Below are positions 1 through 64,000 of a stretch of 64,000 bases of DNA, piece after piece. The stretch lies in the sequence record PV654397.1. One strand, given 5' to 3'. The translations under genes and the position numbers were made by a program. The notes below the pieces were generated by a model, which was not told the DNA's origin, made no database searches, and saw only the letters and a program-made list of their open reading frames with translations. Positions within the stretch are counted from its first letter, which is position 1; each line of letters begins with the position of its first letter.

Positions 1-152
1 AGGTTACCCGCCCTTTAGCCCCCTACGCATTTTGCCATAGTCCAATCCCTTTTTATTCATAAAAGTCAAGGGATTACCTATGCATTTTTTTAACGCTGAA
101 GTTTAAAAATGCCTTGACTTTTTTATGATTCAGTACTAAATCCCTTTACGCA

Positions 153-362
153 TTAATCCTTCGTTACGCTTACGATTATCTGTGTATCCCCATAGTCCTG
201 CCATACTTCCACGCCAGCCGTCGCCCTGGTTAGTCGTGCTGTCATCTGCTTAATGGTCTTAGGCTTTAGTGGAACCTGTTGCAGTACTGTACGCATAGTA
301 TCATCGACGTTATCGTGTACGCCTGCAATAGTGCCTAGGACGCTGTATACTGTATAGAACAT
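153..362 (-). CDS. hypothetical early protein (69 aa)
   Basis: ORF with AGGAGG SD upstream; no recognisable motif. Confidence 0.75.
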   Translation of the reverse strand: MFYTVYSVLGTIAGVHDNVDDTMRTVLQQVPLKPKTIKQMTARLTRATAGVEVWQDYGDTQIIVSVTKD

Positions 363-430
363 ATGTATGCCCTCCTGATATAGTTAAGGCCGCTACAAGG
401 CGGCCTATGATGTTTGGTGATGTGTAACGC

Positions 431-832
431 TTACAGTCCTAAGATAGTGCGTGCTTCGTTACGTTCCGTGCACAGCTGCATGATGTGAGCAAGTAAGTCC
501 TTGCTAATGTATCCGGTGTTCATAGCTTCACGAATAGATACATCATAAGCACCGAACCCCGTGCGAACGATACGCACATCATTCAGGTTAGTATTATAGA
601 TACCGCCGAGATCAACGGCTTCGAATACTACATCAACAGAATATTCATTGTTGCCATCGTGGAAGTTTTCCAGTGCAATAGTATTGGATACCGCCCAACG
701 TTTGCAGTTTCCAATGATGCGGCACTGTTCCGGTTGGATAGTGCCATTACTTACAGCGTACTCCAGTGCATCTTTACCAAAAGTCCGAGCCAGTACTAAA
801 ACGTCAGCGAAGGAAGTGATTGAGAAGGTCAT
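431..832 (-). CDS. hypothetical early protein (MTFSITSF...)
   Basis: Start trimmed from 895 because the extra codons are the promoter and leader hairpin; AAGGAG precedes the ATG at 832. Confidence 0.75.
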   Translation of the reverse strand: MTFSITSFADVLVLARTFGKDALEYAVSNGTIQPEQCRIIGNCKRWAVSNTIALENFHDGNNEYSVDVVFEAVDLGGIYNTNLNDVRIVRTGFGAYDVSIREAMNTGYISKDLLAHIMQLCTERNEARTILGL

Positions 833-917
833 GATAAAACTCCTTAATTTAGGAGGGAGAACCATTTCCCCCTCTCTATGTAAAACATTATACATGAATC
901 TAAGTACTATGCAAGTA

Positions 918-1253
918 CTATTTCATTTTAATACCTGGATTCAGGTAACGGTGAGAGCCGTATTCTGGAGAGGTTTCGGTCCAGTACAGTAAATCGATAG
1001 TCCCTTTAGCGTTAATCTTATCTACCAGCTTATTCATCTTAGCGTATACTACATCAGCATCGATGCGTTTAAAGCCAGTAGCTTTAGTGAAGTAGTAATG
1101 ATTTACTTCGCTATCGTTAAGGATATACCGAGAACCGTCAGCCGTTTGTGCGACAATGAATGAGAATGATACTTTACGATCAAGGCCGTCGCAGTATACA
1201 GATGAATCATTGGTACGGATGAAAGCTTTAACGATATCGATTGAAGTACTCAT
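918..1253 (-). CDS. hypothetical early protein (111 aa)
   Basis: ORF with GGAG SD and upstream TTGACA promoter. Confidence 0.75.
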   Translation of the reverse strand: MSTSIDIVKAFIRTNDSSVYCDGLDRKVSFSFIVAQTADGSRYILNDSEVNHYYFTKATGFKRIDADVVYAKMNKLVDKINAKGTIDLLYWTETSPEYGSHRYLNPGIKMK

Positions 1254-1399
1254 GGTGAATCTCCTAACTTTGTGGGCCGTCGCACCGTTGCCGCCCTACG
1301 AGATACATTATTGCAGTACTGATATACTTTGTCAATACTTTTTTATTAATAGTTTTAGTTCCACCAGCAGATAGTTACTCACCGTTATTAACTATATAT

Positions 1400-1445
1400 T
1401 TTGGATACACCTATGCACCCTGTGGGCTAGTTTTTGTCTATGCGT
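1400..1445 (-). ncRNA. CCC-N3-GGGUGC motif RNA candidate, copy 1
   Basis: GCCCACAGGGTGC (1415-1427, reverse strand) 21 nt downstream of TTGACT-17-TATTAT; no ORF follows. Confidence 0.45.
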
Positions 1446-1447
1446 AT

Positions 1448-1487
1448 ATAATAGCAAAGGGACTGACCGGAGTCAATCCCTTTTTTT
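1448..1487 (-). promoter_or_regulatory. fused intrinsic terminator and sigma70 promoter
   Basis: Hairpin GGGATTGAC-TCCG-GTCAGTCCC-TTT whose left arm is a TTGACT -35, 17 bp before TATTAT. Confidence 0.7.
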
Positions 1488-1499
1488 ATTCTTTTTTTG

Positions 1500-1700
1500 T
1501 TAGATGATTCTCCAATCATCAACGATCATGGTAAGATACCGAACCAGTGATTCGAGTGATTCGTGTTCTCGATAGTCTGCCGCTCCACCAGCGGTACAAG
1601 TACAGCCGATTAAGCCGTTTTGTAGTTCCTGGATCTTTACGTCGATCTGGTTGGCTTTAGCTTCTTTCAGTACTTCAACCAGGGCGATAGCGATAGACAT
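1500..1700 (-). CDS. hypothetical early protein (66 aa)
   Basis: ORF with GGAG SD behind a leader hairpin. Confidence 0.75.
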   Translation of the reverse strand: MSIAIALVEVLKEAKANQIDVKIQELQNGLIGCTCTAGGAADYREHESLESLVRYLTMIVDDWRII

Positions 1701-1755
1701 AATGTTTTACTCCAAACTATTGGCGGGAGAACTATTCCCCCGCTCTATGTAAAAC

Positions 1756-1783
1756 ATTATACATTACTGGTTAGTACTGTCAA
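1756..1783 (-). promoter_or_regulatory. sigma70-type early promoter (representative of more than 25 similar cassettes in 1-20 kb)
   Basis: TTGACA-16-TATAAT followed by GTTTTACATAGAG and a GC-rich hairpin. Confidence 0.8.
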
Positions 1784-1790
1784 ATAGTTT

Positions 1791-2048
1791 TTATGAAATA
1801 TCTTCGATGTAGTCGGCCCATTTCATTTTTTCAGTACTGTCAATGGCTACCGGATTATTTGGATCAAACCATTCACCATCACCGCAATACATACCCACGG
1901 CTACGGTTTTATAGCCATCCTGGGCCGTACACCACGACATTGCACGATAGATATGGCCTTTAACTGGTTGCAGTACTGGTAACGTTTTATGGTCTTCTAC
2001 GTAGGCCATAGCTTGAGGATTTACCCGATATTGTGTGAACTGATCCAT
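1791..2048 (-). CDS. hypothetical early protein (85 aa)
   Basis: ORF with own TTGACA promoter and AGGGG SD. Confidence 0.7.
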   Translation of the reverse strand: MDQFTQYRVNPQAMAYVEDHKTLPVLQPVKGHIYRAMSWCTAQDGYKTVAVGMYCGDGEWFDPNNPVAIDSTEKMKWADYIEDIS

Positions 2049-2124
2049 TATGTTTCCCCTTGTAGTTAGTAAAGTTATTACATCAGTACTATCAAGCTAT
2101 GTCAATAGTACTGAAATAAAACTT

Positions 2125-2349
2125 TTAGATTAGATTATTGAGGCCGTCAATGGTAGACTCACTTTCTTCTTTCTCCCATTGTCGGTAGTACTTCCATGCT
2201 TCATGATAGGTGGCGATTAGTTCATCTTTTTGATCCTGGTTACATGCCAGTACTGAATCACGGTGAGCGGTGTTATAGATAGAATCGAATGATTTCTTCT
2301 CTTCTGCCAGGTTAGCTACTTCCCGCATCAGTTCATCAAAGTTAGCCAT
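2125..2349 (-). CDS. hypothetical early protein (74 aa)
   Basis: ORF with AAGGAG SD, promoter and leader hairpin. Confidence 0.75.
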   Translation of the reverse strand: MANFDELMREVANLAEEKKSFDSIYNTAHRDSVLACNQDQKDELIATYHEAWKYYRQWEKEESESTIDGLNNLI

Positions 2350-2416
2350 TTTATTACTCCTTTTAGTGGGGGAGGATATCTCCCCCTATGCAAAACATTA
2401 TACTTTGTTTTAGTTA

Positions 2417-2680
2417 TTATGCAAGTACTTTTTTCATATAAACATTAAATTCTACACCGCCGTAACCTTCCACGATGATATGTTTTGCGTTATCACGTTT
2501 GCACATAGTGAAACCGTTGTTGATATGTTCTGCATTTTCCAGGGCGACATCACCGATAGCGGCACATACGGCACTAATAACAGTATTCCGCAAAGTACTG
2601 GTATCATTGGCGGTCATAGTAGTTTGCAGTACTACGTTGTCGTATACGTGTGCATTGATAGTGATTTCGATAGTGTTCAT
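2417..2680 (-). CDS. hypothetical early protein (MNTIEITI...)
   Basis: Start trimmed from 2734; AGGAG SD precedes ATG at 2680. Confidence 0.75.
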   Translation of the reverse strand: MNTIEITINAHVYDNVVLQTTMTANDTSTLRNTVISAVCAAIGDVALENAEHINNGFTMCKRDNAKHIIVEGYGGVEFNVYMKKVLA

Positions 2681-2767
2681 GGTGTATCTCCTGGACTTGA
2701 GGGGAAACCATTTCCCCCTCTCGATATAAAACATTATACGTTAATCTAACTACAATGCAAGTACTTT

Positions 2768-2959
2768 TTAAATTTTATTTCCGATATAGTCCGGTCTATT
2801 CTTTTCGGTCATACGCTTTGCTAATGTCTGCATATGGCTTATAGCGTTCAAGGTGTCTTCCTCCAGGGATGAATCAAGATAATCAGGATCATTCTTCACC
2901 TTGCAATGATTATGATATCGTAGTACTGCCAGTACTTTTTTAACTTCTTCTACTGTCAT
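2768..2959 (-). CDS. hypothetical early protein (63 aa)
   Basis: Start overlaps stop of the upstream gene (translational coupling). Confidence 0.65.
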   Translation of the reverse strand: MTVEEVKKVLAVLRYHNHCKVKNDPDYLDSSLEEDTLNAISHMQTLAKRMTEKNRPDYIGNKI

Positions 2960-3228
2960 AATAAGTACCCCACTTCGTTAGCTTTCAGGTTAGTATCAAT
3001 CATCAGTGGATTTTTGTAGTTCACAAAACGATTAGTTTTTTCGATAGCAAATCCCATATAATCCAGCTTACTAACAGTACATTCATTCTTAAAAACTTCT
3101 TTCGCTGCATCGATTGCTGATTGCATGGATAACCGACCATCTAAATTAATGTTTCCAAATGATCCACCAGCAGAAGTAGGATTACCGTTCATATCTTTAA
3201 TGATCATAGTAGCGGAGTAGCTAGACAT
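2956..3228 (-). CDS. hypothetical early protein (90 aa)
   Basis: ORF with AAGGA SD, promoter and leader hairpin. Confidence 0.75.
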   Translation of the reverse strand: MSSYSATMIIKDMNGNPTSAGGSFGNINLDGRLSMQSAIDAAKEVFKNECTVSKLDYMGFAIEKTNRFVNYKNPLMIDTNLKANEVGYLL

Positions 3229-3281
3229 AATTTTGTTTCCTTTTAGTATCGGGGAGAACTATTCTCCCCTTGATGTAAACT

Positions 3282-3309
3282 ATTATACAGTACTGGTATA
3301 CTTTGTCAA
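3282..3309 (-). promoter_or_regulatory. sigma70-type early promoter with AGTACT 9 bp after the -35
   Basis: TTGACA aagtatacc AGTACT g TATAAT. Confidence 0.8.
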
Positions 3310-3312
3310 TAC

Positions 3313-3534
3313 TTAATTACGGTTAAAATGATATGTGCCTTTATCATCCTGTACGCCCCATACTGATTTACCATCAACACCAGTGAAGCCGGATTGTAAT
3401 TCAATATGGAAACCATTATTATCAACTACAAAAACTTTTTTATTTTCATCCCGATAACATTGATATTCTGAATCAACATTAAAGGCCGCATCATTCAGTA
3501 GATTGGAAGCGTAAATGCAAGTCATTGTAGTCAT
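3313..3534 (-). CDS. hypothetical early protein (73 aa)
   Basis: ORF with AAGGA SD, promoter and leader hairpin. Confidence 0.7.
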   Translation of the reverse strand: MTTMTCIYASNLLNDAAFNVDSEYQCYRDENKKVFVVDNNGFHIELQSGFTGVDGKSVWGVQDDKGTYHFNRN

Positions 3535-3654
3535 GATTTTATTCCTTATTGCCAGGGAGAACCGTTCCCCCTCTCGATATAAAACATTATACTTGATTCT
3601 AAGTACAATGCAAGTACTTTTTAAAAAATAGTTTTCAGTACTGAATACTTATAT

Positions 3655-3705
3655 AATAGATACACTTCCGCACCCTATGGGTCAGTGAGTTATCTCTCAA
3701 TGGAT
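3655..3705 (-). ncRNA. CCC-N3-GGGUGC motif RNA candidate, copy 2
   Basis: TGAG-AGATAA-CTCA hairpin then ACCCATAGGGTGC...GTGTATCT behind a fused terminator/promoter (3708-3746). Confidence 0.5.
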
Positions 3706-3754
3706 ATATAATAGCAAAGGGACTGACCGGAGTCAATCCCTTTTTTAATCTTTT

Positions 3755-4339
3755 TTATCGTGTTACCTTACTTGCTGCCACATCACGCTTTTTATAGTAC
3801 TGATTCCAGATATTGCTGGTTAAACCGTAATCAAGTACTTTAATAAGTCCATTACGATCCTGGCCGATATTCTGTTTTCTGATATCTCTTATCGTTAGTG
3901 TTGATAATGTATCATCAACGTGTTGTAGTGCATCAGCAAAGCGGTGCTGGCGTTCGATTGCATTACGTTTAATATTGTACTTTAATTCATTGCACGCGTT
4001 TACGTGCTTCACACTGCCTTTGCTTGCAGTACTCAACCGATCCATAACGATAAACATATTATCAGGATCGCATAAATGCATATGCACCTTTGCAAAGTAC
4101 TGTTTCAACTGAGGGCGGTCATAGTCTAAAAAATTCCATACCTTACATTCAGTTTCATTTTGTTCTACACCCGCATCACAATTCGCGACCTTAATCACTA
4201 ACCGATCATTTAAAGCGAATACTATACGGGAAGAACCAGCACCGATGATCTCCAGGCCAGCTAACCGACAAGCTGAAAGGATCTCTTTGTTGGTTTCCAT
4301 TTCTGACAGTGTACGGATGAATTTAGTATAATTACGCAT
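3755..4339 (-). CDS. Ser/Thr protein kinase-like protein (T7 gp0.7-type single kinase domain)
   Basis: Gly loop IGAGSSRIVF, LVIKVA Lys, NETE alphaC Glu, catalytic RDIRKQN, DYG (DFG equivalent); start trimmed to MRNYTKF after AAGGAG. Confidence 0.8.
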   Translation of the reverse strand: MRNYTKFIRTLSEMETNKEILSACRLAGLEIIGAGSSRIVFALNDRLVIKVANCDAGVEQNETECKVWNFLDYDRPQLKQYFAKVHMHLCDPDNMFIVMDRLSTASKGSVKHVNACNELKYNIKRNAIERQHRFADALQHVDDTLSTLTIRDIRKQNIGQDRNGLIKVLDYGLTSNIWNQYYKKRDVAASKVTR

Positions 4340-4370
4340 TGCATGTTCTCCTTGAGTTAATGAAACTATA

Positions 4371-4613
4371 TTACAGTACTTTACTATCAATGGCAACTAC
4401 TTTTTTAACATTAACGGCGTGGATCACTTCCTTCGTGTTTTTAGTACTGAATACTTTCGCCGCTCCTTGTTCGACCGTGATACGATAGCGACCATTAACA
4501 TCAACCATATTAATAAAGTCCGGCGTGCTGAATGGTGTTGTTTTACATTTGAGTACTGTTAACAGTTCCACCAGCGATGTAGTTTCTTTGATACGTTTTT
4601 CTAAAGTAATCAT
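4371..4613 (-). CDS. hypothetical early protein (MITLEKRI...)
   Basis: Start trimmed; preceded by a 57-bp promoter cassette near-identical to that at 4890-4946. Confidence 0.7.
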   Translation of the reverse strand: MITLEKRIKETTSLVELLTVLKCKTTPFSTPDFINMVDVNGRYRITVEQGAAKVFSTKNTKEVIHAVNVKKVVAIDSKVL

Positions 4614-4670
4614 TTTGTTTCCCCCGTGTTGGTATGTACATATAGTACTAAAACATTTGAGTACTGTCAA

Positions 4671-4889
4671 TTAGATAATATTATATTTCTTAAAATAAAA
4701 TGCGTCTTGTGTTGGTTGATACTCGATACCGTTACCGTTATTGACTTCAACTAATAAACCTTTGTCAATTAGTTTTTTAATAGTACGATACCCTTGTTGA
4801 AAATTGGTAAAATGTGAATCATTACGAAAGGTATAACCGTGCTTAACTGCTTCATCAATAGTTTTCTTTTCGATTTTAGATAATTTCAT
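4671..4889 (-). CDS. small hypothetical protein, possibly winged-helix-like (MKLSKIEK...)
   Basis: Start trimmed; TIKKLIDKGLLVEV resembles a wHTH recognition helix and wing (weak). Confidence 0.65.
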   Translation of the reverse strand: MKLSKIEKKTIDEAVKHGYTFRNDSHFTNFQQGYRTIKKLIDKGLLVEVNNGNGIEYQPTQDAFYFKKYNII

Positions 4890-4942
4890 TTTGTTTCTCC
4901 CGTGTTGGTATGTGTACATAGTACTAAAACAATTGAGTACTG

Positions 4943-5197
4943 TCAACGTGATATTAGTTTTATTTTCTTATTGTATTGTTGATGCTCATAAAGGTTTATC
5001 TTTCCTGTGTTCTCGATTACTATCCTGTTGTTAGTGTCCACGTCGATTACACGCAGTTTCCCGTTGCTTAACTTCCTAGGTAATAGGTTACCATTAATAA
5101 ACTCATTAGCAAGCTGTACGGCCTTTGTGATGATTCTCTGAGGTGCTTTATAGTGTACCCGTAAGATGTTATCTTTATATAGTTGAACCTTAATCAT
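4943..5197 (-). CDS. hypothetical early protein (84 aa)
   Basis: ORF with AGGA SD. Confidence 0.65.
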   Translation of the reverse strand: MIKVQLYKDNILRVHYKAPQRIITKAVQLANEFINGNLLPRKLSNGKLRVIDVDTNNRIVIENTGKINLYEHQQYNKKIKLISR

Positions 5198-5258
5198 TTT
5201 GTTTGTCCTATAAAAAAGGCGGGAACTGATCCCGCCGTGTTGTTAGTACTGCAAGTTA

Positions 5259-5654
5259 TTAGATAACCTGGCGGCGTTTACTGTATACTGTTACACGATT
5301 ACCCTTACGATCATGTCGGATCTCTTTCTGGTTGCGAATCAGTTCACTTGGACGCTTAAGGTTTGCCAGGTGATCCGCGTGAGTCCATGCGGTGTGGTTT
5401 ACCTGTACTTTGATATCAGAATCAGCGATAAACTCATCTTGTGCGTCAAGTATTGCCGCCAGCATATCCGCTCGTTTTAGTTCTGCTGCTGTCAGTACTG
5501 GCTCAGGTGAATTCACAATATCAGAGATTTCTTTGAACTGTACGGCCCAGCGTTGACCTTTCGGTGCTGTCGTTCCCATGTCTTTAAATGCTGCTCCTTC
5601 CTCGCGTGCAACAATACGGGCAGCTTCACGGGTAGCGTAGAATTTAGTAATCAT
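5259..5654 (-). CDS. early protein, paralog of 18945-19211
   Basis: Shared ATRE.ARI.AR..GA.FKDMG...G.RWA and DRKGNRVTVY segments. Confidence 0.75.
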   Translation of the reverse strand: MITKFYATREAARIVAREEGAAFKDMGTTAPKGQRWAVQFKEISDIVNSPEPVLTAAELKRADMLAAILDAQDEFIADSDIKVQVNHTAWTHADHLANLKRPSELIRNQKEIRHDRKGNRVTVYSKRRQVI

Positions 5655-5749
5655 GGTATACATCCTATTAGTTAAGTTAGTACTACAAGTTAGAGTCTAT
5701 TATAAAGTACTATCTGGGCAATGTCAAATAGTACTTTAAATGGATTCTA

Positions 5750-6073
5750 TTACATGTCTTTCTTACGTTTTACATCGTGGTAGCGAACTGTTATTTCTTT
5801 GTTGATCTCTTCCTCGATGCGGTGAATAACTTTTTCTTTCGGGTTGAAACCTATTACAGTTTCCTTAATGATTTCTAAACCCGTGTACTCGCCTTGTGTG
5901 CCGTAACCGTATGTAAAGGTTTCGTGTCCCAGGTCTTCCCAGCGATCACCAATCAATGCGGACACGTAGCAGGAGTGGTAAGTATTGCCGTGGCTATCAG
6001 TCCACCGATTAACTTTAATGTCAAAGGAGGTTACAATTTTCAGTTCTACTTTCTGGGTAAGGATCATAGCCAT
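5750..6073 (-). CDS. early protein, paralog of 12949-13272
   Basis: Shared RWTDS.GNTYHSC, FTYGY and VKRKKD segments. Confidence 0.8.
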   Translation of the reverse strand: MAMILTQKVELKIVTSFDIKVNRWTDSHGNTYHSCYVSALIGDRWEDLGHETFTYGYGTQGEYTGLEIIKETVIGFNPKEKVIHRIEEEINKEITVRYHDVKRKKDM

Positions 6074-6160
6074 TTTTATTTCTCTCTCTTTGTTAGGAGG
6101 GGAACCATTCCCCTCGCTTGATGTAAACTATTATACAGTACTAAGATACTTTGTCAATAC

Positions 6161-6343
6161 TTATTTTTTGGAAAGTTTACGCATTAATTCTACGCTTTCT
6201 TGTGAACGTTTTGCTACTTGACAAGCTGCATGGGCAGTAAACATTTTTGTATAGTCTGACGCTTTGCCACCGAACCGAGCGGCACGTTCACGGGCACTTG
6301 GAACTAATACGATTTCTTTCTTACAGATAGTGCACTTAGCCAT
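6161..6343 (-). CDS. small basic protein with CxxC...HxxC (possible Zn ribbon)
   Basis: Start trimmed to MAKCTICKK; ends AHAAC. Confidence 0.7.
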   Translation of the reverse strand: MAKCTICKKEIVLVPSARERAARFGGKASDYTKMFTAHAACQVAKRSQESVELMRKLSKK

Positions 6344-6431
6344 TTTAATTTCTCTCTCTTTGTTAGGAGGGGAACCGTTTCCCCTCACTTGATGTAAACT
6401 ATTATACAGTACTAAGATACTTTGTCAATAC

Positions 6432-6707
6432 TTAAGTATTGTAAATGTCGTGAATAGTGATAAAGTTTTTACGACCGTAAACATGTAAATCAGTATCAAT
6501 GTAGTGCTTATCAAGTACATCCTCGACGCTTAAAGACGTGTCGTGAATATCTTCATAAAATTGTGGATCAACAATCGTGCTTAAGTCATCTGGCGTTAAC
6601 TTATCGTTAAGACATTGAACCGCCTGGATATCTGCTTCACGTTTCCATTGTTCCAGATTAGTAGTCAGTACTTGCTCGATTTCGTTAGCTGTAAGTAAAG
6701 TCCGCAT
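6432..6707 (-). CDS. acidic hypothetical early protein (91 aa)
   Basis: ORF with AAGGA SD and own promoter. Confidence 0.7.
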   Translation of the reverse strand: MRTLLTANEIEQVLTTNLEQWKREADIQAVQCLNDKLTPDDLSTIVDPQFYEDIHDTSLSVEDVLDKHYIDTDLHVYGRKNFITIHDIYNT

Positions 6708-6771
6708 TTTAATGTTTCCTTATCAGTGGTTGATGTAAGTATTATACTCGTTTAATTTCTATTGTCAAACT

Positions 6772-6856
6772 ATTTTATCAGGGGAGTTTTTCGTATGTCT
6801 TACTCCTGGACTACTTAACGGGGTTACTTATTTCGTTCCCCGTCCTGATGTAAAAC
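6772..6856 (-). ncRNA. two-hairpin RNA candidate with AAG-N4-ACGAAAA loop, copy A
   Basis: Behind TTGCAT/TATAAT promoter; no start codon; near-identical copy at 18262-18346. Confidence 0.55.
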
Positions 6857-6937
6857 ATTATACTTGATTCTAAGTACAATGCAAGTACTTTTTTAAAAAT
6901 AGTTTTCAGTACTTGATAGTACTAGCCACCAGCAAAC

Positions 6938-6985
6938 AATAGATACATTTATGCACCCTGTGGGCTGATTTGTTTCTATGCGTAT
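6938..6985 (-). ncRNA. CCC-N3-GGGUGC motif RNA candidate, copy 3
   Basis: GCCCACAGGGTGC...ATGTATCT behind a fused terminator/promoter (6986-7023). Confidence 0.45.
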
Positions 6986-7032
6986 ATAATAGCAAAGGGA
7001 CTGACCGGAGTCAATCCCTTTTTCAAATATTT

Positions 7033-7182
7033 TTAAACTTCTTTCGGGTTGCGATATGTGATAGCGTTCGGGTACATTTGTTTAATGTTATTCCATGCCT
7101 GGTTAACATTATAACCACTTGATCGAATCAGTTGGTTATTACCGACACCTTGAAACACTACTTCAAATAAGAATTCTTTCAT
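7033..7182 (-). CDS. small hypothetical protein (49 aa, MKEFLFEV...; not in ORF track)
   Basis: ATGA overlap with upstream gene and GAGGTG SD; ends just before a terminator. Confidence 0.65.
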   Translation of the reverse strand: MKEFLFEVVFQGVGNNQLIRSSGYNVNQAWNNIKQMYPNAITYRNPKEV

Positions 7183-7352
7183 GCTTTCACCTCTCGATCT
7201 GCTTTGCCTTTACGCCAGGCTGTTGCTAATTGTTCGCGTTGCCATAAGTCGAGTGATACGTAAAGTTTTGCATTATCACCCTTCGGATATTCGCCAGTAG
7301 TACCAATCCGATAAAACAGATCTTTCAGTACTGTTAATTCTACCTGGACCAT
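7179..7352 (-). CDS. small hypothetical protein (MVQVELTV...)
   Basis: Start trimmed from 7454; GAGGA SD and leader hairpin. Confidence 0.7.
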   Translation of the reverse strand: MVQVELTVLKDLFYRIGTTGEYPKGDNAKLYVSLDLWQREQLATAWRKGKADREVKA

Positions 7353-7438
7353 TATACTTTCCTCTTTGTTCGGAGGGGAACTATTCCCCTTCCGATATAA
7401 AACATTATACACTTTATTCAGTACTGTGCAAGTACTTT

Positions 7439-7651
7439 TTAATCTTTCAGCCAATGATCCTGAATGAATTTTTCACCGGAACCTTGCTGCATTGATTGTA
7501 ACAGACGTTCGCGATGAGCGGCGGCGAATTGCTCAGTACTATGCGTTACACCTGGTTGATATCTGGATTCACCATTTGGGGCGATGTATTGTACATCCCA
7601 CGGTTTTTCGTTAGTATCAGACCATTTACGAACGATTAGTTGACCTTGCAT
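7439..7651 (-). CDS. hypothetical early protein (70 aa)
   Basis: GAGGA SD, promoter and leader hairpin. Confidence 0.75.
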   Translation of the reverse strand: MQGQLIVRKWSDTNEKPWDVQYIAPNGESRYQPGVTHSTEQFAAAHRERLLQSMQQGSGEKFIQDHWLKD

Positions 7652-7724
7652 TTTTCTTTCCTCTTAGTGGGGAGAATCATTTCTCCCCTTCATGTAAACT
7701 ATTATACAGTACTGGATTGCATTG

Positions 7725-8021
7725 TCAATATTTTATTACTTCTTCGTATAATTTATCTAGTACTTCGTATATTTCATTTAATGCACTTGATTTAAAAGCT
7801 GATAAGCTATACCCTTCATCTTTTAAAAATTTAATAAATTCAGTTGATGACGTGAATCCGATCGTTTCATGTGGGAATGAAAAATCAAACGTTCCTTGCA
7901 TTACGCATTTAAATTCATCAGGTGAAAACGTGTTACCTTTTTCCCGTCGCATAGTGAAAAATGTAACACCTGGAATAAACTTAAGCTGTTCCCGTGATTC
8001 AACTTCAATAACTGTTTTCAT
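7725..8021 (-). CDS. hypothetical early protein (98 aa)
   Basis: GAGGT SD, promoter and leader hairpin. Confidence 0.75.
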   Translation of the reverse strand: MKTVIEVESREQLKFIPGVTFFTMRREKGNTFSPDEFKCVMQGTFDFSFPHETIGFTSSTEFIKFLKDEGYSLSAFKSSALNEIYEVLDKLYEEVIKY

Positions 8022-8104
8022 ATATTACCTCTTAGTGGGGAGAATCATTTCTCCCCTTCATGTAAACTATTATACAGTACTATAATCTATTGTCAAATAC
8101 TTTT

Positions 8105-8293
8105 TTACAGTTTATGAATTAATTCTTTATCTAAGCGATAGCGTACATTATTAATGGTAACAGCATTATTTTTAATGCTACGCTGTACGGGTCCACCAGC
8201 AATAACAAACGTTGCTTTATTGCCCCGAACAATGATAGCACTTCCAGGATTACCGAAATCATCTTGTACTAAAATACTTGATAAGTTTTCCAT
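8105..8293 (-). CDS. hypothetical early protein (62 aa)
   Basis: GAGGA SD, promoter and leader hairpin. Confidence 0.7.
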   Translation of the reverse strand: MENLSSILVQDDFGNPGSAIIVRGNKATFVIAGGPVQRSIKNNAVTINNVRYRLDKELIHKL

Positions 8294-8373
8294 TTTTTTA
8301 TTTCCTCTTAGTAGGGGAAGATGTTTCCCCTTGATGCAAGTACTATAACAGTACTGAAAACTAAATGCAAGTA

Positions 8374-8730
8374 CTATGATAAAATCATGATAGGATATTC
8401 ACTATCTATCAATACCTCGAATCCGAAACCTTCGTACCATTCTTTAAGATTAAAGGCGTTATCTTCTCCCGTATCGCATTCTAAGATGATACAATCTGAA
8501 TCATCTGCGGCATCAATAAAGGCATTCATTAATTCGTTACCTTCACCATTGCCCCGACTATCAGGATCAACATAAAGAGAATCAATAAACGCTACACGGT
8601 CATAATCAAGATCCGGTGCAATGATTCCACGTTTAACAAACCAGTACTGCAATTGTGCTACTTTGCCCTGTACCTGATAACCAGTGATCTCGCCATTGTC
8701 AGTAGTACGCGTGATATGTTGTATTCCCAT
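8374..8730 (-). CDS. GNAT-family N-acetyltransferase
   Basis: Motif A IDSLYVDPDSRGNGEGNELM and motif B WYEGFGF. Confidence 0.85.
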   Translation of the reverse strand: MGIQHITRTTDNGEITGYQVQGKVAQLQYWFVKRGIIAPDLDYDRVAFIDSLYVDPDSRGNGEGNELMNAFIDAADDSDCIILECDTGEDNAFNLKEWYEGFGFEVLIDSEYPIMILS

Positions 8731-8793
8731 GATTACTATCCTCAGTTAAGATATAAAACATTATACACTATCTTTCAGTACTGTCAATACTTT

Positions 8794-9051
8794 TTATCTC
8801 ATAGATCTATGCCAACAATTACGCGGATCTCTTTTAAAAGTACTATCATGATCCTCCTGGCAAGTAATACAATACATGCACCCTATAACGGCCTGGCGTC
8901 GATTCTCAGGGATTTTATCGCCGCAGTCGAGGCAATGTACTAGTGATTCTCTTTGTGCGTTAATTTGCTTTCTAGCGTGGTTAACGGCTGCCTGAATCAC
9001 TGCATGAATCTCGTCTTGTTCGGCCCCGTCTTTCGCGTATCCTACTGCCAT
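8794..9051 (-). CDS. DksA/TraR-family C4 zinc-finger protein (YbiI-like)
   Basis: CLDCGDKIPENRRQAVIGCMYCITCQ matches CxxC-x17-CxxC with IPxxR; N-terminal MAVGYAKDGAEQDEI resembles the TraR/YbiI acidic tip. Confidence 0.85.
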   Translation of the reverse strand: MAVGYAKDGAEQDEIHAVIQAAVNHARKQINAQRESLVHCLDCGDKIPENRRQAVIGCMYCITCQEDHDSTFKRDPRNCWHRSMR

Positions 9052-9294
9052 TATTTTAACCTCATTATAAAAATACTATAGTACTGTAATGCTACAATAA
9101 TACTACTAGTGCTAATCTTATTCAAACCACATGATACTACATATCCCCCAGCATTACCACGGATAGTAACGCCTTCGTATTGTCTATATAAATTCAACTG
9201 CGTTTATTGCCTTTGATCAAGAATTGATCAGAATTATACGCCTTATGCTAAATTGATCCAGTACTTTTTTTGATCATTTATTGATCGATATTAT

Positions 9295-9348
9295 ATAGTT
9301 ACATTTGTGCACCCTATGGGTTAGTGACGTTCTCGTCTTGATGTAAGT
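9295..9348 (-). ncRNA. CCC-N3-GGGUGC motif RNA candidate, copy 4
   Basis: GACG-AGAA-CGTC hairpin then ACCCATAGGGTGC behind TTGACA-17-CATAAT (9349-9377); no ORF. Confidence 0.5.
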
Positions 9349-9381
9349 ATTATGCCAGTACTGGAGGATATTGTCAATAGA

Positions 9382-9579
9382 TTATTTTAATTTTTTTCTG
9401 TCATTGATTAATGCTTTCAGTACTATACTAATAACTTGCAATGATTCATCAATGACAATGAAATTATTCTCTTTCATTAGATGATAGTTACCATTGATTG
9501 TATATTCTAACGAGTACTGTTTACGTTTAATTTTTGATAATGTTTCTATTTGTTTTTGTACTGATTTCATGCTAATCAT
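9382..9579 (-). CDS. hypothetical protein
   Basis: ORF; AGGA SD 9 nt before ATG at 9579; start uncertain. Confidence 0.45.
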   Translation of the reverse strand: MISMKSVQKQIETLSKIKRKQYSLEYTINGNYHLMKENNFIVIDESLQVISIVLKALINDRKKLK

Positions 9580-9684
9580 TGTCAAACGTCCTGTAACGCA
9601 TTCTAACGAGATAAACGGTTTAGTACTGGCATTGTATAGGGTAAATGATTAAAGCCCACCAGCGTTAACCAGTGGGCTATAATA

Positions 9685-9828
9685 TTACATCTTGCGGATA
9701 ATCTTAACAGTATCTTTCACCGATTTACCGTTTTGCTGACATTGCTCGATCATCGCGTATTGTTCTGCGGTCAGATCCTCGCCAGTTTTTGCCAGTACTG
9801 CGTCGATGAATGAATCCAGTGCGATCAT
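9685..9828 (-). CDS. small protein (47 aa, MIALDSFI...; not in ORF track), paralog of 13888-14040
   Basis: GAGAG SD and own promoter; shared LD.F...V...E...I..C...GK....T..II.K pattern. Confidence 0.7.
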   Translation of the reverse strand: MIALDSFIDAVLAKTGEDLTAEQYAMIEQCQQNGKSVKDTVKIIRKM

Positions 9829-9918
9829 TTTGTTTCTCTCTTAGGTTAAGTTAACTACTGTTTATAAAACTTATTATACAGTACTATCAAACGTTGTCAA
9901 TAGTACTGGTAATATATT

Positions 9919-10098
9919 TTAGCGGTAGTCGTCGTATGCTTTATTCACCTGGCGAATATAACTTTCAAAGGCTTCGTCTACCGTTTCATACTCCCGAACA
10001 TAATCACCATATGAAACTACATACATACCTTTTTGATCTTCAAACGTCATGATGATAGAATCCAGACCAACGATTTCAGTTTTTGCGATGATAGCCAT
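9919..10098 (-). CDS. small hypothetical protein (59 aa, MAIIAKTE...; not in ORF track)
   Basis: AAGGA SD and own TTGACA promoter. Confidence 0.7.
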   Translation of the reverse strand: MAIIAKTEIVGLDSIIMTFEDQKGMYVVSYGDYVREYETVDEAFESYIRQVNKAYDDYR

Positions 10099-10180
10099 TT
10101 TTAATTCCTTAATAGTGTAGTTGATAAAAGTTATTATGTCAGTACTATCAAACTATGTCAATAGTACTGTGATAATATTT

Positions 10181-10393
10181 TTAGTTAATGATAGTCAGTG
10201 TAAAATTGTAATCACCTGCCTGGTATAGTACTTTGTCGCCGAACGTTCCAACACGTTTCATATTGCAATAGATACCCATAACACTTTTTACATCTTTGAT
10301 ATTCCGAACGCCAGTAATATCCTTGTTTAAATGATCGTGATCAGAAAATAAAACTTGTTTTGCATTTTTCAGTACAGTGCAGATATTAGCCAT
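10181..10393 (-). CDS. hypothetical early protein (70 aa)
   Basis: SD, promoter and leader hairpin. Confidence 0.7.
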   Translation of the reverse strand: MANICTVLKNAKQVLFSDHDHLNKDITGVRNIKDVKSVMGIYCNMKRVGTFGDKVLYQAGDYNFTLTIIN

Positions 10394-10488
10394 TTTGTTT
10401 TCTCTCTGTTAGTGGGGAGAATCATTTTCTCCCCTTGATGTAACTTATTATACAGTACTATAATCTATTGTCAAACTATTTTTTTATA

Positions 10489-10830
10489 TTATTCGAAATC
10501 TTCTGGACCGGACTGATAATCATCTTCACCGTATGCACTTTCTAACCGCTCGCCAGTGTGATCATCAGTTAGTGAGTCATCCTCATAGTTCACGTCTACG
10601 CCAGTGATGTAAAACTGGCTATCGTCTGGATCATTGAAATTAATTTTTTGGATGTTTACAATAACTGTATTGATACCCAGGACACCGCCATCAGCCGTTA
10701 CAAAGTACTGATAGTTTTCGCAACCGCCTGAATTGAAACCGTAATTAATTTCGGCCCGACCATCATTTAAACGCAGTGCCTGAGCGATGATTTCATTTTC
10801 AAAGTTAGATTGAGCAATTGAGATAGTCAT
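10489..10830 (-). CDS. acidic hypothetical early protein (113 aa)
   Basis: AAGGA SD, promoter and hairpin; D/E-rich C-terminus. Confidence 0.75.
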   Translation of the reverse strand: MTISIAQSNFENEIIAQALRLNDGRAEINYGFNSGGCENYQYFVTADGGVLGINTVIVNIQKINFNDPDDSQFYITGVDVNYEDDSLTDDHTGERLESAYGEDDYQSGPEDFE

Positions 10831-10949
10831 GATTCGTTTCCTTATTACCAGGGGAAACCGTTTCCCCTTTCGATGTAAAACATTATACGCTTATTGAGAT
10901 AGTTTGCAAGTACTTTTTAAAAATAGTTTTCAGTACTCAAACATTATAT

Positions 10950-11000
10950 AATAGATACACTTATGCACCCTGTGGGCTAGTGAGCTATCTCTCAATGAAT
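10950..11000 (-). ncRNA. CCC-N3-GGGUGC motif RNA candidate, copy 5
   Basis: TGAG-AGATAG-CTCA hairpin then GCCCACAGGGTGC...GTGTATCT behind a fused terminator/promoter (11003-11042). Confidence 0.5.
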
Positions 11001-11040
11001 ATATAATAGCAAAATGGCTGACCGGAGTCAACCACTTTTT

Positions 11041-11184
11041 TCATTTATTTTTAGCTTTTAGAATCGCCGCCTTTCGCGTCATGCCTTGCTTGATGTATTC
11101 CTGTACTTTCGCTTTACGTGCATTCGCTTTATTTGCTTTCGTAAACGCCGAACAACTTTTATAGTTTAAACCTGTTGGATTCAT
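11041..11184 (-). CDS. small basic protein (47 aa, MNPTGLNY...; not in ORF track)
   Basis: GGTG SD; Lys/Ala-rich; ends at a terminator. Confidence 0.55.
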   Translation of the reverse strand: MNPTGLNYKSCSAFTKANKANARKAKVQEYIKQGMTRKAAILKAKNK

Positions 11185-11270
11185 TTAAATCACCATAAAG
11201 AATAGATAGGTTACTAACAACGCCGCGATCAATGCACCGACCAGGGCCGAACTATAGTAAGCTAATGTTT

Positions 11271-11423
11271 TCATTTTTTAGCCTGAAAGTAATGTTTAAT
11301 TTGTGCGGCGGTCAGTGCACAATTACGCAGGAAGTTTTCTGTATAACTTTTGCGAGTACTGAAAGAGAATTGACCTTTGCCGTTGCCGATAGTAACATCA
11401 AACCGAGCGTTGTATTGTTTCAT
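11271..11423 (-). CDS. small hypothetical protein (MKQYNARF...)
   Basis: Start trimmed; AGGAG SD and leader hairpin. Confidence 0.55.
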   Translation of the reverse strand: MKQYNARFDVTIGNGKGQFSFSTRKSYTENFLRNCALTAAQIKHYFQAKK

Positions 11424-11509
11424 TTTGTTTCTCCTGTTATTGGGGAGAATCATTTCTCCCCTCTATGTAAAACATTATACGCGTTTAAAAACTAATTGCA
11501 AGTATTATT

Positions 11510-11761
11510 TTAAACGTTGTATTTTAAACTTTGTGCGACTAATTTCGCACGGTCAATCATATTCTGCCATTTTTGGATCTCTTCTGGTAGAAAACGATAT
11601 TCACCAATTACAATAGTGATACACTGGTCAGCCTTGTCGATGTATGTGGTATCAATCTCTACTTGAACGGGTACACGTTCGCCGTACTCAGTCCCTGGGA
11701 TAATGCAATCATTATCATAAGTTACAGTAGTAGCAGTGTCTTTGATTAAAATTGTTTCCAT
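11510..11761 (-). CDS. hypothetical early protein (83 aa)
   Basis: GAGGA SD, promoter and hairpin. Confidence 0.75.
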   Translation of the reverse strand: METILIKDTATTVTYDNDCIIPGTEYGERVPVQVEIDTTYIDKADQCITIVIGEYRFLPEEIQKWQNMIDRAKLVAQSLKYNV

Positions 11762-11843
11762 TATACTTTCCTCGTTAGGTGTAAGGGGAACGTTTTCCCC
11801 TTCATGTAAACTATTATACAGTACTAAAAACTAATTGCAAGTA

Positions 11844-11990
11844 CTATTTTTTAGATTTACGCAAACTTTCTACCATCTCAGGAGTAAGGCCCGGCGGGTA
11901 GGAAACTACTTCATCAACGAAACGTAAAGGGAATACCCCAGCGAAAGGTGAACGTGCTTTCTTAGTATTACTCTTTTTTGATGCTTTCAT
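11844..11990 (-). CDS. small basic protein (48 aa, MKASKKSN...; not in ORF track)
   Basis: AAGGA SD, promoter and hairpin. Confidence 0.6.
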   Translation of the reverse strand: MKASKKSNTKKARSPFAGVFPLRFVDEVVSYPPGLTPEMVESLRKSKK

Positions 11991-12059
11991 TTCATATTCC
12001 TTAATTAGTGGGGAGAATCATTTCTCCCCTTCATGTAAAACATTATACGCGTTTAAAAA

Positions 12060-12269
12060 CTAATTGCAAGTACTATTTGAAAGTAAATGCTCATACGCTA
12101 CATTAACTACGTTTTCAATAACCGACTGTACAGAAAGATCCCCCACGTCCTGGCTATAGTAGAAATCGCTTACAGTGGTGTCATCGTATGCAAATACTTT
12201 ACCAGGTACTGCATCAATCACATACATATTAACCTTTAAGATGTCGATCTTATCCTGTACAGTAAGCAT
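12060..12269 (-). CDS. hypothetical early protein (69 aa)
   Basis: ORF directly downstream of 12275-12547. Confidence 0.65.
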   Translation of the reverse strand: MLTVQDKIDILKVNMYVIDAVPGKVFAYDDTTVSDFYYSQDVGDLSVQSVIENVVNVAYEHLLSNSTCN

Positions 12270-12274
12270 ATTAA

Positions 12275-12547
12275 TTAACCTTTTAAGTACTGGCTTAAGT
12301 AGTCTTGTTGATCTTCGGTGATTGCAGCCATCTTCCCTAGTACTGGATTAATGATATAATCCCCTGTAACGTCCTGTAACGCATTCTCAGGCGGTTTAAC
12401 GGCTGGGGTAGCCATAGCCATTGCCTGGACTTGTTCGACGCTGTAACGCTCATAAAGGCGGCATTCTTCCGGTGTTAACATAGCATCAATGCGTTTCATC
12501 GGTTTAATGATGCTTTCGATCTCATTCAGTACTTGATTAACGTTCAT
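12275..12547 (-). CDS. hypothetical early protein (90 aa)
   Basis: GGGGA SD. Confidence 0.7.
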   Translation of the reverse strand: MNVNQVLNEIESIIKPMKRIDAMLTPEECRLYERYSVEQVQAMAMATPAVKPPENALQDVTGDYIINPVLGKMAAITEDQQDYLSQYLKG

Positions 12548-12598
12548 GGTATAATCCCCAATATAAGCGGCCTAAATCGACCGCTAACGATGTTTTGA

Positions 12599-12868
12599 TT
12601 AATAGGTGTATGGTTGACGTTCAAACAATGATTGCACGTTGTACGCCCCACTAATGGGCTTTGCTGGCAAATCGATTTTATATTGTTCACGCTTAAAGAT
12701 AATAAAACGGCAATTGTTTTTAACATCAAAATTGATTGAACGTTCCAGGAGTTTACCATCGTGCACAAATACAAGATAACCGCTCGCTACTTGTTTTGTA
12801 GTACTGGTTGCAACCATAGACCGACGAACATGAGTACCTGCATCGATTAAAGTACTGATATTTTTCAT
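12599..12868 (-). CDS. hypothetical early protein (89 aa)
   Basis: GAGGA SD. Confidence 0.7.
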   Translation of the reverse strand: MKNISTLIDAGTHVRRSMVATSTTKQVASGYLVFVHDGKLLERSINFDVKNNCRFIIFKREQYKIDLPAKPISGAYNVQSLFERQPYTY

Positions 12869-12948
12869 TATACGATCCTCTTAAGTTAATTTAATTTCTT
12901 TCCCCTATGCAGACACTATATCAAAGTATCTGCATAAAGTAAAGCTAA

Positions 12949-13272
12949 TTAAAGATCTTTTTTGCGTTTAACATTCTGTACAGTACAATGCAACGGGATA
13001 TTAAGATCATTGCACAAACGAGTAAGGGAGGTTTCATCAGTATTAAGCCCGTCTACTGATTCCTTTAAGAGAGATAACGCCGTTTGTTGATATGCATCTT
13101 CATAGCCATAAGTAAATGATTCAACCGCCAGATCATTCAAACCGTTATCCAGTTCGACGCTTACATGACAAGAATGATAAGTATTGCCATATGAATCAGT
13201 CCAACGTTTACCGTCAACATTGATTGCACGGATTGCAGCCAGGGAAACGGTGTTAATGATAGTTTTAGCCAT
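12949..13272 (-). CDS. early protein, paralog of 5750-6073
   Basis: RWTDSYGNTYHSC...FTYGY...VKRKKDL. Confidence 0.8.
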   Translation of the reverse strand: MAKTIINTVSLAAIRAINVDGKRWTDSYGNTYHSCHVSVELDNGLNDLAVESFTYGYEDAYQQTALSLLKESVDGLNTDETSLTRLCNDLNIPLHCTVQNVKRKKDL

Positions 13273-13361
13273 TTTTGTATTCCTTAAATTAATATGTTGT
13301 CTTGATAAAATCTATTATGCCAGTACTATCAAACTATGTCAATAGTACTGTGATAATATTT

Positions 13362-13505
13362 TTACTTACTTTTTTCTTTCTTTATTGCTTCCACCTGGTC
13401 GGCCCATTCTTTACCCCATACTTGTAAATTATAATGGTACTGGCAAAGAGCAACTCCCCGCTTTAAACCCGTAATAGATTTCTGACCACATTGACAAGTT
13501 TTCAT
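13362..13505 (-). CDS. small Cys/His protein (47 aa, MKTCQCGQ...LCQYH; not in ORF track)
   Basis: AAGGA SD, leader hairpin; CxC...CxxH possible Zn ligands. Confidence 0.65.
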   Translation of the reverse strand: MKTCQCGQKSITGLKRGVALCQYHYNLQVWGKEWADQVEAIKKEKSK

Positions 13506-13590
13506 TTTAGTTTCCTTGTAGTGGGGAGAACCATTTCTCCCCTTGATGTAATGTATTATACTTTATTCGATTTACTTTGCAAGTACTTTT

Positions 13591-13818
13591 TTAATTTAAT
13601 TCATCCAGGCAAAGGATACGCTCAACGCCCAAATCAGTTAAACTAATCGACGGCACTTGATAGGTTTCAATGTATGCTACACTTGCCCACTGACCGAACT
13701 CATTAACGGCCCAGGTATTCATTGCATTTTGCAATTCCGCACCTTCCTTGTTGGTAATGACTGCAACTACTTGTTCGTTGCCAGTAGTACCAGATACGCG
13801 AGTAATGATAATAGCCAT
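13591..13818 (-). CDS. hypothetical early protein (75 aa)
   Basis: AGGA SD and own promoter. Confidence 0.7.
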   Translation of the reverse strand: MAIIITRVSGTTGNEQVVAVITNKEGAELQNAMNTWAVNEFGQWASVAYIETYQVPSISLTDLGVERILCLDELN

Positions 13819-13887
13819 TTTTTAATTCCTATTCAGTAGTTGATGTATGTATTATGCCAGTACTTAAAACTATTGTCAAACTATTTT

Positions 13888-14040
13888 TTAAAGTTTATCA
13901 ATGATTGATGCCGTTTCATTGATAGTCTTGCCGTGTTTTGCACACGCGATAACTGCTTTAAATTCCTTTGATGACCAATCTTTCTTACTGCATACTGACA
14001 TTACTTGTAAAGTAAAACAATCCAGGTCATAAGTATTCAT
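13888..14040 (-). CDS. small protein (50 aa, MNTYDLDC...; not in ORF track), paralog of 9685-9828
   Basis: GAGGA SD; shared residue pattern with 9685-9828. Confidence 0.65.
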   Translation of the reverse strand: MNTYDLDCFTLQVMSVCSKKDWSSKEFKAVIACAKHGKTINETASIIDKL

Positions 14041-14315
14041 CTTTATATCCTCAGTTAGTTAAGGTGTCTTGCCTTGATGTAATTAATTATACGCTAATCT
14101 CTTAATCGTGCAAGTACTTTTTATTACTTTTTGCAAAATACTTTAAACGCTCTCAATCGCATTACAACGACCTTAACGCCACCAGCTAGGGCAATGCATC
14201 AGATAATCAGTTTAATGCGTTAGAATCGTTTCTAGGCGGTGCTGGTGGCCTGGTAAACGATAAACACAAAAAAGCCCACCGTTTAAGGTGGGCTAGTGAT
14301 TCAGTACTTTAATTG

Positions 14316-14798
14316 TTATGCTTCAACTTTGCGATGAGCTTCGATCCATTCCTCGCGAGTCATACCACTGGAGTTAATCGCGTCCAGTACTACCGCAATG
14401 CAGTTACCACGCACCGGAATCAGATATTCTTCCCCGTTGTCCAGTACTACCGCTACGCGTTCCTGAATCCATTTTTTGGCTTTTACTTCTGGCTTGTCTT
14501 CCCCATACTTAACCGCCAGGGCTTTTTGTGCCATCTCTGTAACTACTTCCAGATCCAATCCAACTACTGCCGCCTGGATACTTTCAATTGTTGCTTGTAG
14601 TTCTGCTTCACGGGCCGCCTTTGCCGCTTCAATTTCTGCCGCTTTATTTGCTTGTAGTTCTTTCGCAGTACTGTACGCGATGTTAAAATTATTGCGTACC
14701 GCTTTCATGGTATCGTTATCCAGTTCAGCCAGGATCTCAGCCGCGACGTTAGTTTCATTTGCTACCAGTGCTTTGATGAATGATTTTACATTAGCCAT
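14316..14798 (-). CDS. H-NS-like protein (coiled-coil N-terminus, H-NS-type C-terminal domain with altered DNA-binding loop)
   Basis: LDNGEEYLIPVRGNCIAVVLDAINSSGMTREEWI aligns without gaps to E. coli H-NS [34 protein letters not shown]; Ala/Glu-rich coiled coil ending GLDLE. Confidence 0.55.
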   Translation of the reverse strand: MANVKSFIKALVANETNVAAEILAELDNDTMKAVRNNFNIAYSTAKELQANKAAEIEAAKAAREAELQATIESIQAAVVGLDLEVVTEMAQKALAVKYGEDKPEVKAKKWIQERVAVVLDNGEEYLIPVRGNCIAVVLDAINSSGMTREEWIEAHRKVEA

Positions 14799-14859
14799 TT
14801 TATAAATCCTCAATTAAAGTTTAGTTTACGTTTATTAGTGTATCAAAGTTTTCTCGACG

Positions 14860-14915
14860 TGTCCAGTTTTTCGTTCGACTTACTGGCGGTCTACTTAGTG
14901 CTCCCCGTCTTGATG
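14860..14915 (-). ncRNA. diverged copy C of the AAG-N4-ACGAAAA hairpin RNA, in the leader of the H-NS-like gene
   Basis: ACGGGGA...AAGTAG...CCAGT-AAGTCGAACGAAAA-ACTGG. Confidence 0.45.
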
Positions 14916-15031
14916 TAATACATTCTACGCTTTTCTGTGGTAATGTCAACTACTTTCTTAAAACTATTTTCAAAGTATCTCAGTACTACGATACTACAAA
15001 AACAAAAAAGCCCACCAGGTGGGCTATGTAC

Positions 15032-15262
15032 TTAATCAGTGAGTAAAATATTAAACACTTTACCATTTAACGTTATTGGTGCACTGCTACCAGGCTCAAG
15101 ATCCGTTAATATACCTGCAATCGCTTTATCATTGGCGACCTTTCCAGTGTCCAACAGTACTACAGTACTGATAAGATTAACGCTCGTTTCAATATCATAA
15201 TGCACGGCGTTAAGTAGTTGTGTAGTACTGCTTTCGTTAAGTAAAACAATTCGCTTAGTCAT
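15032..15262 (-). CDS. hypothetical early protein (76 aa)
   Basis: GGGGT SD. Confidence 0.65.
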   Translation of the reverse strand: MTKRIVLLNESSTTQLLNAVHYDIETSVNLISTVVLLDTGKVANDKAIAGILTDLEPGSSAPITLNGKVFNILLTD

Positions 15263-15283
15263 GATGTTACCCCGTAGTATCTA

Positions 15284-15583
15284 TCAACGGCAATTAATAA
15301 CGCCGGTATGCGTTACTTTCTCAGTATCCATTACAGTGACCGAACCGCGTTTAGTACTGGCATCATAATAAATTGTTGTGCTACCGTTTTCGTCTTCTTC
15401 ATGGAACGGGCCGTTTTTAAATGCTTCCGGCTGGATCTCTAAATCCTTTAATACAATCTCGCCAGTTCTTTCATCGGTCATTGCAACAGTGCACTGAATG
15501 AATTTTTCACTACTTACATCTAATGACGCATTAACAGCGAAAGAGGAAACAGATAAAGCCAGGGCGATGATTGCAATTTTCAT
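15284..15583 (-). CDS. secreted/periplasmic protein with signal peptide and terminal Cys pair
   Basis: MKIAIIALALSVSSFAVNA signal peptide; Cys near both ends of the mature chain. Confidence 0.7.
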   Translation of the reverse strand: MKIAIIALALSVSSFAVNASLDVSSEKFIQCTVAMTDERTGEIVLKDLEIQPEAFKNGPFHEEDENGSTTIYYDASTKRGSVTVMDTEKVTHTGVINCR

Positions 15584-15667
15584 TTGATTATCCTTAGTTA
15601 CCAGGGGGAACCGCTCCCCCTTGCGATGTAAAATATTATACAGTACTAAAAACTATTATCAAGTACT

Positions 15668-15904
15668 TTATGATTTTTTATAAAACATTTCAGCCGTGAT
15701 ATTTTTACCCGTTGGTTGTACTTTATCCAGAATTTTTTGATGCCCAGGCCGTCCAAATGAATATGATCCGTAAACCGTAAACCAGTAGTTACCCTCAGTG
15801 TTTACATGTACAGCACAATAGGGTACACCCCGCGATTCATCACTAGTAAAGTGTACTACCGTTCCCGTTACATTCGCAGACGTTGATTTGATTTGTTCAA
15901 GCAT
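15668..15904 (-). CDS. hypothetical early protein (78 aa)
   Basis: AAGGA SD, promoter and hairpin. Confidence 0.7.
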   Translation of the reverse strand: MLEQIKSTSANVTGTVVHFTSDESRGVPYCAVHVNTEGNYWFTVYGSYSFGRPGHQKILDKVQPTGKNITAEMFYKKS

Positions 15905-16013
15905 TTTCTTATTCCTTAGTTACCAGGGGAACCGCTCCCCCTATGCAAAACATTATACGCGTTTAAAAACTAATTGCAAGTATTTTAATAAAAAGTATTT
16001 GAAAAAATAGTTG

Positions 16014-16042
16014 TTGACAAGTGCATCCAGTACTGGCATAAT
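16014..16042 (+). promoter_or_regulatory. plus-strand sigma70 promoter antisense to the early genes
   Basis: TTGACA-17-CATAAT with AGTACT 9 bp after the -35. Confidence 0.75.
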
Positions 16043-16047
16043 TACTA

Positions 16048-16145
16048 CATCAAGACGAAACAGTCACTAACCCACCGGGTGCCGAGATCCGTCTATTAAA
16101 TGATTCAGTACTGAAAAAGTAACGGGGAGTTATTATCTCCCCGCG
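16048..16145 (+). ncRNA. CCC-N3-GGGUGC motif RNA candidate, copy 6
   Basis: GAC-GAAACA-GTC hairpin, ACCCACCGGGTGC, ends at hairpin CGGGGAG-TTATTAT-CTCCCCG; no ORF. Confidence 0.55.
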
Positions 16146-16148
16146 TTG

Positions 16149-16370
16149 TTATTTTGTAAGGTATAAACAGAAGTCACCTTTATTTGCTACGCCGCCAGTG
16201 TAACGCGAGGAATAGTTAGAAACGTCCTGGACTTCTGCTATTACCAGGGTATCATCATTCAATTCGTCGCAGAAGCAAACGGCTGGATCTTGTACGCCGA
16301 TTTTGTCAGCATGTTCCCGCATAGATTTAACCAGTGCTTCCAGTTGGGAAAGAGTAGTGATATTAGCCAT
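16149..16370 (-). CDS. hypothetical early protein (MANITTLS...)
   Basis: Start trimmed; GAGGA SD and hairpin. Confidence 0.7.
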   Translation of the reverse strand: MANITTLSQLEALVKSMREHADKIGVQDPAVCFCDELNDDTLVIAEVQDVSNYSSRYTGGVANKGDFCLYLTK

Positions 16371-16454
16371 TGTATTTTCCTCATTACCAGGGAGAACCAT
16401 TTCTCCCTTTGATGTAAACCATTATACAGTACTGAAAACTAATTGCAAGTACTT

Positions 16455-16643
16455 TTAATTAAATTCCATAAAATCATTTTCAACGTGCACAACAATCTGA
16501 TTATTTTTAAAGGACGCAGAAAACTCTATACAATCATAAACCGCTTTTTCTGTTACCAGACTATGAGCACCAATCGGATTAATTGGGGATTGAATTGTTT
16601 CAATCTCGTTACCTTGTTCATTAACGATTAAAATATTAAACAT
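16455..16643 (-). CDS. hypothetical early protein (62 aa)
   Basis: AGGAG SD; promoter leader duplicated at 16870-16910. Confidence 0.7.
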   Translation of the reverse strand: MFNILIVNEQGNEIETIQSPINPIGAHSLVTEKAVYDCIEFSASFKNNQIVVHVENDFMEFN

Positions 16644-16682
16644 TGCCGTTACTCCTGGATAGTGTTAACTCGATATAAAGTA

Positions 16683-16865
16683 TTATACGCCTTTATTGCT
16701 TAGTGTCCAGTGATCACGCATCATACGCCCCGCACGATCCCAGCTAGTAGGCATGGGTATGCCTTGCAATTCGTTAGGGGAGATCTCGACCTCGATCCCT
16801 ACATCAATAACAGTCATTCCAGCTTTCGCAGCTTGCTCGCGGATAACCTCAGATAATGTTGTCAT
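16683..16865 (-). CDS. hypothetical early protein (60 aa)
   Basis: AGGAG SD and own promoter. Confidence 0.65.
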   Translation of the reverse strand: MTTLSEVIREQAAKAGMTVIDVGIEVEISPNELQGIPMPTSWDRAGRMMRDHWTLSNKGV

Positions 16866-16939
16866 GATTAAAGCTCCTGGATAGTGTTAACTCGATATAA
16901 AGTATTATACAGTACTGAAAACTAATTGCAAGTACTTTT

Positions 16940-17200
16940 TCAATATTGTTTGTCGTCGTCTTCCTCGATGAATTGACCGACGAAATGATCTACTTTCGCT
17001 TTGAGGCTTTTATAATCTTCTTCTACTTCCTTTAAACGTTCCTGGTAGTATTCCAGTGCTTGAATATACGCCGCCTCAGCAGTTTTTGCACGCATAGCTA
17101 AATTCATTCCACGCGTTTCATCAAATAGCCAATAACCATCGGTGCAATGACTGATAGATAATGATTTACTTAGTGCTGTATAGCTAATTACTTTACTCAT
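16940..17200 (-). CDS. hypothetical phage protein with C-terminal coiled coil (86 aa)
   Basis: GAGGG SD; YWLFDETRGMNLAMRAKT motif typical of phage early proteins (recollection, not searched). Confidence 0.75.
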   Translation of the reverse strand: MSKVISYTALSKSLSISHCTDGYWLFDETRGMNLAMRAKTAEAAYIQALEYYQERLKEVEEDYKSLKAKVDHFVGQFIEEDDDKQY

Positions 17201-17257
17201 TAGATAACCCTCAGTAAAGGCGGGAACTATTACCCGCCATTATCTCAGTACTGAATA

Positions 17258-17497
17258 TTACATTCCAACCATTGCAGCACGGATCGCAGTAGTGCTATAC
17301 TTAAAGCCGTCCGGCGTTGTAGTAGTACCGTTGGCTTTTAATCTGCGGTACATACATTCCGCAGCAATATCTTTAGTTCTACTTTGTGCGATGCAACTTT
17401 GAGCAAGCCGATACAATGACTCACCGTTATTAATCCAAAGGCTTACATTCCAATGAGTTTTGTTTTTGTGACCGTTGTAAGTTTTAGTACTAGCCAT
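17258..17497 (-). CDS. early protein, paralog of 19300-19539
   Basis: Shared GHKNKTHWNVSLWINN and TPDGFKYSTTAIRAAMVGM. Confidence 0.8.
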   Translation of the reverse strand: MASTKTYNGHKNKTHWNVSLWINNGESLYRLAQSCIAQSRTKDIAAECMYRRLKANGTTTTPDGFKYSTTAIRAAMVGM

Positions 17498-17587
17498 TTT
17501 TAAATCCTCGTTTGAGCGGGGAACCACTCCCCGCCTCGATATAAAGTATTATACGCTTTTAAACTTAGTTTGCAAGTACTTTTTAAA

Positions 17588-18199
17588 TTAATATTCGATT
17601 GATTCCACTACGCCATCAATAACATTGAATTGATACTCGTTACCCTCAATCAGTGCCGTAATGTTTTCAGTAGTGAATTGATCCTCATATGCATTCTCTA
17701 AATCACGGTACAACTTGCGGGACAATTCACGAATAGTTTCAGTGAGTAGTTCCTCAAGCTCATTAACTAACGTTTCTTGTTTTGCGGTTAAATCAGTGTA
17801 AGCCGATTCAATGTACCCGCTTACCGTGTTTTCGTGTGCGTAGCGAGAGTGTGAACGTTCTACACTCATTGCCAAATCATCTTCATTCAACAAGTGACGG
17901 ATAGAACGATATTTCGTTAACGCTTTAATCTTGCGTAAAAACTTCACTGCGTCCACGCTGTCAGTACTGATTGATGCACCGTCACCCTGGGACCAAAAAC
18001 CGCTGAATTGTATTTCAGCTTCATTAATGCCATATTCCGGTAGTACTGTTTCTTTATAGTATTCAATTTCACTTTCAGAAAAATAATTGTCGTTTGAGTT
18101 TTTTTCACGTTCCCGAACCAGTTCGATAGCTGACGTTTGTTGTTCTGCGTTCAATTCAGAAAAAGCCATAACATAAGTAGTAGTAGTGATAGTTTTCAT
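17588..18199 (-). CDS. FSGFWSQGDG-motif protein (family seen on plasmids and phages, often auto-annotated as an antitoxin)
   Basis: TTTYVMAFSELNAEQQ N-terminus and IQFSGFWSQGDGAS core; family assignment from memory. Confidence 0.6.
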   Translation of the reverse strand: MKTITTTTYVMAFSELNAEQQTSAIELVREREKNSNDNYFSESEIEYYKETVLPEYGINEAEIQFSGFWSQGDGASISTDSVDAVKFLRKIKALTKYRSIRHLLNEDDLAMSVERSHSRYAHENTVSGYIESAYTDLTAKQETLVNELEELLTETIRELSRKLYRDLENAYEDQFTTENITALIEGNEYQFNVIDGVVESIEY

Positions 18200-18261
18200 T
18201 TTGTAACCCTCATTCAGTAGTTGATGTAAGTATTATACGCTTTTAAAAACATTTGTCAAAC

Positions 18262-18346
18262 TATTTTATCAGGGGAGTTTTTCGTGTGCCTTACTCCTGG
18301 GCTACTTAACGGGAAGTTACTTATTTCGTTCCCCGTCCTGATGTAA
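18262..18346 (-). ncRNA. two-hairpin RNA candidate with AAG-N4-ACGAAAA loop, copy B
   Basis: Near-identical to 6772-6856, with differences in the N4 loop segment and one stem. Confidence 0.55.
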
Positions 18347-18423
18347 AACATTATACGCCTTTAAACATAGTTTGCAAGTACTTTTTAAAAATAGTTTTCA
18401 GTACTGAATATTAAAAAAAAGTA

Positions 18424-18596
18424 TTGACAGCATTATCAAGTACTGGCATAATATACCCCATGACAACAGCTAACCCACCGGGTGCACAATTGTAACTATA
18501 CTAAACTAATTTTGCTATAGATACACTCCCGCACCCTATGGGCTACGGCTTATCTGCCAATGAATACATTATGCCAGTACTGACAAAATAAGTCAA
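18424..18596. promoter_or_regulatory. convergent promoter pair, each followed by a CCC-N3-GGGTGC motif (copies 7 and 8), motifs 45 bp apart
   Basis: Plus TTGACA-17-CATAAT 18424-18452, motif 18473-18485; minus TTGACT-17-CATAAT 18596-18568, motif 18543-18531. Confidence 0.65.
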
Positions 18597-18626
18597 TACC
18601 GGCAATTGTAAAGATTTGTAAACTGC

Positions 18627-18857
18627 TTATACTGCAATCGCGTCCAGGCTGTAATAATAATAAGTGCCGTATTGGTGTACTTTATTACCTTTTATTTCAG
18701 TACTGAATGAATCCGAACGATTTGCATATGATGTTAATTTAAAGTACTTTGATTTGCTGATACGTTGCCATACACCACAGATCCGCTGTAAGTAAGTAGT
18801 TTTATTCGTGGTAGTATCTTTTACGGTTTTAACTTCAGTCATATACATATTAGTCAT
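18627..18857 (-). CDS. hypothetical early protein (76 aa)
   Basis: GGAG SD, promoter and hairpin. Confidence 0.7.
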   Translation of the reverse strand: MTNMYMTEVKTVKDTTTNKTTYLQRICGVWQRISKSKYFKLTSYANRSDSFSTEIKGNKVHQYGTYYYYSLDAIAV

Positions 18858-18944
18858 TTTTATTACTCCAGGTTATAGGCGGGAAGTGTTCCCGCTCTCG
18901 ATGTAAAACATTATACGCCATTAAACATAGTTTGCAAGTACTTT

Positions 18945-19211
18945 TTATTCAAGTACTGCAATCTTTTTTGTACGGTACACGGTCACGCGGTTGCCCTTTC
19001 GGTCGAGCTTTATTTCTACCACTCGACGCGATACACTATCGGGACTTTTTAAGGCCGCTAACCAGTACTGTAATGATCTGGCGGTACTACGCTTTACAAT
19101 GGCCCAACGTTTACCACGTTCCGATTGTACGCCCATATCTTTAAACGTTGCCCCGTCCTGGCGTGCGGCGATCCGAGCTTGTTCACGCGTCGCAAAATAC
19201 TTAATATTCAT
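18945..19211 (-). CDS. early protein, paralog of 5259-5654
   Basis: Start trimmed to MNIKYFATRE; shared motifs. Confidence 0.75.
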   Translation of the reverse strand: MNIKYFATREQARIAARQDGATFKDMGVQSERGKRWAIVKRSTARSLQYWLAALKSPDSVSRRVVEIKLDRKGNRVTVYRTKKIAVLE

Positions 19212-19299
19212 GCTGTTGCCCTTATCGTTGGTGTATGAATAAAACACTATTATAAAGTACTATCCCCGTGCAATAGTACTTTAAATAAATTCTATTCTA

Positions 19300-19539
19300 T
19301 TACATTCCAACCATCGCCGCACGGATCGCAGTAGTGCTATATTTGAATCCGTCCGGTGTTTTATCTTGTCCAGTCTGTTCTAAAAATAACATCATATGAC
19401 GGGCCGCATCATTGCGATTAGTGTTGTCGTTAATAAAATCCAGGGCCAACCGATACAATCCCTCATCGTTATTAATCCACAGGCTTACATTCCAATGAGT
19501 TTTGTTTTTGTGACCTAAGAACATTTTTGATTTAGCCAT
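19300..19539 (-). CDS. early protein, paralog of 17258-17497
   Basis: Start trimmed to MAKSKMF; shared motifs. Confidence 0.8.
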   Translation of the reverse strand: MAKSKMFLGHKNKTHWNVSLWINNDEGLYRLALDFINDNTNRNDAARHMMLFLEQTGQDKTPDGFKYSTTAIRAAMVGM

Positions 19540-19632
19540 TTTTTTAATCCTCTTATATAGTGGGGAACTATTCCCCACCTGATGTAAAACATTATACGCT
19601 TTTAAACATAGTTTGCAAGTACTTTATTAAAC

Positions 19633-19995
19633 TTATTTGTAAATTTTGCCACTGTCAGCCCATACCAGGAAACGAGGCATATTATCCCATGCATCTTGTT
19701 TTAAGTTTAAGCCGTGCAATTCCTCAGTTGTTGCCATCCCTGGTACTGGCTTACTACACACCGCGAAATTTTCGCCCATATACTGATAAACCATCGTCAA
19801 ATCATTTGAGATCATTATATGGATCATTGAATCCAGCATCAAAGTAGCGGCGTATTGTTCACGCTTAAGCGGCAACATTGCAATAAGTTCCCGATAAGCT
19901 GCAATGTGAATTTTTACCGTTTCAGCCGGAAGACCTTTCATCTCATCGCGGAAGTTTACCAGGTTAAGCATGATTTTATTGATTTGAGTCGCCAT
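19633..19995 (-). CDS. hypothetical early protein (MATQINKI...), first ORF of the early block
   Basis: Start trimmed; SD, leader hairpin and promoter. Confidence 0.7.
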   Translation of the reverse strand: MATQINKIMLNLVNFRDEMKGLPAETVKIHIAAYRELIAMLPLKREQYAATLMLDSMIHIMISNDLTMVYQYMGENFAVCSKPVPGMATTEELHGLNLKQDAWDNMPRFLVWADSGKIYK

Positions 19996-20305
19996 CGTTT
20001 TAATCTCTCTTAATGTGTAGCGGGAAGTGTTCCCGCTCTCGATGTAAAACATTATACGCTTTTATCAGTACGGTGCAAGTACTTTCTACAAATACTTTTA
20101 AAATAGTTTTCTTTCTATATAGGAGTACTATTATTCAGTACTGAATCAATCCACCAAATCATCCCTATACCCCGTAAAACGGCCTCAGACGCATTCTAAC
20201 GCATTAATACACCTAAGCTATACATTTGCACCACTCCCAACAATCCAGGGCGTTACGGGCCGTTTAAACGCGTTAAATTATTTTCAATTATTTTGTTTTT
20301 AGGTA

Positions 20306-20499
20306 TTGACTTGATCCTGAAAAAGCGTATAATTACTACATAGACGCGAGAAAGCGGAAACCCCAGAGGGTGCGGAATTACGCCCAAAATTCAAGATATA
20401 AAAAAAGGATACACTCCCGCACCCTAGCAGGTAAACGCACTTTCTCAGTACTGAAATATAGTACCATAGTCCGGCCCAGGATAGCAAGCAAATTAATTA
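20306..20499. promoter_or_regulatory. second convergent promoter pair with CCC-N3-GGGTGC motifs (copies 9 and 10), 45 bp apart
   Basis: Plus TTGACT-16-TATAAT 20306-20333, motif ends 20373; minus TTGCTA-18-TACTAT, degenerate motif begins 20419. Confidence 0.55.
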
Positions 20500-20521
20500 A
20501 AACTTTTTTGCTTCCAGGGTA

Positions 20522-20615
20522 TTGCTTTATTTTTTCAGTACTGTATAATAGTTCCATCAAGTCGAGAAAGACTCAAGCCCACCGGGTGCATAGTTACGCC
20601 CAAAATTCAGTACTG
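20522..20615 (+). ncRNA. promoter plus CCC-N3-GGGUGC motif RNA candidate, copy 11
   Basis: TTGCTT-16-TATAAT, GTC-GAGAAA-GAC hairpin, GCCCACCGGGTGC; no ORF. Confidence 0.5.
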
Positions 20616-20646
20616 AAAAAATTTTTAAAAATATCCGTCCAGGTCG

Positions 20647-20675
20647 TTGACATTGCCCCCAGTTTATAAGATAAT
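20647..20675 (+). promoter_or_regulatory. sigma70-type promoter firing into the ORF-free zone
   Basis: TTGACA-17-GATAAT. Confidence 0.6.
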
Positions 20676-20771
20676 GATTCCAGATTCAGAAAAATCTAAC
20701 TCCAGATACTGCGGGGAAACTATCCCCACGCGGTAGGGGAACTATTGGAAAAACAAAATAAAATTTTGATT

Positions 20772-20940
20772 TAGCCGTCTATACTTCCAGACGTGTAACC
20801 ATCTAGCCGTTTAGCCATCCAGCCATCCAGAAATCTAGCCGTTTAGCCGTCTAGATGGATAGCCATCTTTACTTCCAGACTTCTGGAGGGCTAGACATAT
20901 CTACGCCCAAAATCCATCCAGGGTAACTACACCCAAAATC
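20772..20940. repeat. cluster of AGCC(G/A)T x7, TACTTCCAGAC x2 and TAC(G/A)CCCAAAATC x2
   Basis: Read directly; partly 8-bp tandem periodicity. Confidence 0.75.
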
Positions 20941-21269
20941 CGTCAGTACTATACCATAGATCTATCTTTTGAAAGGGAGTATTCAGTACTGCCATCATAG
21001 CCCTCACTATGTTACCCTAGGAGGATGAAGACTATCATGTAGTACTGAATACTGTTAGAGGGAATCCACCAGCTTGTGCTGGTGGCATAATGCTTTAGAT
21101 TAAAATCAGTACTGATACCATTCTGTTAATATCAGTACTGTTATTACGATTTTCATATGAGGTTCAAAAAGATGTACCACCACAGGAGGAACTATCTTTT
21201 CTGTACTGTCTCACGACAGGAGGTAGAGTAAATGAATTGTTCGCAGCAACTCATCACCCTATGTAGAAC

Positions 21270-21297
21270 ATTATACAGTACTGAATCATAAAGTCAA
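21270..21297 (-). promoter_or_regulatory. sigma70-type promoter with no convincing downstream ORF
   Basis: TTGACT ttatgattc AGTACT g TATAAT. Confidence 0.65.
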
Positions 21298-21572
21298 TAA
21301 CTTTCTTTCATCTTTCAGTACTGATATTCTTGAGAACTACCCGACTACAAACATCATTATATCCCACAAATCATAAACGTCCCAACGTAAATTTCAACTT
21401 TCGAAGATCCAACTTTTATTTCATAGGTACTCCAAAATTTTTAGGATCGAGATTTAGGATGGAGTACTAACCAACTTTTTGCTGGAGCCTCAAGGGGTAA
21501 TTGAATTTTACCCCGAAGGGTAAAGGGGTAATTGAAATTAAGGTGAAAGTAATAATTCAGTACTAATCATTG

Positions 21573-21842
21573 CGTGATTACTTTTGATTACATTTGATGT
21601 AATTTGCAAAATGGAAAAGGAGCTTGGAAACTACAAAGTACGGCAGACTTCCTCTGCCTACTTAGTGGCATATCGACACCTTCAGTACTGAATACTTTTG
21701 GGGCAGTACTGAATCCTTCCCTAGCATTCTTGAGTAATCTTGTCTATAATAATCAGTACTGAATCATATATAATCATTCTGTGATTCTACGGTGCTCATA
21801 TAAATGTTTATATATGATTACTTATGACTACATATGATTACG
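21573..21842. repeat. two triplets of 10-bp phased TGATTAC-like repeats (21573-21602 and 21813-21842)
   Basis: CGTGATTACT TTTGATTACA TTTGATGTAA; TATGATTACT TATGACTACA TATGATTACG. Confidence 0.6.
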
Positions 21843-21964
21843 GGGTTTAGCCTGGGGAGAATCCTAGTGATCGCATTTGTCCAGGCTGAATTTTAACAAT
21901 TCTTCTAATTGTTAAAGCCTGTCCAATGCTTTCCCTGCGGAGCTTCCCCTGTCTATATGTTGAA

Positions 21965-22171
21965 TTACTTCCTATATATAAGCATTAACATATAGTAGTA
22001 CTGATTATGCTGTACATTCTCTTTAATATTATAAGGGTCTATAGCAATCTCGGTACATCTGTTAAATGCATAGCTATTAAATGCCAGTACTATTATAGAT
22101 CTAATCCATGCTTGGTCAGTCGGTGGTAGTTTACTTATATAGTACTCTTTATAGTTTTTTATGTTCTGCAT
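21965..22171 (-). CDS. ~60-aa paralog array member (KEYY...L.LIY family)
   Basis: KEYYISKL start, MLMLIYRK end; packed operon. Confidence 0.7.
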   Translation of the reverse strand: MQNIKNYKEYYISKLPPTDQAWIRSIIVLAFNSYAFNRCTEIAIDPYNIKENVQHNQYYYMLMLIYRK

Positions 22172-22182
22172 AGTATACCTTA

Positions 22183-22374
22183 TTATTTCAAAGTACCATA
22201 TAGTACTCTTAATAGGAAGTAGTACGTATTAGAGATATCATTAGTAGTTAAAACAATCTTTGTACACATATTAAATTCGTATTGAGTCATTGCCAGGGGG
22301 ATTAAATTGTTAACCCATGCTTGTTCGTTTTCTTTTAGTTTACTTATATAGAAATCTTTATGTTCTTTATTCAT
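22183..22374 (-). CDS. ~60-aa paralog array member
   Basis: KDFYISKL...PL...F..C. Confidence 0.7.
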   Translation of the reverse strand: MNKEHKDFYISKLKENEQAWVNNLIPLAMTQYEFNMCTKIVLTTNDISNTYYFLLRVLYGTLK

Positions 22375-22576
22375 ATAGGAATAGTATACCTATGATGCCG
22401 GAGTACATATTAGTACTGTTATTATTGGCGTTTGCGTTTAAAGTCATTTGAATACAATTATTGTAGCATACTCTGCCGAAATAAGTATCAGTACTTAAAG
22501 GTGCTGTAGTCCTTAGAAACATTTGTTCTGTGGGGCTGAGGTGTTTGGAATAGAATTCTTTATGTTCTTTATTCAT
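22367..22576 (-). CDS. ~60-aa paralog array member
   Basis: KEFYSKHL; very similar to 22950-23156. Confidence 0.75.
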   Translation of the reverse strand: MNKEHKEFYSKHLSPTEQMFLRTTAPLSTDTYFGRVCYNNCIQMTLNANANNNSTNMYSGIIGILFLYE

Positions 22577-22581
22577 ATTAG

Positions 22582-22767
22582 TTAGTGTCTGTATATAAGT
22601 AATAGTAAGAATACGTACTGCACCTGTTCATCTTTAGTATTGAGTACTGTACGTATTGCGTCATGGAACAAGAATATAGTACTTGGGTCATTAGAATTTA
22701 AGGGGTTTACGGGGACGGCGTGTTTGTAGTTCCCTTTAACAAATTGTATATAGTATTCTCTATGCAT
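22582..22767 (-). CDS. ~60-aa paralog array member
   Basis: REYY...LLLIYRH. Confidence 0.7.
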   Translation of the reverse strand: MHREYYIQFVKGNYKHAVPVNPLNSNDPSTIFLFHDAIRTVLNTKDEQVQYVFLLLLIYRH

Positions 22768-22768
22768 A

Positions 22769-22957
22769 TCAGTACCTATATATTAGGGCGAGAATGTAGT
22801 ACAGTTTATATGTATTATAATCTGGGTTGATAGCACATAGTGTGTGGTAGTGGAATTGTTTGGTATTTTTCTTATCCTTGATATCTATTGGGTTTAGTGG
22901 TATAAGCATTTGGGAGTTTAGTTCCAGATGGTTTAAGTAGAATTCTTTGTTATTCAT
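22769..22957 (-). CDS. ~60-aa paralog array member
   Basis: KEFYLNHL...LALIYRY. Confidence 0.7.
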   Translation of the reverse strand: MNNKEFYLNHLELNSQMLIPLNPIDIKDKKNTKQFHYHTLCAINPDYNTYKLYYILALIYRY

Positions 22958-23156
22958 AGAAGAATATTAGTCCCATTACGCCTGAGTATTGAATATTTTT
23001 GTTATTGTTTTCTAAAGCTTCTAGAGTAATACGTATACAATTATTAAAGCAATCTCTGGCGTGTGGTGTATCTAAACTTAAAGGTGATACACTCCTTAGA
23101 AACATTTGTTCTGATGCACTGAGGTGTTTGGTGTAAAATTCTTTCTGTTCGTTCAT
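22950..23156 (-). CDS. ~60-aa paralog array member
   Basis: KEFYTKHL; very similar to 22367-22576. Confidence 0.75.
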   Translation of the reverse strand: MNEQKEFYTKHLSASEQMFLRSVSPLSLDTPHARDCFNNCIRITLEALENNNKNIQYSGVMGLIFFYE

Positions 23157-23166
23157 ATTGGCCTCT

Positions 23167-23355
23167 TTAGTACACGAAAGCTAGGTACAGTGTATGATAC
23201 AGTACTCGATGATAGCTATCAAAATCTAGTATACATGCTTTAGTGCACATAGTAAAGTACACTTTATCGTTTTGAGCATTGATACCGCGAGGTTTATCTA
23301 ATAGATTAGTACTGAGGTACATTGGGAAATATTTTGTGTAGTATTCTTTATGCAT
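23167..23355 (-). CDS. ~60-aa paralog array member (start trimmed to MHKEYY)
   Basis: Family motif. Confidence 0.7.
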   Translation of the reverse strand: MHKEYYTKYFPMYLSTNLLDKPRGINAQNDKVYFTMCTKACILDFDSYHRVLYHTLYLAFVY

Positions 23356-23356
23356 A

Positions 23357-23539
23357 TTAGTACCTGAATATAAGTAGGATAGTGTTATATAATTGGTCAT
23401 AACTACTACTATTTTCTATACTTCGTTCTATGCAGTTATTGAATCCCAGTACTGCCAAATCGTTATCCAGGGGGACTTTGTATCTGGCGTAGTGTTCAAA
23501 AATGCTGGGGAGAAATTGTGTGTAGTATTCTTTGTGCAT
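23357..23539 (-). CDS. ~60-aa paralog array member
   Basis: MHKEYY...LLIFRY. Confidence 0.7.
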   Translation of the reverse strand: MHKEYYTQFLPSIFEHYARYKVPLDNDLAVLGFNNCIERSIENSSSYDQLYNTILLIFRY

Positions 23540-23540
23540 A

Positions 23541-23732
23541 TTAGTACTTATATATTAGTAAAAGGATGTGATACAGTACTCGATTATAGTCTTCAATATA
23601 TATCGAGGATTTAGTGCACTGAATGAAGTAGTCTTTTTCGTAGTTTTTTTCTATACCCAATGGTTCTGTTGGTAGAAGGTGTTGGAGATACATTGGGAGT
23701 TTCTCTATGTAGTATTCTTTGTGGTTATTCAT
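23541..23732 (-). CDS. ~60-aa paralog array member
   Basis: KEYYIEKL...LLLIYKY. Confidence 0.7.
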   Translation of the reverse strand: MNNHKEYYIEKLPMYLQHLLPTEPLGIEKNYEKDYFIQCTKSSIYIEDYNRVLYHILLLIYKY

Positions 23733-23740
23733 ATTATGTG

Positions 23741-23914
23741 TTATTTCGTGAAAACAAGGGTTAGTACTGCATAGTACAAGTCATACGTATCTTTAGGGTT
23801 AATAGCACCTTTAATACATTCTTTCATTACTTCATTATAGATAATTTTAGTACTGAATGTATTGGATGTTACTATATCGGAATTAAGGTACGAGAGGTAG
23901 AATTCTTTATACAT
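23741..23914 (-). CDS. ~60-aa paralog array member (start trimmed to MYKEFY)
   Basis: Family motif. Confidence 0.7.
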   Translation of the reverse strand: MYKEFYLSYLNSDIVTSNTFSTKIIYNEVMKECIKGAINPKDTYDLYYAVLTLVFTK

Positions 23915-24566
23915 AGTTTGAAATATACGTAATGAGGTGATGAAATTTCTTATCAGTACTGATAAGTTCCTGTACATGTTTTGTTAGTTTGTACGCGTTT
24001 TTATAGAGTCCTGGATTATCGATTACAGTACTGTACATGAATTCTTCTTCCTCGGATAATTCTTTGTGTTCTAGTTCTTTGAGGAATTGCAGTACTGTAT
24101 CAGTTTCGTTAGTACGTTGCTTTTGGAAGAAGTGCATGTTATCGTGTATTTTTTCTGAACCCATGCAGTACATATCGCCGATTTGGAATTGTGCAGTACT
24201 GATATCATGGGTGCTATTACAATTCCCGAAGAAGTATACATTCCCGAAAGATAGAATTATAGTGCACGGGATATTATCCATGTGTATATAGATAGATGCA
24301 TTCTTTAGTGCTTTTGTGCTGGTATTAGTACTCAATACTTTTAAATCAGTATTATAGATATTAATAAAAGCAAGAGCTATATTATTTTTCTTCAAGTACG
24401 ATTTGAGGTTCTTAGATACGAGAACATTTCTGGATTTTTTCTTTTTATTTCGTTTCTTTAGTACACACGGGTCGTAAGTATATGCTGGTGTAAAAGATTC
24501 TGCTTGAATACTGTTGAGGTATTTAAAGTGCTTAAGGTATTGTTTGCTGTGTGCATTAAGTTTCAT
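23907..24566 (-). CDS. hypothetical protein (219 aa) with LSEEE-F-YS C-terminal motif
   Basis: AAGGA SD; ELSEEEEFMYS resembles 43041-43691 and 60957-61529. Confidence 0.75.
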   Translation of the reverse strand: MKLNAHSKQYLKHFKYLNSIQAESFTPAYTYDPCVLKKRNKKKKSRNVLVSKNLKSYLKKNNIALAFINIYNTDLKVLSTNTSTKALKNASIYIHMDNIPCTIILSFGNVYFFGNCNSTHDISTAQFQIGDMYCMGSEKIHDNMHFFQKQRTNETDTVLQFLKELEHKELSEEEEFMYSTVIDNPGLYKNAYKLTKHVQELISTDKKFHHLITYISNYV

Positions 24567-24576
24567 TTGGTTTCCT

Positions 24577-24756
24577 TTATACAGATGCGAGAGCGAGGAT
24601 TTCCCTGAAGGGATTATCTTTTGTTAGTGCGTGATGAATGCAGCTATTGAGATTAATATTTTTAGTACTATTAGTTGCCAGGTTGTAGTACTTCACGAAG
24701 GTGTCGTACATGAAACGGTCTTTAATGCTTATGTGTTCTATATAGTATTCTTGCAT
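24577..24756 (-). CDS. ~60-aa paralog array member (MQEYYIEH...; not in ORF track)
   Basis: 59 aa, AAGGA SD, ends FREILALASV. Confidence 0.7.
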   Translation of the reverse strand: MQEYYIEHISIKDRFMYDTFVKYYNLATNSTKNINLNSCIHHALTKDNPFREILALASV

Positions 24757-24764
24757 ATTATTCC

Positions 24765-24953
24765 TTACATAGAGATGAGTTTCAGTACATCAATATACAT
24801 ATAACGTTCAGATGACAGTACACGGGTAGTGATAATCTCAATCGATATATTTTTAATTCCATGTGCAGATGATTGATGGTGCTGAATAAATGAGTTGTGC
24901 ATACTTTGTTCTATGTGGTTTAGTTTATTGAAGTAGTACTCAAAAGTGTTCAT
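24765..24953 (-). CDS. ~60-aa paralog array member
   Basis: MNTFEYYFNKL...YIDVLKLISM. Confidence 0.7.
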   Translation of the reverse strand: MNTFEYYFNKLNHIEQSMHNSFIQHHQSSAHGIKNISIEIITTRVLSSERYMYIDVLKLISM

Positions 24954-24960
24954 GTCTACC

Positions 24961-25140
24961 TTAGATTGAGATTAGTTTAAGTACTTCTCTGTACGTGTAC
25001 TTTTCGTTTTGTGCTTCTACTGTACACGAGAGTAGATAACGTTTTTTATCTCTTTTGTTCCCGACTGTGTAGTACCTTTGGAATTTATTATAGTTGTATC
25101 TATCTTTGTGCTGGAGGTTATAGATATAGAATTCTTGCAT
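24961..25140 (-). CDS. ~60-aa paralog array member (MQEFYIYN...; not in ORF track)
   Basis: 59 aa; ends AQNEKYTYREVLKLISI, identical to 25343-25525. Confidence 0.75.
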   Translation of the reverse strand: MQEFYIYNLQHKDRYNYNKFQRYYTVGNKRDKKRYLLSCTVEAQNEKYTYREVLKLISI

Positions 25141-25148
25141 AGAGTACC

Positions 25149-25334
25149 TTAGATTGCTATCAGTTTGAGTACTTCAATATATGTGCGGTACTCTGCTTTA
25201 ATTAAATTTGTACACACTGTAAGGGAATTTCTTTGTATAAGTTTATTGCCGCTTTTATACGCATTTCTCCACACATAGAGATGAGATCTTTCAGGCATAG
25301 ATAGTTTATTTGTATAGTACTCAAATGTATTCAT
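25149..25334 (-). CDS. ~60-aa paralog array member
   Basis: MNTFEYYTNKL...YIEVLKLIAI. Confidence 0.7.
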   Translation of the reverse strand: MNTFEYYTNKLSMPERSHLYVWRNAYKSGNKLIQRNSLTVCTNLIKAEYRTYIEVLKLIAI

Positions 25335-25342
25335 ATATTACC

Positions 25343-25525
25343 TCAAATAGAGATTAGTTTAAGTACTTCTCTGTATGTGTACTTTTCGTTTTGTGCATCT
25401 CTTGTGCTTGTATATAGGTATCCTCGACGATATTTGTTGCTCCCGTTCTTGTAGTTGAATTCGAACTTATTGTAGATGAATCTATCGCCAGGCTGTAATT
25501 TACTTAAGTACAATTCAATGCTCAT
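25343..25525 (-). CDS. ~60-aa paralog array member (start trimmed to MSIELY)
   Basis: Ends YTYREVLKLISI. Confidence 0.7.
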   Translation of the reverse strand: MSIELYLSKLQPGDRFIYNKFEFNYKNGSNKYRRGYLYTSTRDAQNEKYTYREVLKLISI

Positions 25526-25535
25526 AGTATTCTCT

Positions 25536-25721
25536 TTACATATCAATAAGTTTCAGTACTGCTCTGTACGTGTACTTAGTTGTTAGTGCTTCTTTTATAG
25601 CAATACAGAAGTAATGTTGTTTGTCTCTTATACTACCGCGTTTGTAGTACCATACATTGGAGTTGTGGGTGTACTTGTCCCTGTCGGATAGATTTTGGTA
25701 ATAGTATAATATATGATTCAT
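25536..25721 (-). CDS. ~60-aa paralog array member
   Basis: Ends YTYRAVLKLIDM. Confidence 0.7.
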   Translation of the reverse strand: MNHILYYYQNLSDRDKYTHNSNVWYYKRGSIRDKQHYFCIAIKEALTTKYTYRAVLKLIDM

Positions 25722-25930
25722 GGTAATGTAATTAGCCTTATTATGTTAAAGTACTCGGTCCCTGGTACACCTTGTAGAATATTATCAACTACATTTTCTT
25801 GGTGCAGGATTAATACATTCGGTGCGGTTCTTTTAAGGTTTTTTAAAGTACTGTATTCTTGTTTAAGGATGAACTGTACATCTTTAGGGAGAATATCTAA
25901 GTAGTACTGGTGTATGTTCATTGTTTTCAT
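25718..25930 (-). CDS. ~60-aa paralog array member
   Basis: MNIHQYYLDIL; similar to 26129-26341. Confidence 0.65.
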   Translation of the reverse strand: MKTMNIHQYYLDILPKDVQFILKQEYSTLKNLKRTAPNVLILHQENVVDNILQGVPGTEYFNIIRLITLP

Positions 25931-25941
25931 ATAGTACTCTT

Positions 25942-26127
25942 TTAGAACTTAAAGATGAGGTTCATGATAGATAAGTACTTAGTTTCAGGAAATTGATGTT
26001 CTATTGCATAACGTGTCTCCAGTCTGAAGTCAAATTTATAAAAGGGACTATTCATATCCATAGGTTCATTGGGAAATGAATCTCTGTATTGTTTGTGCAG
26101 CTTACTACAGTAGAATTCTTTATACAT
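25942..26127 (-). CDS. ~60-aa paralog array member
   Basis: MYKEFYCSKL...LIFKF. Confidence 0.7.
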   Translation of the reverse strand: MYKEFYCSKLHKQYRDSFPNEPMDMNSPFYKFDFRLETRYAIEHQFPETKYLSIMNLIFKF

Positions 26128-26128
26128 A

Positions 26129-26341
26129 TTAGTGCTCGATTAAAAGGGTTAGGATGTAATAGTATTGCATACTTTCTACCCCTTGTACAGCATTTCTTAT
26201 TTTATTATTCCTGTACGAGTTCAAGAGTTTAGGACAATGTTTGAAGTTTATATAATTATTTTGTGTATACAGTAGGCTTTCTCGTAGACCTTTTGTTGGT
26301 AGTGCATCAATGTAGTACTGTTCAATGTTCATAGTGTTCAT
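26129..26341 (-). CDS. ~60-aa paralog array member
   Basis: MNIEQYYIDAL...ILTLLIEH. Confidence 0.65.
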   Translation of the reverse strand: MNTMNIEQYYIDALPTKGLRESLLYTQNNYINFKHCPKLLNSYRNNKIRNAVQGVESMQYYYILTLLIEH

Positions 26342-26565
26342 AGAGCTACCAGTACTAAGATTTTTGATAATTGTTTATTGCTATTCCCGCAGATGTTGCT
26401 GTGTAAAATACTCACTACAAGGGTATCAAGTGCATTGTTCAGCATAAGGTTACATCCAGTACTGTTATGTGTTTTTAGCTCAATTAGCCACGAACTATCC
26501 GCGAGAAACTTCGCGTACTCTAGTTCATTTAGAGTATTAATGTAGTACTTAAGTGTAGTTGTCAT
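26338..26565 (-). CDS. first gene of the small-paralog operon (75 aa)
   Basis: LKYYINTL...ILVLVAL; AAGGAG SD. Confidence 0.65.
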   Translation of the reverse strand: MTTTLKYYINTLNELEYAKFLADSSWLIELKTHNSTGCNLMLNNALDTLVVSILHSNICGNSNKQLSKILVLVAL

Positions 26566-26590
26566 GTGTAGTTCTCCTTATATTCCTTCT

Positions 26591-26619
26591 ATAGTACACC
26601 AGTACTGAAAGGATGTCAA
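26591..26619 (-). promoter_or_regulatory. sigma70 promoter of the small-paralog operon
   Basis: TTGACA-17-TACTAT with AGTACT in the spacer. Confidence 0.75.
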
Positions 26620-26636
26620 GGGTTTTGTTTATGGGG

Positions 26637-26644
26637 TATAAATA
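26637..26644 (+). promoter_or_regulatory. T4-type late promoter
   Basis: Exact TATAAATA (T4 gp55 consensus) upstream of the first MLPF gene. Confidence 0.65.
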
Positions 26645-26671
26645 TGATATAATGAATAAAGGAGAAGAAAT

Positions 26672-27820
26672 ATGTTACCTTTTGTTAGAATGTTTGATTA
26701 TGGGAATGAAGCACCTACCAACTCTGGGCGTTTTAAAATATATTCCAGTGATTCTATGTATCTTCATGATACTTATACTGACAAGTTGTATGCATCTTCT
26801 GCGACGAATTGGGGTACTGGTACAGGTGTAGCATCGAGTAAATTTATTCTTTGTGCGGAGAATGTTAAACGAGTTCTATTGGAAGATAACAGTAGTGATT
26901 GTCAATTGTATGAAGAGAAAGGTACTGGAAAAGTTTTTATCACTGGTAACACGAAGGCATTCACTGGTGTAACTGATAGAAAAACTTTGTGGACGGACTG
27001 TACTACGTGGATAACATCAAGTGGTATTAATGTTTCTGATATAAAATACATGAGTAGTTTTTATGATATGAAGGTGAATTTGATAACAAACGATGGTACA
27101 TTGTATTGTTGTGGAGCTAACAATATATCGAACATATCATCATTTGGTGATGGCACAAACATTAATTCTTTTAACACATTCAAAAGAGTAGATACTATAA
27201 CTTCGGTTAAAAAGGCAGTTGGTAACATTTATTTGCGAGAAGATAATACTTTATGGGGTTGTGGTTTTAACTATTACTACCAGTTGGGCACGGGTAATCA
27301 AACTTCTATTACTGGGGTGACGATGATTTCTTCGGATGTTATAGATTTTAATGTAAGTTATCAGAGTACATTTTTTATCAAATCGGATAATAATTTGTAC
27401 GCTTGTGGTAAACAGTTCGGTGCACAATATGGGAACGAATTTGGTACAGGTGGTACTTCCTCTTCTACTGATATACAATATAAAACTCCCACATTATTGA
27501 GTGCAGGTGTTTATAGTTTATATACTTGTGTTGGTAACATGGCATCACATATAGTTAAAGGTGATGAAGTACTTTATGCATCTGGAAGCAACTCGTCTGG
27601 TCAATTAGGTGTTGGTAATAATAATAATCAGTACTCCTATACTCCTTCATATACTTCGTTTAATACCTCTTGTAATTTGGTACGCACCCCATCTGGTTCA
27701 CTTATACTTACTGATACTGGAAAATTATATTATTGTGGCCTTGCAATAGTAGTAATGGGTGGTATTTCTGGACAGAACGTTCTTAATTATACAGAAGTCG
27801 ATATGTCATTTTTGCAGTAA
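26672..27820 (+). CDS. MLPF-tag RCC1/BLIP-II-like beta-propeller protein 1
   Basis: MLPFVRMFDYGN; repeats such as LWGCGFNYYYQLGTG and LYASGSNSSGQLGVG. Confidence 0.85.
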   Translation: MLPFVRMFDYGNEAPTNSGRFKIYSSDSMYLHDTYTDKLYASSATNWGTGTGVASSKFILCAENVKRVLLEDNSSDCQLYEEKGTGKVFITGNTKAFTGVTDRKTLWTDCTTWITSSGINVSDIKYMSSFYDMKVNLITNDGTLYCCGANNISNISSFGDGTNINSFNTFKRVDTITSVKKAVGNIYLREDNTLWGCGFNYYYQLGTGNQTSITGVTMISSDVIDFNVSYQSTFFIKSDNNLYACGKQFGAQYGNEFGTGGTSSSTDIQYKTPTLLSAGVYSLYTCVGNMASHIVKGDEVLYASGSNSSGQLGVGNNNNQYSYTPSYTSFNTSCNLVRTPSGSLILTDTGKLYYCGLAIVVMGGISGQNVLNYTEVDMSFLQ

Positions 27821-27828
27821 ATTAATAT

Positions 27829-27887
27829 GCCAGTACTTGATACTGGCTTTTTTGATTAAATATAGTATAATGAATAAAGGAGGAAAT
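27829..27887 (+). repeat. conserved intergenic cassette (GCCAGTAC hairpin terminator, ATTAAATATAGTATAAT, AAAGGAGG RBS); further copies from 29004, 31441, 32654, 33917, 34727, 35936 and 40647, variant at 30254, terminator only at 43015
   Basis: Near-identical ~65-bp sequence read before eight MLPF genes. Confidence 0.85.
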
Positions 27888-28997
27888 ATGTTACCTTTTG
27901 TAAGAATGGTTAAGTACGGGAATATTGCACCAGTACCGAAAAAAATAAAGAAAGTTATAGCAGGATATGATAATTTATATGTACTATATGGTGATGGTTC
28001 GCTATATGGTTGTGGAATCAATAACTATCAACAGTTAAATATTGATGGAACTGCTACACAAAATAATTGGGTACTAATTACCAATGGTGTTAGTAATGCA
28101 TGGGCTGGTGGATACAATATTTTATATTTGAAAGAAGATAAATTTATAATGCACGGAACTAATGTCTCATTAGGTTTAGGAAATACTACAATTCCATTAG
28201 GTGGAGTAGATGTAACTTCTTCATTCCCAGATATCTCTAATATTAAAATGATATCCATTGGTTTTGATTCAATGCACTATGTTAGTGCTGATGGTACAAC
28301 TGTATATGGAAGAGGTATGAACACAAATGGTTCTGTTGGTTCAGGTAGTACTTACTCACAGAGTACTTTCACTTCAGTACTGAATAATGGAACTAATCAG
28401 GTTATTGATATATTTGGTAACGTTAATAATACAGTGCTTCTAACATCGAATGGTGAGCTTCGAGCATGTGGGACAAGTGCTTATGGTTCTATAGGAAATG
28501 AAACTGGTAAGTGGACATCGTTTGGTTTAAAATTATCTGGCACTAAAATAATGGGTGGTAATGGGTATAGTACGCTTGCATATACAAATTCGGGAATGTA
28601 CCACTCAGGGTGGCAGTTAAATGGGGAACTAGGAAATGGTTTAGATACTAACGTACAGGTATATCCATTTCAATTTAACTCTAAAACGATAGATAGCAAG
28701 ATAGATAAAATTGCCAAATCATCATCTGGGTCATATGTTAACATGTACTCAACAACAGAAGGAAAGATATATACGACAGGTTCGTTTGGTAAAAACGGGT
28801 CAACTACTGCATTGAATTTGTTCACCAATACATTAACACTTATAAATTACAATCCAGATACCGCCTCGTTGTATACGTGCACAAACTTCAGTGTTGTGTA
28901 TGATGGTAATGAAACTATTGCTGTAAGTGGTAGTCCTACATATGTACCAGGGGGCGTTGCCGCTAATAGATGGACTACAATTCCATTACCCAAGTAA
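27888..28997 (+). CDS. MLPF-tag RCC1-like protein 2
   Basis: Start trimmed from 27759; MLPFVRMVKYGN; LYGCGINNYQQL repeats. Confidence 0.85.
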   Translation: MLPFVRMVKYGNIAPVPKKIKKVIAGYDNLYVLYGDGSLYGCGINNYQQLNIDGTATQNNWVLITNGVSNAWAGGYNILYLKEDKFIMHGTNVSLGLGNTTIPLGGVDVTSSFPDISNIKMISIGFDSMHYVSADGTTVYGRGMNTNGSVGSGSTYSQSTFTSVLNNGTNQVIDIFGNVNNTVLLTSNGELRACGTSAYGSIGNETGKWTSFGLKLSGTKIMGGNGYSTLAYTNSGMYHSGWQLNGELGNGLDTNVQVYPFQFNSKTIDSKIDKIAKSSSGSYVNMYSTTEGKIYTTGSFGKNGSTTALNLFTNTLTLINYNPDTASLYTCTNFSVVYDGNETIAVSGSPTYVPGGVAANRWTTIPLPK

Positions 28998-29068
28998 TAC
29001 TATGCCAGTACTTGATGCTGGCATTTCTTTTTGTATTAAATATAGTATAATGTATAAAGGAGGAAAAT

Positions 29069-30250
29069 ATGTTACCTTTTGTTAGAATGTTTGATTATGG
29101 GAACGTCGTTGAGCCACCTGTGGGTACACGTTATACCTGTAGTGACTATAGTGCGACTTATAGTTTAATAAAGGATGGTGTGTTATATGTATCTGGGATG
29201 AATAACTATTATCAGTTAGGTAATAACACTAACGTAACACGTTACAACGAGTGGTTAAAAGTTCCAGAGACTGATAGTGTTAAGTTTTGTAGTACTGGTT
29301 ATAGTCAGACAATGTATCTGACTAACAATGGTAGGATAATGATAGCAGGGGAAGATCCTACTTTCGGTGCGACGGCGGTGAGTGTAAAGGTTTGGACTGA
29401 TATAACTTCTAGATTTAGTGCAGTTGATACTAAAAAGATTGTTTATATTTCAATAGAACGCTTTGGTGTAATGATGATCATGGAAGATGGTTCAGTATGG
29501 GCGTGTGGTGTTGATAATACTGGTTGGAGTGGACAAGGGAGTAAGACTGTTGGTTTCTTTACTTTCAGACAAATATACACCGGAAGTGCAGGAAGTGCAG
29601 TTGCTTGTACTGCTGGTACTGGTACTGCGAGAATTCTGTTAGCTAATGGAACAATCTTGTCCTCTGGTACTAATACATATCATCAATGTAATGCTAGTAC
29701 TAATCCGTCTGTTCTAACATTCACTGAATCATTCCCTGGGGTTGATCCTTCATTGATATATCAAATCAAGATGTGTAATAACAACTGTATTATATTTTTG
29801 AGTGATAAGAGATATTACGGTACTGGCTGGGGAAGTTTTGGTGCATTGGGTGATGGTGATATTACGGGTTCGAATAATAAATTCTATGCAGGTACATTGT
29901 CAGTTGCTCCTAAAAACATGCGTGCTTATATGTCGTATCTATGTAGTTCTTCTGGGGATTCTAGTATGTACATAGGCGATGATAATTTCATATACACCTG
30001 CGGTTATCGTGGGAGGAACTTAATAAATGCCACTACAGATATTGGTACGTTCACGAAATGCATTCAAAGTGCACAAGGATACAAGAATGGACTTATATAT
30101 AGTGGGAATTATTGTGCTGTAGTTTTTGATCCAGATTTGGGTACAGGAATGACTTATGCGGTTTCATCACCAAAATTGAATTCTCCAGCACCACAGGCTA
30201 GTGTTCCAGCATTGGGTATGAGTTCGTTACAATCTATCATTTTACCATAA
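29069..30250 (+). CDS. MLPF-tag RCC1-like protein 3
   Basis: MLPFVRMFDYGN; LYVSGMNNYYQLGN. Confidence 0.85.
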   Translation: MLPFVRMFDYGNVVEPPVGTRYTCSDYSATYSLIKDGVLYVSGMNNYYQLGNNTNVTRYNEWLKVPETDSVKFCSTGYSQTMYLTNNGRIMIAGEDPTFGATAVSVKVWTDITSRFSAVDTKKIVYISIERFGVMMIMEDGSVWACGVDNTGWSGQGSKTVGFFTFRQIYTGSAGSAVACTAGTGTARILLANGTILSSGTNTYHQCNASTNPSVLTFTESFPGVDPSLIYQIKMCNNNCIIFLSDKRYYGTGWGSFGALGDGDITGSNNKFYAGTLSVAPKNMRAYMSYLCSSSGDSSMYIGDDNFIYTCGYRGRNLINATTDIGTFTKCIQSAQGYKNGLIYSGNYCAVVFDPDLGTGMTYAVSSPKLNSPAPQASVPALGMSSLQSIILP

Positions 30251-30324
30251 ATGATACCAGTACTGAAATACGTACTGGTATTTTTTTGTAAATACATTAT
30301 AATTATTATATGGAGATTTTAGTT

Positions 30325-31434
30325 ATGTTACCTTTTGTTAGAATGTTTGATTATGGGAATATCACACCTGGTCCTAAAAATATAATTAAAGTTGGTGCTT
30401 CTACACAGGGTCAATTCTTATTGACTGATTCACATGATTTATATTACATAGGAAGAAATCAAGGTGGTGAATCTGGAAATGGTAATACCAACACGGTATC
30501 TTCATGGATATTAGTAAGTGCAAATGTTTCTAATTTTTTCGTGGGTGATCGTGCACTTGTTATTATTAAAAATGATAATACGATATGGACATCAGGTCAA
30601 ACGTACTGGTTCACATCTTCTACAACTACTTCTTACAGTACTACATTAGTTGATAGAACCAGTTGGTTCACAAATGCAATACCAGTAAGTGAAATTGCTA
30701 ATATTGTATGTTCAAATGGTGTAATATTTGTACTTAGTTCTAGTTCAGTACTATATGGTGCAGGATATAATGGATACCGTGGTGCATTAGGTATTGGTTC
30801 ATCATCAATTTATACATTAACTCAATGTGCTACTAACGTACGTAAAGTAATGACAACGGGAAATGATAGCATATATATTAGTACTGACAATAGGTTATAT
30901 AGTTCTGGCTGGAATGATAGTGGTCAACATGGAACAAACAACCGAGTTCAGGTTAATACATGGGCGGCTAGAGCGAGTGGGGTTATTGATGCTACGGTAG
31001 GTGGTACTAATATAATGTATTACAATGGTACGCGTTATAATACCTGTGGATATGCCCCTAATTTCTATGGTTCTACTGTACAATTAATGACGGGTATTCC
31101 TGATGCGACTCTACCTAATATTGCTCCTTTATACATGACTAATACAATGAATTCTAGCTCTGCTGCTATGATGATAATAACTCCATCCTACCAGAAAGGT
31201 GTAGGTGGGGTTCGTGGTTTAGGATTAGGTGGCGACCAGAGAGGTGTGGAAAATACAGCAGTTAATTTGGATTTGAAAGTTCCGTTGAGTTCGATTAAAG
31301 ACATTGTTTTTAGTGATGGTTTAACTTCAATATTAACAAAAGACGGAGATGTATATAGTACTGGATCGTATTACGCCATTCCTGGAGCAAGCGAGGATGT
31401 TGCAGTCTTTACTAAAATTGATTTACCAAAATAA
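30325..31434 (+). CDS. MLPF-tag RCC1-like protein 4
   Basis: Start trimmed from 30310; LYGAGYNGYRGALGIG. Confidence 0.85.
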   Translation: MLPFVRMFDYGNITPGPKNIIKVGASTQGQFLLTDSHDLYYIGRNQGGESGNGNTNTVSSWILVSANVSNFFVGDRALVIIKNDNTIWTSGQTYWFTSSTTTSYSTTLVDRTSWFTNAIPVSEIANIVCSNGVIFVLSSSSVLYGAGYNGYRGALGIGSSSIYTLTQCATNVRKVMTTGNDSIYISTDNRLYSSGWNDSGQHGTNNRVQVNTWAARASGVIDATVGGTNIMYYNGTRYNTCGYAPNFYGSTVQLMTGIPDATLPNIAPLYMTNTMNSSSAAMMIITPSYQKGVGGVRGLGLGGDQRGVENTAVNLDLKVPLSSIKDIVFSDGLTSILTKDGDVYSTGSYYAIPGASEDVAVFTKIDLPK

Positions 31435-31504
31435 CATAATGCCAGTACTTGAGTACTGGCATTCTTTTTGATTAAATATAGTATAATGAATAAAGGAGGG
31501 AATT

Positions 31505-32647
31505 ATGTTACCTTTTGCAAGAATGGTTAAGTACGGGAATATTGCACCAGTTCCTGTAGTTCCTACAATAAAAGATTTTAAGATCGGCTTTTCACATGAA
31601 GTATTATTGGACAGTGCAGGTGATGTATGGGGTATTGGATACAATACAGATGGGCAGTTGGGTTTTTTGGATGCAAATACCAATTCACTAGGTGCATGGT
31701 CTAAGATATATACTGATGTTCGATTAATTGGAGTTACTGCTAGATATACAGTGGTAGTTACTAATAATAATAGAATACTATACGCAGGAAATAACTTAAT
31801 TTCTAGTACTACTACTCTTGGGTGGACCGATATAACTGCCAGTATGGGTCCGGTTGCAGTGGATAGCATCGATGCATTATATTGTACAGAGGGTATGATG
31901 CATATTAAAACTTCAGATGGTTCTTTATATGCATATGGTCGTAACATGAACGCAAACAGTGGTGTTACTGGTGGTGTTATTAGTGTTGCAACTAAGGTTA
32001 ATTTGCCTTCTGCTGTAAATGACATGCGATATACGTTTAGTTATGGTTCAGTACTATGTCGATTGGATACGACTTCTATATACGCATGGGGACGAAACAC
32101 AAATGGTGAATTAGGTCAGGGTAATGCAACAGCCATTGTTACTCCAAAACTATTGTCTGGTTCTTCTATTGCAATGGGTACTTCGTATAATGCTACTGCA
32201 ATTGTTTCTGGTTCTGCATCGTTAGTTACGTGTGGTGGTCAGAATAGTGGTCAGTTGGGTAATGGTATTACTACTGATGGTAATGTATACACCTTTGGTG
32301 TCAGGACATACCCAGGCGATCTTAATACAATAAGAAGTCCAGTGGATTGCAGTACAACTTACACCTCTGCATTTATGAGTCCAGATGGTATATATTACAC
32401 TGGTGCTAACCGAAGTATGTTTGGTGGTATTAGTGGTGCTTCTACCGTTGCTGTATATACTAAATGTAGTGATTTACCAATAACATATTCTAATATAATT
32501 CAGTGGAGTAGTGGTACTATAGGTGGTGCTATATGTAGTAGTACAGAGTTATACCAATGTGGTATAGGTAGATACATTGCTGGTGATGGTGCGAGCACAA
32601 CCAGGTATGGATTTAGGAAGACACCATTACCTTGGGATACTTATTGA
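31505..32647 (+). CDS. MLPF-tag RCC1-like protein 5
   Basis: MLPFARMVKYGN; IYAWGRNTNGELGQG. Confidence 0.85.
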   Translation: MLPFARMVKYGNIAPVPVVPTIKDFKIGFSHEVLLDSAGDVWGIGYNTDGQLGFLDANTNSLGAWSKIYTDVRLIGVTARYTVVVTNNNRILYAGNNLISSTTTLGWTDITASMGPVAVDSIDALYCTEGMMHIKTSDGSLYAYGRNMNANSGVTGGVISVATKVNLPSAVNDMRYTFSYGSVLCRLDTTSIYAWGRNTNGELGQGNATAIVTPKLLSGSSIAMGTSYNATAIVSGSASLVTCGGQNSGQLGNGITTDGNVYTFGVRTYPGDLNTIRSPVDCSTTYTSAFMSPDGIYYTGANRSMFGGISGASTVAVYTKCSDLPITYSNIIQWSSGTIGGAICSSTELYQCGIGRYIAGDGASTTRYGFRKTPLPWDTY

Positions 32648-32718
32648 CATTACGCCAGTACTCTGTACTGGCTTTTCTTTTTGTATTAAATATAGTATAA
32701 TGAATAAAGGAGGGAATT

Positions 32719-33909
32719 ATGTTACCTTTTGTTAGAATGTTTGATTATGGGAATATCACACCTGAACCTCTTCAAATTAAGAAAATAATACCAACTGATA
32801 CTGAGGTTGTTGTACTTTATACCGACGGTCAACTATACGCACGAGGCAGTAATAGTTATGGGAAGTTTGGTAGAGGAAATAATAATGCAGTAAGGTCGTG
32901 GACATTAATTAGAGAAAATGTCAAAGATTGCTGGATGACACAAGGAACTTTGTTAGTACAAGATAATGACTTAAATTATTTTTATTGTGGATATGGTAGT
33001 CATATTGGTTTACCAACTAGTACTACTACGTTTTTAAGTTATAACCAATATATTGAAAATTTGTACACACAAAGTTCAAGTACTTCAATTAAACAGATGT
33101 ATGCAGGTACTACGTGGTTTACTTTCTTAATGGATAATAATACAATATGGAGTACAGGGTGGAATAGTGCTAGACAATTCGCAGATGGTACAGGAACTAC
33201 TTATCAAATATCAGATGGTTCATTTGTTAAAGCGGTAACACCAGATGTTGATATTGCACAAATAATGTCAACATATAACTGTGTAATGTTGTTTGATAAA
33301 CAAAATAATTTATATATTGGTGGTAGTACATCTGGCATAAGTACTAGTACCACATGGACACCATTTAATGAATATACTTTATATCAGCCAAGTACCACAT
33401 ATACAAAAACATTACAATATACTGTTTGTTCATTTGGTGCTGTCAGTGCTTTAGTAGAGAATCCAAGTACAGGAGCACGTCAGTTTCTAGTTGGTGGATT
33501 AGCTAATAATGGAGCATGGGGAAATAAAACTACATCTAGCACTGTTAATGGAGTTTTAGGAAATAATAGTGCTACATTACCACCCGGTACTTTGTATTCA
33601 ATTCATACTGGATACCCAGCACAATCTAGTATACTAGTTACGAGTGCAGGTGTATATGCAACTGGTTTAAATGCGAGTAGTTATGCTGGCACATTGGGTG
33701 TTGGTTATGATGCTACCATTGGTAAATTTACTGCATGTCCATTGCCGTCAGAAATAACATATTCTATGTATGATAAAATAAAAATATATCGCGGTTCGTT
33801 GCGTACTTTCCTAACTGCTGATATGAAAAATATATATTCAACCGGAACTTATGATGATGGTGGTCCTAGTACAAATAGATATGTTCTGGATACACCTAGA
33901 CAATTGTAA
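32719..33909 (+). CDS. MLPF-tag RCC1-like protein 6
   Basis: LYARGSNSYGKFGRG. Confidence 0.85.
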   Translation: MLPFVRMFDYGNITPEPLQIKKIIPTDTEVVVLYTDGQLYARGSNSYGKFGRGNNNAVRSWTLIRENVKDCWMTQGTLLVQDNDLNYFYCGYGSHIGLPTSTTTFLSYNQYIENLYTQSSSTSIKQMYAGTTWFTFLMDNNTIWSTGWNSARQFADGTGTTYQISDGSFVKAVTPDVDIAQIMSTYNCVMLFDKQNNLYIGGSTSGISTSTTWTPFNEYTLYQPSTTYTKTLQYTVCSFGAVSALVENPSTGARQFLVGGLANNGAWGNKTTSSTVNGVLGNNSATLPPGTLYSIHTGYPAQSSILVTSAGVYATGLNASSYAGTLGVGYDATIGKFTACPLPSEITYSMYDKIKIYRGSLRTFLTADMKNIYSTGTYDDGGPSTNRYVLDTPRQL

Positions 33910-33981
33910 TGTAAAAGCCAGTACTTGATACTGGCTTTTCTTTTTGTATTAAATATAGTATAATGAATAAAGGAGGGAAAT

Positions 33982-34719
33982 ATGTTACCTTTTGCAAGAA
34001 TTGTTAAGTACGGGAATAAAATTGAATATAAGCCACATGGTGAACAATTAATCACGACAATAGGAACAACACAATTTACAGTTCCTGCTGGCGTTACCGA
34101 AATATCAGTATGTGTTATTTCGCCGGGTGGTCAACGCGGTGCTGGTGGCGGCTTATCGTGGCGTAATAATATTCCGGTTTCTGGTGGTGAGTACTTAAGT
34201 GTTTCTCTTACACATCCCAACACTACTACAGCAGTTGAAAACGGTTTATATCGTGGAACTGAAAAACTATGTGTTAGCTTCACTGGTGCATATACGGTTG
34301 GTGGACTAGGTGGAAAAGCTGCTAACGCTATTAATGATGGTGGTGGTAATGGTGGCAACACTGGTTTAAGTGGTGGTGCAGTCATTGGTGGTGGTGCTGG
34401 TGGCTACACTGGTAAAGGTGGTAACGGAAATGCAATCACTGGTGAAAATGGTGCTGGCGGTGGCGGTGGTGGTGGTGCATTCTATAATACCTCGTTCATT
34501 GGTACGGGTGGTGGTACTGGTATCATTGTTCAAGGTGCTAATGGTATTGGTGGTAGCTACGATGGTTCATATAATGGTGGTGCTGGTAGTGGTGGTGCTG
34601 GTAAGAGGTATGGTGGTGGTGGTAGTATATGGGATAATTCTTCTTATACGGCGGCTGGTGGTGGTGCTGTGCGAATAATATGGGGACGTGGGAGATATTA
34701 TCCTAACAATTCAGTCTAA
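33982..34719 (+). CDS. MLPF-tag glycine-rich protein (tail-fibre-type Gly-rich domain, not RCC1)
   Basis: MLPFARIVKYGN, then FTVPAGVTEISVCVISPGG...GAGGGLSWRNNIPV...GGGAVRIIWG. Confidence 0.8.
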   Translation: MLPFARIVKYGNKIEYKPHGEQLITTIGTTQFTVPAGVTEISVCVISPGGQRGAGGGLSWRNNIPVSGGEYLSVSLTHPNTTTAVENGLYRGTEKLCVSFTGAYTVGGLGGKAANAINDGGGNGGNTGLSGGAVIGGGAGGYTGKGGNGNAITGENGAGGGGGGGAFYNTSFIGTGGGTGIIVQGANGIGGSYDGSYNGGAGSGGAGKRYGGGGSIWDNSSYTAAGGGAVRIIWGRGRYYPNNSV

Positions 34720-34791
34720 AATATAGGCCAGTACTTGATACTGGCTTTTCTTTTTGTATTAAATATATTATATTGAATAAAGGAGGAAAAT

Positions 34792-35922
34792 ATGTTACCT
34801 TTTGCAAGAATGGTTAAGTACGGAAATAAAAGACCATCTAATAATATCAAAAAGATTTCATGTACAACCAATAACAGTGTTTTGGTGCTCACCGAAAGTG
34901 GAGATTTGTATGGTTTTGGATTCAATTCAGGTGGTGAACTTGGCACTGGTGCAACAACTAGTGTTACTTCAGTTATTCAAATTGACACTGGCGTTGATGA
35001 TGTATGGGGTGGTAGTCTATGTGCAATGTACAGAAAAGGCGATGAATTCTTTGGCAGCGGGGACGGTTCTTATTATGGTTCAAGTGCTGTTAACTCAACC
35101 ACATTTGTAAATGTAACACACATATTCCAAGATATAGATATTCTTAATATTAAGAAAATTAAAATGACAACAGGTTTGTTTATATTAATGCAAAACGGCA
35201 ACTTATATGGATGTGGGGTAAACACCAATTGTCAATTTGGTACTGGTGAGGCAGTGAATTTTCGTTATCCTATAGCTACATTAACACAAACGGATGTTGT
35301 TGATTTTGATATTTTAGGAAACTCTAGTATAATATTAAAGACCGATGGGTACATGTACAGTGCGGGTGATAATGGTCGTGGACAACTTGGTAGTTCTACT
35401 GCAACCACACTTCTGGTATATACACAAATTAGTAAATTTCCAAACGTAACCAATTTGGATCTGTTCGGACACTCACAAGTTACTTCATTATTCAAAGATA
35501 GTGATGGTAAAACGTGGTTGAGTGGTAATAGTTATGGTATTGATTACCCAGTAGTAGCTACAACATTATTCAGTAAAGAAGCACCAGTACCTGAAGGTAC
35601 ATTTCGTTTTATCAACACAAGGGCAGGGTCAAATACACCAATAATATGTACACCCACTGGGTATTATGTTGCTGGTACTAACCCTTATGGTGCATATGGT
35701 ATAGGTACGAATGTAACTCTGACAACATTCACAAGAATGGATTCTATGGATAGATACATATCTGATTATAATAATGTTCCTGTTTTCGATGGATGTTTCT
35801 ATGGGACATATTTTGCAGTTGGGGAACGTCTGTTTGGTGCAGGTAATGGTAATACTGGTAATGTTCCTGGATATACTGGATCACAGCGTAACTATGTGGA
35901 AATTAATTATAAAAATAATTAA
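34792..35922 (+). CDS. MLPF-tag RCC1-like protein 7
   Basis: LYGFGFNSGGELGTG. Confidence 0.85.
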   Translation: MLPFARMVKYGNKRPSNNIKKISCTTNNSVLVLTESGDLYGFGFNSGGELGTGATTSVTSVIQIDTGVDDVWGGSLCAMYRKGDEFFGSGDGSYYGSSAVNSTTFVNVTHIFQDIDILNIKKIKMTTGLFILMQNGNLYGCGVNTNCQFGTGEAVNFRYPIATLTQTDVVDFDILGNSSIILKTDGYMYSAGDNGRGQLGSSTATTLLVYTQISKFPNVTNLDLFGHSQVTSLFKDSDGKTWLSGNSYGIDYPVVATTLFSKEAPVPEGTFRFINTRAGSNTPIICTPTGYYVAGTNPYGAYGIGTNVTLTTFTRMDSMDRYISDYNNVPVFDGCFYGTYFAVGERLFGAGNGNTGNVPGYTGSQRNYVEINYKNN

Positions 35923-36000
35923 ACCTTAATACTATGCCAGTACTTGATACTGGCTTTTCTTATTGTATTAAATATAGTATAATGAATAAAGGAGGAAAAT

Positions 36001-37176
36001 ATGTTACCTTTTGCAAGAATGGTTAAGTACGGAAATAAATTACCACCACCATCGGGTGTTATGAAGATAAGTACATCTTATGCACATATGGGTATGTTAT
36101 TCGATACTGGCAATTTATATCTACGTGGAAATGGTTCACTGTACAGGTTAGGAAATGATAGTACTACGACAGTATCAAATGGGTGGGTCAAGTGTCCATA
36201 TAAAGTTTCTGATGTTTGGTGCTTCTTCGCAGCGACAATTATACTTACGACTGATGGAGAATTTTACTTAGCTGGTCAAATGGGTTATGTCGGTGTCTCT
36301 GCATCACCAGTTCCTGGATGGACTAATATCACATCTTTATTGTCTACAATACCAGCACTTACTACAGTAGTAGATATAGCTGCTACTGAATCTACCGCAT
36401 CAAATGGTGCGTTATTGATTTTGTTAAGTAATGGGGACTTATATGGGATTGGGCGTAATACAGGAGGTGCATTGGGTGTTACTGGTGCAAAAACAACGCC
36501 GATCCAGATTGCTACTGGAGTTAGTATGATTGCTGGAACAACGTCTGGCGATGCTTTCCATTATGTAAAAAATAATCAATACTACAGATGTGGCAATAAC
36601 GCAAGTTACAACTTAGGGTCAAGTTCTTCTAAACTTTCTACATTTACGGTAAGTACTGATATATCGGGAACAGTTATTGGTATTTCATGTACTACATTAA
36701 CGACTTTAGTACTTACATCTAATAATGGTAATATTAGAGTATATACTGCTGGTATAAACACTGATTATACTTTAGGTATTGGTTATGGAGATACAAGTGT
36801 TACAATGAGTCCATTTAGTATGACTCCAGCAATTGTTGGTATCACACCAGATGCTAATTCAATGAATAACCACTGTTTGAATTATTCTTTAATGGCAATG
36901 ACACAGAATGGTAAGCTTTATACATGTGGTAGTGGTGTTGCTCTTGGTTGGCCTATTTCTATTGAATCAGAAAGATCTTATTATCACCAGGTACAATATG
37001 AGGATATGGATATTGCACCAGATGTTAATGCATTTTCAGCACAAGGGGGTTCCGGTTTGTTATACGCATTAGTGGGGACAAATGAGGTGTACTGGTGTGG
37101 AAGTGGTTCTTATTTCCAGGAACAGAGTGCAGGTACACGACAAGTTAAAATGAAGAAAATGATTTTACCAGAATAG
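36001..37176 (+). CDS. MLPF-tag RCC1-like protein 8
   Basis: LYGIGRNTGGALGV. Confidence 0.85.
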   Translation: MLPFARMVKYGNKLPPPSGVMKISTSYAHMGMLFDTGNLYLRGNGSLYRLGNDSTTTVSNGWVKCPYKVSDVWCFFAATIILTTDGEFYLAGQMGYVGVSASPVPGWTNITSLLSTIPALTTVVDIAATESTASNGALLILLSNGDLYGIGRNTGGALGVTGAKTTPIQIATGVSMIAGTTSGDAFHYVKNNQYYRCGNNASYNLGSSSSKLSTFTVSTDISGTVIGISCTTLTTLVLTSNNGNIRVYTAGINTDYTLGIGYGDTSVTMSPFSMTPAIVGITPDANSMNNHCLNYSLMAMTQNGKLYTCGSGVALGWPISIESERSYYHQVQYEDMDIAPDVNAFSAQGGSGLLYALVGTNEVYWCGSGSYFQEQSAGTRQVKMKKMILPE

Positions 37177-37185
37177 GAGGAAAAT

Positions 37186-38304
37186 ATGTTACCTTTTGCA
37201 AGAATGGTTAAGTACGGGAATGTAAGAGAAGTTACGAAAATACGTAAAATGGTCACGGACGGAACTAGTGGAATTTTATTCCTAACAACAAGTGGTAAAT
37301 TATATGCTGCGGGACCAAATACAAATGGTAAGTTTGGTGATGTTACTACATCGGCTGATAAGTGGACTTTGATATATGAAAATGTTGATGACTTTTACTA
37401 TTCACCTACGTGGACATTTTTAAAACTCAAAGACGGTCAGTATATGTGCAGCGGTGAAACTACTGCATTTGGTTATCCAACAAGTAATATATTTGTTAAT
37501 TGTAGTTCGATTTTTAATGCAGTAACTGGTACAATAATTGATGTTCAAGTTAATGCGTTACGTAACTGTATAGGGGTACTGACAAACTTAGGAGAATTGT
37601 GGTTCATTGGTACGAATACGCAATATATATTTGGAATGAGCACACCAAGTAGTAGTACATCTTTTGTTAAAAATACGATAGTCAGTGATGTCAAGTCATT
37701 CAAATTAATGTATGCAAACGTATGGGCATTAACTAATTCTGGTGTTCTTTATGGTTCTGGAAACCCAAACGCTAATCAAATACCTAGTTCCACTGGGTTT
37801 ACCCAAATTGCAACAGGGGTTTTGGGTTATTCAGCAACAGTTGCTGTTGTAGTGCTTAATACAGCTAGTGGTGTATTTGCCAGAGGAAACGTCAACAATA
37901 AATATGGAACATCAGTGTCTGGTTCAACTGCAACTTTAGTTTCTTGTTCGTTACCATTCACATATAATGCAGCTACATTTGCATTTCCTAAAATCGTTTA
38001 TAATAGTAGTTCGGTTGCAGCAAAAATAATAATCCAGAATGGAACCGATTATTATGTGTCAGCAGTTTCCGATAATTATGGGTTTACCAGTACAAATGCA
38101 AGTTTTACACCTGGACCGGTTCCAGCATTTACTAAGATGATCAATGCACCAACTTCAATAGAGCCTATATTCTTTGACAGTACATATTCATCATATTATA
38201 TAGAAAATGACATATGTTATGTTACAGGTAGATTGTTCCCAATACCTAGCTACACTACATCAGATAAAGCATTAATATATACTGAAGAAAAAATAGTAAT
38301 ATAG
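37186..38304 (+). CDS. MLPF-tag RCC1-like protein 9
   Basis: LYAAGPNTNGKFG; directly coupled to the previous gene. Confidence 0.85.
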   Translation: MLPFARMVKYGNVREVTKIRKMVTDGTSGILFLTTSGKLYAAGPNTNGKFGDVTTSADKWTLIYENVDDFYYSPTWTFLKLKDGQYMCSGETTAFGYPTSNIFVNCSSIFNAVTGTIIDVQVNALRNCIGVLTNLGELWFIGTNTQYIFGMSTPSSSTSFVKNTIVSDVKSFKLMYANVWALTNSGVLYGSGNPNANQIPSSTGFTQIATGVLGYSATVAVVVLNTASGVFARGNVNNKYGTSVSGSTATLVSCSLPFTYNAATFAFPKIVYNSSSVAAKIIIQNGTDYYVSAVSDNYGFTSTNASFTPGPVPAFTKMINAPTSIEPIFFDSTYSSYYIENDICYVTGRLFPIPSYTTSDKALIYTEEKIVI

Positions 38305-38316
38305 GAGAGAATAATT

Positions 38317-39465
38317 ATGTTACCTTTTGTTAGAATGTTTGATTATGGAAATGAAGCACCAGCATTACCAAAAATAAAGAAATTGTCAACTGGATACCAA
38401 CATACTATGCTTTTAACGCAGAATGGCGATTTATATGCTAAGGGTAGTAATGCAGCAGGACAGCTAGGTACTGGTAATACAACAGCAGCGAGGGAATGGA
38501 TATTAGTTAATAGTTCAGTTGCTGATGTTTATTGCTCTGCTAACGGTACATTGATTAAAAAGAATGATGAATCATGGTGGAGTTCTGGTTCCGGTGCAGC
38601 AGCAGGTGTCAATTCAGTTGTGAATACATGGACCAATGTGAGTGCACAAATCAATAGTATGCTTACTTCTCTCCCTGGTTCCTTTATTAAACAATTTGTA
38701 TCCTCGTTTTATAGCTCAATGGCTATACGTTCGGATGACACAGTTTGGGTAATTGGGCAAAACAACAATGGTGAAATTACTGGAACTACTGCAAAATATA
38801 ATACATGTGTGAATATAACCTCTAGTTTCCCCAGTACACCAGTAAAAATCTATGGTAGTGAGAACTGTATGGCTTATACTGACAGTACTGGTGCATTTTA
38901 TTATAGTGGTCAAATGGTCGGTGGGAATGCTGGTGGTTCAGCAAATGCAACAACATTTACTAGATATAATGTTGGTTTGAGTACAAATAAAATAATAGAC
39001 TTTAATACTACTGGCTATGGTTCATTCTTTATTATAGAAACTACTGCTGGAGTTAAACAGGTATACGCTGGTGGTTACCAACGATATGGTCAATTGGGTG
39101 ATGGTGGCACTACAACAACAATACTTGCTCCTGCACAAATAACAACACCTAACTCTAATTTAATTAAATTGTTTAAAGGTACGTCAATGTACAATCAGCA
39201 TTTAATAACCAAATCTGGTATATATGCAACTGGTCAAAACTCCCAATCACAATACAATGGTACTTTGGGTATTGGTTCAAACATTGATGCTACTACATAT
39301 ACACTGGCACAAATATCATTATCATCATATGATGATATTGAAATACATACAACATTGGATAGAACATTCTTATGGGCAGGTGATTATGTTTATAGTACAG
39401 GTTTAAATTCTACATATTCATCAATCACTAGCAACTCATATGTGTTGGATATGCCATCAATATAA
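38317..39465 (+). CDS. MLPF-tag RCC1-like protein 10
   Basis: LYAKGSNAAGQLGTG. Confidence 0.85.
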   Translation: MLPFVRMFDYGNEAPALPKIKKLSTGYQHTMLLTQNGDLYAKGSNAAGQLGTGNTTAAREWILVNSSVADVYCSANGTLIKKNDESWWSSGSGAAAGVNSVVNTWTNVSAQINSMLTSLPGSFIKQFVSSFYSSMAIRSDDTVWVIGQNNNGEITGTTAKYNTCVNITSSFPSTPVKIYGSENCMAYTDSTGAFYYSGQMVGGNAGGSANATTFTRYNVGLSTNKIIDFNTTGYGSFFIIETTAGVKQVYAGGYQRYGQLGDGGTTTTILAPAQITTPNSNLIKLFKGTSMYNQHLITKSGIYATGQNSQSQYNGTLGIGSNIDATTYTLAQISLSSYDDIEIHTTLDRTFLWAGDYVYSTGLNSTYSSITSNSYVLDMPSI

Positions 39466-39479
39466 CAAGGAGAAAAAGA

Positions 39480-40640
39480 ATGTTACCTTTTGTTAGAATG
39501 TTTGATTACGGAAACATTGCACCATCCCCTGCTGCCATTAAAAAATTAGTTGCAGGGTATAACTGGGTTATGGTATTGGGTAGTAATGGTAAATTATATA
39601 CCCGTGGTTCCAATTCAAGTGGTCAGTTGGGTTTAGGAGACAATACAACCAGAACATCATGGACAGTAACTGCATCGGATGTCATTGATGTATGGTGTGG
39701 TCAGTATGCTACAATGATTCACAAATCAGATGGTACATATCAATACACAGGGCGACAATACAATGTGTGTATGGGTACATCATCTGTTAATGCATGGACT
39801 TCTATGCAAACTCTTATTAATCAAGTTAATTCCCAAGGAACAATTTCAGAAATATCACTAGGGAATAACTTCATTTCAATACTTATGAGTAATGGGACAA
39901 TTTGGAGTGGTGGTTATAACACAGGAGGGCAGCTTGGCAATGCTTCTTATTCTAACAGTTTTACTACATTAGTAAAATCAATTATACCAAGTGGTGCGGT
40001 TCCGAAAAGGATTATTGCAGGTATAAACATGTGTTCATTTATTGCCGAAAGTGGTAGACTATATTACACAGGTGAAGTTAATGGTGATACTAACAGTACT
40101 TCAACCGTGAGTTTTTATAATGTATTCGCATTATCAGATAGATTACCAGCAACTGTTAGTACTATAGCATTTATAAGTACTGTTAATGGTATGGTTCAAG
40201 GTATTGCTAGAAACAATAGTACGTCTGTTGTTACTGTGTATACTGGTGGTGACCAATCATATGGACAGGCTGCTACTAATACAGCAGCATCAACCAGCAT
40301 ATTGACAACTGTTGTGGCAAATCAACCACAAGGAAATATATTAGATATAGGATATGGGTACGGATATTACTCGAACTTTGTTATTACTGATACTGGCGTA
40401 TACGTTGCTGGTAATAACTCTGCAACTTCATACTATGGACAATTAAGTACAGGTTCAACTACTAACGTATTAACTTACACTAAATCTATTACTCCTGATT
40501 TGAATTTCAAAGATGTTAAAATCCAAAGTTGCTATGGTAAAACATATATGACAGATGGAAACAAAATATATTCAAGTGGTACTAACCTAGTATCTGGTGG
40601 TACTGCTAGTACTGTATTTGTTGAAGATTCACCAATTTAA
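39480..40640 (+). CDS. MLPF-tag RCC1-like protein 11
   Basis: LYTRGSNSSGQLGLG. Confidence 0.85.
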   Translation: MLPFVRMFDYGNIAPSPAAIKKLVAGYNWVMVLGSNGKLYTRGSNSSGQLGLGDNTTRTSWTVTASDVIDVWCGQYATMIHKSDGTYQYTGRQYNVCMGTSSVNAWTSMQTLINQVNSQGTISEISLGNNFISILMSNGTIWSGGYNTGGQLGNASYSNSFTTLVKSIIPSGAVPKRIIAGINMCSFIAESGRLYYTGEVNGDTNSTSTVSFYNVFALSDRLPATVSTIAFISTVNGMVQGIARNNSTSVVTVYTGGDQSYGQAATNTAASTSILTTVVANQPQGNILDIGYGYGYYSNFVITDTGVYVAGNNSATSYYGQLSTGSTTNVLTYTKSITPDLNFKDVKIQSCYGKTYMTDGNKIYSSGTNLVSGGTASTVFVEDSPI

Positions 40641-40710
40641 AATAATGCCAGTACTCTGTACTGGCTTTTCTTTTTGATTAAATATAGTATAAAGAATAAA
40701 GGAGGGAATT

Positions 40711-41856
40711 ATGTTACCTTTTGTTAGAATGTTTGATTACGGAAATGAAGTGCAGCCATTGCCAGGTATTAAAAAGATTGTTGCACGAGGTATATATTGT
40801 ATGGTACTACTTGATAGTGGGGATTTATACATAAGAGGTCAAAACTTAGGTAGTACGTTTGGTAATGGTTCAGCCACTAATACTATATATACTGGTGATT
40901 GGGTTTTAAGTACAACTGGAATAAAAAATATATGGAGTAATTCAGGTACTACGATTTGTACAACATTTGACAACCGAGTTCTTTCAAGTGGATCTATTCG
41001 TGGCTTAACTGGAAGTTCAGCATCATCAACTACCACATTCACTGACAGAACAACTACTTTTATTAATGCTGGTTTAAATCCAGAACAAATCGTTGATGTT
41101 GCTCTAAATGGATATGATATTTTCGCACTAGCGGCATCTGGAGAAGTTTACAGTGGAGGTATTAACTATTCAGGCCAACATGGAAGTACTGGAGCACGAG
41201 CATTCCAATTAAACACAGTATACACGAATGCCAAAAAAATTTCCCTAAGTCCAGAACAAGCGGGTACTTTTTGGTATTTGGATACTTCAAATGATTTTTA
41301 CGGGTGTGGAAATGGAAGTGTTGGTCAGATATTAGGAACTACAACAGTGAGTTCCAAAAAATTAATAAGTTCTGATGTAATTGATTTTACTGCTAATATT
41401 AATTGTTTCTTTATTTCTAAATCTGATGGTTTATATTGTGCAGGTTCACAGTTTAATGGTCAACTTGGGAATGGAGTTAGAAGTAACAATATTGGTGAAG
41501 TTGGTAGAACAACTTTATATAAACTCCCAAATTTCTCGTCAGCACCTAGTTACATTTTTAACGATACATACTTAACTGTTGTCCTTTATGAAAACAAATG
41601 GTATTGTACAGGTTCAACAAGCAAATCTGGAGCCGGAATTAATAATAGTAGCAGTAGTTTTATTGTTAATAATACAATTATACCTGACAATTCAAATCCA
41701 AGATATGCAATTAATAATGACAATAGTTATGTTGTATCTAAATCTGGGTTATTATATGGTACAGGAATATATTCAAGCTCAACAGATCTATTACCAGGTT
41801 ACTCAACATCACAATATGAATATGTGTTATTGAGTACTAAGGGTATGAATAATTAA
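40711..41856 (+). CDS. MLPF-tag RCC1-like protein 12
   Basis: LYCAGSQFNGQLGNG. Confidence 0.85.
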   Translation: MLPFVRMFDYGNEVQPLPGIKKIVARGIYCMVLLDSGDLYIRGQNLGSTFGNGSATNTIYTGDWVLSTTGIKNIWSNSGTTICTTFDNRVLSSGSIRGLTGSSASSTTTFTDRTTTFINAGLNPEQIVDVALNGYDIFALAASGEVYSGGINYSGQHGSTGARAFQLNTVYTNAKKISLSPEQAGTFWYLDTSNDFYGCGNGSVGQILGTTTVSSKKLISSDVIDFTANINCFFISKSDGLYCAGSQFNGQLGNGVRSNNIGEVGRTTLYKLPNFSSAPSYIFNDTYLTVVLYENKWYCTGSTSKSGAGINNSSSSFIVNNTIIPDNSNPRYAINNDNSYVVSKSGLLYGTGIYSSSTDLLPGYSTSQYEYVLLSTKGMNN

Positions 41857-41871
41857 TAAAGGAGAAAAAGA

Positions 41872-43008
41872 ATGTTACCTTTTGCAAGAATGGTTAAGTA
41901 CGGGAATATAAAAGTAAAGAGTACTATCCAAAAAGTTATCCTTGGTGGTGGTGGTCAATGTGTGGTAACATTACTCAGTGATGGTAGAGTGTATGGACGT
42001 GGATACAATACAACATATGGGTTGGGTACTGGTACAACAACATTCGTAAGTGATTGGGTATTAATGGGCGATAATATTGTTGATATCCATTCAAATGGTG
42101 TTACTGGCACATTCCTTATTACCAAAGAAAATAGAATTTTGTATTCTGGTTTTGCGACACCAATCAATGGCACAACATCACATTATACACGTTTCACTGA
42201 TTTAACATCAACTGTATTTGCTGCGGTGGATGTTAGTAATATTAAAACAATTACGGGAAATGGTAATGTTACAATGGTTCTTTTGAATGATGGTTCACTT
42301 TATGGGAGTGGTGCAAATACAGGGGTTATAGGTAATGGTAGTAACGTTGCATTATCAACACAAACATATGTGACTAATGATGTGCGTGATGTGAAAACAT
42401 ATCCATCAATGAACACTATAACAAAAAATAATAATCAAATATTGGCTAGTGGTATTTTATACCAAGGCGTGAACGGTACAAATTCATCAATAAACACGTC
42501 TTCATATACATTACTGTACACATTACCGAGTTCTGATTGTTTTCAATTTGCATTTGATACATATACATTTGGATATGTTGACCCTAGTACTAACACTTCT
42601 TATATAAGAGGTATACCAATAAATGGTTCATTAGGTAATGGCGTTACTAATAATACAGCAGTTACAACATGGGTTACTAAAGTTTGGAATACACCAATTG
42701 ATAGTTCTATACCTAATAAATCATATACAACTAACCATGTCTCCTTGTTCAATGATGGAAACTTATGGACAACTGGTGCATCTAGTGTAGGTTATTCCAA
42801 TGGTACAAATAGCACAACAGCTAATACATGGACCAGTTCATCTAATTTACCATTCAACACTAATAACATAACAGACTATGCTTTTGGTGGTAGTATTACT
42901 GTAGTGGTAATCGACTACAGGACTATGTACATACTAGCTAACAACGCCATTGCTGGTACTGCTACGACAACTTATAAATTTGAGCCATATAATTCTCCAC
43001 CAGTTTAA
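41872..43008 (+). CDS. MLPF-tag RCC1-like protein 13
   Basis: VYGRGYNTTYGLGTG. Confidence 0.85.
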   Translation: MLPFARMVKYGNIKVKSTIQKVILGGGGQCVVTLLSDGRVYGRGYNTTYGLGTGTTTFVSDWVLMGDNIVDIHSNGVTGTFLITKENRILYSGFATPINGTTSHYTRFTDLTSTVFAAVDVSNIKTITGNGNVTMVLLNDGSLYGSGANTGVIGNGSNVALSTQTYVTNDVRDVKTYPSMNTITKNNNQILASGILYQGVNGTNSSINTSSYTLLYTLPSSDCFQFAFDTYTFGYVDPSTNTSYIRGIPINGSLGNGVTNNTAVTTWVTKVWNTPIDSSIPNKSYTTNHVSLFNDGNLWTTGASSVGYSNGTNSTTANTWTSSSNLPFNTNNITDYAFGGSITVVVIDYRTMYILANNAIAGTATTTYKFEPYNSPPV

Positions 43009-43040
43009 TATAATGCCAGTACTATGTACTGGCTTTTCTT

Positions 43041-43691
43041 TTACATATTATATAATGTGAATGCAGTTACTTTACCAGTTGTTGTTAGTTCATTATAAAG
43101 ATACTCCAAGATTCTCGCACACTCTAAGTATATCTCGATATCATCATGAATAAGTGAGTACTGAAATAGCTGTTCTTCAGATAATTTGTATTGACTTCCT
43201 TTTAATGAATTGAGAATATCTTTCACATCATCAAGTACTGGGTAAAGTACGAAATCTTCATCATATTTTGAAGCAATAAATTCAAATCCACCACCATCAG
43301 TACTAGATATACCAATCAGTACTTTATCAATCAAGTTAATGTTTATATAACGGTTGTGATTTGGGTGAATTGAAATCTCAAACATACGAGTACTGTTACA
43401 ATCAACATCAATATACAAATATACATCGTTGAATTTATAAGTTAAGCAACCGTACTCAAGAAAATCAGAGCAAATAATTGATGAGTTTTTTCTCGTCTCT
43501 GCGTAATGCATCTTGATATTCTTTTCACGCATAAGTAATTCGAACTTTGCACTAAACTTGCCACCAGCAAGATAGTTAGTATTAGGACGTTTGTAACTTG
43601 CAACTGGTCGGTGGGATGATGTAAAGTATTTTTTTGTGAATCGTTTATGTTTAGTGAAATATTCTTGATAGAACTTACTTCTTTTATTCAT
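43041..43691 (-). CDS. hypothetical protein (216 aa) with LSEEQLFQYS motif, inserted antisense in the MLPF array
   Basis: GAGGT SD; motif shared with 23907-24566. Confidence 0.75.
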   Translation of the reverse strand: MNKRSKFYQEYFTKHKRFTKKYFTSSHRPVASYKRPNTNYLAGGKFSAKFELLMREKNIKMHYAETRKNSSIICSDFLEYGCLTYKFNDVYLYIDVDCNSTRMFEISIHPNHNRYININLIDKVLIGISSTDGGGFEFIASKYDEDFVLYPVLDDVKDILNSLKGSQYKLSEEQLFQYSLIHDDIEIYLECARILEYLYNELTTTGKVTAFTLYNM

Positions 43692-43768
43692 GAGTACCTC
43701 AATTAAATCGCTGTAAAATTGTACATTATAAAATGATTAAATAAAGTATAACACAAGGAGATTTTATC

Positions 43769-44893
43769 ATGTTACCTTTCGTATTGTTATTTGATTATGG
43801 GAACGAAAAACAAGAAAGTTCTTATGATGTTAGTGTATATGGAAACAATAACTACATTTTAAATAAACAAACTGGAAACCTTTTTGCATCCGGTGCTGCG
43901 GCATTCATGGGTGATAACACAGTTAAGTATTATATTACCCAAATAGAATCAAATGTTCATAGCTGTGAGATAGGTTTCCTATCATCATGGATAATTAAGA
44001 AGGACAAAACTGTTTTCATTTTAGGAAACAAAAGCAGTATAGGATTAACTGGTTCGACAACATCATGGTTCGAAATTACAAATTTATTTTCTGCTGTTCC
44101 TGAAATATGGGACAACCTATTTGAATGTAAAGTTCAATTGGGATATAACTGTATACGTGTTATGACACCACTAGGATCAATCTATGCGATTGGTACAAAC
44201 ACTTATGGTGCATTGGGTACTGGTACTACATCCTCATCAACTTCGTTCGTTAAAAGTGGTGCTGTGGATGCTGTACGCATGGAATCAACAGAACGTTCAG
44301 TGTTCTATCAAAACAGTTATGGACAATGGTTTGGATGTGGTGATAACACATATGGTATACTAGGTCTAGGAACTACCGCTAGTCGTGTAAACTCATACAC
44401 CGCACCAGTATGGACTAATGCAGAAGCTGTTAGCTTCTCTAACCGTGGGATCATATACAGCCTCAATGGTACTCTATACTCATGTGGTGACAAAGTTAAT
44501 GGTCAGCTAGGGGATGGATATACACAAAGCATAGACGCAGCCAGGAGCACACCATACACCATAGGAACCGCATTCCAAATTGGTAAGGCAATAACATCAG
44601 CTACACAAGCATCAGCCAACGTATTCATTGGTAAAGATAATAAGTTCTATGGTACTGGTAGTATTGCTGCTGGTATAAATGGTAGTACTAGTGCTGCATT
44701 AAGTAAAGTTACTGCGTTATCAGCAGCACTACCACCTGACATTACATACAATGATATTATAACATTCAATACAGGGACCGTAACTTTTATTCAAGCAAAA
44801 GGACAACTATATTATGTTGGTAGAAGAACTTACATAGATAATAGTTCAGACGTTACCACACAGTTCAGTGTAATTGGTGGCTTAGATAATTAA
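43769..44893 (+). CDS. MLPF-tag RCC1-like protein 14 (diverged tag MLPFVLLFDYGN)
   Basis: IYAIGTNTYGALGTG, WFGCGDNTYGILGLG. Confidence 0.85.
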   Translation: MLPFVLLFDYGNEKQESSYDVSVYGNNNYILNKQTGNLFASGAAAFMGDNTVKYYITQIESNVHSCEIGFLSSWIIKKDKTVFILGNKSSIGLTGSTTSWFEITNLFSAVPEIWDNLFECKVQLGYNCIRVMTPLGSIYAIGTNTYGALGTGTTSSSTSFVKSGAVDAVRMESTERSVFYQNSYGQWFGCGDNTYGILGLGTTASRVNSYTAPVWTNAEAVSFSNRGIIYSLNGTLYSCGDKVNGQLGDGYTQSIDAARSTPYTIGTAFQIGKAITSATQASANVFIGKDNKFYGTGSIAAGINGSTSAALSKVTALSAALPPDITYNDIITFNTGTVTFIQAKGQLYYVGRRTYIDNSSDVTTQFSVIGGLDN

Positions 44894-44898
44894 AATTA

Positions 44899-44928
44899 AT
44901 CCAGTACTATTATAGTACTGGATTTTTA
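44899..44928. terminator. bidirectional terminator between convergent gene blocks
   Basis: ATCCAGTACTAT-T-ATAGTACTGGAT palindrome flanked by A and T tracts. Confidence 0.75.
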
Positions 44929-45300
44929 TTATAACATACGTTTTTTACGAATAGTATTGTGGATATTTTTTAAGTAGTTCACACCTTTACACAACCCATA
45001 AAATACACCAGCACATACACCAAATGCAGGTATCATACATGCAAACATCGTTATCAATTCCCACATCTCCATACCATCTTGATTCGGTCCAAGGTCAAAG
45101 ATAACAACCAAAACCAAACCCGTGATACTTAGCATATAATATGCCATAAAGATAATAAAAGAAACAATACCAACATCAGAGCGAACTGAATTTAGCATAT
45201 TATATACTGGGGTTACACAGAAGTAATACAATAACCAAATCAAAGAACCTAAACTAAACACAATAATAGTAATGATTGAAAATATTTCACGATAACTCAT
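44929..45300 (-). CDS. small 3-TM membrane protein, paralog family
   Basis: Three hydrophobic segments, basic C-terminal tail. Confidence 0.75.
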   Translation of the reverse strand: MSYREIFSIITIIVFSLGSLIWLLYYFCVTPVYNMLNSVRSDVGIVSFIIFMAYYMLSITGLVLVVIFDLGPNQDGMEMWELITMFACMIPAFGVCAGVFYGLCKGVNYLKNIHNTIRKKRML

Positions 45301-45301
45301 T

Positions 45302-45664
45302 TTAGTCCCTCGTACCTAAACGATCATGGATTTCGGAAATCTTATGATACAACCACGCCATCAACTCAACTGATGCACAGAGAATAACCACACACAGTGT
45401 TAGTGAACATATCATAATACCAAATGTTATAAAATTCAAACTCGATGTTAATAATGCAACCAGCATTAGAATAAAACCAAAATTGAATGCTGTACTCAAT
45501 ACAGTATATGCTGGACTATATCTCCTTTGTATTACATCATATATATTTGATAATGGTCGCTTATGGAAGTACTTCCCAATGCACACGAATGCATTCAGTG
45601 AGAAGATAAATGTATACGCCATTACCATTAATTGACCAATAAAAGATAATTCAATATTATTCAT
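45302..45664 (-). CDS. small 3-TM membrane protein, paralog family
   Basis: GKYF motif after TM1; IHDRLG tail. Confidence 0.75.
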   Translation of the reverse strand: MNNIELSFIGQLMVMAYTFIFSLNAFVCIGKYFHKRPLSNIYDVIQRRYSPAYTVLSTAFNFGFILMLVALLTSSLNFITFGIMICSLTLCVVILCASVELMAWLYHKISEIHDRLGTRD

Positions 45665-45665
45665 G

Positions 45666-46037
45666 TTATCCTCGTTTGCGGTATTTGATGCTTTGGTGCA
45701 TTCTCTGAAAATGTGGAACTAATACATATTGTACGGTTTGCCAAATTACCATCAGATTATGGACAGCACCACCGAGTAGACCAAACACTACACAGATAAT
45801 TGCCAGTACTGGATCACCATCTACCATACCCCATTTGAATATATGTAAAATCCATACAGTGATAAGTAGTAATAAACTAATCCAATACGTAGTAAAAAAT
45901 CCCGCATGTAATTCATAATCATCAGCAATTTCATCGTATACGGTTTCCAAGAAGGATACACAGAAGAACTTACCAATAATAACAATTGTACTAATAAACA
46001 ACATAGAAGTTAATATAATAAGTGCAATTTCCATCAC
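45666..46037 (-). CDS. small 3-TM membrane protein, paralog family
   Basis: GKFF after TM1; basic tail. Confidence 0.75.
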   Translation of the reverse strand: MMEIALIILTSMLFISTIVIIGKFFCVSFLETVYDEIADDYELHAGFFTTYWISLLLLITVWILHIFKWGMVDGDPVLAIICVVFGLLGGAVHNLMVIWQTVQYVLVPHFQRMHQSIKYRKRG

Positions 46038-46348
46038 ATCCCTCGTTTACGCTTTTGATTGCGTCTAAATTCGGTTAGCCCACGACTAATCGGTGGCATC
46101 AGACTACATAAAAAAATAACAGTTGTTGGTAATAACATGAAGTCAATCATTGCTGTATTAACAGGTGGATCACATACCAAATAATACAAACAAGTAATAC
46201 TAATTATGGTTGACCCAATAAAAGGAATACAAAATTCTTTTATCTGTTTTTCAACATAATCAAACATCTTCAATACAAATAAAAATCCAACCCAACACAT
46301 AATAAAATAGAATGAATAAAGCGTGTAAATCAATGTTACGATATCCAT
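46034..46348 (-). CDS. small 3-TM membrane protein, paralog family
   Basis: Three hydrophobic segments; basic tail. Confidence 0.75.
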   Translation of the reverse strand: MDIVTLIYTLYSFYFIMCWVGFLFVLKMFDYVEKQIKEFCIPFIGSTIISITCLYYLVCDPPVNTAMIDFMLLPTTVIFLCSLMPPISRGLTEFRRNQKRKRGM

Positions 46349-46686
46349 TAGTACCTCGCATCAGGAACTTTAGCACGTAATTTATGAACGGCTGGGATCA
46401 ACAACAAACTTACATATGCAATAGTTGAACCCCAATAGAATACTAATATAATTGGTTCACCATTAGAACGTAAACCTCTACTAATCATTGAGTAGTGAAT
46501 AATAGGCATAAACATCGCCATAAAAAACCATGCGTGTAATTTTAATTGCAGCATGTTATCAGAGATGAATACTGAAATTGGTCGTTTGAAGAACCACATC
46601 AGAAAGTAGAACCCAGCACTAACAATATAGTACATAGTACTAACTTTCATATACCACGGCATTAAGTGTAAAAAATATTCCATCAT
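46348..46686 (-). CDS. small 3-TM membrane protein, paralog family
   Basis: WFFKR after TM1; KLRAKVP tail. Confidence 0.75.
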   Translation of the reverse strand: MMEYFLHLMPWYMKVSTMYYIVSAGFYFLMWFFKRPISVFISDNMLQLKLHAWFFMAMFMPIIHYSMISRGLRSNGEPIILVFYWGSTIAYVSLLLIPAVHKLRAKVPDARY

Positions 46687-47030
46687 TCCTCCGGTATCTT
46701 GTTTCGAAGTTCAATCATAACACAACAAAGTTTAATGATCAAGTAAAAAACTACACATATCATACCTATGGTTCCATAAACGACTGAAAAAGCTGGTAGT
46801 GCTTTTCCGGCGAGAACAGCCACAACACATGCTATAAATGTTGATGCAAACAATGATTGATTAATGAAAGAATTCATAAAATCTTCACCATTACGCTTAT
46901 AGAATTGTCGTTTAAAATACCATCCTAGAAACATAACTACCCAAAATGTTACATAACCTGTTAGAATAATCCCTGCAAGTGAATGTGCGACAGGACTACT
47001 CCTTAAAAACTCAAGATAAGCTTCAATCAT
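46683..47030 (-). CDS. small 3-TM membrane protein, paralog family
   Basis: WYFKR after TM1; ELRNKIP tail. Confidence 0.75.
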   Translation of the reverse strand: MIEAYLEFLRSSPVAHSLAGIILTGYVTFWVVMFLGWYFKRQFYKRNGEDFMNSFINQSLFASTFIACVVAVLAGKALPAFSVVYGTIGMICVVFYLIIKLCCVMIELRNKIPEE

Positions 47031-47368
47031 TAGAAGTCTCCACGAATTTTTTCTCTACCATTAATGATGAGATTAAACAAGTATATCAGCACCCAAATTA
47101 GTAATCCAAGGAATACAATATATTGTGATATTGAGTTCAACTGTGGATTAGCACAATAAATTAAGTGTGCGATAAGACCAACAATTGCAAACATACCTTG
47201 GATAATAGTGAAAAGAAGTAGTGAAATGTTTCCATCAGGATACAGTTTGAAAACGATTTTCTTTTTAAAATACCATAGTACTACAACTAGTGCATGATAA
47301 AAGAAAAAACCAAACAGATAAATCAAAGTAATACTAAGCATTGTATCTGAATTAAAAAACTCAAGCAT
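47030..47368 (-). CDS. small 3-TM membrane protein, paralog family
   Basis: WYFKK after TM1; GREKIR tail; promoter TTGACT-17-TACTAT at 47398-47426. Confidence 0.75.
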   Translation of the reverse strand: MLEFFNSDTMLSITLIYLFGFFFYHALVVVLWYFKKKIVFKLYPDGNISLLLFTIIQGMFAIVGLIAHLIYCANPQLNSISQYIVFLGLLIWVLIYLFNLIINGREKIRGDF

Positions 47369-47435
47369 ATCGTATCTCCGGTGGTGAATATTAAGTTATA
47401 GTACTACACTATGGTAGTACAGTCAATACATGTAA

Positions 47436-48206
47436 TTAAATTTTCTCAAGGAACAAGTTTTCGCACTGCTCTTCCCAATCATACGGGTTGTTGTTGTATA
47501 CTGCTGAAATCAACAGAGGCATACGCAGTGAAGGAGCACGAAGTGCATCTTCATGTTTCAGCATCCAATTCAGGATTGCTTTGCTACCATTACTATTAAC
47601 ACCTTTAGTTGACAGGATGTTGGTCTTGTTCATTACGTTTTCAATGTGAATCATGATATCGCTTTTAGTCTGGATCTGTAAGTCAACATACACAGAGCGA
47701 GACATAAGAGCAGCATAGTGAGCAGACATTTTGGTTTTAGCTTTAGCATTCAGTGCTAAATCTTTGTTAGTAATGAATACGATACGACCGTTAAAATCAA
47801 AGCTGTTAGGGATACCGTTGGTAGTTAAGTACTTAGAGCTAGTCATGTAAGACACAGTACGCTTACCGCTATCCAGTACTGCTTTGAGCAGGTTCATACC
47901 GTCTTCTGAATCAAAGATACTGTCCATATCATCCAGTACTAATACGTTAGTGCTGTGACGATTCTTGTACAGAACTTCATACAGAGCAAGAGTAGTCATC
48001 TTACCACTGATAGTAGCTACGTTCCATTCTGCTGCATCATGAGCTTTCTGGAGGCGTTGTGACAGGGTGTAAGTCTTACCAACACCAGGTGCACCGCTGA
48101 CAACCATACTTTTTACAGTACTGCTATCGTCGAGCAAACACTCAAGAGCAACCATCATGGAGTTGAAGTTTTTCTGGATTTGAATGCTACGTGCTTCTCT
48201 GGTCAT
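47436..48206 (-). CDS. AAA+ family ATPase
   Basis: Walker A GAPGVGKT, Walker B VLVLDDMD, sensor region IVFITN, ALMSRS Arg finger. Confidence 0.85.
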   Translation of the reverse strand: MTREARSIQIQKNFNSMMVALECLLDDSSTVKSMVVSGAPGVGKTYTLSQRLQKAHDAAEWNVATISGKMTTLALYEVLYKNRHSTNVLVLDDMDSIFDSEDGMNLLKAVLDSGKRTVSYMTSSKYLTTNGIPNSFDFNGRIVFITNKDLALNAKAKTKMSAHYAALMSRSVYVDLQIQTKSDIMIHIENVMNKTNILSTKGVNSNGSKAILNWMLKHEDALRAPSLRMPLLISAVYNNNPYDWEEQCENLFLEKI

Positions 48207-48234
48207 TTCGTTATCCTCATCAGTTGATGAAATA

Positions 48235-48271
48235 ATTATAGCAAAAAGGGCCGACCGAAGTCAACCCTTTT
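48235..48271 (-). promoter_or_regulatory. fused terminator and promoter (UUCG-type loop); further copies at 50030, 51903, 52626, 56922, 59965 and 63559
   Basis: AAAAGGG-TTGAC-TTCG-GTCGG-CCCTTTTT-GC-TATAAT; TTGACT-18-TATAAT. Confidence 0.8.
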
Positions 48272-48274
48272 GTT

Positions 48275-48781
48275 TTATAAAATTACTTCACCAAAAATGC
48301 CATTGATATCACGTTCAATGATGTATTCACCTTCATGTTCTTCTAAGAACTTTTTAATGGCTTCATTAACTTTAGGACGATGCATGTTGTTGAATGTTTC
48401 AGTACATCCGTCACCTTTTTCATAATAACCACTTTTGTGATGTGGATTACCGCAGAACGCAATTGTATGTGTAATACGTTCTAACTCAGCAGCAAGATGC
48501 CCCCCATTGTCTTTGTTAAAGAAAATGGAAATTTCATTTTTCCAAAATACTTCAACTTGATATATTTTTTTAAAAGAACTATTAATGCGTTTCAAACGCT
48601 TATCGTTATCACCTGCAATACCGGCTTTATCTGATTCATTATATACATCGTTATGTATATAATAATAAGCTGTTTTGTCTTTTTTAAAACCACTTGGTGT
48701 TCTGTTCGGATGTCCTTGTCCTCGAAGGAATGCATTAGGTGTAATCTGAAACTCACCGAAATCAGGATCAATTATAGTTAC
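48275..48781 (-). pseudogene. C-terminal part of putative homing endonuclease A (repeat unit plus GIY-YIG/T5orf172-like domain)
   Basis: Frame stays open upstream of the tracked TTG start: VTIIDPDFGEFQITPNAFLRGQGHP...YYYI...KAGI...RLKRIN...ELER..H...GDGCTETF; broken at 48782. Confidence 0.6.
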
Positions 48782-49777
48782 ATCTAAAAAAACAACAGAA
48801 CAATTTATTAAAGACGCGAAAGAAAAAAGAACTGATATTGATTTTGAATATAGTAAAGTTCTTTTTAAGTGGTAGTGGGCATCCTATCCGTGGTGGTTCA
48901 TCTAAAAAAACAACAGAACAATTTATTAAAGACGCGAAAGAAAAAAGAACTGATATTGATTTTGAATATAGTAAAGGTAAAGCCAATTATATTAATGCAT
49001 ATACAAAAGTAACTATAATTGATCCTGATTTCGGTGAGTTTCAGATTACACCTAATGCATTCCTTCGAGGACAAGGAGAACTCACCATATTCAGGATCTA
49101 TAACAGTTACTTTTGTTTTGTTATTAACATAGTTAACTTTACTATATTCAAAATCAATATCAGTTCTTTTTTCTTTCGCGTCTTTAATAAATTGTTCTGT
49201 TGTTTTTTTAGTTCGGATGTCCTTGTCCTCGAAGGAATGCATTAGGTGTAATCTGAAACTCACCGAAATCAGGATCAATTATAGTTACTTTTGTATTTGG
49301 CTTTACTATAATCATAATTAATATCAGTTCTTTTTTCCTTTCCTTCAGTGACGAATTGCTCTGTGGTTTTCGATTGTAATTTAATCTGGTCTTCAATTGC
49401 TCGTTTCGGATGTCCTTGTCCTCGAAGGAATGCATTAGGTGTAATCTGAAACTCACCGAAATCAGGATCAATTATAGTTACTTGGCTTTACTATAATCAT
49501 AATTAATATCAGTTCTTTTTTCCTTTCCTTCAGTGACGAATTGCTCTGTGGTTTTCGAACGTAATTTAATATTTTTTTGAATTGCTCGTTTCGGATGTCC
49601 TTGTCCTCGAAGGAATGCACTAGGTGTAATCTGAAACTCACCGAAATCAGGATCAATTATAGTTACTTTTGTATGTGCACTAACATAATCAACTTTACTA
49701 TAATCATAATTAATATCAGTTCTTTTTTCCTTTCCTTCAGCGACAAATTGTTCTGTGGTTTTTTTAACAGACATTAC
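48782..49777. repeat. scrambled DUF723-like coding repeats in both orientations; N-terminus of endonuclease A at 49478-49774
   Basis: KTTEQF..(D/E)..EKRTDI.(F/Y).YSK..Y.N..TKVT.IDP.FGEF.ITP..FL.G.GHP units with out-of-register junctions. Confidence 0.75.
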
Positions 49778-50003
49778 TTAAAACCCCTTTCCAGTACTGA
49801 ACCCGTCCAGCACCATTAATCTTAGCTTGAATCTTATCTTTTTCGACAAGACCTTCTTTGAAATCAATGGAAGTATTATCGCACTGAATTACATCTAAGT
49901 CAAGTACTTCTTGTGTACTTAATGAAGTATTGTCTGCAATTTGTTGTAAAGTAATGATATCAGTACCGAAGAATTCTGCTAATCGTATAAAAGATAGTTT
50001 CAT
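49764..50003 (-). CDS. hypothetical protein (79 aa)
   Basis: GAGGT SD and own terminator/promoter cassette. Confidence 0.7.
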   Translation of the reverse strand: MKLSFIRLAEFFGTDIITLQQIADNTSLSTQEVLDLDVIQCDNTSIDFKEGLVEKDKIQAKINGAGRVQYWKGVLSNVC

Positions 50004-50072
50004 GTATTACCTCTTGAGTTGATGAAATAATTATAGCAAAAAGGGCTGACCGAAGTCAACCCTTTTTATGTG

Positions 50073-50524
50073 CTATTGTTTTACACCACCCCACTTTTCA
50101 TAGATCGATAAAATTTTTTCTAAATTAGTGATTGTAGTTGTTTCTGTATATCCATCTGGCATTTCTTTTTTAGACAAGATACCATTACCAAATAGTCTCT
50201 TGCATTCTTTTTCTGCTTCCTTACAATTTATCACAGTTGGGAAACTATATACACAAATTAGTTTTACTTTAAATAATGATTTTTTATTTTGTTGCTTAAC
50301 ACGTTTTCCTTTTTGTTTTTCAATACCATATTTTAAAGCAATAGGTAAATCGTTGTCTGAAATAATGTTAACATATGCATATTGCTGGGAATAACCTGCA
50401 CGCAATGGATGCCCACTACCTCTTAAAAAATCATCTGGTATAACACTGAACTCACCATATTCAGGATCTATAACAGTTACTTTTGTTTTGTTATTAACAT
50501 AGTTAACTTTACTATATTCAAAAT
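50073..50524 (-). pseudogene. C-terminal part of putative homing endonuclease B (repeat unit plus GIY-YIG-like domain)
   Basis: Frame open to ~50524: FEYSKVNYVNNKTKVTVIDPEYGEF...GHPLRAG...YAYVNII..LKYGI...RVKQQN...AEKECK...MPDGYTET. Confidence 0.6.
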
Positions 50525-51860
50525 AACTTTACTATATTCAAAATCAATATCAGTTCTTTTTTCTTTCGCGTCTTTAATAAATTGTTCTGTTGTTTTTTTA
50601 GCTTTACCTCCCCTTCTAGGATGCCCACAGCCACGTAAAAAACTATTAGGTGTAATATCGAACTCACCATATTCAGGATCTATAACAGTTACTTTTGTTT
50701 TGTTATTAACATAGTTAACTTTACTATATTCAAAATTCGCGTCTTTAATAAATTGTTCTGTTGTTTTTTTAGATGAACCACCACGGATAGGATGCCCACT
50801 ACCACTTAAAAAGCTTTTCGGTGTAATATCAAACTCACCAAATTCAGGATCAATAATAGTTACTTTTGTTTTAGTATTAATATAATTAACTTTGCTATAA
50901 TCAAAATCAATGTCAGATCTCTTTTCTTTTGCTTCTTTAATAAATTGTTCTGTTGTTTTTGTTTTTTTTACAATATCGTTATTAATAGATCTAGAAGGAT
51001 GCCCACTACCACTTAAAAAGTTGCTTGGTGTAACACTGAACTCACCATATTCAGGATCTATAATAGTTACTTTTGTTCTATAATTAACGTACTCCGCTTT
51101 ACTATATTCAAAATCAATATCAGTTCTTTTTTCTTTCGCGTCTTTAATAAATTGTTCTGTTGTTTTTTTAGATAGGTGTAATCTGAAACTCACCGAAATC
51201 AGGATCAATTATAGTTACTTTTGTATATGCATTAATATAATTGGCTTTACTATAATCATAATTAATATCAGTTCTTTTTTCCTTTCCTTCAGTGACGAAT
51301 TGCTCTGTGGTTTTCGATCCTTGTCCTCGAAGGAATGCATTAGGTGTAATCTGAAACTCACCGAAATCAGGATCAATTATAGTTACTTTTGTATGTGCAT
51401 TAATATAATTGGCTTTACTATAATCATAATTAATATCAGTTCTTTTTTCCTTTCCTTCAGTGACGAATTGTTCTGTGGTTTTCGATTGTGCTTGCATACT
51501 GTTTTTAATAGCTCGCATTGGATGTCCACCACCAAACAAAAAATCCGAAGGTGTAATCTGAAACTCACCGAAATCAGGATCAATTATAGTTACTTTTGTA
51601 TATGCATTAATATAATTGGCTTTACTCGCGTCTTTAATAAATTGTTCTGTTGTTTTTTTAGATGAACCACCACGGATAGGATGCCCACTACCACTTAAAA
51701 AGTGATTGGGTGTAATATCAAACTCACCAAATTCAGGATCAATAATAGTTACTTTTGTAAAAGAATTAATATAATTAACTTTACTATAATCAAAATCAAT
51801 GTCAGTTCTTTTTTCTTTTGCGTCTTTAATGAATTGTTCAGTTGTTTTTTTAGCTGGCAT
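50525..51860 (-). repeat. N-terminal DUF723-like repeat region of endonuclease B, chimeric with A-type repeats
   Basis: Starts MPAKKTTEQF at 51860 with GGAG SD; several frame-breaking splices. Confidence 0.7.
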
Positions 51861-51928
51861 TAATTAAAAACTCCAATTTAGTACTTTAATTTCTATAAAA
51901 TAATTATAGCAAAAAGGGCTGACCGAAG

Positions 51929-52144
51929 TCAACCCTTTGTTTTGTTAACATAATCATTCCATAGATTATATATATTGTTTTCAACACAATCATCATCGCT
52001 TAATTCTATAATTGACGAGATAAGTTCTGATACGGTTTGTGTATTCAAATCAGTATCACGATGTCTCAACCACCATTTCAGGGTGAGTGTTCGGACAGTG
52101 TTCGGATTGTTTGTAAACTTGTATCTAGCAGTGTCAAGTATCAT
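51929..52144 (-). CDS. hypothetical protein (71 aa)
   Basis: ORF downstream of denV. Confidence 0.6.
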   Translation of the reverse strand: MILDTARYKFTNNPNTVRTLTLKWWLRHRDTDLNTQTVSELISSIIELSDDDCVENNIYNLWNDYVNKTKG

Positions 52145-52159
52145 TTTTTTAATCGCTAT

Positions 52160-52597
52160 TTATTTAATCATCTCGGTATAGTAATCAGGTAAGTCAACGT
52201 CAGTAAATTTATACCAAGTAGGCTTCATCTGGAGCTTCTCAATCAAACGCTCACGAGACATTTTAATCTCTGACTCCGATGGTACGTAGTCATTACAAAA
52301 CTCAGCAGGGAAGCCGCTAATGTCGTTTACTTCAGTGTTTTGAATCTTCATACCACGACGCAAACATTCGTTAACAATATCAATATGACGCTTCTGTAAG
52401 TACAGTAACTTGTTGTAGAAGAATGTTACATGACCTGAACCTAACAGGTAAGTACTGTTAATTTTGAAATCACGGACTCGCTTACGTGCTTGAACATGTT
52501 TTTGTACAGCACCAAACACACGTGGGAGTTCACGATATTCAGCCATCAGATGTTGGTCAGCAAGTTCTTTAACGTGTACTAAGTTAATGCGTGTCAT
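52160..52597 (-). CDS. denV: pyrimidine dimer DNA glycosylase / endonuclease V
   Basis: [31 protein letters not shown]...KRVRDFKI...LG.GHVTFFY matches T4 DenV. Confidence 0.95.
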
Positions 52598-52669
52598 GTA
52601 TTCATCCTCTCGTTTCGATGAAATGATTATAGCAAAAAGGGCCGACTGAAGTCAACCCTTTTTTTCTTT

Positions 52670-52739
52670 CAATCAAACATAGTCTACCAGAATGTACCAT
52701 GCGATGGTGATTAGAACAAAGAATGATACACTTCTTCAT
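52670..52739 (-). pseudogene. possible HNH endonuclease relic
   Basis: Short frame KKCIILCSNHHRMVHSG resembles the HNH C-terminal CxxLCxNxHRxxH motif; no SD and no N-terminal part. Confidence 0.3.
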
Positions 52740-52751
52740 TGTTTAATCCAT

Positions 52752-53021
52752 TTATTCAACAATCCCCAACTTCACAATCTCATACCCGTCCAGATAGCCG
52801 TAGGAACACTCAGGTGTTTCATAAGATGAACCATCATAGATGCCCTGGCATTGGCTTTTGGAATTCTCAAGCAATCGTTGCAGTACTGATACGTCATCAA
52901 GAACGTAATACAAGTTAGCATATAAATCCGTTACAATACAGTACTCCAACATGTCAAATGTATCAATCGAAATTTCAACCTTAGCAAATCGTTTCTTTTC
53001 TTTATTATACAATGCGTACAT
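52752..53021 (-). CDS. hypothetical protein, paralog of 54883-55140
   Basis: Start trimmed to MYALYNK; shared V.D...L..LL...PE...YEI..L. Confidence 0.7.
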   Translation of the reverse strand: MYALYNKEKKRFAKVEISIDTFDMLEYCIVTDLYANLYYVLDDVSVLQRLLENSKSQCQGIYDGSSYETPECSYGYLDGYEIVKLGIVE

Positions 53022-53022
53022 A

Positions 53023-53394
53023 TTAATCTCCATAATCAAGTTTAACCAACTTACCACACAGATACCCAAAGTTTTCTGGCTTCGCATCTGAATAGAAGAA
53101 GTCAGTACTTAACTCTGAATTCAATGCTAAAGCACACAACTCCACCCAAAATAAACCCCTATGTTGTACTGGCTTACAACGTTTCTGTACAGTTACTAGT
53201 CCAGTACATGATGACCACAAAGTAGGACAGATACCAGTATCACTACGCTTGGAGTACTGCATCCATGAACGTTCATTGAGGTTAGCTATCATTCCAGTTA
53301 GGAATAACTTCCAACTTTTGAAGGTTGGAATCTTGATAGCATAATCCCCAATAAGGATAACAGTTCGTGTTGCACCTTTCAAATCTATATTCAT
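53023..53394 (-). CDS. minimal protein-kinase-like protein (123 aa)
   Basis: GATRTV, AIKIP, NLNE, DAKPENFG, KLDYG motifs; lacks most of the C-lobe. Confidence 0.65.
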   Translation of the reverse strand: MNIDLKGATRTVILIGDYAIKIPTFKSWKLFLTGMIANLNERSWMQYSKRSDTGICPTLWSSCTGLVTVQKRCKPVQHRGLFWVELCALALNSELSTDFFYSDAKPENFGYLCGKLVKLDYGD

Positions 53395-53403
53395 ATTTTT
53401 TAA

Positions 53404-53655
53404 TTAGAAGAACACAAACCAAGTCCAGAATAAATTCCACACTACAAATAAAAACATAGTGGTTTTATGTACAATATCAGCAGTACTGGTCCATCCTCCA
53501 CCGTGTCCTATTCCATTTATGAATAGAACTAAGAACAAGATACCATTTACTACCATAGTACATAGTAAGTACACAAACACATTCCATGCAAGTTCAGGGG
53601 ATACTAACGTAAATGGTAAAACAATTAGTAGTATTAGAACTAATAAAATTTTCAT
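53404..53655 (-). CDS. small membrane protein
   Basis: Three hydrophobic stretches. Confidence 0.65.
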   Translation of the reverse strand: MKILLVLILLIVLPFTLVSPELAWNVFVYLLCTMVVNGILFLVLFINGIGHGGGWTSTADIVHKTTMFLFVVWNLFWTWFVFF

Positions 53656-53683
53656 TTATCGCCTCATTTAATTAACGTGACAA

Positions 53684-53860
53684 TTAGTACGAATCAGATT
53701 CCCAGTACTCGATTGCTTCTTTCAGCAATTCTTTAGCACGTTGTTTTGCAATGCGAGCGGGTAACAGATATGTGTACATTAACTGTCGCTTCACTTCATT
53801 CAGTGAAAGCTGTTCATGGTACAGTGCATCCATCAGTCGATTACGAGTACGTAGTTTCAT
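53684..53860 (-). CDS. small hypothetical protein (58 aa, MKLRTRNR...; not in ORF track)
   Basis: AAGGA SD. Confidence 0.65.
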   Translation of the reverse strand: MKLRTRNRLMDALYHEQLSLNEVKRQLMYTYLLPARIAKQRAKELLKEAIEYWESDSY

Positions 53861-53871
53861 ATAAGTTATCC

Positions 53872-54426
53872 TTATTTCAAAGAATCATAGTAAGCAGTGT
53901 CAAAGATTGGAGTCATAATAACATAGTCAATACGGTCAATGTAAGTTGAACTCCACATTTCTGGTTTGTCATATAATTGACGCTCGCGTTCATTCATACG
54001 AGTCAGTACTTCTTCCAATTTACTACGTGAAGCCATCAATGTATTACGCGATCCATAAGTGAAGTACTCAGTCCATTGATATTCATATTCAGTACTGATA
54101 GATTGAATAGTACCATCTTTGAAATGAGCTAAGGCATATCCTTTCTCTACAAAGTTATCAGGTGGAAGAACACTATCTGGATTAGTTTTCAATGCTTTGG
54201 TTAACTTTTCTTTAATTTCAGTTAACGTGCATACTGAACGAATGTTCTTCAGGTTTGATACTTGAAAATCACTGTACTTTCCAAAGAAAAATACACGCCA
54301 ATCTTTAGGTTCATTATCAGATACGGTAATATTCGGATGATGGGCGAGTAAACGAAGAAGGCCAGCTTTGTGACCGTTAATGTAGATCTCATGGATGTGG
54401 TTAGCAGTTTTCTTAAAAGTAATCAT
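53872..54426 (-). CDS. hypothetical protein (184 aa)
   Basis: GAGGA SD, leader hairpin and TTGACA promoter. Confidence 0.75.
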   Translation of the reverse strand: MITFKKTANHIHEIYINGHKAGLLRLLAHHPNITVSDNEPKDWRVFFFGKYSDFQVSNLKNIRSVCTLTEIKEKLTKALKTNPDSVLPPDNFVEKGYALAHFKDGTIQSISTEYEYQWTEYFTYGSRNTLMASRSKLEEVLTRMNERERQLYDKPEMWSSTYIDRIDYVIMTPIFDTAYYDSLK

Positions 54427-54502
54427 GACAATTCCTCGATTGTGGGGATGAGAAGTTCATCCCCTTGATAAACATTATACAGTACTGAATGAGTTTGTCA
54501 AC

Positions 54503-54883
54503 TCAAAATAAATTCATTTCATGTGCGTATTGTGGTTCAAGATGCGATAAGTTTTTGAAGCTTTCTTTCAACTCAGCATCATCTACATACACCGTGCCTG
54601 GTACATTCCCCATAGTGAAACCTACCCACACAGTCATGTCACCAGTCCCTAAGCGTGGCATTGATAGCGAACCATCAGGTGAAACATCAAACGCTACACT
54701 GAAGTCATTCGTCACAACGTCAGAACCATTTTCGAGAATAATACAACCACGTTCTTTAAGCTTCTGAATGTGGATAGCAGCCTCTACAGCACGTTTGAAG
54801 TTATAGTAAGACTCTTTATCCTCAAACATTGATTGTTTAATCAGACGCTTGTTTAGCTCGGTTACTTTGTGCATTTGACGCAT
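54503..54883 (-). CDS. hypothetical protein (126 aa)
   Basis: Coupled to the upstream gene. Confidence 0.7.
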   Translation of the reverse strand: MRQMHKVTELNKRLIKQSMFEDKESYYNFKRAVEAAIHIQKLKERGCIILENGSDVVTNDFSVAFDVSPDGSLSMPRLGTGDMTVWVGFTMGNVPGTVYVDDAELKESFKNLSHLEPQYAHEMNLF

Positions 54884-55140
54884 TACTTATCCATCTCCCA
54901 CAGTTGTAGAATTTCATAAGAGCCTGGTGGTGCTGGATTCCTGATCTCAGGGAATTGAGTACTTTTAGGATTTCCACCAGCATTAAATTCATCAAGTAAT
55001 GATTCCAGTTCGCGACGATCCTGAACAACATAAACACAATCACCTGAACCTTCTTCGAGAATCATTTCACTTCCTGCACAATCCCATACTGTTGAGATAC
55101 ATAGAATCTCTTTTGTATTTTTATTACGCAATGCAAACAT
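54883..55140 (-). CDS. hypothetical protein, paralog of 52752-53021
   Basis: MFALRNK...YVVQDRRELESLL...FPEI...YEILQL. Confidence 0.7.
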   Translation of the reverse strand: MFALRNKNTKEILCISTVWDCAGSEMILEEGSGDCVYVVQDRRELESLLDEFNAGGNPKSTQFPEIRNPAPPGSYEILQLWEMDK

Positions 55141-55149
55141 AGCAATCCC

Positions 55150-55518
55150 CTATCGATTTGGCATTTTATCTCGTAATTTCACAAGATAATCAATCACGGT
55201 ACATCCTGAAATAAAGGTAATATAAGTACTGAAAAATCCTACCAGAATAAAGGCAACAAGCGTACTCCCATTTGGTTCTTCAGCTTTAATACCAATGATA
55301 CCATCAGATGCAGTGAAAAATGTAGACATAAACGTTAGACAGATGTACATCACTAATAAGAATTCATGTTCTAATGACGGATAAAAACGGTCAAAGAGTT
55401 TATAAAATTTAAAGTACAGTAGGAGTATACCAACAAAGGCATAGAAAGTAAACAGTGTTGTTATGATATATGATATTAAATTTAAATTATACATCTCAAC
55501 GCTCCGGTAGATTATCAC
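55150..55518 (-). CDS. small 3-TM membrane protein, same family as 44929-47368
   Basis: LYFKFYKLFDRFYP; KLRDKMP tail. Confidence 0.75.
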   Translation of the reverse strand: MIIYRSVEMYNLNLISYIITTLFTFYAFVGILLLYFKFYKLFDRFYPSLEHEFLLVMYICLTFMSTFFTASDGIIGIKAEEPNGSTLVAFILVGFFSTYITFISGCTVIDYLVKLRDKMPNR

Positions 55519-55843
55519 GTAAGGTTTTAATTCGATTATACAATTTCATTGCTACATTCCCAAATAAACCAGAACCCATTACTAAAATGTATGCGATGAT
55601 CATAGTAATAATTACAATAGTACCTAGACTGTAATGTACTGCACTGATACCCATTATTGTTTCTACAATGATGTGAGCAACAGAAATCATCAAAAGTACT
55701 ACTACAATTGGATGATTTGGATACATTCGGTTAAACAATGTTTTGTACTTAAAGAAGTACAGTACTCCACCAAATAAGAAGTACACAATGTAGATTGATG
55801 CAACGGCATAAGCAAACGCATTAGTGTAAAAAATCATTATCAA
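55496..55843 (-). CDS. small 3-TM membrane protein, same family
   Basis: YFFKYKTLFNRMYP; TLRDNLP tail. Confidence 0.75.
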   Translation of the reverse strand: MIMIFYTNAFAYAVASIYIVYFLFGGVLYFFKYKTLFNRMYPNHPIVVVLLMISVAHIIVETIMGISAVHYSLGTIVIITMIIAYILVMGSGLFGNVAMKLYNRIKTLRDNLPER

Positions 55844-55846
55844 TCC

Positions 55847-56185
55847 TTACTTTTCAGGGATTTTATTACGCCACTCATCGATGCGATGAAGCAGTTTAAA
55901 GAGCAAAAATATCGGAACAGTAGCTATCATAGTAGCAATTGTTAGCAATGTCAACACCGATACGAGATTTAATTCGTCAGTACTATATCCACATACCAGT
56001 GCTTCAATTATCCCCCACGTACATGCACTGAACATCAAAAATGAAATTGGTGCATCGTAGTATATGCGTTGATACAAGGTCGTGTATCGGAAGAATGCAA
56101 TAATGTAACAAAACATGTAATACACCCAAATTAACGATACTACATAAAATGATACCTTATTAATTAATTCAAAATGATGTTCCAT
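55847..56185 (-). CDS. small 3-TM membrane protein, same family
   Basis: FFRYTTLYQRIY; EWRNKIP tail. Confidence 0.75.
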   Translation of the reverse strand: MEHHFELINKVSFYVVSLIWVYYMFCYIIAFFRYTTLYQRIYYDAPISFLMFSACTWGIIEALVCGYSTDELNLVSVLTLLTIATMIATVPIFLLFKLLHRIDEWRNKIPEK

Positions 56186-56194
56186 TTTTACCCC

Positions 56195-56470
56195 CTACAT
56201 ATATTCTAAGAATAATGTATTAGCTTCGTCTATGTTCTTAAGATAATACATGTAATACAGATTTGGTTGTCCGTCTTTTGAACTCAAATCAAAGTACTTT
56301 AAACTATGCACCTTCATGACAAAAACAAATAATGACTTAAAACCAATCTCACCGTACTTAATAAACAGTTCATCTAAATGAATGTAACTCTTAGTTTCAG
56401 ATAATTCCTTCACATCAGCTTCAATTTCTTGTAAGCGAAGTTTACCGATTAAGTTTTCAAATGAACGCAT
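56195..56470 (-). CDS. hypothetical protein (MRSFENLI...)
   Basis: Start trimmed; AAGGA SD. Confidence 0.65.
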   Translation of the reverse strand: MRSFENLIGKLRLQEIEADVKELSETKSYIHLDELFIKYGEIGFKSLFVFVMKVHSLKYFDLSSKDGQPNLYYMYYLKNIDEANTLFLEYM

Positions 56471-56481
56471 GATGTTGTTCC

Positions 56482-56895
56482 TTATGCTGGTACACAATTT
56501 TTTATAATGAATACACGTTTCATGAATGAACTTTCATATACGTACTTCAGTTTACCATTTTCACGCATACGATGAAACACATCTTTACCGCTAGTACTCC
56601 ATGTTGAACCAGTCTCTGCATCAACATTGTTCATTACACCAGATGTTACATTCACCCCGTACTTGAAGCTAAAGGTACTACCTTCTTCCACTAGAGGGAT
56701 TGGTGTACTACGTTCATGTTCCAGTACAAGTTTACTGCCGATGATGTTGTACGAAGTTAGCTTGCATTTTAAAACACCCATCTCTTGTGCAGTTGGGTAA
56801 TTCTTCTCAAATAAATCAGATACTTCATTTGCATAACAAACTGAACTAATCATAAGAAGTAATGAACTGATAGAACGGAAAATAACTTTTAACAT
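56482..56895 (-). CDS. secreted/periplasmic protein with Cys pair
   Basis: Signal peptide ending VCYA; own promoter cassette. Confidence 0.75.
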   Translation of the reverse strand: MLKVIFRSISSLLLMISSVCYANEVSDLFEKNYPTAQEMGVLKCKLTSYNIIGSKLVLEHERSTPIPLVEEGSTFSFKYGVNVTSGVMNNVDAETGSTWSTSGKDVFHRMRENGKLKYVYESSFMKRVFIIKNCVPA

Positions 56896-56961
56896 GTTTG
56901 CCTCCAGTAGTTGATGAAATGATTATAGCAAAAAGGGCCGACCGAAGTCAACCCTTTTCTT

Positions 56962-57336
56962 TTATATTTTACATGTCATGTCTGGTTTTGGCTTTTCATT
57001 CTTTGGCTTTTCAAATGGATTTGGCTTAGGGGACTTTTTATCTTTGTCATCTTTAGCTTTCTTTTTGTTTTCTTTTTTATCCGATTTGTCAGCTTTGTCT
57101 TTCTTATCTTTTGAATCTTTGTCAGCTTTAGATTGTGGTTCCTCACATACAGCAGTTTTTGGCTCCGGCATATCACATGAGTTATCCACTGGTTTAATGA
57201 ACTCTTTACAGTTGTAGAAGTATAAACTTTCATTGGTAGTAAGATTGTGGAATCTAAAGGTATTTTCACCATTAGTATATACTTTCTTAGTACTCTCAAT
57301 ATCATTACACATTGCAACTGTGTCACCGGAATTCAT
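56962..57336 (-). CDS. protein with K/D-rich low-complexity tail (possibly C-terminal half of a split gene)
   Basis: DKDSKDKKDKADKSDKK; overlaps the upstream ORF by 14 nt. Confidence 0.55.
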   Translation of the reverse strand: MNSGDTVAMCNDIESTKKVYTNGENTFRFHNLTTNESLYFYNCKEFIKPVDNSCDMPEPKTAVCEEPQSKADKDSKDKKDKADKSDKKENKKKAKDDKDKKSPKPNPFEKPKNEKPKPDMTCKI

Positions 57337-57574
57337 GCTCGATACCTATTACATCCGACTTACGTTCAGATAGTATTCCAGACGTATATCGATCTTTGTT
57401 ATCAAATGCATTGAACCCTATAGTTTTATTATTGTCATGTACCAATCCTCTAGTGTAAGACTTGGTATAGAACTCACCGTTTCTAAACTCCTGTCTAGCA
57501 ATGGAGCACTGGTATTCAGTACTATAAACTATATCAGTAAACAATACAAGTGAAAATAAAACATATTTAAACAT
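57323..57574 (-). CDS. secreted protein, related to 56482-56895
   Basis: Signal peptide, early Cys, YTSGIL vs VTSGVM; TGTAAATA upstream at 57604-57611. Confidence 0.6.
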   Translation of the reverse strand: MFKYVLFSLVLFTDIVYSTEYQCSIARQEFRNGEFYTKSYTRGLVHDNNKTIGFNAFDNKDRYTSGILSERKSDVIGIEHEFR

Positions 57575-57645
57575 TGCATTACCTCTTATAAAACCCTCTA
57601 CAATATTTACAAAAAAAGGTTGACCGAAGTCAACCTTTTAAATGT

Positions 57646-59133
57646 TTATTTTTTATCCTTTCCAACACCACGGTCGTACTCTTTGAATGAGTTATCAAGT
57701 GTAGTTAGTGCATACTCATATGCTTCTGGTGATTCAATGTCAACATCATCTGCACCATTTACTAAATCAGCCCAAGCCTTTTGAAGTTTACGAGCATTGT
57801 TACCAACATTATCTTTAATCCAACTAATATTTTTGTTGATACTTTTACTATCAGCACCTGCTTTTTTACCAATCTCGGATATCCACATCATTAACTTTTG
57901 AAGTTCATGAATTGATTTATCAGTCATTTCAAGATGTTCTTCTTCCATACCGTCAGAATCAGATGAACCAACGTCAATTCCATGTTTAGCTAATAGTTTA
58001 CCAAGTTCAAAGAATGCAGCTTCAGCAGGGAAGTCATAACCTTTGTCTTTGTAGTTATTCCATGCACTATCAAACTCGTCAACAAAACGGTTAGCATAAT
58101 CTGGATTTTTAACTAATGCTTTATATACTGCCATTGCATGTTCAAAACCTTCTTTATCTGACCCAAACTCTTCCATCTCAGGACGATGAATGTACCCATC
58201 CATATCAACGGTATCAGGTAGATCTTCTTGCTCAGGCACAACATCTTTCTGTTCAACTGCACCTTCTTCATCTTTACGTAGTAGATATCCATCAGGTGTC
58301 ACTTTCTCACCATGTTCTGCTTCATACTTTTTCATAGTGTTGAATGCAGCATCCATAGCTGTTACGAAGCGACTTTTCTCACCTTGTACATAAGATTTAA
58401 GTGCACTGTTAACTGCATCTGATACGAGCTTAACCTTATCGTCTTTACCTTCTAAACGGTTTTCAAGTTTAGCCAGTACATTCTTGACTTGCTGGGCATT
58501 AGCACGGTCTGCTTTACCAATATTATCAAAAGTTTTAAGAATACCATCAAGACTTGCTTCACCCTGTTCAGGTTCTTTGGAATCTTCTTTGTGTGTACCT
58601 TCAAGTGCACGCATGATAGTACTGAATACTTCAGTAGGTTCAGTACTCTTATTACCTTTCATTGCATCAAGTACAGCTTGTGCTTTACCTTTGAGTTCTT
58701 CTTTAGGAACTGCCTGTAGTGCTTTGACAATACCCTGAATCAACTGTGGTTTGTTAGCAAAGATCTTACCTAAGTTATCAGATAACTCTTTAACAGGGTT
58801 AGCTGCTTTAGGAGCTTCTGGTTTTGGTTCTTCTTTAGGAACTGCTTGTTCTTTCTCAGCACGTTCCATATCAGCAAGGCGTTGTTTCTGTGTTGCGTTA
58901 AGAAGACCTAATGAGTTAACATAACGTAGCTTTTCTAGCTCAGTCATGTTCTCAGTACTCTTAACTTCACCTGCTTCTGCGTTTGCCTTACCAGCTAAAC
59001 CTGTCCCTTGATTACGTGAACCACGTGACCCCTGTCCTGCTTGGTAGCTATTTTGACGACGATTGCGTTCACTCCATTTATCAGAGTGACCTGCCATGTT
59101 CCCGCCATTTTTATCAGTAAATTGACCTGGCAT
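57646..59133 (-). CDS. late, highly charged helical protein (candidate internal head protein)
   Basis: Likely start MPGQF after GGAGAG SD (track start 59157); exact TATAAATA at 59179-59186. Confidence 0.75.
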   Translation of the reverse strand: MPGQFTDKNGGNMAGHSDKWSERNRRQNSYQAGQGSRGSRNQGTGLAGKANAEAGEVKSTENMTELEKLRYVNSLGLLNATQKQRLADMERAEKEQAVPKEEPKPEAPKAANPVKELSDNLGKIFANKPQLIQGIVKALQAVPKEELKGKAQAVLDAMKGNKSTEPTEVFSTIMRALEGTHKEDSKEPEQGEASLDGILKTFDNIGKADRANAQQVKNVLAKLENRLEGKDDKVKLVSDAVNSALKSYVQGEKSRFVTAMDAAFNTMKKYEAEHGEKVTPDGYLLRKDEEGAVEQKDVVPEQEDLPDTVDMDGYIHRPEMEEFGSDKEGFEHAMAVYKALVKNPDYANRFVDEFDSAWNNYKDKGYDFPAEAAFFELGKLLAKHGIDVGSSDSDGMEEEHLEMTDKSIHELQKLMMWISEIGKKAGADSKSINKNISWIKDNVGNNARKLQKAWADLVNGADDVDIESPEAYEYALTTLDNSFKEYDRGVGKDKK

Positions 59134-59178
59134 TTGATTTCTCTCCATAGATTTCATATTGTTTATTCTCTATGACTA

Positions 59179-59186
59179 TATTTATA
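59179..59186 (-). promoter_or_regulatory. T4-type late promoter
   Basis: Exact TATAAATA. Confidence 0.65.
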
Positions 59187-59238
59187 GTATAAAGAAAAGG
59201 TTGACCGAAGTCAACCCTATTTTCACTGTACTATACCA

Positions 59239-59535
59239 TTAGTAGTTACAGTCAGCTTTCGCTGTGAATGTTTTACTTTCACCTCGTTGTGTGGTGATTC
59301 GTCCGAGTAAAGTAGTTTTGTCAATAGTCATTGTAGTTAGTACTGGAACATTACCTTCAAAGTCAATAGCTTTGAAATTGTAGGTGGTTTCATTCTCCAC
59401 TACACTTGGACCAAAGAGTTCATATGTGTTGATTTCAAGTGTGTCACCATCTGAACGCAACAGTGTACAGTCCAGATTAGGAGTAGCCAGTACTGGGAAA
59501 GCCAAACACATCATCATTACAATAATTAATTTCAT
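59239..59535 (-). CDS. secreted protein with terminal Cys pair
   Basis: Signal peptide ending PVLA; architecture like 15284-15583. Confidence 0.7.
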   Translation of the reverse strand: MKLIIVMMMCLAFPVLATPNLDCTLLRSDGDTLEINTYELFGPSVVENETTYNFKAIDFEGNVPVLTTMTIDKTTLLGRITTQRGESKTFTAKADCNY

Positions 59536-59795
59536 TTCACTTCTCCTGTTTTTTTCTTAGGATCAACCAATGACCAAATGAAGAATCCGAGAATTACAAG
59601 TACCCACAGAATCATGATAAAGAAAGCAAACAGTACAATAGTATTTGTCAAAAAGAAATACAATAGAATGTTCGACCCAATACTACATACAATCAATGCA
59701 GCTTCATGTTTAACAACACGAATGGCTGTAATGAGTGCGGGAAGAAATCCGACAAATAACAGTACTAATGCATATAGTGATAATGTTTCAGCCAT
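59532..59795 (-). CDS. superinfection-immunity (T4 Imm-like) membrane protein
   Basis: FLPALITAIR..KH...N...FFIWSL pattern like Imm YMLPWFIALMR...FIWSI. Confidence 0.5.
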   Translation of the reverse strand: MAETLSLYALVLLFVGFLPALITAIRVVKHEAALIVCSIGSNILLYFFLTNTIVLFAFFIMILWVLVILGFFIWSLVDPKKKTGEVK

Positions 59796-59803
59796 GATAT
59801 CCC

Positions 59804-59917
59804 TTATTTGGTTTGTTCAACACTAGGTGTATTGATATAGGTGTCAATTGAATAACATACTGTACCCACTACAACAGCAGCGATTAGGGCAGTGATGATG
59901 AATTTAGTACCTTGCAT
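59804..59917 (-). CDS. 37-aa single-TM peptide (not in ORF track)
   Basis: GAGGT SD, promoter cassette upstream, hydrophobic FIITALIAAVVVGTV. Confidence 0.55.
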   Translation of the reverse strand: MQGTKFIITALIAAVVVGTVCYSIDTYINTPSVEQTK

Positions 59918-60004
59918 AATTTAATACCTCACGTTGTTTGTATTTTGTATCACTTGATGAAAATATTATACGACAAAGGGCTGACTGAAGTCAACCCCTT
60001 TTAA

Positions 60005-60388
60005 TTATTTTTTAAACTTATGTTTTTCGCCTTCAATAGAGTTCACGATGTCATCATGAATCTTGCGAAGGTTATGAGTTTTCTTTAGTGCTTCATGTAG
60101 TGCACGGAATGCTGCGTGTACTGTTGCCTTGAAGTGCTCTTTAGGAGTCACTTTAAGTTTCTCAATGATATCACGTACATAAATTGGATGATCTTCAAAT
60201 ACACGATTCAATTCATGGCCTAGTGATTCTAGACTGAAAGCTTTTTCACGTGAAGGACGATCATGTGCAAGACTTTGGTCAGGCTTTAGTAGACCTAGTG
60301 AATCAAGATACTTATGCTTATGTGCATTATCAATTCCAGAAATATCCACATCATGCGATGGATCTTTCTTATTCCATTTATCAACCAT
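60005..60388 (-). CDS. late His/Lys-rich protein, paralog of the N-terminal domain of 57646-59133
   Basis: KYLDSLGLL vs RYVNSLGLL; VTPKEHFK vs AVPKEELK; AAGGAG SD. Confidence 0.75.
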   Translation of the reverse strand: MVDKWNKKDPSHDVDISGIDNAHKHKYLDSLGLLKPDQSLAHDRPSREKAFSLESLGHELNRVFEDHPIYVRDIIEKLKVTPKEHFKATVHAAFRALHEALKKTHNLRKIHDDIVNSIEGEKHKFKK

Positions 60389-60420
60389 TTCATACTCCTT
60401 AAAGAGATAAATTACTTTAA

Positions 60421-60428
60421 TATTTATA
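60421..60428 (-). promoter_or_regulatory. T4-type late promoter
   Basis: Exact TATAAATA. Confidence 0.65.
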
Positions 60429-60499
60429 CTTCATGTGCTGTTTATTTCAACAGACACTTAAGATTATATCACATATGAAATGGTTGTTCCAAAGTCAAA

Positions 60500-60943
60500 T
60501 CAGTACTGTTTAAGTTCTGAACTGAAGATAAAGGAATCCATATCTTCTAGTGTTAACTTCAAGTTCGGTGTGTACTTTAATATCACACATTCAGGTTTCT
60601 TAATGGCAGCTTGATAGGCAGCAATTGCCAACTGTTGAAGCTGCTCTGGTGTGTAGTTCATGCGTTCTGCATTGAATACGATGTTCTTAATATCACCACC
60701 TGGCAGCTTCTCAAACTCACGCATAACAGCAGCCATCACATCATCAGATGTATTCTTATAAGCCCAATGAGGTAGTTGCATAACGTCATAAATCTCGCCA
60801 TTGTCGTTCATAAGAGAGATCCATTTTTTACCGTCCGATGAACTAAACAGACGACCTTTAATAGCAATGTTCTCTACCAAATTAACAAAGGCAAATATGT
60901 CTTGCTCATTTAGTTCAATGCTATTAACGTTAATCCAACCCAT
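60500..60943 (-). CDS. hypothetical protein (MGWINVNS...)
   Basis: Start trimmed; GGAG SD. Confidence 0.7.
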   Translation of the reverse strand: MGWINVNSIELNEQDIFAFVNLVENIAIKGRLFSSSDGKKWISLMNDNGEIYDVMQLPHWAYKNTSDDVMAAVMREFEKLPGGDIKNIVFNAERMNYTPEQLQQLAIAAYQAAIKKPECVILKYTPNLKLTLEDMDSFIFSSELKQY

Positions 60944-60956
60944 ACTACATCTCCAG

Positions 60957-61529
60957 TTATAAATCACGAACGACATTCATTAAACACAATTTGGGCTTTA
61001 TCGCATTCAAAACCCATATGCATTCTTTGTAAGTTGCTATTATAGCATCTAAATGCTCAGTTACAATGCTTTCTTGAAAATATTCTTCTTCATTGAGCTT
61101 TGCTAAATTAGTCACATCACATGTAGGTACTATAGGTCTGGATTGTACACCCATTCCATTATTGATATTGGTAAAATGTAAAAAATTGTACTTCACCACA
61201 CCGTTATCTACACTTATGATACATGTCAAATGTTCCAACTCAGTTAGTTCGGTATTACAAGTGACATGAATGAATCCAGCATTATAGGCTCTATAATCAT
61301 CTACTAATATCTCAAAATCATTACGTTTAAATATAAGTGAAATGAGTTTGTCTTGTGGTTTAACCTTCTGAAATTTTACCGAATTTACGTATGATACTTT
61401 AATCTTAGATGAAATTATCTTTTTACTAAGTGCAGTTAATTCTTCTTTAGCCTTAAAAGTTAAAGTTATAGGTCTAAATCTAGAACTTTTGTTCTTCTTT
61501 GATACTTTGAACTTACCTTTTCTATTCAT
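60957..61529 (-). CDS. hypothetical protein (190 aa) with LNEEEYFQES motif
   Basis: Basic N-terminus and C-terminal motif like 23907 and 43041. Confidence 0.7.
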   Translation of the reverse strand: MNRKGKFKVSKKNKSSRFRPITLTFKAKEELTALSKKIISSKIKVSYVNSVKFQKVKPQDKLISLIFKRNDFEILVDDYRAYNAGFIHVTCNTELTELEHLTCIISVDNGVVKYNFLHFTNINNGMGVQSRPIVPTCDVTNLAKLNEEEYFQESIVTEHLDAIIATYKECIWVLNAIKPKLCLMNVVRDL

Positions 61530-61583
61530 TAATTAAACCCCACATAAAGTAAAAGGGTTGGTATTATACCAACCCTATATCTT

Positions 61584-61820
61584 TTATTTTTTAATAGATT
61601 CATAAAGCAGAAACAACCAAATAAACATTGATGAACAAACTACTACTGGGATTAATGTAAATTCAGTAAAGAATAAAAGTATTCCATAAGTTAGTATGCA
61701 ACATAAGTTTACGTACATAATTGCTTCTGCATTTTTATTTTTCATTTTATATGCAATGAATGTTGGTGACCACATTACCAAAAATGCAAACAACGCACAT
61801 ATGATGATTATAGTTTCCAT
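61584..61820 (-). CDS. superinfection-immunity (T4 Imm-like) membrane protein
   Basis: MET start, WSPTFIAYKMKNKNAEAIMYVNL pattern; GGAGGT SD. Confidence 0.55.
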   Translation of the reverse strand: METIIIICALFAFLVMWSPTFIAYKMKNKNAEAIMYVNLCCILTYGILLFFTEFTLIPVVVCSSMFIWLFLLYESIKK

Positions 61821-61890
61821 ATTACACCTCCGTAAAATAATGTTCTGTACTGCTATTATTTACAGAGAATATCTGAAAAATTGATCTAGA

Positions 61891-62115
61891 TCATTTTTTA
61901 GTCACTTTACAATTTGAATCTTTTTTGTACTGAACAATCACATTGTTCTTAAGGAAGATGATGGTCCCATAGGAACCTTGGGCTGCAACTTCAACAATAT
62001 GGTTCTTATATGTTTCAGTGTACCCTTCCATCTCGTTGACACACACTACATGATACTTTGGTTTAGCACATACAACAGTACTCAAGAATAGCAGTACTAG
62101 TACTAGATATTTCAT
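61891..62115 (-). CDS. small secreted or lipoprotein-like protein
   Basis: Signal peptide ending VVCA; Cys pair. Confidence 0.65.
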   Translation of the reverse strand: MKYLVLVLLFLSTVVCAKPKYHVVCVNEMEGYTETYKNHIVEVAAQGSYGTIIFLKNNVIVQYKKDSNCKVTKK

Positions 62116-62165
62116 TTTATTACCTTATAAACAAGAACAGGAATCCTTTTACGGATTCCTATAAT

Positions 62166-62459
62166 TTAGTCCTTTAATGTACCATTGTGTAAACGATTAT
62201 ACACATCATTGCGACGCAATTCAACAATATCTTCAGCGTACTTCATTGTAAACGCCCATGCTTGTGGATGCACATTAAGCTTCATACGAATGCGATTCTT
62301 CATCAATTCACCGCTTAGGCGAACAAACTCATGAACACCACGACTTCCGTACTCTGAAATCAAATCATTGATGTACATGTTGCGAAGGGTTTCGTCTGTA
62401 CATTCTTTGACCATTTCTACGTCTGCCACGATGCTTGCATTTACTGAAGTACTGATCAT
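62166..62459 (-). CDS. hypothetical protein (97 aa)
   Basis: AAGGT SD. Confidence 0.7.
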   Translation of the reverse strand: MISTSVNASIVADVEMVKECTDETLRNMYINDLISEYGSRGVHEFVRLSGELMKNRIRMKLNVHPQAWAFTMKYAEDIVELRRNDVYNRLHNGTLKD

Positions 62460-62470
62460 TTTAAGTTACC

Positions 62471-62737
62471 TTATTTGAATTGGACTGTAATTTTATCACC
62501 TTCAACTACGAACTTACAGTCGTAGCGACGGGCCATATCCATATACATATGCTCAGAATACCACGGAACATCAATAACTGGATGCTCTGCGTATTGTAGC
62601 ACTTCACGGTCACCAACAGTAGTGATGACGAAAGGAATGTTCATCTCTCGCAAAAACAACTCAGCACCTGGTGAACGATTGACAAACTCAGTGTCGTTAC
62701 GCAAAGTAAAACCATTGTATTGTAATTTAAGCTTCAT
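62471..62737 (-). CDS. hypothetical protein (88 aa)
   Basis: GAGGA SD. Confidence 0.7.
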   Translation of the reverse strand: MKLKLQYNGFTLRNDTEFVNRSPGAELFLREMNIPFVITTVGDREVLQYAEHPVIDVPWYSEHMYMDMARRYDCKFVVEGDKITVQFK

Positions 62738-62751
62738 GATTATCCTCTAAG

Positions 62752-63096
62752 TTAATACCATTCTTTTAAACCATCAAGTTCGGCTATGTGAGTAATTATA
62801 ACACAGATAACACTCAGGTCAAGCATTATTTGCTCATAATTTAATTTTATTCTATCATCATTGTATGCTCGAAAAACAACATCAAAGTCAAAGTAGTTAT
62901 CGTTTTCATCATTCATTGGAATGATTCTATATCTACGTCTACCATCATCATTGAATACAGTCAAACACTGTTTGAATTTCTTCATTAACTGTGTAGTCAA
63001 TGCATTGTAATATGCAACATCATATTGTGTACAACGTGGGTCATTGGGTAGATAAAACGATACAAATTTTTTTAATTCTATTTGAGTCTTATCCAT
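62752..63096 (-). CDS. hypothetical protein (MDKTQIEL...)
   Basis: Start trimmed; coupled to the upstream gene. Confidence 0.65.
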   Translation of the reverse strand: MDKTQIELKKFVSFYLPNDPRCTQYDVAYYNALTTQLMKKFKQCLTVFNDDGRRRYRIIPMNDENDNYFDFDVVFRAYNDDRIKLNYEQIMLDLSVICVIITHIAELDGLKEWY

Positions 63097-63529
63097 ATAC
63101 AGCCTCATGTATTACTCTTTTACTTTGGCGGTACTCATCCTTTGCTTCTCTCACTGACATGATACGAACCAGATTGGCACTACCACAATAGTACTGAACC
63201 TGACTACGACCAATGTCAACATGATTATCAGGAACTTCATATACTGATACAGCAAACCCTGCACGATGTAATTTACCCAAGTCCATAGTAAAGAACTTAA
63301 ACAAATCATTCAAACTCTGACAGCCAAATGCCCAGCCACGTTTGATTGAATAGATTCCATCTTCAGTTGGTTCTGGTTGGAATTGCGAAGGCGTGGTCAT
63401 GCACAAACGGTCAAATCCATTTTTAGTACTGTATCGTGAAGAGTACCGTGCGAACGGCCCTACTGTTTTTGCTGGATCTAAGTTAGGTTCAATATAACTG
63501 AATTTAAGTTCAAAACGATATACGTACAT
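63089..63529 (-). CDS. conserved-type phage hypothetical protein (146 aa)
   Basis: GP...PEP.ED...FGC.S....F......GF.V.VYEV...V..G.SQV pattern; own promoter cassette. Confidence 0.7.
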   Translation of the reverse strand: MYVYRFELKFSYIEPNLDPAKTVGPFARYSSRYSTKNGFDRLCMTTPSQFQPEPTEDGIYSIKRGWAFGCQSLNDLFKFFTMDLGKLHRAGFAVSVYEVPDNHVDIGRSQVQYYCGSANLVRIMSVREAKDEYRQSKRVIHEAVYG

Positions 63530-63584
63530 AATTAAAATCCCCAGTAGTTGATGAAATAATTATAACAAAAAAGGTTGACCGAAG

Positions 63585-63776
63585 TCAACCTTTATTTTGA
63601 AGTTCTTGAACTAATTGTCGTACTTCTTGGATGTCACGACACTGCTTTACAGTGAAGTAATCATACTTACGACCATAGGTTCTTGGATCATCACCTTCCA
63701 TATACTGCTGCACATCAAAGATTTGTAAGTATGGATGCTGCATAACACGAATGTTATCACATTGATAAATCAACAT
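63585..63776 (-). CDS. hypothetical protein (MLIYQCDN...)
   Basis: Start trimmed; GAGGA SD. Confidence 0.65.
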   Translation of the reverse strand: MLIYQCDNIRVMQHPYLQIFDVQQYMEGDDPRTYGRKYDYFTVKQCRDIQEVRQLVQELQNKG

Positions 63777-63780
63777 ATGT

Positions 63781-63981
63781 TTAGTCCTCATATTTACACA
63801 AGCCACCGAATGTTGCCTGTTTTGCTGCCTTACGCATCATCACAAGTTTAACATACTGTTCGCCATTACTTTCTTCATATACATCAACTTGAAGAAATGC
63901 AAGCATATTGGGATCAGTATCATTCGAGTACTGCGTAAAACTAATGTCACCTACAGTATGTTCTTTAACAAAATTATACAC
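63781..63981 (-). CDS. hypothetical protein (66 aa)
   Basis: GGTG SD. Confidence 0.65.
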   Translation of the reverse strand: MYNFVKEHTVGDISFTQYSNDTDPNMLAFLQVDVYEESNGEQYVKLVMMRKAAKQATFGGLCKYED

Positions 63982-64000
63982 TTCACCATCGATATAAACG

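Follow-up and report, generated by a model that had tools for sequence, protein, structure and literature searches.

Tail-to-tail pairs of a predicted small structured RNA unit, set 45 bp apart, in the terminal repeat of RaK2-like jumbo phages

The stretch of DNA analysed, referred to here as the window, comprises 64,000 nucleotides of sequence record PV654397.1 and is the left end of Escherichia phage WPEC5, a 381-kb jumbo phage of the genus Asteriusvirus. Positions 1-21662 constitute the left direct terminal repeat (DTR). Every motif hit described below recurs at +359664 in the 381326-bp record, and the digest-verified first bases of phage fEgEco12 match the window at about position 21662 on the minus strand.

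Two sites near the outer end of the DTR each carry a plus and a minus promoter that face each other. In pair 1 the plus promoter, TTGACA-17-CATAAT with an extended -10 box, occupies 18424-18452 and is followed by GGGTGC at 18480-18485; the complementary GCACCC lies at 18531-18536 and the minus promoter, with TG before the -10 box, at 18596-18568. In pair 2 the plus promoter, TTGACT-16-TATAAT, is at 20306-20333, GGGTGC at 20368-20373, GCACCC at 20419-20424 and the minus promoter, TTGCTA-N18-TACTAT, at 20499-20458. A promoter scan scores the sigma-70-type hexamers of pair 1 at 11 (plus) and 10 (minus) of 12 and those of the pair 2 plus promoter at 11 of 12. The fourth is weaker, with 8 of 12, and is not listed by the scan, although it is invariant in eight Asteriusvirus genomes. 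Three of the four motifs read CCC-N3-GGGTGC, the fourth CCTGCTA-GGGTGC. The gaps between the facing motifs, 18486-18530 and 20374-20418, are both 45 bp with different sequences and A/T-rich centres. The observation made in the first-pass annotation, of two convergent promoter pairs with GGGTGC motifs exactly 45 bp apart, is therefore correct. The distances between the -10 boxes differ, 115 against 124 bp, so that the fixed quantity is the motif spacing and not the promoter spacing.

The arms are not special to the pairs, a point that the first-pass annotation missed, as it did the confinement of the unit to the DTR and its RNA-type variation, both described below. GGGTGC is the core of a repeated unit, CCNNNNGGGTGC occurring 10 times in the window against 0.32 expected, and 11 units can be recognized in which the promoter hexamers and the start context align. 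Four of these form the pairs. The outward unit of pair 1 (18460-18497, plus strand) is of a short type with no clear 5′ hairpin (P1); it contains ACCC-ACC-GGGU and a 3′ arm of the second hairpin (P3) at 18493-18497, and gives a covariance-model hit at 18451-18503 of 24.5 bits. The inward unit of pair 1 (18519-18561, minus strand) has P1 as TGGC/GCCG with the loop AGAUAA, followed by CCCATA, GGGTGC (18536-18531) and P3, and gives a hit at 18513-18564 of 41.4 bits. The two P3-coding segments are separated by a central, A/T-rich 21 bp (18498-18518). The outward unit of pair 2 (20340-20385, plus strand) has P1 as CGC/GCG with the loop GAGAAA, then CCCCAGA, GGGTGC and P3 as GGGUG/CGCCC, and is followed by AAAATTCA. 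It is the most widely conserved unit across genera (hit 20340-20391, 51.9 bits), with matches at 92-96% identity in Salmonella, Klebsiella and Erwinia phages, SE_PL and Kaldavass among them, whose flanks do not match. The inward unit of pair 2 (20407-20452, minus strand) has AGTACT in its P1 and the core CCTGCTA-GGGTGC (20424-20419), and falls below the covariance-model threshold. The central 21 bp of this pair (20386-20406), again A/T-rich, supplies a U7 run on the minus strand directly after P3, and a terminator-like site is flagged at 20425-20406.

The remaining seven units occur singly. Two face outward on the plus strand. The first, with its promoter, spans 20523-20607 (47.1 bits), with GGGTGC at 20584-20589 and AAAATTC then AGTACTG after P3; the second spans 16049-16150 (51.7 bits), with GGGTGC at 16077-16082 and, 28 nt after P3, a GC hairpin predicted to act as a bidirectional terminator. 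Five face inward on the minus strand, at 10947-10998, directly upstream of an early-gene promoter module, at 9291-9342, at 6935-6979, a short type with an A-rich leader instead of P1, at 3652-3703, and at 1397-1441, also of the short type and about 1.4 kb from the inner DTR boundary. Lone outward units are followed by a GC hairpin at 27-29 nt in four genera, whilst most lone inward units are followed by AGTACT and the next promoter.

The variation among units is strand-specific and of the wobble type, which is typical of a folded RNA. An alignment of 45 units with MAFFT followed by RNAalifold recovered only the CCC/GGG pairing and missed P1 because of register shifts, and we relied instead on a covariance model and a per-sequence hairpin table. 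For P1 at least 20 different complementary stems surround an A-rich loop of 4-8 nt, mostly 6-7, all four pairs change on both sides, and the mean folding energy is -2.7 against -0.9 kcal/mol for shuffled sequences. For P3, GGGUG-N8-YRYCY, 95.9% of cells are paired and the only changes are wobble-compatible transitions (U-A/U-G 36:28, G-U/G-C 39:25 and 40:22), whereas structures slid by 1-3 columns give 31-63%. Folds of single sequences are weak, with z from about 0 to -1.7. A possible 4-bp hairpin ACCC/GGGU (P2), with which P3 may alternate, shows compensatory changes in two units, CUC/GAG and CGC/GCG, and one counter-example; the pair count depends on whether the loop is taken as 3 or 4 nt and gives no formal covariation.

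Whole-record covariance-model searches of ten RaK2-like phages of 347-381 kb find 10-13 units per genome, all within about 24 kb of the record start or inside the annotated repeat. The units are thus confined to the roughly 20-kb DTR and none lies in the other roughly 330 kb. The unit has no counterpart in Rfam, with no match at the gathering score in the whole window and only chance-level hits (E above 2), none on a unit, at permissive thresholds in 15900-21700. ARAGORN detects no tRNA or tmRNA gene in the window, and a blastn search with a unit against 5,426 E. coli genomes gave no match, so at that sensitivity it is not a copy or mimic of a host sequence. Papers on CBB, phAPEC6, fEgEco12 and Sharanji describe the repeats and some promoters but not this unit, and the Matilda preprint concerns another lineage. 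A CRISPR repeat mimic, ToxI-like antitoxin repeats, a CsrA or SD-like decoy, an N4-type DNA hairpin promoter and the T7 class II stop signal were also considered and dropped for lack of any match.

Each genome has 2-3 convergent pairs. The gap is 45 bp in both pairs of eight other Asteriusvirus genomes of 84-100% identity and in pairs of Kaldavass, BF, pEa_SNUABM_12, XbC2, CBB, GAP32 and uncultivated jumbo contigs, giving at least 18 non-identical pairs from Asteriusvirus, Mimasvirus, Eneladusvirus and metagenomic contigs. Free variation of the spacing at orthologous loci had been named in advance as the outcome that would count against a DNA-level role, and it was not seen: the only other values are 56, 63 and 67 bp, plus 42 bp in one unverified record. 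A loose pair pattern run on IMG/VR mostly returned unrelated G+C-rich contigs; a symmetric pattern was effective, but its hits at 42-44, 51-54 and 61 bp are G+C-rich repeats of another kind and were set aside. The well-supported longer centres, of 56, 63 and 67 bp, each carry an inserted Fur-box-like palindrome. Judged against the 19-bp consensus GATAATGATAATCATTATC, the centres of SE_PL, Muenster, BF and L073/L115/L213 hold the core AATGATAATCATT or variants of one or two bases, a resemblance of sequence only, and the WPEC5 window has no such site within 3 mismatches. The central 21 bp are 76-100% A+T and poorly conserved.

The interpretation offered in the first-pass annotation is partly supported. 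Its core inference, that spacing is conserved without conservation of sequence, holds and extends to three named genera and metagenomic contigs. Of the three options it proposed, a transcription-primed bidirectional origin is the least supported, and a protein-bridged recombination or packaging site and a source of short dsRNA are not excluded.

What then might a pair do? Our preferred reading, which we hold only tentatively, is that each arm is one member of a multi-copy family of short transcription units, which host sigma-70 RNA polymerase would transcribe as soon as the terminal repeat enters the cell. The RNA, of about 45-60 nt, would start at a conserved C-A site, for the four paired units at a predicted A at about 18460, 18561, 20340 and 20452, and have P1, or an unpaired stretch, presenting A-rich purines, then a conserved single-stranded CUAACCC and P3. 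In this view inward-facing copies sit just upstream of early-gene promoters, whereas outward-facing copies need a stop and get either the downstream GC hairpin or a facing partner. Two elongating polymerases cannot pass each other and the inward unit usually carries P3 plus a U-run, so each unit of a pair would end the transcript of the other across the 21-bp centre. The pair would yield two short RNAs and act as a two-way transcription barrier about 1 kb and 3-4 kb from the genome end, with a third pair near the inner repeat boundary in Mimasvirus. The sequence comparisons establish the family, its restriction to the repeat, the RNA-type variation and the exact spacing; expression, promoter activity, the RNA 3′ ends, mutual termination and the steric reason for 45 bp, be it two head-on polymerases or a bound protein where a palindrome lengthens the centre, are inferences. 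There are difficulties. A hairpin plus U-run is present in the inward unit of pair 2 and, with U5-U6, in several Mimasvirus inward units, but most P3 hairpins lack a real U-run, the first 10 nt after P3 holding 2-6 T, and intrinsic termination is doubtful for many units. The outward RNA of pair 2 has an A-rich tail. Moreover, collision does not by itself require spacing exact to the base pair, so that the strongest feature of the finding is only loosely explained.

Two alternatives are about equally unlikely. The first is a DNA site at which a phage or host protein binds the two CCC-N3-GGGTGC arms at a fixed distance, to serve recombination between the repeat copies, as Cre-loxP does for P1, processing or duplication of the repeat during packaging, or anchoring of the end. 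An exact spacer length with free spacer sequence is typical of recombination sites, the terminus-proximal pair lies 0.95-1.35 kb from the physical end in all genera, a palindrome of protein-binding type fills the longer centres, and centres differ between pairs of one genome but are identical between the two repeat copies. However, the arms are shared with lone units and their variation is strand-specific and by transitions only, while the two compensatory changes in P2 keep a hairpin but would change the contact bases of a protein. A Pfam search of eight neighbouring ORFs found only DUF7249, twice, with no recombination or replication function, and centre-to-centre distances of 51, 62, 69 and 73 bp do not keep one helical phase. 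The second is an antisense pair, in which the RNAs overlap as dsRNA or a read-through transcript folds into a long hairpin, as a substrate for RNase III or a means of mutual control. The pair is an imperfect palindrome, its promoters face each other at about 110-125 bp, and a 129-nt read-through RNA folds at -32 kcal/mol on the plus strand (z -3.7) and -48 kcal/mol on the minus strand (z -5.0). Against this, duplex or hairpin formation does not need a fixed 45-nt spacer, and the terminator-like hairpin of the inward unit would end it before overlap.

An origin at which the facing RNAs stay hybridized as R-loops and prime leading strands outward from the A/T-rich centre, as at T4 oriF/oriG or ColE1, is disfavoured though not excluded. 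RaK2-like phages carry a T4-type replisome (PMC5259590), the promoters would act early, the G-rich motif and A/T-rich centre fit, the exact spacing suggests a DNA-level device, and in CBB and GAP32 pairs lie near both boundaries of the repeat. Yet the RNA appears selected to pair with itself rather than to stay hybridized to DNA, including through G-U wobble, which has no meaning in an RNA-DNA hybrid, and the unit occurs 7-9 times unpaired. By the twin-domain model convergent transcription overwinds the intervening DNA, which opposes melting; no initiator or DnaA-box signal was seen, the neighbouring genes being small unknowns, and inserts of 11-22 bp are tolerated. Least likely is that the spacing has no function; the module would have been inherited or duplicated as a block, and 45 bp would persist only because 24 of the 45 bp belong to the two P3 hairpins and most of the rest to conserved 3′ tails. 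In favour of this, 24 of the 45 bp are P3 loop plus arm, AAAATTCA follows P3 of one subtype and a U-rich run the other, the centres keep residual similarity (0.53 against 0.42 for random) and XbC2 and Kaldavass share one centre. Against it, the centres are otherwise diverged across genera yet no pair among the verified records differs from 45 by 1-10 bp, and within Asteriusvirus about half of the 13 free central positions vary with no indel.

Comparisons with other systems are instructive. The face-to-face promoters of temperate phages, pR/pL of coliphage 186 and Pant/Psar with sar RNA in P22, fire at each other over a short distance, as the predicted promoters of a pair would, with short transcripts and interference by collision expected; here both arms are paralogues of a 10-13-copy structured RNA family in the terminal repeat of a lytic jumbo phage, an internal motif is fixed in spacing across genera, and no switch genes flank them. 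T4 oriF/oriG and ColE1 RNA II/RNA I place a promoter-driven RNA, here a predicted one, next to an A/T-rich stretch, and ColE1 has a structured RNA with an antisense partner, but they have a single promoter plus unwinding element, whereas these units are convergent, with many lone copies and variation that indicates a self-folded RNA. Lambda nut boxB and HK022 put resemble the units in a short stem-loop with a purine-rich loop directly downstream of an early promoter, in having two stem-loops and, as inferred for the units, in requiring no phage protein for synthesis. There is, however, no boxA here and no sequence similarity, the loop is 6-8 nt rather than a GNRA-like pentaloop, and four of the 11 units point away from the genes and run into predicted terminators. 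Bidirectional intrinsic terminators share an A/T-rich centre flanked by hairpin-coding segments, one strand giving a hairpin plus U-run, but a pair has two separate weak hairpins 21 bp apart rather than one GC-rich hairpin, and the other strand usually has an A-rich tail. The loxP-type sites in the terminal redundancy of P1 have inverted arms about a spacer of fixed length and free sequence, but of 6-8 bp rather than 45 bp, whereas the arms here are predicted transcribed units with promoters and no recombinase was identified among the ORFs scanned. The pre-early region of T5 is a long direct terminal repeat packed with small genes under strong host-type promoters, with a non-coding, repeat-rich stretch at one end; no comparable RNA unit family or convergent pairs are known there.

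A more speculative possibility, which we regard as unlikely but cannot rule out, is that the exact geometry matters in itself. Two host polymerases, or their RNAs, would be held head-on at a fixed distance to create a bidirectional RNA-primed start of replication or a mark for duplicating or processing the 21-kb repeat, with the multi-copy RNA as the shared part of the machinery. The pairs lie about 1 kb inside the outer end in every genus examined and, in Mimasvirus, about 1.6 kb inside the inner boundary.

RaK2-like jumbo phages (350-380 kb) are being collected for therapy, and their published genome papers describe no small RNAs or regulatory modules in the repeat. The convergent module, exact to the base pair, is a rare case where comparative data alone point to a steric mechanism. 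A structured RNA made, as inferred here, from about ten strong host-type promoters in the first DNA to be expressed is likely to be a major early product, one that would be doubled in dose by the repeat and whose conserved core gives a direct handle for pull-downs and knock-downs.

The region 18300-20700 is 100% identical to Escherichia phage WPEC5 (PV654397.1, 381,326 bp) at the same coordinates and 84-98% identical to about 35 other jumbo coliphages of genus Asteriusvirus. Every motif hit in the first 21 kb recurs 359,664 bp later in the record, and positions 1-21662 are therefore the left copy of a direct terminal repeat (DTR). For the close relative fEgEco12, PhageTerm and restriction digests verified a 20,993-bp repeat and the physical ends (PMC13070987), and its first bases match the window at about 21662 on the minus strand. 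CBB, Sharanji, Muenster and fENko-Kae01 also have repeats of about 20-22 kb. In the window the genes of the repeat run on the minus strand, away from the 21662 boundary, and in the right-hand copy that boundary is the physical end of the genome. The GC skew changes sign at the repeat boundary, about 22 kb, and again near 44 kb, which may reflect a change of gene strand.

The last 1.0 kb before the terminus (20640-21662) is non-coding. It holds iteron-like repeats (GGATGGCT, ACGGCTAAA/ACGGCTAGA), extra copies of TACGCCCAAAAT, further outward and inward promoters (20647-20675 plus, 21297-21270 minus) and, at the very end, a terminal hairpin GGCAGAGGAAGTCTGCC. The E. coli Chi sequence GCTGGTGG occurs 19 times in the window against 0.67 expected (for example at 21066-21085, 1361-1368 and 14179-14248) and is strand-biased, with 10 of the 12 copies in the repeat on the minus strand. 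An inverted Chi pair (CCACCAGC-acaa-GCTGGTGG) lies about 0.6 kb from the physical end and the same pair is present in fEgEco12 and SE_PL, which suggests protection of the linear ends from RecBCD. The DNA around two small early genes, at 18627-18857 and 19300-19539 (query positions 325-619 and 996-1304 of the search with region 18300-20700), is 81-89% identical to rV5-like phages of about 150 kb (Phapecoctavirus and relatives), suggesting recent exchange of early genes. The segments 19300-19539 and 17258-17497 both belong to DUF7249. Each early gene has its own TTGCAA-N16-TATAAT promoter, followed by a conserved 5′-leader hairpin of the type GGGAA...TTCCC before the ribosome site (18860-18905, 19556-19590 and 20020-20050, minus strand).

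The first-pass annotation described two convergent promoter pairs with facing GGGTGC motifs exactly 45 bp apart, and this observation is correct. The plus promoters lie at 18424-18452 and 20306-20333 and the minus promoter of pair 1 at 18596-18568; these score 10-11 of 12 in a consensus scan. The minus promoter of pair 2, ending at 20499, scores only 8 of 12 but is invariant in eight genomes. The hexamers lie at 18480-18485, 18531-18536, 20368-20373 and 20419-20424, and both gaps are 45 bp with different, A/T-rich sequence. Each promoter had been described as followed by CCC-N3-GGGTGC; three of the motifs do have this form, whilst the fourth is CCTGCTA-GGGTGC. The motif occurs 10 times in the window against 0.32 expected.

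Listing every GGGTGC with its context reveals 11 copies of one unit, seven on the minus strand and four on the plus strand. Each unit has a sigma-70-type promoter, a conserved C-A start context about 7 nt after the -10 box, 20-34 nt of leader, the motif and about 12 more conserved bases. We extracted and tabulated 45 units from four genera. The leader holds a hairpin (P1) of 3-6 bp, mostly 3-4 bp, around an A-rich loop such as AGAUAA, GAGAAA, GCGAAA or AGAACAA. At least 20 different complementary stems occur and the mean folding energy is -2.7 kcal/mol, as opposed to -0.9 kcal/mol for shuffled leaders. A short subtype has an unpaired A-rich stretch instead. After (C)UAACCC-N3, GGGUG pairs with YRYCY across an 8-nt loop to form a second hairpin (P3). 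On 64 distinct sequences aligned to a covariance model 95.9% of cells pair, and the only changes are U-A/U-G (36:28) and G-U/G-C (39:25, 40:22, 48:8, 56:5). Structures slid by 1-3 columns reach only 31-63%. Variation by transitions only, on one strand, is what a G-U-tolerant RNA helix gives and is not what a protein-binding site or an RNA-DNA hybrid gives. A possible further helix, ACCC/GGGU (P2), would exclude P3; two units support it with compensatory changes (CUC/GAG and CGC/GCG) and one unit contradicts it. Searches found no Rfam family, tRNA or host sequence that matches the unit.

Ten whole phage records of 347-381 kb (WPEC5, fEgEco12, SE_PL, Kaldavass, Muenster, BF, pEa_SNUABM_12, XbC2, CBB and GAP32) were searched with the covariance model. 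The search gives 10-13 units per genome, counted once per repeat copy. All lie in the terminal-repeat region and none lies in the remaining 330 kb or so. The outward unit of pair 2 is the best conserved, matching at 92-96% identity in Salmonella, Klebsiella and Erwinia phages, and its core (query 37-71) matches in Serratia phage BF, although the flanks of these phages do not match. It sits 0.95-1.35 kb from the physical end in every record that starts at the terminus. Units also exchange parts. In the ph0011 and TH47 records (alignment columns 64-90; L033:4416-4470 and L034:4433-4487, respectively) the orthologue of this unit carries the P1/core cassette of another paralogue (GCC-GGACACAA-GGC, CCCACA) with the pairing kept. 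The promoter and the flank further downstream are unchanged, and TH47 also keeps the WPEC5 P3, indicating modular exchange between paralogous units.

Every lone outward unit, antisense to the genes, in WPEC5, SE_PL, Kaldavass and Muenster, except that at 20584 near the terminus, has AGTACT about 10 nt after P3 (27 nt in Kaldavass), and a GC hairpin follows 27-29 nt after P3. That hairpin is also the terminator of the facing gene, so these units look like discrete genes for RNAs of about 110 nt. Most lone inward units are followed by the next early-gene promoter module, CAGTACTG, an A/T stretch, then AGTACTTGCAA...TATAAT, with no terminator between. In the window AGTACT occurs 273 times against 22 expected, and CAGTACTG 61 times against 1.1, mostly within 1-28000 (for example at 18377-18406 and 20124-20143). 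Two copies flank the A/T-rich stretch upstream of the early-gene promoters (CAGTACTG-N16-AGTACTTGCAA) and one lies in the spacer of several unit promoters. This looks like an operator or promoter element. Paired units have no GC hairpin; the partner takes its place.

Free variation of the spacing in related genomes would have counted against the first-pass interpretation, and it was not found. Both pairs are 45 bp apart in WPEC3, EJP2, A4, ph0011, TH47 and fEgEco12, as is pair 1 in 121Q. About half of the 13 free central positions differ among these genomes, with no indel. The one deviation is 42 bp in an UNVERIFIED record, CMSTMSU. Outside the genus the gap is again exactly 45 bp in two pairs of Kaldavass, one pair each of BF and pEa_SNUABM_12, two pairs of XbC2, three pairs of CBB, three pairs of GAP32 and five pairs on two uncultivated contigs of 355 and 358 kb. 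The 45 bp divide into 12 bp of P3 loop and arm on each side and a 21-bp centre, which is 76-100% A+T and shows only weak similarity between loci, 0.53 against 0.42 for random A/T-rich 21-mers. The only recurrent elements are AAAATTC after P3 of one unit subtype and a U-rich run after the other.

The remaining spacings are 56 bp in SE_PL, Muenster and contig L213; 63 bp in SE_PL (with a near-identical pair on contig L073), BF (with pEa_SNUABM_12) and contig L115; and 67 bp in Muenster. In each of these the extra 11-22 bp is a palindrome resembling the Fur box, with core AATGATAATCATT. Such palindromes (records L024, 20049-20111 and 20320-20440; L027, 1287-1342 and 2398-2464; L051, 1008-1070) fill the centres of the longer convergent pairs in SE_PL, Muenster and BF and also cluster near the SE_PL terminus, but none occurs in the WPEC5 window. 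Apart from the unverified record, no pair differs from 45 by 1-10 bp. The length is therefore constrained, as the first-pass annotation had guessed. The two WPEC5 pairs differ by 9 bp in the distance between their -10 boxes, and the constraint thus sits on the transcribed motifs, not on the promoters.

What the analysis establishes is a new, probably RNA-level, multi-copy unit confined to the repeat, the provision of a putative stop for its outward copies, and pairs of fixed geometry. Our preferred reading, held tentatively, is that a pair is two such genes placed tail to tail so that each ends the other; transcription of the units and mutual termination are inferred from sequence alone. The inward unit often has P3 plus a U-run, flagged as terminator-like at 20425-20406, whereas the outward unit has an A-rich tail and would be stopped by collision with the partner's polymerase. 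Two head-on elongation complexes need roughly 35-40 bp between their active sites. A 45-bp gap would then stall both complexes a few bases past GGGUGC, on a G+C-rich hybrid with P1 just outside the exit channel, although we caution that this steric account is likewise inference and explains the exact spacing only loosely. A protein bound to the inserted palindrome could take up the extra 11-22 bp in the longer pairs.

The first-pass annotation had inferred a DNA-level machine, with a transcription-primed bidirectional origin, a protein-bridged recombination or packaging site, or a source of short dsRNA as options; this interpretation is supported only in part, in that the spacing is conserved without the sequence. 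A protein-bridged site, for recombination or for processing the repeat, fits the fixed spacer, the constant distance from the end and the pair near the inner boundary in CBB and GAP32. The arms, however, behave like RNA, and no recombinase was found next to the pairs. It remains possible but unlikely, as does formation of dsRNA or a long hairpin, which is physically plausible since read-through RNAs fold at z -3.7 and -5.0 but which needs no fixed length. An R-loop origin, somewhat less likely again, fits the T4-type replisome and the exact geometry, yet conflicts with the self-folding signature, the many lone units and the overwinding expected between convergent promoters, and no initiator gene lies nearby. 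Pure inheritance of the spacing is unlikely given the saturated centres without small indels.

The genome papers on CBB, phAPEC6, fEgEco12 and Sharanji do not mention the unit or the pairs. The nearest known systems are the face-to-face promoters with small RNAs of 186 and P22, the R-loop origins of T4 and ColE1, the nut and put leader RNAs, and fixed-spacer recombination sites, none of which shares the defining set of features. If our preferred reading is correct, the result of each pair would be two short RNAs and a two-way block to read-through near the genome end.

What the first reader, a model, noticed from the sequence alone, without database searches (positions are those of the whole stretch)
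21965..26565. Tandem operon of 20 divergent ~60-aa paralogs
Seen: 20 ORFs of 57-75 aa, two of them missing from the track (24577-24756, 24961-25140), packed head to tail under one sigma70 promoter (26591-26619). They share an N-terminal (K)E(F/Y)Y...L and a C-terminal Y..(V/I)L.LI helix with hypervariable middles. There are two subfamilies and recent duplicates (22367/22950; 24961/25343 share AQNEKYTYREVLKLISI). Inference: a gene-accordion battery built on one small helical scaffold with diversified surfaces, such as inhibitors or decoys for a variable host target family.
Basis: partly seen in the sequence, partly recalled or inferred. Interest (0 to 1): 0.66.

Follow-up and report, generated by a model that had tools for sequence, protein, structure and literature searches.

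The report
Jumbo-phage operon of 20 mini-proteins
A giant E. coli phage carries, next to its terminal repeat, one early operon of 20 related ~60-residue helical mini-proteins with a conserved core and varied surfaces, which probably each bind a different host protein, although no function has been shown.

Summary
The window is the left end of Escherichia phage WPEC5 (Asteriusvirus-like, 381 kb). Positions 21965-26565 (minus strand) hold 20 tightly packed ORFs of 57-75 aa.

- **Family:** Subfamilies A (11 genes), B (6) and C1 (2) are linked by profile-profile comparison. The first gene (C2) is only weakly linked.
- **Fold:** AlphaFold models of an A and a B member, the B one made from subfamily-B sequences only, both give four helices at the aligned motifs (pLDDT 84.5 and 90.5). 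No PDB, Pfam, NCBIfam or PADLOC relative was found.
- **Range:** The family has only 34 clusters among 1.84 billion proteins. Every genome context examined was an Asteriusvirus-type phage.
- **Promoter:** The TTGACA-17-TACTAT promoter and AAGGAG site are almost invariant in lineages whose proteins share only 30-57% identity.
- **Selection:** Orthologues evolve at dN/dS of about 0.4, so the ORFs are coding.
- **Copy number:** It ranges from 13 to 22 per phage, through gain and loss of whole genes.
- **Age:** The paralogues are old (closest pair 59% identity, dS about 0.77), so this is not a recent accordion.

The best reading is an immediate-early battery of cytoplasmic binder proteins for host takeover or counter-defence. 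That function is inferred, not shown.

The parts
26591..26619 (-). Sigma70-type promoter of the operon (TTGACA, 17-nt spacer containing CAGTACTG, TACTAT)
   Evidence: Consensus scan scores 10/12; sequence read. The -35, spacing, -10 and spacer motif are nearly invariant in 6 lineages, including JNE01 and a metagenomic lineage.
26574..26579 (-). AAGGAG ribosome-binding site of the first gene
   Evidence: AAGGAG is invariant in all 6 lineages.
26338..26565 (-). Gene 1, 75 aa, subfamily C2. It shares the terminal motifs, but its membership of the family is unproven.
   Evidence: hhalign to C1 gives only 22% and to A/B only the N-terminal motif. It is the first gene in every lineage.
26129..26341 (-). 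Gene 2, 70 aa, subfamily C1
   Evidence: hhalign A-C1 gives 87% over 57 columns.
25942..26127 (-). Gene 3, 61 aa, subfamily A
25718..25930 (-). Gene 4, 70 aa, subfamily C1. It is a variable cassette, absent from SHEFM2K, SP27, UE-S1 and SD-15.
24577..25721 (-). Genes 5-10, the block of six subfamily-B genes: 25536-25721, 25343-25525, 25149-25334, 24961-25140, 24765-24953, 24577-24756 (59-62 aa)
   Evidence: AlphaFold model of 24961-25140: four helices, pLDDT 90.5. The block shrinks to 1-2 genes in UE-S1 and SD-15.
23907..24566 (-). 219-aa orphan gene embedded in the operon (phrog_29152). It is conserved at this position in all lineages.
   Evidence: No Pfam, PDB, NCBIfam or Atlas relative. Not related to the small family. 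It shares 40% identity with the JNE01 orthologue, at dN/dS 0.21.
21965..23914 (-). Genes 11-20, the block of ten subfamily-A genes: 23741-23914, 23541-23732, 23357-23539, 23167-23355, 22950-23156, 22769-22957, 22582-22767, 22367-22576, 22183-22374, 21965-22171 (57-69 aa)
   Evidence: phrog_11711 matches 11 of the 20 members. AlphaFold model of 21965-22171: four helices, pLDDT 84.5.
21882..21921 (-). Conserved hairpin just downstream of the last gene, the core of a longer structure at 21848-21955. It may be a 3'-end, terminator or RNA-stabilising element, though it has no U-tract.
   Evidence: Free energy -39.7 kcal/mol, z -3.8. Conserved in other lineages, with two covarying pairs among 4 sequences.
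1..21662 (.). Context: the left direct terminal repeat. The operon starts about 300 bp inside the unique region and is transcribed towards the repeat.
   Evidence: Positions 1-21662 are identical to 359665-381326 of the record.

Best explanation
The region is a single immediate-early operon of an Asteriusvirus-type jumbo phage. Host RNA polymerase reads it from one conserved sigma70-type promoter. It encodes about 20 paralogous, soluble, cytoplasmic mini-proteins of about 60 residues, plus one unrelated 219-aa protein.

Each mini-protein is a short N-terminal helix packed on a three-helix bundle. The buried residues are conserved: the E-Y-Y...L of helix 1, the C-T of helix 3 and the Y...L.LI of helix 4. 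Helix 2, the exposed faces and the loops differ between paralogues.

The most likely function is a battery of stoichiometric binders. Each would be kept for its own host partner (defence, toxin-antitoxin or housekeeping proteins) or for a competitor's protein, and made at the start of infection for takeover or counter-defence. The repertoire changes by gain, loss and swapping of whole gene cassettes. The likely mechanism is recombination between the conserved gene ends.

**Shown:** the genes, their homology, the predicted fold, the conserved promoter, purifying selection, and copy-number and repertoire variation.

**Inferred:** early timing, protein binding, and the nature of the targets.
For: - **Compact co-oriented ORFs:** they show coupling-type overlaps and a single upstream promoter-like site.
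- **Promoter conservation:** the promoter, spacing and RBS are nearly invariant (56 of 116 columns) in lineages whose proteins share 30-57% identity.
- **Promoter class:** the -35 and the CAGTACTG spacer motif match the 26 or more sigma70-type promoter cassettes that fill the adjacent 21.7-kb terminal repeat. In the related phage CBB, RpoD-like promoters in front of short hypothetical ORFs near the terminal repeat are read as the early host-takeover region (PMC5259590).
- **Homology:** hhalign A-B 95%, A-C1 87%.
- **Fold:** models have pLDDT 84.5 and 90.5, with four helices at the aligned motifs. Conserved columns are core positions.
- **Coding under constraint:** pooled dN/dS is 0.37-0.48.
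- **Paralogues kept individually:** each is retained as an orthologue across phages.
- **Soluble and intracellular:** there is no hydrophobic run long enough for a TM segment, and pI is 5.5-9.6.
- **Not structural:** no small array protein appears in the part of the phAPEC6 virion table seen, which lists nothing between gp347 and the neighbouring RCC1-like gp549 and does include a 4.7-kDa protein (PMC7247149).
- **Architecture:** it resembles three-helix designed mini-binders in size and layout, at Z 4.7-4.9. This is a generic match.
Against: - No experiment or homology points to any target.
- dN/dS is below 1 everywhere, so there is no arms-race signature at the resolution available.
- The RNA libraries only hold low-depth contig fragments, which could be DNA carry-over. 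Transcription and timing are therefore not shown.
- Internal promoters cannot be excluded.
- The conserved 219-aa gene and the divergent RCC1-like array suggest the proteins might serve a phage-internal role instead.
Confidence: 0.45

Rival explanations
1. The mini-proteins work with phage partners rather than host targets. They could be specificity adaptors, regulators or chaperones for the co-operonic 219-aa protein, or for the divergently transcribed array of about 15-16 RCC1-like beta-propeller proteins, some of which are virion-associated.
For: - The 219-aa gene sits at the same place in the operon in all lineages. A B-type gene lies directly upstream of it in the nine PBECO4-like phages and JNE01.
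- A beta-propeller gene (RCC1-like, or Kelch-like by Pfam in one metagenomic lineage) is always the divergent neighbour.
- Rough copy numbers of the two arrays correlate (r = 0.69, n = 9, not phylogenetically independent).
- RCC1-like gp549 and gp551 are in the phAPEC6 virion.
Against: - The promoter is of the early sigma70 class, while virion proteins are normally late.
- The RCC1 counts used are candidate counts from a single-sequence search, so they are coarse.
- No complex prediction could be run.
- Chaperones of fibre-like proteins are normally encoded next to their client, not in a separate operon.
Confidence: 0.17
2. The proteins mainly mediate phage-phage competition: superinfection exclusion, or interference with co-infecting phages or prophages of the host.
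For: This fits the same facts as the host-binder model: early, small, diversified, and a variable repertoire.
Against: - Known exclusion proteins of T-even phages are mostly membrane proteins (own knowledge). These proteins have no long hydrophobic run.
- Nothing specific points to this reading.
Confidence: 0.1
3. They are small DNA- or RNA-binding regulators (helix-turn-helix-like) that set the temporal programme, for example at the abundant CAGTACTG palindrome.
For: - Four of the six B members are basic, with pI 9.4-9.6.
- CAGTACTG is enriched about 54-fold in the window and lies in promoter spacers.
Against: - Neither model matches any HTH or other nucleic-acid-binding domain in the PDB. 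The best Z values are 3.9 and 6.0, to generic helical repeats.
- Many members are neutral or acidic.
- Twenty regulators for one motif is implausible.
Confidence: 0.07
4. The ORFs are not functional proteins. They would be spurious frames or decaying duplicates in repetitive DNA.
For: The ORFs are short, have no known domains, and no proteomic or clean transcript evidence exists.
Against: - All 20 frames are intact and packed on one strand.
- Orthologous frames are intact in 10 phages and 3 lineages.
- Synonymous changes exceed non-synonymous ones per site about 2.3-fold (93/660 against 171/2673 sites).
- Predicted folds are confident.
Confidence: 0.03

Closest known systems
PHROG phrog_11711 (unknown function) and phrog_29152
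   Same: Eleven of the 20 small proteins match phrog_11711 (best E = 1.4e-27). The 219-aa protein matches phrog_29152 over its full length.
   Different: Neither PHROG has any assigned function. Nine of the 20 members gave no PHROG match, and SHEFM2K's own annotation marks its B- and C-type genes 'No_PHROG'. Nothing in the Asteriusvirus papers searched describes the array.
Early host-takeover modules next to terminal repeats (SPO1 host-takeover module, T5 pre-early region, Tre genes of Twort-like phages, the early region of phage CBB)
   Same: Both have many small ORFs of unknown function behind strong host-type promoters, in or next to a long terminal repeat (CBB: PMC5259590). SPO1, T5 and Tre are cited from my own knowledge.
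   Different: Those modules are mostly unrelated genes, each with its own promoter. Here 19-20 paralogues of one fold share one promoter in one operon.
Phage anti-defence loci (anti-CRISPR, anti-restriction, T4 Dmd-type antitoxin mimics)
   Same: They share small size, early expression, cytoplasmic location, a strain-variable repertoire and a narrow taxonomic range.
   Different: There is no sequence or fold similarity to any solved protein. Anti-defence loci usually hold unrelated genes rather than a paralogue family. No inhibition has been tested.
Terminal multigene families of large eukaryotic DNA viruses (ASFV MGF families, poxvirus terminal families) and the poxvirus K3L gene accordion
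   Same: Both are tandem paralogue families near a genome end whose copy number and repertoire differ between isolates. The comparison itself is from my own knowledge.
   Different: The K3L accordion involves near-identical, recently amplified copies. Here the closest copies share 59% identity with dS of about 0.77, and each is conserved as an orthologue.
Three-helix mini-binders and helical-repeat fragments (structural analogues only)
   Same: The B-subfamily model aligns with designed 55-58-residue binders and helical-repeat units at Z 4.7-6.0.
   Different: These scores are within the range expected for any small helical bundle. They imply no homology or function.

Membership tests
One homologous family of mini-proteins (A+B+C1+C2) | Significant full-length profile-profile similarity between subfamilies | tested here: met
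   hhalign A-B gives 95% probability over 54 columns and A-C1 gives 87% over 57 columns. Cross-subfamily HMM hits rank above background. This is met for 19 of the 20 genes.
One homologous family of mini-proteins (A+B+C1+C2) | The first gene (C2, 26338-26565) belongs to the family | tested here: inconclusive
   Only the N-terminal motif aligns with A and B. C1-C2 probability is 22%. The tree joins C2 to a C1 member, but on a very long branch.
One homologous family of mini-proteins (A+B+C1+C2) | A common fold | tested here: met
   The A model has helices at 4-12, 17-24, 33-44 and 53-66 (pLDDT 84.5). The B model, made from B sequences only, has helices at 2-7, 11-26, 29-43 and 49-58 (pLDDT 90.5). 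The helices fall on the aligned conserved motifs of alignment A1. No direct 3D superposition was possible, and C1 and C2 were not modelled.
phrog_11711 | HMM match to the PHROG profile | tested here: met
   11 of 20 members match, best E = 1.4e-27. The other 9 do not match.
Known anti-defence, defence or toxin-antitoxin protein families | Sequence or fold similarity to a described family | tested here: not met
   No match in Pfam, NCBIfam or PADLOC beyond noise. None by PDB sequence, PDB fold or the ESM Atlas.
Known anti-defence, defence or toxin-antitoxin protein families | Demonstrated inhibition of a host defence system | not testable with these tools
   This needs expression against defence-system libraries.
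Early host-takeover module | Host sigma70-type promoter, conserved, at or next to the terminal repeat | tested here: met
Early host-takeover module | Transcription in the first minutes of infection | tested here: inconclusive
   The only RNA libraries holding the sequence are metatranscriptomes with low-depth contigs. The raw-read run had no reads.
Gene accordion (recent tandem amplification) | Near-identical tandem copies | tested here: not met
   The closest pairs share 59% and 56% amino-acid identity with dS 0.76-0.79. Each copy has its own orthologues.
Gene accordion (recent tandem amplification) | Copy number differs between related isolates | tested here: met
   13-22 copies in 10 phages, 41 orthogroups at 70% identity, 8 of them present in all nine PBECO4-like phages.
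Helix-turn-helix regulators | Fold match to an HTH domain | tested here: not met
   No HTH protein is among the best matches of either model.
Small membrane proteins (holins, exclusion proteins) | A transmembrane segment or signal peptide | tested here: not met
   The longest run free of charged and polar residues is 9 residues. GRAVY is negative for 19 of the 20 members.
RiPP precursor-peptide arrays | A disordered precursor with a Cys/Ser/Thr-rich core, next to a recognisable modifying enzyme | tested here: not met
   The models are confidently folded. Members have 0-2 Cys each. The 219-aa neighbour has no known domain.

The most novel reading that the evidence does not exclude
The array is a natural library of mini-binders on a previously undescribed four-helix scaffold. 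Each paralogue would neutralise a different host immunity or toxin protein. The cassette repertoire of a given Asteriusvirus (13-22 of at least 41 types) would help set which E. coli or Salmonella strains it can grow on.
Probability: 0.3. Interest if true: 0.8.

Novelty: new variant of a known kind. Interest (0 to 1): 0.55.

Why it matters
Small early phage proteins are the main source of new inhibitors of bacterial immunity and of essential host machines, but they usually occur as unrelated singletons.

This locus differs. One compact scaffold has been diversified into at least 41 sequence types, with 13-22 per genome expressed from one conserved promoter. If each type has its own target, the locus offers dozens of natural, ready-made binders. 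It would also be a tractable system for studying how one fold evolves new specificities. It might help explain host range in a group of jumbo phages now being proposed for therapy against APEC, UPEC and STEC.

If the proteins turn out to serve the 219-aa protein or the RCC1-like array instead, the locus would give a first handle on those equally unexplained gene families.

Tried and rejected
**Searches that found nothing**
- **Alternative genetic code:** stop-codon counts per frame show no recoding in the poorly ORF-ed first 21 kb. That region is simply full of small genes.
- **tRNA and Rfam scans of the window:** nothing.
- **Pfam, NCBIfam and PADLOC:** only noise. Examples are EB1 at E = 0.007 in one member and PtuB at E = 0.0027 in one member.
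- **PDB by sequence profile:** nothing.
- **Fold searches:** Foldseek against PDB and VIA-align wide for both models gave only generic helical matches, Z up to 6.0. BFVD returned only members of the family itself.
- **ESM Atlas:** no usable hit for the 219-aa protein, and scores of 0.80 or below for a small member.

**Ideas rejected**
- **219-aa ORF as an expanded family member:** rejected, hhalign probability 1.4% or less.
- **RiPP-precursor, immunity-protein, HTH and membrane-protein readings:** rejected as listed in the membership table.
- **Positive selection:** not found. dN/dS is 0.3 at the termini and 0.5 in the middle.

**Inconclusive or unavailable**
- **RNA evidence:** three metatranscriptomes hold low-depth fragments that cannot be told from DNA carry-over. 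The one raw-read run had no reads.
- **CMSTMSU:** this record is marked UNVERIFIED and has fragmented ORFs, so it was left out of the copy-number comparison.
- **Additional copies:** none elsewhere in the 381-kb genome.

Full report
**Origin of the window.** The array region is 100% identical to Escherichia phage WPEC5 (PV654397.1, 381,326 bp, hospital wastewater). It is 85-99% identical to many Asteriusvirus jumbo myoviruses of E. coli and Salmonella, the PBECO4/121Q group. Window coordinates equal record coordinates. Positions 1-21662 recur at 359665-381326, so the window begins with a 21.7-kb direct terminal repeat. This agrees with the 20.7-kb repeat reported for the relative Sharanji (PMC11895373) and the 22.5-kb repeat of CBB (PMC5259590). 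The array starts about 300 bp inside the unique region and is transcribed towards the repeat.

**The observation.**
- Twenty ORFs of 57-75 aa lie head to tail on the minus strand from 26565 down to 21965. Gaps run from -8 to +11 nt, and several junctions are ATGA-type overlaps.
- A 219-aa ORF (23907-24566) sits between the tenth and eleventh small genes.
- All 21 are annotated 'hypothetical protein' in GenBank.
- A multiple alignment shows the N-terminal (K)E(Y/F)Y..(K/H)L motif, a central C-T, and the C-terminal Y...L.LI motif.

**Are they one family?**
- BLASTP gives full-length collinear matches inside three groups. Group A has 11 genes: the ten at 21965-23914 plus 25942. Group B has six genes at 24577-25721. 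Group C1 has two genes, 25718 and 26129.
- Subfamily HMMs find the other subfamilies only weakly, although above most of the 585 background ORFs.
- Subfamily alignments enriched with orthologues gave hhalign probabilities of 95% for A-B (54 columns) and 87% for A-C1 (57 columns).
- The first gene (C2, 26338) shares only the N-terminal motif with A and B. Its probability against C1 is 22%.
- The homology of 19 genes is therefore well supported, and that of gene 1 is open.
- The 219-aa protein is unrelated, with hhalign probability 1.4% or less.

**Fold.**
- AlphaFold2 of 21965-22171, with a 35-sequence family alignment, gave four helices at 4-12, 17-24, 33-44 and 53-66 (pLDDT 84.5, pTM 0.71).
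- AlphaFold2 of the B member 24961-25140, with B-subfamily sequences only, gave helices at 2-7, 11-26, 29-43 and 49-58 (pLDDT 90.5, pTM 0.71).
- In both models the helices fall on the aligned conserved motifs.
- Column entropy among the 20 paralogues is lowest at E9, Y10, Y11, L15, C39, T40, Y58, L62, L64 and I65. It is highest in helix 2 and the loops. This is the pattern of a conserved core under varied surfaces.
- No solved structure resembles either model beyond generic helical arrangements. Foldseek E-values were 7 or higher. VIA-align gave Z up to 3.9 for the A model and up to 6.0 for the B model.
- BFVD returns only family members.
- The proteins have no hydrophobic run long enough for a TM segment, pI 5.5-9.6 and 0-2 cysteines.

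**Distribution.**
- Eleven members match phrog_11711 (unknown function), and the 219-aa protein matches phrog_29152.
- Pfam, NCBIfam, PADLOC, PDB sequences and the ESM Atlas give nothing.
- A word-indexed search of 5.8 billion proteins found 48 small proteins. The named ones are from Asteriusvirus-type E. coli and Salmonella phages, and the longest contigs are about 350 kb.
- An exhaustive HMMER profile search of 1.84 billion cluster representatives found only 34 clusters, all 44-75 aa.
- The most divergent ones lie in the same architecture in phage JNE01 (an Asteriusvirus sharing 80% nucleotide identity with PBECO4 over 59% coverage) and in a metagenomic lineage. That architecture is a beta-propeller gene transcribed leftwards, then a C2-type gene, C1-type genes, further small genes, a gene of about 220 aa and more small genes. 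In JNE01, where members were classified, B-type genes precede the 224-aa gene and an A block follows it.
- No further copy exists elsewhere in the WPEC5 genome.

**Expression signals.**
- The only strong promoter-like site in the right place is TTGACA-17-TACTAT at 26619-26591, followed by AAGGAG and ATG. The consensus scan alone is no better than chance for the region (32 sites found, 36 expected).
- An alignment of the intergenic region from six lineages is more telling. The -35, the 17-nt spacing, the CAGTACTG in the spacer, the -10 and the RBS are almost invariant, while the proteins have diverged to 30-57% identity.
- The same -35 and spacer motif characterise 26 or more promoter cassettes in the terminal repeat. 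On the minus strand these read TTGCAA or TTGACA, N17, TATAAT, then a GGGGA..TCCCC hairpin and an RBS. Each precedes a small gene.
- In phage CBB such RpoD-like promoters before short ORFs are interpreted as the early host-takeover region (PMC5259590). Early transcription by host polymerase is therefore a reasonable inference, but it has not been shown.
- Three metatranscriptomes contain low-depth fragments that could be DNA. One raw-read RNA run had no reads.
- Just downstream of the last gene there is a stable structure (free energy -39.7 kcal/mol, z -3.8). Its core hairpin at 21882-21921 is conserved, with two covarying pairs among four sequences. It may mark the 3' end.

**Evolution.**
- HMM scans of the homologous locus in ten phages give 13-22 family members, always in the same order of blocks.
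- At 70% identity there are 41 orthogroups. Eight are present in all nine PBECO4-like phages. The others come and go as whole genes. The segment between C1 and the B block exists in two alternative versions, and the B block shrinks from six genes to one or two in UE-S1 and SD-15.
- A maximum-likelihood tree groups sequences by orthology, not by phage. Several duplications predate the split from JNE01.
- Pooled Nei-Gojobori estimates for reciprocal-best orthologues give dN/dS of 0.37-0.48. The value is about 0.3 in the first 17 and last 16 codons and about 0.5 in the middle.
- For comparison, the 219-aa gene gives 0.20-0.43 and the first RCC1-like gene gives 0.27.
- The ORFs are thus under moderate purifying selection, which argues strongly that they are translated. 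No overall positive selection is visible.
- Repeats of about 66 nt span gene junctions (family D18). They could serve as substrates for unequal recombination, but this is an inference.

**Function.**
- No tool gave a functional lead.
- The supporting facts are these: a conserved host-type promoter next to the terminal repeat, small soluble folded proteins, a conserved core with varied surfaces, individually conserved paralogues, a strain-variable repertoire and restriction to one phage genus. No small array protein appears in the part of the phAPEC6 virion table seen, although it lists a 4.7-kDa protein (PMC7247149).
- These fit best with a battery of early binder proteins for host takeover or counter-defence.
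- The main rival is a phage-internal role with the conserved 219-aa protein or the neighbouring RCC1-like array. Two members of that array are virion proteins in phAPEC6. Its rough copy number tracks that of the small family (r = 0.69, n = 9).

**Literature.** Full-text term searches of the fEgEco12, phAPEC6 and Sharanji papers, and three library searches, found no description of this array. [quoted passage not shown]

**Verdict.** This is a real, conserved and so far undescribed multigene operon of mini-proteins with no detectable relatives outside Asteriusvirus-type phages. The scaffold-with-diversified-surfaces reading holds. The recent-accordion reading does not. The function remains inferred.

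Noticed in passing
window 1-21662: This is a 21.7-kb direct terminal repeat, identical to 359665-381326 of the record. It is packed with small minus-strand genes. Each sits behind its own near-consensus sigma70-type promoter (TTGCAA or TTGACA, N17, TATAAT), a GGGGA..TCCCC hairpin and an RBS. There are at least 26 such cassettes, and the layout resembles a host-takeover module.
   Followed up: partly
whole window, e.g. 21683, 21704, 21754, 23954-24201, 26600: The palindromic octamer CAGTACTG occurs 61 times against 1.1 expected. Forty copies lie in the first 21.8 kb (terminal repeat and the junction up to the array), often in the promoter spacer just upstream of the -10. Four lie inside the 219-aa gene and one in the array's promoter. 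It may be a binding site for an unknown regulator.
   Followed up: partly
window 26672-44893 (+): A tandem array of about 15-16 paralogous genes of about 380 aa encodes RCC1-like beta-propeller proteins (Pfam WD40_RLD or RCC1 in relatives). It is transcribed divergently from the small-ORF operon. Two orthologues are virion-associated in phAPEC6. Copy number varies between phages and roughly tracks that of the small family (r = 0.69, n = 9).
   Followed up: partly
window 21848-21955 (-), core 21882-21921: A conserved hairpin lies directly after the last gene of the operon (free energy -39.7 kcal/mol, z -3.8). Its inner stem shows compensatory changes between lineages. It has no U-tract, so its role as terminator, processing site or stabiliser is open.
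   Followed up: partly
window 26641-26671: The part of the divergent intergenic region nearest the first RCC1-like gene is also conserved across lineages. It contains TGATATAAT on the plus strand, but this lies only about 5 nt from the AAGGAG of that gene. Whether it is that gene's promoter is unclear.
   Followed up: no
window 1404-1496, 3664-3756, 6942-7034, 10959-11051: There are four copies of a 93-nt repeat ending in a terminator-like hairpin (AAAGGGACTGACCGGAGTCAATCCCTTTTTT) inside the terminal repeat.
   Followed up: no
window 20100-21965: This stretch of about 1.8 kb spans the end of the terminal repeat and has no convincing ORF. It does hold a full promoter cassette (21297-21270, minus strand) and several CAGTACTG copies. 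No Rfam family matches it.
   Followed up: partly
L015 2916-3488 (Salmonella phage SD-15_S21): The orthologue of the 219-aa gene is 190 aa here because of an internal deletion of about 30 residues. That part of the protein is therefore dispensable, or the gene is decaying in this phage.
   Followed up: no

What the first reader, a model, noticed from the sequence alone, without database searches (positions are those of the whole stretch)
26637..44893. Array of 15 late genes sharing a 12-aa N-terminal tag on highly divergent RCC1-like propellers: candidate modular virion display system
Seen: 15 co-oriented genes over 18 kb all start MLPF[VA][RL][MIL][FV][DK]YGN and diverge strongly right after it. 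Fourteen are ~370-395-aa G/S/T/N-rich proteins with RCC1/BLIP-II repeats (LY..G.N..GQLG.G). The first has an exact TATAAATA late promoter and others have ATTAAATA or TGTAAATA variants. Established: beta-propellers are common ligand-binding scaffolds, and some related jumbo phages (CBB, phAPEC6) show hair-like virion appendages. Inference: the tag is a docking or assembly peptide that loads interchangeable propeller heads onto a shared virion site, giving a multi-receptor or defence-decoy repertoire. A head-packaging tag for injected effectors is the alternative.
Basis: partly seen in the sequence, partly recalled or inferred. Interest (0 to 1): 0.86.

Follow-up and report, generated by a model that had tools for sequence, protein, structure and literature searches.

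The report
Shared N-terminal tag on virion proteins
Fifteen neighbouring genes of a giant E. coli phage all begin with the same 12-amino-acid peptide in front of very different binding domains; the same peptide marks proteins found in purified particles of related giant phages, so it is most likely an address label that loads interchangeable binding modules onto the virus particle.

Summary
The window is Escherichia phage WPEC5 (Asteriusvirus). Fifteen co-oriented genes (26672-44893) start with the 12-residue peptide. Fourteen are RCC1-like seven-bladed propellers that are only about 20% identical to each other. One is a glycine-rich protein of another fold.

The RCC1 paralogue array and its presence in virions were already published for 121Q, PBECO4, phAPEC6 and GAP32, under the misleading name "DNA condensation protein". 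The tag itself was not mentioned in the papers I read.

- It heads Kelch propellers, ConA/LamG-like lectin folds, RCC1-Kelch fusions and other small beta-rich domains.
- It occurs in CBB, GAP32, Serratia BF, Salmonella SE_PL and uncultured ~350-370-kb contigs, sometimes at unlinked loci.
- Tagged proteins were detected in virion mass spectrometry for 8/10 in CBB, 8/11 in phAPEC6 and 3/4 in GAP32.
- AlphaFold models place the tag outside the folded domain in two different folds.
- Synonymous codon variation shows that selection acts on the protein.

Best reading: a portable virion-incorporation peptide for late-expressed accessory binding modules, probably displayed on the surface. Whether the proteins sit outside or inside the particle, what the peptide docks to, and any link to the "hairs" remain unproven.

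The parts
26566..26671 (+). Leader cassette of g1: TATAAATA (26637-26644), TATAAT (26648-26653) and a Shine-Dalgarno site, 27 nt from the motif to the ATG
26672..27820 (+). g1, 382 aa, tag MLPFVRMFDYGN plus an RCC1-like propeller
   Evidence: 96% body identity to a 121Q gene that carries the other tag variant
27821..27887 (+). Cassette: terminator hairpin 27829-27847 with T-run, ATTAAATA 27855-27862, TATAAT, Shine-Dalgarno site
27888..28997 (+). g2, 369 aa, tag MLPFVRMVKYGN (mixed variant) plus an RCC1-like propeller
28998..29068 (+). Cassette: terminator 29002-29024, ATTAAATA 29035-29042
29069..30250 (+). g3, 393 aa, tag plus an RCC1-like propeller; no close orthologue in 121Q or phAPEC6
30251..30324 (+). 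Cassette: terminator 30253-30282, TGTAAATA 30287-30294
30325..31434 (+). g4, 369 aa, tag plus an RCC1-like propeller
   Evidence: orthologue in 121Q/phAPEC6 has 76% body identity and a different tag variant
31435..31504 (+). Cassette: terminator 31438-31463, ATTAAATA 31471-31478
31505..32647 (+). g5, 380 aa, tag MLPFARMVKYGN plus an RCC1-like propeller
32648..32718 (+). Cassette: terminator 32654-32672, ATTAAATA 32685-32692
32719..33909 (+). g6, 396 aa, tag plus an RCC1-like propeller
33910..33981 (+). Cassette: terminator 33913-33939, ATTAAATA 33948-33955
33982..34719 (+). g7, 245 aa, tag MLPFARIVKYGN plus a glycine-rich domain (phrog_4474; relatives carry Pfam Gly_rich_2); not a propeller
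   Evidence: AF2 pLDDT 92.8 with residues 4-10 below 50
34720..34791 (+). Cassette: terminator 34725-34747, ATTAAATA 34758-34765
34792..35922 (+). g8, 376 aa, tag plus an RCC1-like propeller
35923..36000 (+). Cassette: terminator 35936-35954, ATTAAATA 35967-35974
36001..37176 (+). g9, 391 aa, tag plus an RCC1-like propeller; first gene of the apparent operon g9-g12
37186..38304 (+). g10, 372 aa, tag plus a divergent RCC1-like propeller (below the curated repeat cut-off)
38317..39465 (+). g11, 382 aa, tag plus an RCC1-like propeller
39480..40640 (+). g12, 386 aa, tag plus an RCC1-like propeller; the modelled member
   Evidence: AF2 pLDDT 88.9, pTM 0.88, residues 1-7 below 50 and residues 1-19 without secondary structure; TM 0.8 to UVR8
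40641..40710 (+). Cassette: terminator 40647-40665, ATTAAATA 40677-40684
40711..41856 (+). g13, 381 aa, tag plus an RCC1-like propeller
41872..43008 (+). g14, 378 aa, tag plus a divergent RCC1-like propeller
43015..43033 (+). Terminator hairpin after g14 (it also reads as a hairpin on the minus strand)
43736..43743 (+). ATTAAATA upstream of g15, 25 nt before the ATG
43769..44893 (+). g15, 374 aa, tag variant MLPFVLLFDYGN plus an RCC1-like propeller; no counterpart at this position in phAPEC6
44898..44924 (+). Terminator hairpin after g15

Best explanation
The 12-residue N-terminus is a portable virion-incorporation (docking) peptide used by the RaK2-related jumbo phages examined here (Asteriusvirus, Mimasvirus, the Serratia BF group, Salmonella SE_PL and uncultured relatives). 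The WPEC5 array is a late-expressed repertoire of accessory binding modules that carry it.

Proposed sequence of events, with each step marked as shown or inferred:
1. Late in infection the phage's T4 gp55-like sigma factor reads TAAATA-core promoters in front of each cassette. Most cassettes are insulated by their own terminator. The motif and the terminators are shown; the timing is inferred.
2. Each product is a flexible 12-residue peptide, then a short and usually proline-containing linker, then a compact beta-rich domain. The domain is an RCC1 or Kelch propeller, a ConA/LamG-like fold or a Gly-rich domain. This is shown by sequence and AF2.
3. The peptide docks into one common acceptor site on a structural protein, so all heads compete for the same sites and each particle carries a mixture. 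This is inferred. What is shown is that tagged proteins of different folds, encoded at unlinked loci, are found in purified virions.
4. The heads sit on the outside, on fibre or hair tips or as capsid or tail decoration, and give weak multivalent adhesion to varied surface glycans or proteins. This is inferred from the fold types, the near-neutral composition, and RCC1 domains that occur in tail-fibre proteins and tail modules of other phages.
5. The conserved block of about 110 nt (terminator, promoter, Shine-Dalgarno site and tag) doubles as a homology arm. Recombination there lets heads and tag variants be exchanged. Exchange is shown: orthologous bodies carry different tag variants, and array content differs between isolates.
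For: Tag existence and portability:
- WPEC5 has 15 of 15 array genes tagged, covering two folds.
- CBB has ten tagged genes at three loci: CBB_247, 536, 537 and 548-554. They cover Kelch, Laminin_G_3 and unknown folds.
- GAP32_001, 002, 530 and 531 are tagged, as are genes of Serratia BF and Salmonella SE_PL.
- Uncultured 355-371-kb contigs carry tagged genes, including a 667-aa RCC1+Kelch fusion.

Selection at the protein level: residues that stay the same use 2-4 synonymous codons (Pro 4, Gly 4, Tyr 2, Phe 2, Asn 2). Positions 5 and 9 vary freely.

The tag lies outside the fold:
- AF2 gives pLDDT below 50 for residues 1-7 of g12 and 4-10 of g7, while the bodies score 89-93.
- Profile matches to solved RCC1 structures start at positions 13-37, never in the tag.
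- Homologues of the g7 body in other phages carry a different N-terminus.

Virion association (published mass spectrometry):
- phAPEC6 gp003, 005, 006, 007, 009, 010, 549 and 551 were detected. For gp003-gp010 the molecular weights match the tagged GenBank genes.
- CBB_247, 536, 537, 548, 549, 551, 552 and 553 were detected.
- GAP32_001, 530 and 531 were detected.
- Enrichment over other proteins gives p = 2e-6 and 2e-7.
- Five of the six MS-detected CBB proteins that GAP32 lacks are tagged.

Late expression:
- The same TAAATA-core motif precedes MS-verified structural genes in phAPEC6.
- It also precedes the annotated virion structural gene in this window, there too behind a terminator.
- TATAAATA is depleted in the window (3 against 12.8 +/- 3.7 expected), and all three copies lie 27-45 nt before a start codon.
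- The CBB paper reports an ATAAATA late motif and a gp55-like sigma factor.

External binding role:
- pI is 5.1-8.2 and K+R only 5-6.6%.
- RCC1-like domains occur in long tail-fibre proteins (BFVD hits).
- phrog_11922 'tail protein' is among the matches.
- The RCC1-like protein CR9 gp033 lies beside the tail-fibre genes.
- The best, though weak, structural match of g7 is a cyanophage Pam3 fibre.
- CBB hairs end in tiny globular structures.

Exchange:
- g1, g4 and g6 have orthologues with 76-96% body identity but another tag variant.
- 8 of the 15 heads have no close orthologue in the 121Q and phAPEC6 arrays.
- Tag copy number is 4-15 per Asteriusvirus genome.
Against: - No experiment or model shows the peptide bound to anything, and no acceptor was identified. 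Pfam finds nothing in the large phAPEC6 structural proteins I tried.
- Mass spectrometry of purified particles cannot separate outside from inside. Peptide counts are low (1-8 unique peptides per protein).
- The phAPEC6 authors proposed an inner-body role.
- The WPEC5 array lies far from the tail module, among small early-looking genes on the opposite strand.
- The heads are compact monomer-like domains, not fibres.
- Two tagged CBB Kelch proteins (550, 554), GAP32_002 and 3 of the 11 phAPEC6 paralogues were not detected.
- The ATTAAATA cassettes also contain a perfect TATAAT, so the promoter class is not settled by sequence alone.
- Within Asteriusvirus the 5' block is clearly homogenised by recombination. 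Part of the within-genome identity is therefore concerted evolution.
- Variability of the array between isolates is not much greater than that of the neighbouring 8 kb.
Confidence: 0.5

Rival explanations
1. Head-internal cargo. The peptide is a capsid-targeting signal of the T4 internal-protein type. It brings the proteins into the prohead core, where they form or decorate the inner body seen in phAPEC6, or are ejected with the DNA.
For: - The peptide is short, N-terminal, portable and present on unrelated proteins found in virions.
- phAPEC6 has an inner body of unknown composition, and its authors nominated the RCC1-like proteins for it.
- The phages encode a T4-type prohead core scaffold and protease.
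- In the other genera, position 9 is Glu in 5 of 17 tags, preceded by Leu, Ile or Met two residues earlier.
Against: - None of the 15 WPEC5 tags has Glu at position 9; it is Asp (8) or Lys (7). Over all genera that position is free (E, K, D, Q, S, T, N, L, A). There is therefore no conserved T4-type cleavage site; the site definition is from my own knowledge.
- The proteins are near neutral and poor in charged residues. Their folds are typical extracellular binding modules, not enzymes or DNA binders.
- Number and kind of heads vary from 4 to 15 between close relatives, which is odd for a core architectural body.
- A rigid 40-kDa propeller would have to unfold to pass through the tail tube (inference).
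Confidence: 0.2
2. Assembly or chaperone handle. The peptide is recognised by a phage-encoded folding or assembly factor that matures these beta-rich proteins. It is not itself the contact with the virion, and incorporation depends on the bodies.
For: - The tag is flexible and exposed.
- It is conserved on many all-beta folds that may fold slowly.
- Clp-type ATPase and protease genes and a tail-fibre assembly protein exist in these genomes.
Against: - Bodies as different as propellers, lectin folds and a Gly-rich domain would each need their own virion contact.
- Homologues of the same bodies in other phage lineages do without this peptide and carry another short N-terminus. That fits a lineage-specific address better than a folding need.
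Confidence: 0.12
3. No protein-level function. The identical starts are only a by-product of tandem duplication plus gene conversion of the promoter, RBS and start region, or of an RNA-level signal such as a translational operator.
For: - Within WPEC5 the conserved block extends about 75 nt upstream of the ATG and is nearly identical at the DNA level.
- Tag variants are exchanged between orthologues.
Against: - Genes g10, g11, g12 and g14 lack the upstream cassette but keep the tag.
- The tag persists across genera while codons change at synonymous sites and the upstream DNA differs.
- It is present on unlinked genes on the other strand in CBB (247, 536, 537).
- It correlates with detection in virions.
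Confidence: 0.05
4. The database annotation is right: these are regulators of chromosome condensation that organise the packaged or the host DNA.
For: The RCC1-like fold is real. The name is repeated in most records.
Against: - The name comes from a eukaryotic Ran exchange factor (own knowledge), and bacteria have no Ran.
- The proteins are not basic.
- The same tag and the same virion association hold for Kelch, lectin-like and Gly-rich bodies with no link to DNA.
Confidence: 0.03

Closest known systems
RCC1-like 'DNA condensation protein' paralogue arrays of 121Q, PBECO4, phAPEC6 and GAP32 gp001 (PMC5259590, PMC7247149)
   Same: This is the same gene family and the same locus. The multi-copy array and its detection in virions by mass spectrometry are published.
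   Different: The papers I read treat the proteins as RCC1 paralogues and possible DNA organisers. They do not mention the shared 12-residue N-terminus. They also do not connect these proteins with the Kelch, LamG and other structural proteins of CBB and GAP32 that carry it. The CBB supplement lists only 536~537 and 549~553 as paralogues.
T4 capsid-targeting sequence of internal proteins (IPI-III, Alt); own knowledge
   Same: A short, portable N-terminal peptide shared by unrelated proteins. It determines incorporation into the particle of a T4-related myovirus.
   Different: The T4 signal ends at a prohead-protease site (Leu/Ile-x-Glu) and is removed, and the cargo is internal and ejected. 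Here there is no conserved Glu. The bodies look like extracellular binding modules, and processing is unknown.
Conserved N-terminal anchor peptides or domains of multi-RBP phages (second depolymerase of KP34-type Klebsiella phages, SP6/K1-5, CBA120/G7C branched spikes); own knowledge
   Same: A conserved N-terminal attachment element is followed by an exchangeable, fast-evolving binding head. Several heads share one virion attachment system, and recombination occurs at the boundary.
   Different: Those heads are trimeric fibres or spikes encoded in the tail module, and their anchor partners are known. Here the heads are compact propellers or lectin-like domains, up to 15 per genome and mostly outside the tail module. 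No partner is known.
Decoration proteins anchored by an N-terminal strand (lambda gpD type); own knowledge
   Same: A free N-terminal peptide that becomes ordered only on the particle is a known way to fix a globular protein on a capsid.
   Different: Those are single, abundant cement proteins with a stabilising role. They are not a diversified repertoire.
N-terminal packing signals of payloads of extracellular contractile injection systems (PVC type); own knowledge
   Same: An array of diverse proteins shares a disordered N-terminal leader that loads them into a phage-tail-like particle.
   Different: Those leaders are about 50 residues and their payloads are toxins or enzymes loaded into the tube. 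Here the tag is 12 residues and the bodies are non-enzymatic binding folds. A phage tube is occupied by the tape measure (inference).

Membership tests
RCC1-like domain (seven-bladed beta-propeller; Pfam PF00415/PF13540/PF25390) | RCC1 repeat models matched above the curated cut-off | tested here: met
   11 of the 14 propeller genes pass the RCC1 or RCC1_2 cut-off. g10, g13 and g14 are below the cut-off but match WD40_RLD at E of 1e-8 to 1e-18. g7 has no match.
RCC1-like domain (seven-bladed beta-propeller; Pfam PF00415/PF13540/PF25390) | Seven-bladed propeller architecture | tested here: met
   AF2 model of g12 has pLDDT 88.9. Foldseek gives TM 0.77-0.80 to UVR8, RPGR, HERC2 and RCC1. Profile against PDB gives E = 8e-69. 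Only one member was modelled.
Regulator of chromosome condensation in the functional sense (Ran exchange factor, chromatin binder) | Ran partner and basic chromatin- or DNA-binding surface | tested here: not met
   The hosts have no Ran (own knowledge). The proteins are near neutral: pI 5.1-8.2, net charge -5 to +2. Exchange activity cannot be tested with these tools.
T4-type capsid-targeting sequence | Short portable N-terminal peptide on unrelated virion proteins | tested here: met
   virion mass spectrometry
T4-type capsid-targeting sequence | Peptide ends in a prohead-protease site (Leu/Ile-x-Glu) and is cleaved off | tested here: not met
   Position 9 is Asp or Lys in all 15 WPEC5 genes. 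It is Glu in only 5 of 55 tags overall. No other Glu is fixed in residues 13-20. Actual processing was not tested.
T4-type capsid-targeting sequence | Cargo located inside the head | not testable with these tools
   The published mass spectrometry used whole particles.
N-terminal anchor of exchangeable receptor-binding proteins | Conserved N-terminus followed by divergent heads, with recombination at the boundary | tested here: met
   Tag identity 85% against body identity 20.5%. Tag variants are swapped between orthologues.
N-terminal anchor of exchangeable receptor-binding proteins | Genes lie in the tail-fibre module next to the anchor protein | tested here: not met
   The WPEC5 array is flanked by small hypothetical and membrane-protein genes. 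Only CBB_247 lies inside a structural module. A CR9 relative lies beside tail-fibre genes but lacks this tag.
N-terminal anchor of exchangeable receptor-binding proteins | Known acceptor and demonstrated binding to a host receptor | not testable with these tools
   No multimer prediction was available, and no acceptor was found.
Gly_rich_2 (PF21722) family, for g7 only | Match to the Pfam model | tested here: inconclusive
   g7 itself has no Pfam hit. Homologues at E of 1e-16 to 1e-6 carry PF21722, and P0076 passes the cut-off.

The most novel reading that the evidence does not exclude
RaK2-related jumbo phages have a lineage-wide 'address label' system. Any small beta-rich binding domain that acquires the 12-residue N-terminal peptide is loaded onto a common acceptor, for example the distal ends of the hair-like fibres or of a T4 gp34-like proximal fibre, whose terminal globules would be these heads. 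Each particle would then display a combinatorial, rapidly exchangeable adhesin set. The two tag variants seen in WPEC5 (...MFD... and ...MVK...) would address two acceptor alleles or sites.
Probability: 0.3. Interest if true: 0.85.

Novelty: new variant of a known kind. Interest (0 to 1): 0.66.

Why it matters
If the peptide is the incorporation signal, it explains three things at once. It explains why the odd "chromosome condensation", Kelch and lectin-like proteins of these giant phages turn up in virion proteomes. It gives a simple sequence rule for predicting accessory virion proteins in this group. It also corrects a widespread misannotation.

It would be a compact example of how a large virus diversifies what it displays without touching its core structure: one short address and many heads, exchanged at a conserved cassette boundary. 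It also makes the long-open question of what the hairs and decorations of CBB, 121Q and phAPEC6 carry directly testable by structure and proteomics.

Tried and rejected
1. Tag as the 'velcro' strand that closes the propeller: rejected. AF2 leaves residues 1-19 unstructured, PDB profile matches start after the tag, and a non-propeller carries it.
2. T4-like protease site: no conserved Glu.
3. RNA-level conservation: rejected by synonymous variation across genera.
4. Sigma-70 promoters: the consensus scan shows no enrichment, 81 found against 101 expected. Terminator-like sites are enriched, 26 against 8.2.
5. Hairs made of RCC1 propellers: CBB has hairs but no RCC1 homologue.
6. Array far more variable than its surroundings: the neighbouring 8.2 kb is also mosaic, with the best other genomes covering 44-56% against 20-48% for the array. 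I make no strong claim here.
7. A second RCC1 family with another shared N-terminus (P0017, P0025, P0031): the one contig examined has several RCC1 genes but no shared start.
8. Acceptor hunt: Pfam finds nothing in phAPEC6 gp240, gp245 (3323 aa), gp250c, gp253 or gp256.
9. g7 against solved structures: no sequence match. The only fold match is weak, to a cyanophage Pam3 fibre (TM 0.26, probability 0.89).
10. Literature searches found no description of the tag.
11. The rest of the WPEC5 genome (64-381 kb) was not scanned at the protein level. A 48-nt DNA probe finds 12 places in the record, which is compatible with the array being the only site. In 121Q all 11 pattern hits fall in two loci that were not placed on the contig; the gene under one of them is 121Q gene 248 of the published RCC1-like set.

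Declaration of a slip: early in my reasoning I wrote from memory a string of about ten letters that I believed to be the T4 IPIII targeting peptide.

Full report
**Identity of the window.** Bases 26600-34800 match Escherichia phage WPEC5 (PV654397.1) at 100% identity and at the same coordinates. The other matches are Asteriusvirus phages such as 121Q, PBECO4 and phAPEC6. GenBank annotates the array genes as "chromosome condensation regulator" or as hypothetical.

- Fifteen + strand genes between 26672 and 44893 start with the 12-residue peptide.
- A six-frame scan finds 15 hits in the window, all at those starts, and none in 300 shuffles.
- Fourteen products (369-396 aa) are RCC1-like. They share on average 20.5% identity outside the tag and 85% within it. 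The N-terminus is the best-conserved stretch of the alignment.
- The seventh gene encodes a 245-aa glycine-rich protein with no RCC1 repeats.

**Two tag variants occur.**
- The ...MFD... variant (g1's MLPFVRMFDYGN) is on g1, g3, g4, g6, g11, g12 and g13. g15 has a diverged form of it.
- The ...MVK... variant (g5's MLPFARMVKYGN) is on g5, g8, g9, g10 and g14. g7 has Ile at position 7.
- g2 is mixed.

**Anatomy of the cassettes.**
- Ten intergenic spacers of 67-106 nt, plus the end of the longer spacer before g15, share one layout: a GC-rich hairpin with a T-run, an 8-mer with a TAAATA core, TATAAT in most, a Shine-Dalgarno site, and the ATG 25-30 nt after the 8-mer.
- The 8-mer is TATAAATA for g1, TGTAAATA for g4 and ATTAAATA for the others.
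- Terminator-like sites are enriched, 26 against 8.2 +/- 3.5.
- g9-g12 and g13-g14 are packed without spacers and look operonic.
- Nine of the ten ATTAAATA copies in the window are in these cassettes.

**Is it a late promoter?**
- TATAAATA is depleted in the window (3 against 12.8 +/- 3.7). All three copies lie 27-45 nt before a start codon. One precedes the annotated virion structural protein (57646-59133, minus strand), again just behind a terminator hairpin.
- In phAPEC6, structural genes verified by mass spectrometry have TATAAATA, ATAAATA or only TAAATA about 35-37 nt before the ATG. One of them (gp250c) has the ATTAAATA form.
- The CBB paper reports an ATAAATA motif before structural genes and a gp55-like sigma factor.
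- Late expression is therefore a reasonable inference, not a measurement.

**The tag is not part of the fold.**
- The AF2 model of g12 is a confident propeller (pLDDT 88.9, pTM 0.88). Residues 1-7 score below 50, and there is no secondary structure before residue 20.
- It superposes on UVR8, RPGR, HERC2 and RCC1 at TM about 0.8. Profile matches to solved RCC1 proteins begin after the tag.
- The g7 model (pLDDT 92.8) likewise leaves residues 4-10 below 50.
- In 12 of 15 genes a proline follows within residues 13-19.
- Most homologues of the g7 body in other phages start with a different short N-terminus. The tag was therefore joined to that fold in this lineage.

**The tag goes far beyond this array.**
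- A degenerate DNA pattern scan of IMG/VR, followed by translation, finds the tag in 121Q, GAP32, CBB, Serratia phage BF and several uncultured contigs of 355-371 kb. Outside jumbo-sized contigs there are only chance-like hits.
- In CBB, all seven co-oriented genes CBB_548-554 carry it. They lie next to the same kind of membrane-protein array as in WPEC5. They comprise two Laminin_G_3 proteins, three Kelch propellers and two proteins of an unnamed fold of about 220 aa.
- Three more tagged CBB genes lie elsewhere: CBB_536 and 537 in opposite orientation to their neighbours, and CBB_247 inside the head/baseplate region.
- Salmonella phage SE_PL has the tag with Ile at position 2, on RCC1-like and other bodies.
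- One uncultured contig has a 667-aa tagged RCC1+Kelch fusion.
- GAP32_001, 002, 530 and 531 are tagged. GAP32_530 and 002 deviate at positions 10-12, and the start of 531 is split off by the linearisation of the record.

**Column shares over 55 tags from seven phages**:

| Position | Residues (count) |
|---|---|
| 1 | M 55 |
| 2 | L 49, I 6 |
| 3 | P 55 |
| 4 | F 55 |
| 5 | free |
| 6 | R 49 |
| 7-8 | hydrophobic in nearly all |
| 9 | free |
| 10 | Y 55 |
| 11 | G 53, A 2 |
| 12 | N 55 |

These tags were collected with a pattern that fixes positions 1-4 and 10-12, so that invariance is partly by construction. Nearly every co-oriented array gene I read carries the tag. The exception is SE_PL gp428, which starts without it directly after the 60-aa tagged gp427. 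Synonymous codons vary at the fixed residues, which places the constraint on the protein.

**Virion association (published data, not mine).**
- phAPEC6: eight RCC1-like proteins were detected among 62 virion proteins. For gp003, 005, 006, 007, 009 and 010 the molecular weights equal those of the tagged GenBank genes. Counting 8 of the 11 paralogues against 54 of the other 540 proteins gives p = 2e-6.
- CBB: 247, 536, 537, 548, 549, 551, 552 and 553 were detected among 55 virion proteins. Eight of 10 against 47 of 544 gives p = 2e-7. Five of the six MS-detected CBB proteins absent from GAP32 are tagged.
- GAP32: 001, 530 and 531 were detected.
- RaK2 has no listed homologue of any of these. I did not scan RaK2 itself.

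**What the heads look like.**
- They are near neutral and poor in charged residues, which does not fit DNA condensation.
- RCC1-like domains occur inside long tail-fibre proteins of other phages and match a PHROG family annotated 'tail protein'.
- In Cronobacter phage CR9 a 388-aa RCC1-like protein lies beside the tail-fibre genes.
- The best structural match of g7, though weak, is a cyanophage fibre.
- The CBB paper notes tiny globular structures at the ends of hairs and baseplate fibres. That is suggestive only.

**Turnover.**
- g1, g4 and g6 have orthologues in 121Q or phAPEC6 with 76-96% body identity but the other tag variant.
- Eight of the 15 heads have no close orthologue in those two arrays.
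- Tag copy number by a DNA probe is 4-15 per genome.
- The conserved 5' block is therefore a recombination boundary. The neighbouring 8 kb is also mosaic, so I do not claim exceptional variability.

**Interpretation.** The most economical reading is a portable virion-incorporation peptide on late-expressed accessory binding modules, probably surface-displayed (confidence 0.5). Head-internal targeting remains possible (0.2). A chaperone handle (0.12), pure concerted evolution (0.05) and the "DNA condensation" label (0.03) are less likely.

**Novelty.** The array and its virion association are known. The tag, its portability across folds and genera, and its value as a predictor of virion proteins were not described in the papers I could search.

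Noticed in passing
window 21965-26565 (minus strand): About twenty tandem small genes (57-75 aa) that look like one paralogue family, with similar starts and a similar hydrophobic C-terminal tail. A 219-aa gene at 23907-24566 interrupts them.
   Followed up: partly
window 44929-47368 (minus strand): Seven tandem genes for 104-123-aa proteins with several hydrophobic, membrane-span-like stretches. The same kind of array borders the tagged-gene array in CBB (CBB_543-547) and GAP32 (GAP32_525-528), so the neighbourhood is conserved across genera.
   Followed up: partly
window 43041-43691 (minus strand): A 216-aa gene of unknown function (phrog_34359) splits g14 from g15. In phAPEC6 a gene of about the same size (gp011c, 219 aa) sits on the same strand right after the last RCC1 gene, and no g15 equivalent follows it.
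   Followed up: partly
window 59179-59186 and 60421-60428 (minus strand): These are the only other two TATAAATA copies in the 64 kb. Both lie just upstream of gene starts, one before the annotated virion structural protein and behind a terminator hairpin. The octamer is about four-fold depleted in the window.
   Followed up: yes
L011 (Cronobacter phage CR9) 8995-9639; proteins P0043-P0070: In other phage lineages the homologues of the Gly-rich body and of the ~220-aa body start with a different short shared N-terminus (Met, any residue, Glu, then two or three hydrophobic residues). This hints that other large myoviruses use their own address peptide.
   Followed up: partly
L002 (phAPEC6 1-20000): The GenBank record leaves several tagged ORFs unannotated (starts 3, 2434, 6063, 7325). 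It starts gp002 upstream of its tag Met (annotated 3506, tag at 3614).
   Followed up: no
L009 (Salmonella phage SE_PL) 1803-2924: A 60-aa tagged ORF (gp427) is followed directly by a 305-aa RCC1-like ORF (gp428) that lacks the tag. The pair looks like one disrupted gene.
   Followed up: no
L045 / L044 (GAP32 record ends): The linear GAP32 record cuts GAP32_531 in two. Its tagged first 42 codons are at the start of the record and the rest is at the end, so the annotated protein begins internally.
   Followed up: yes
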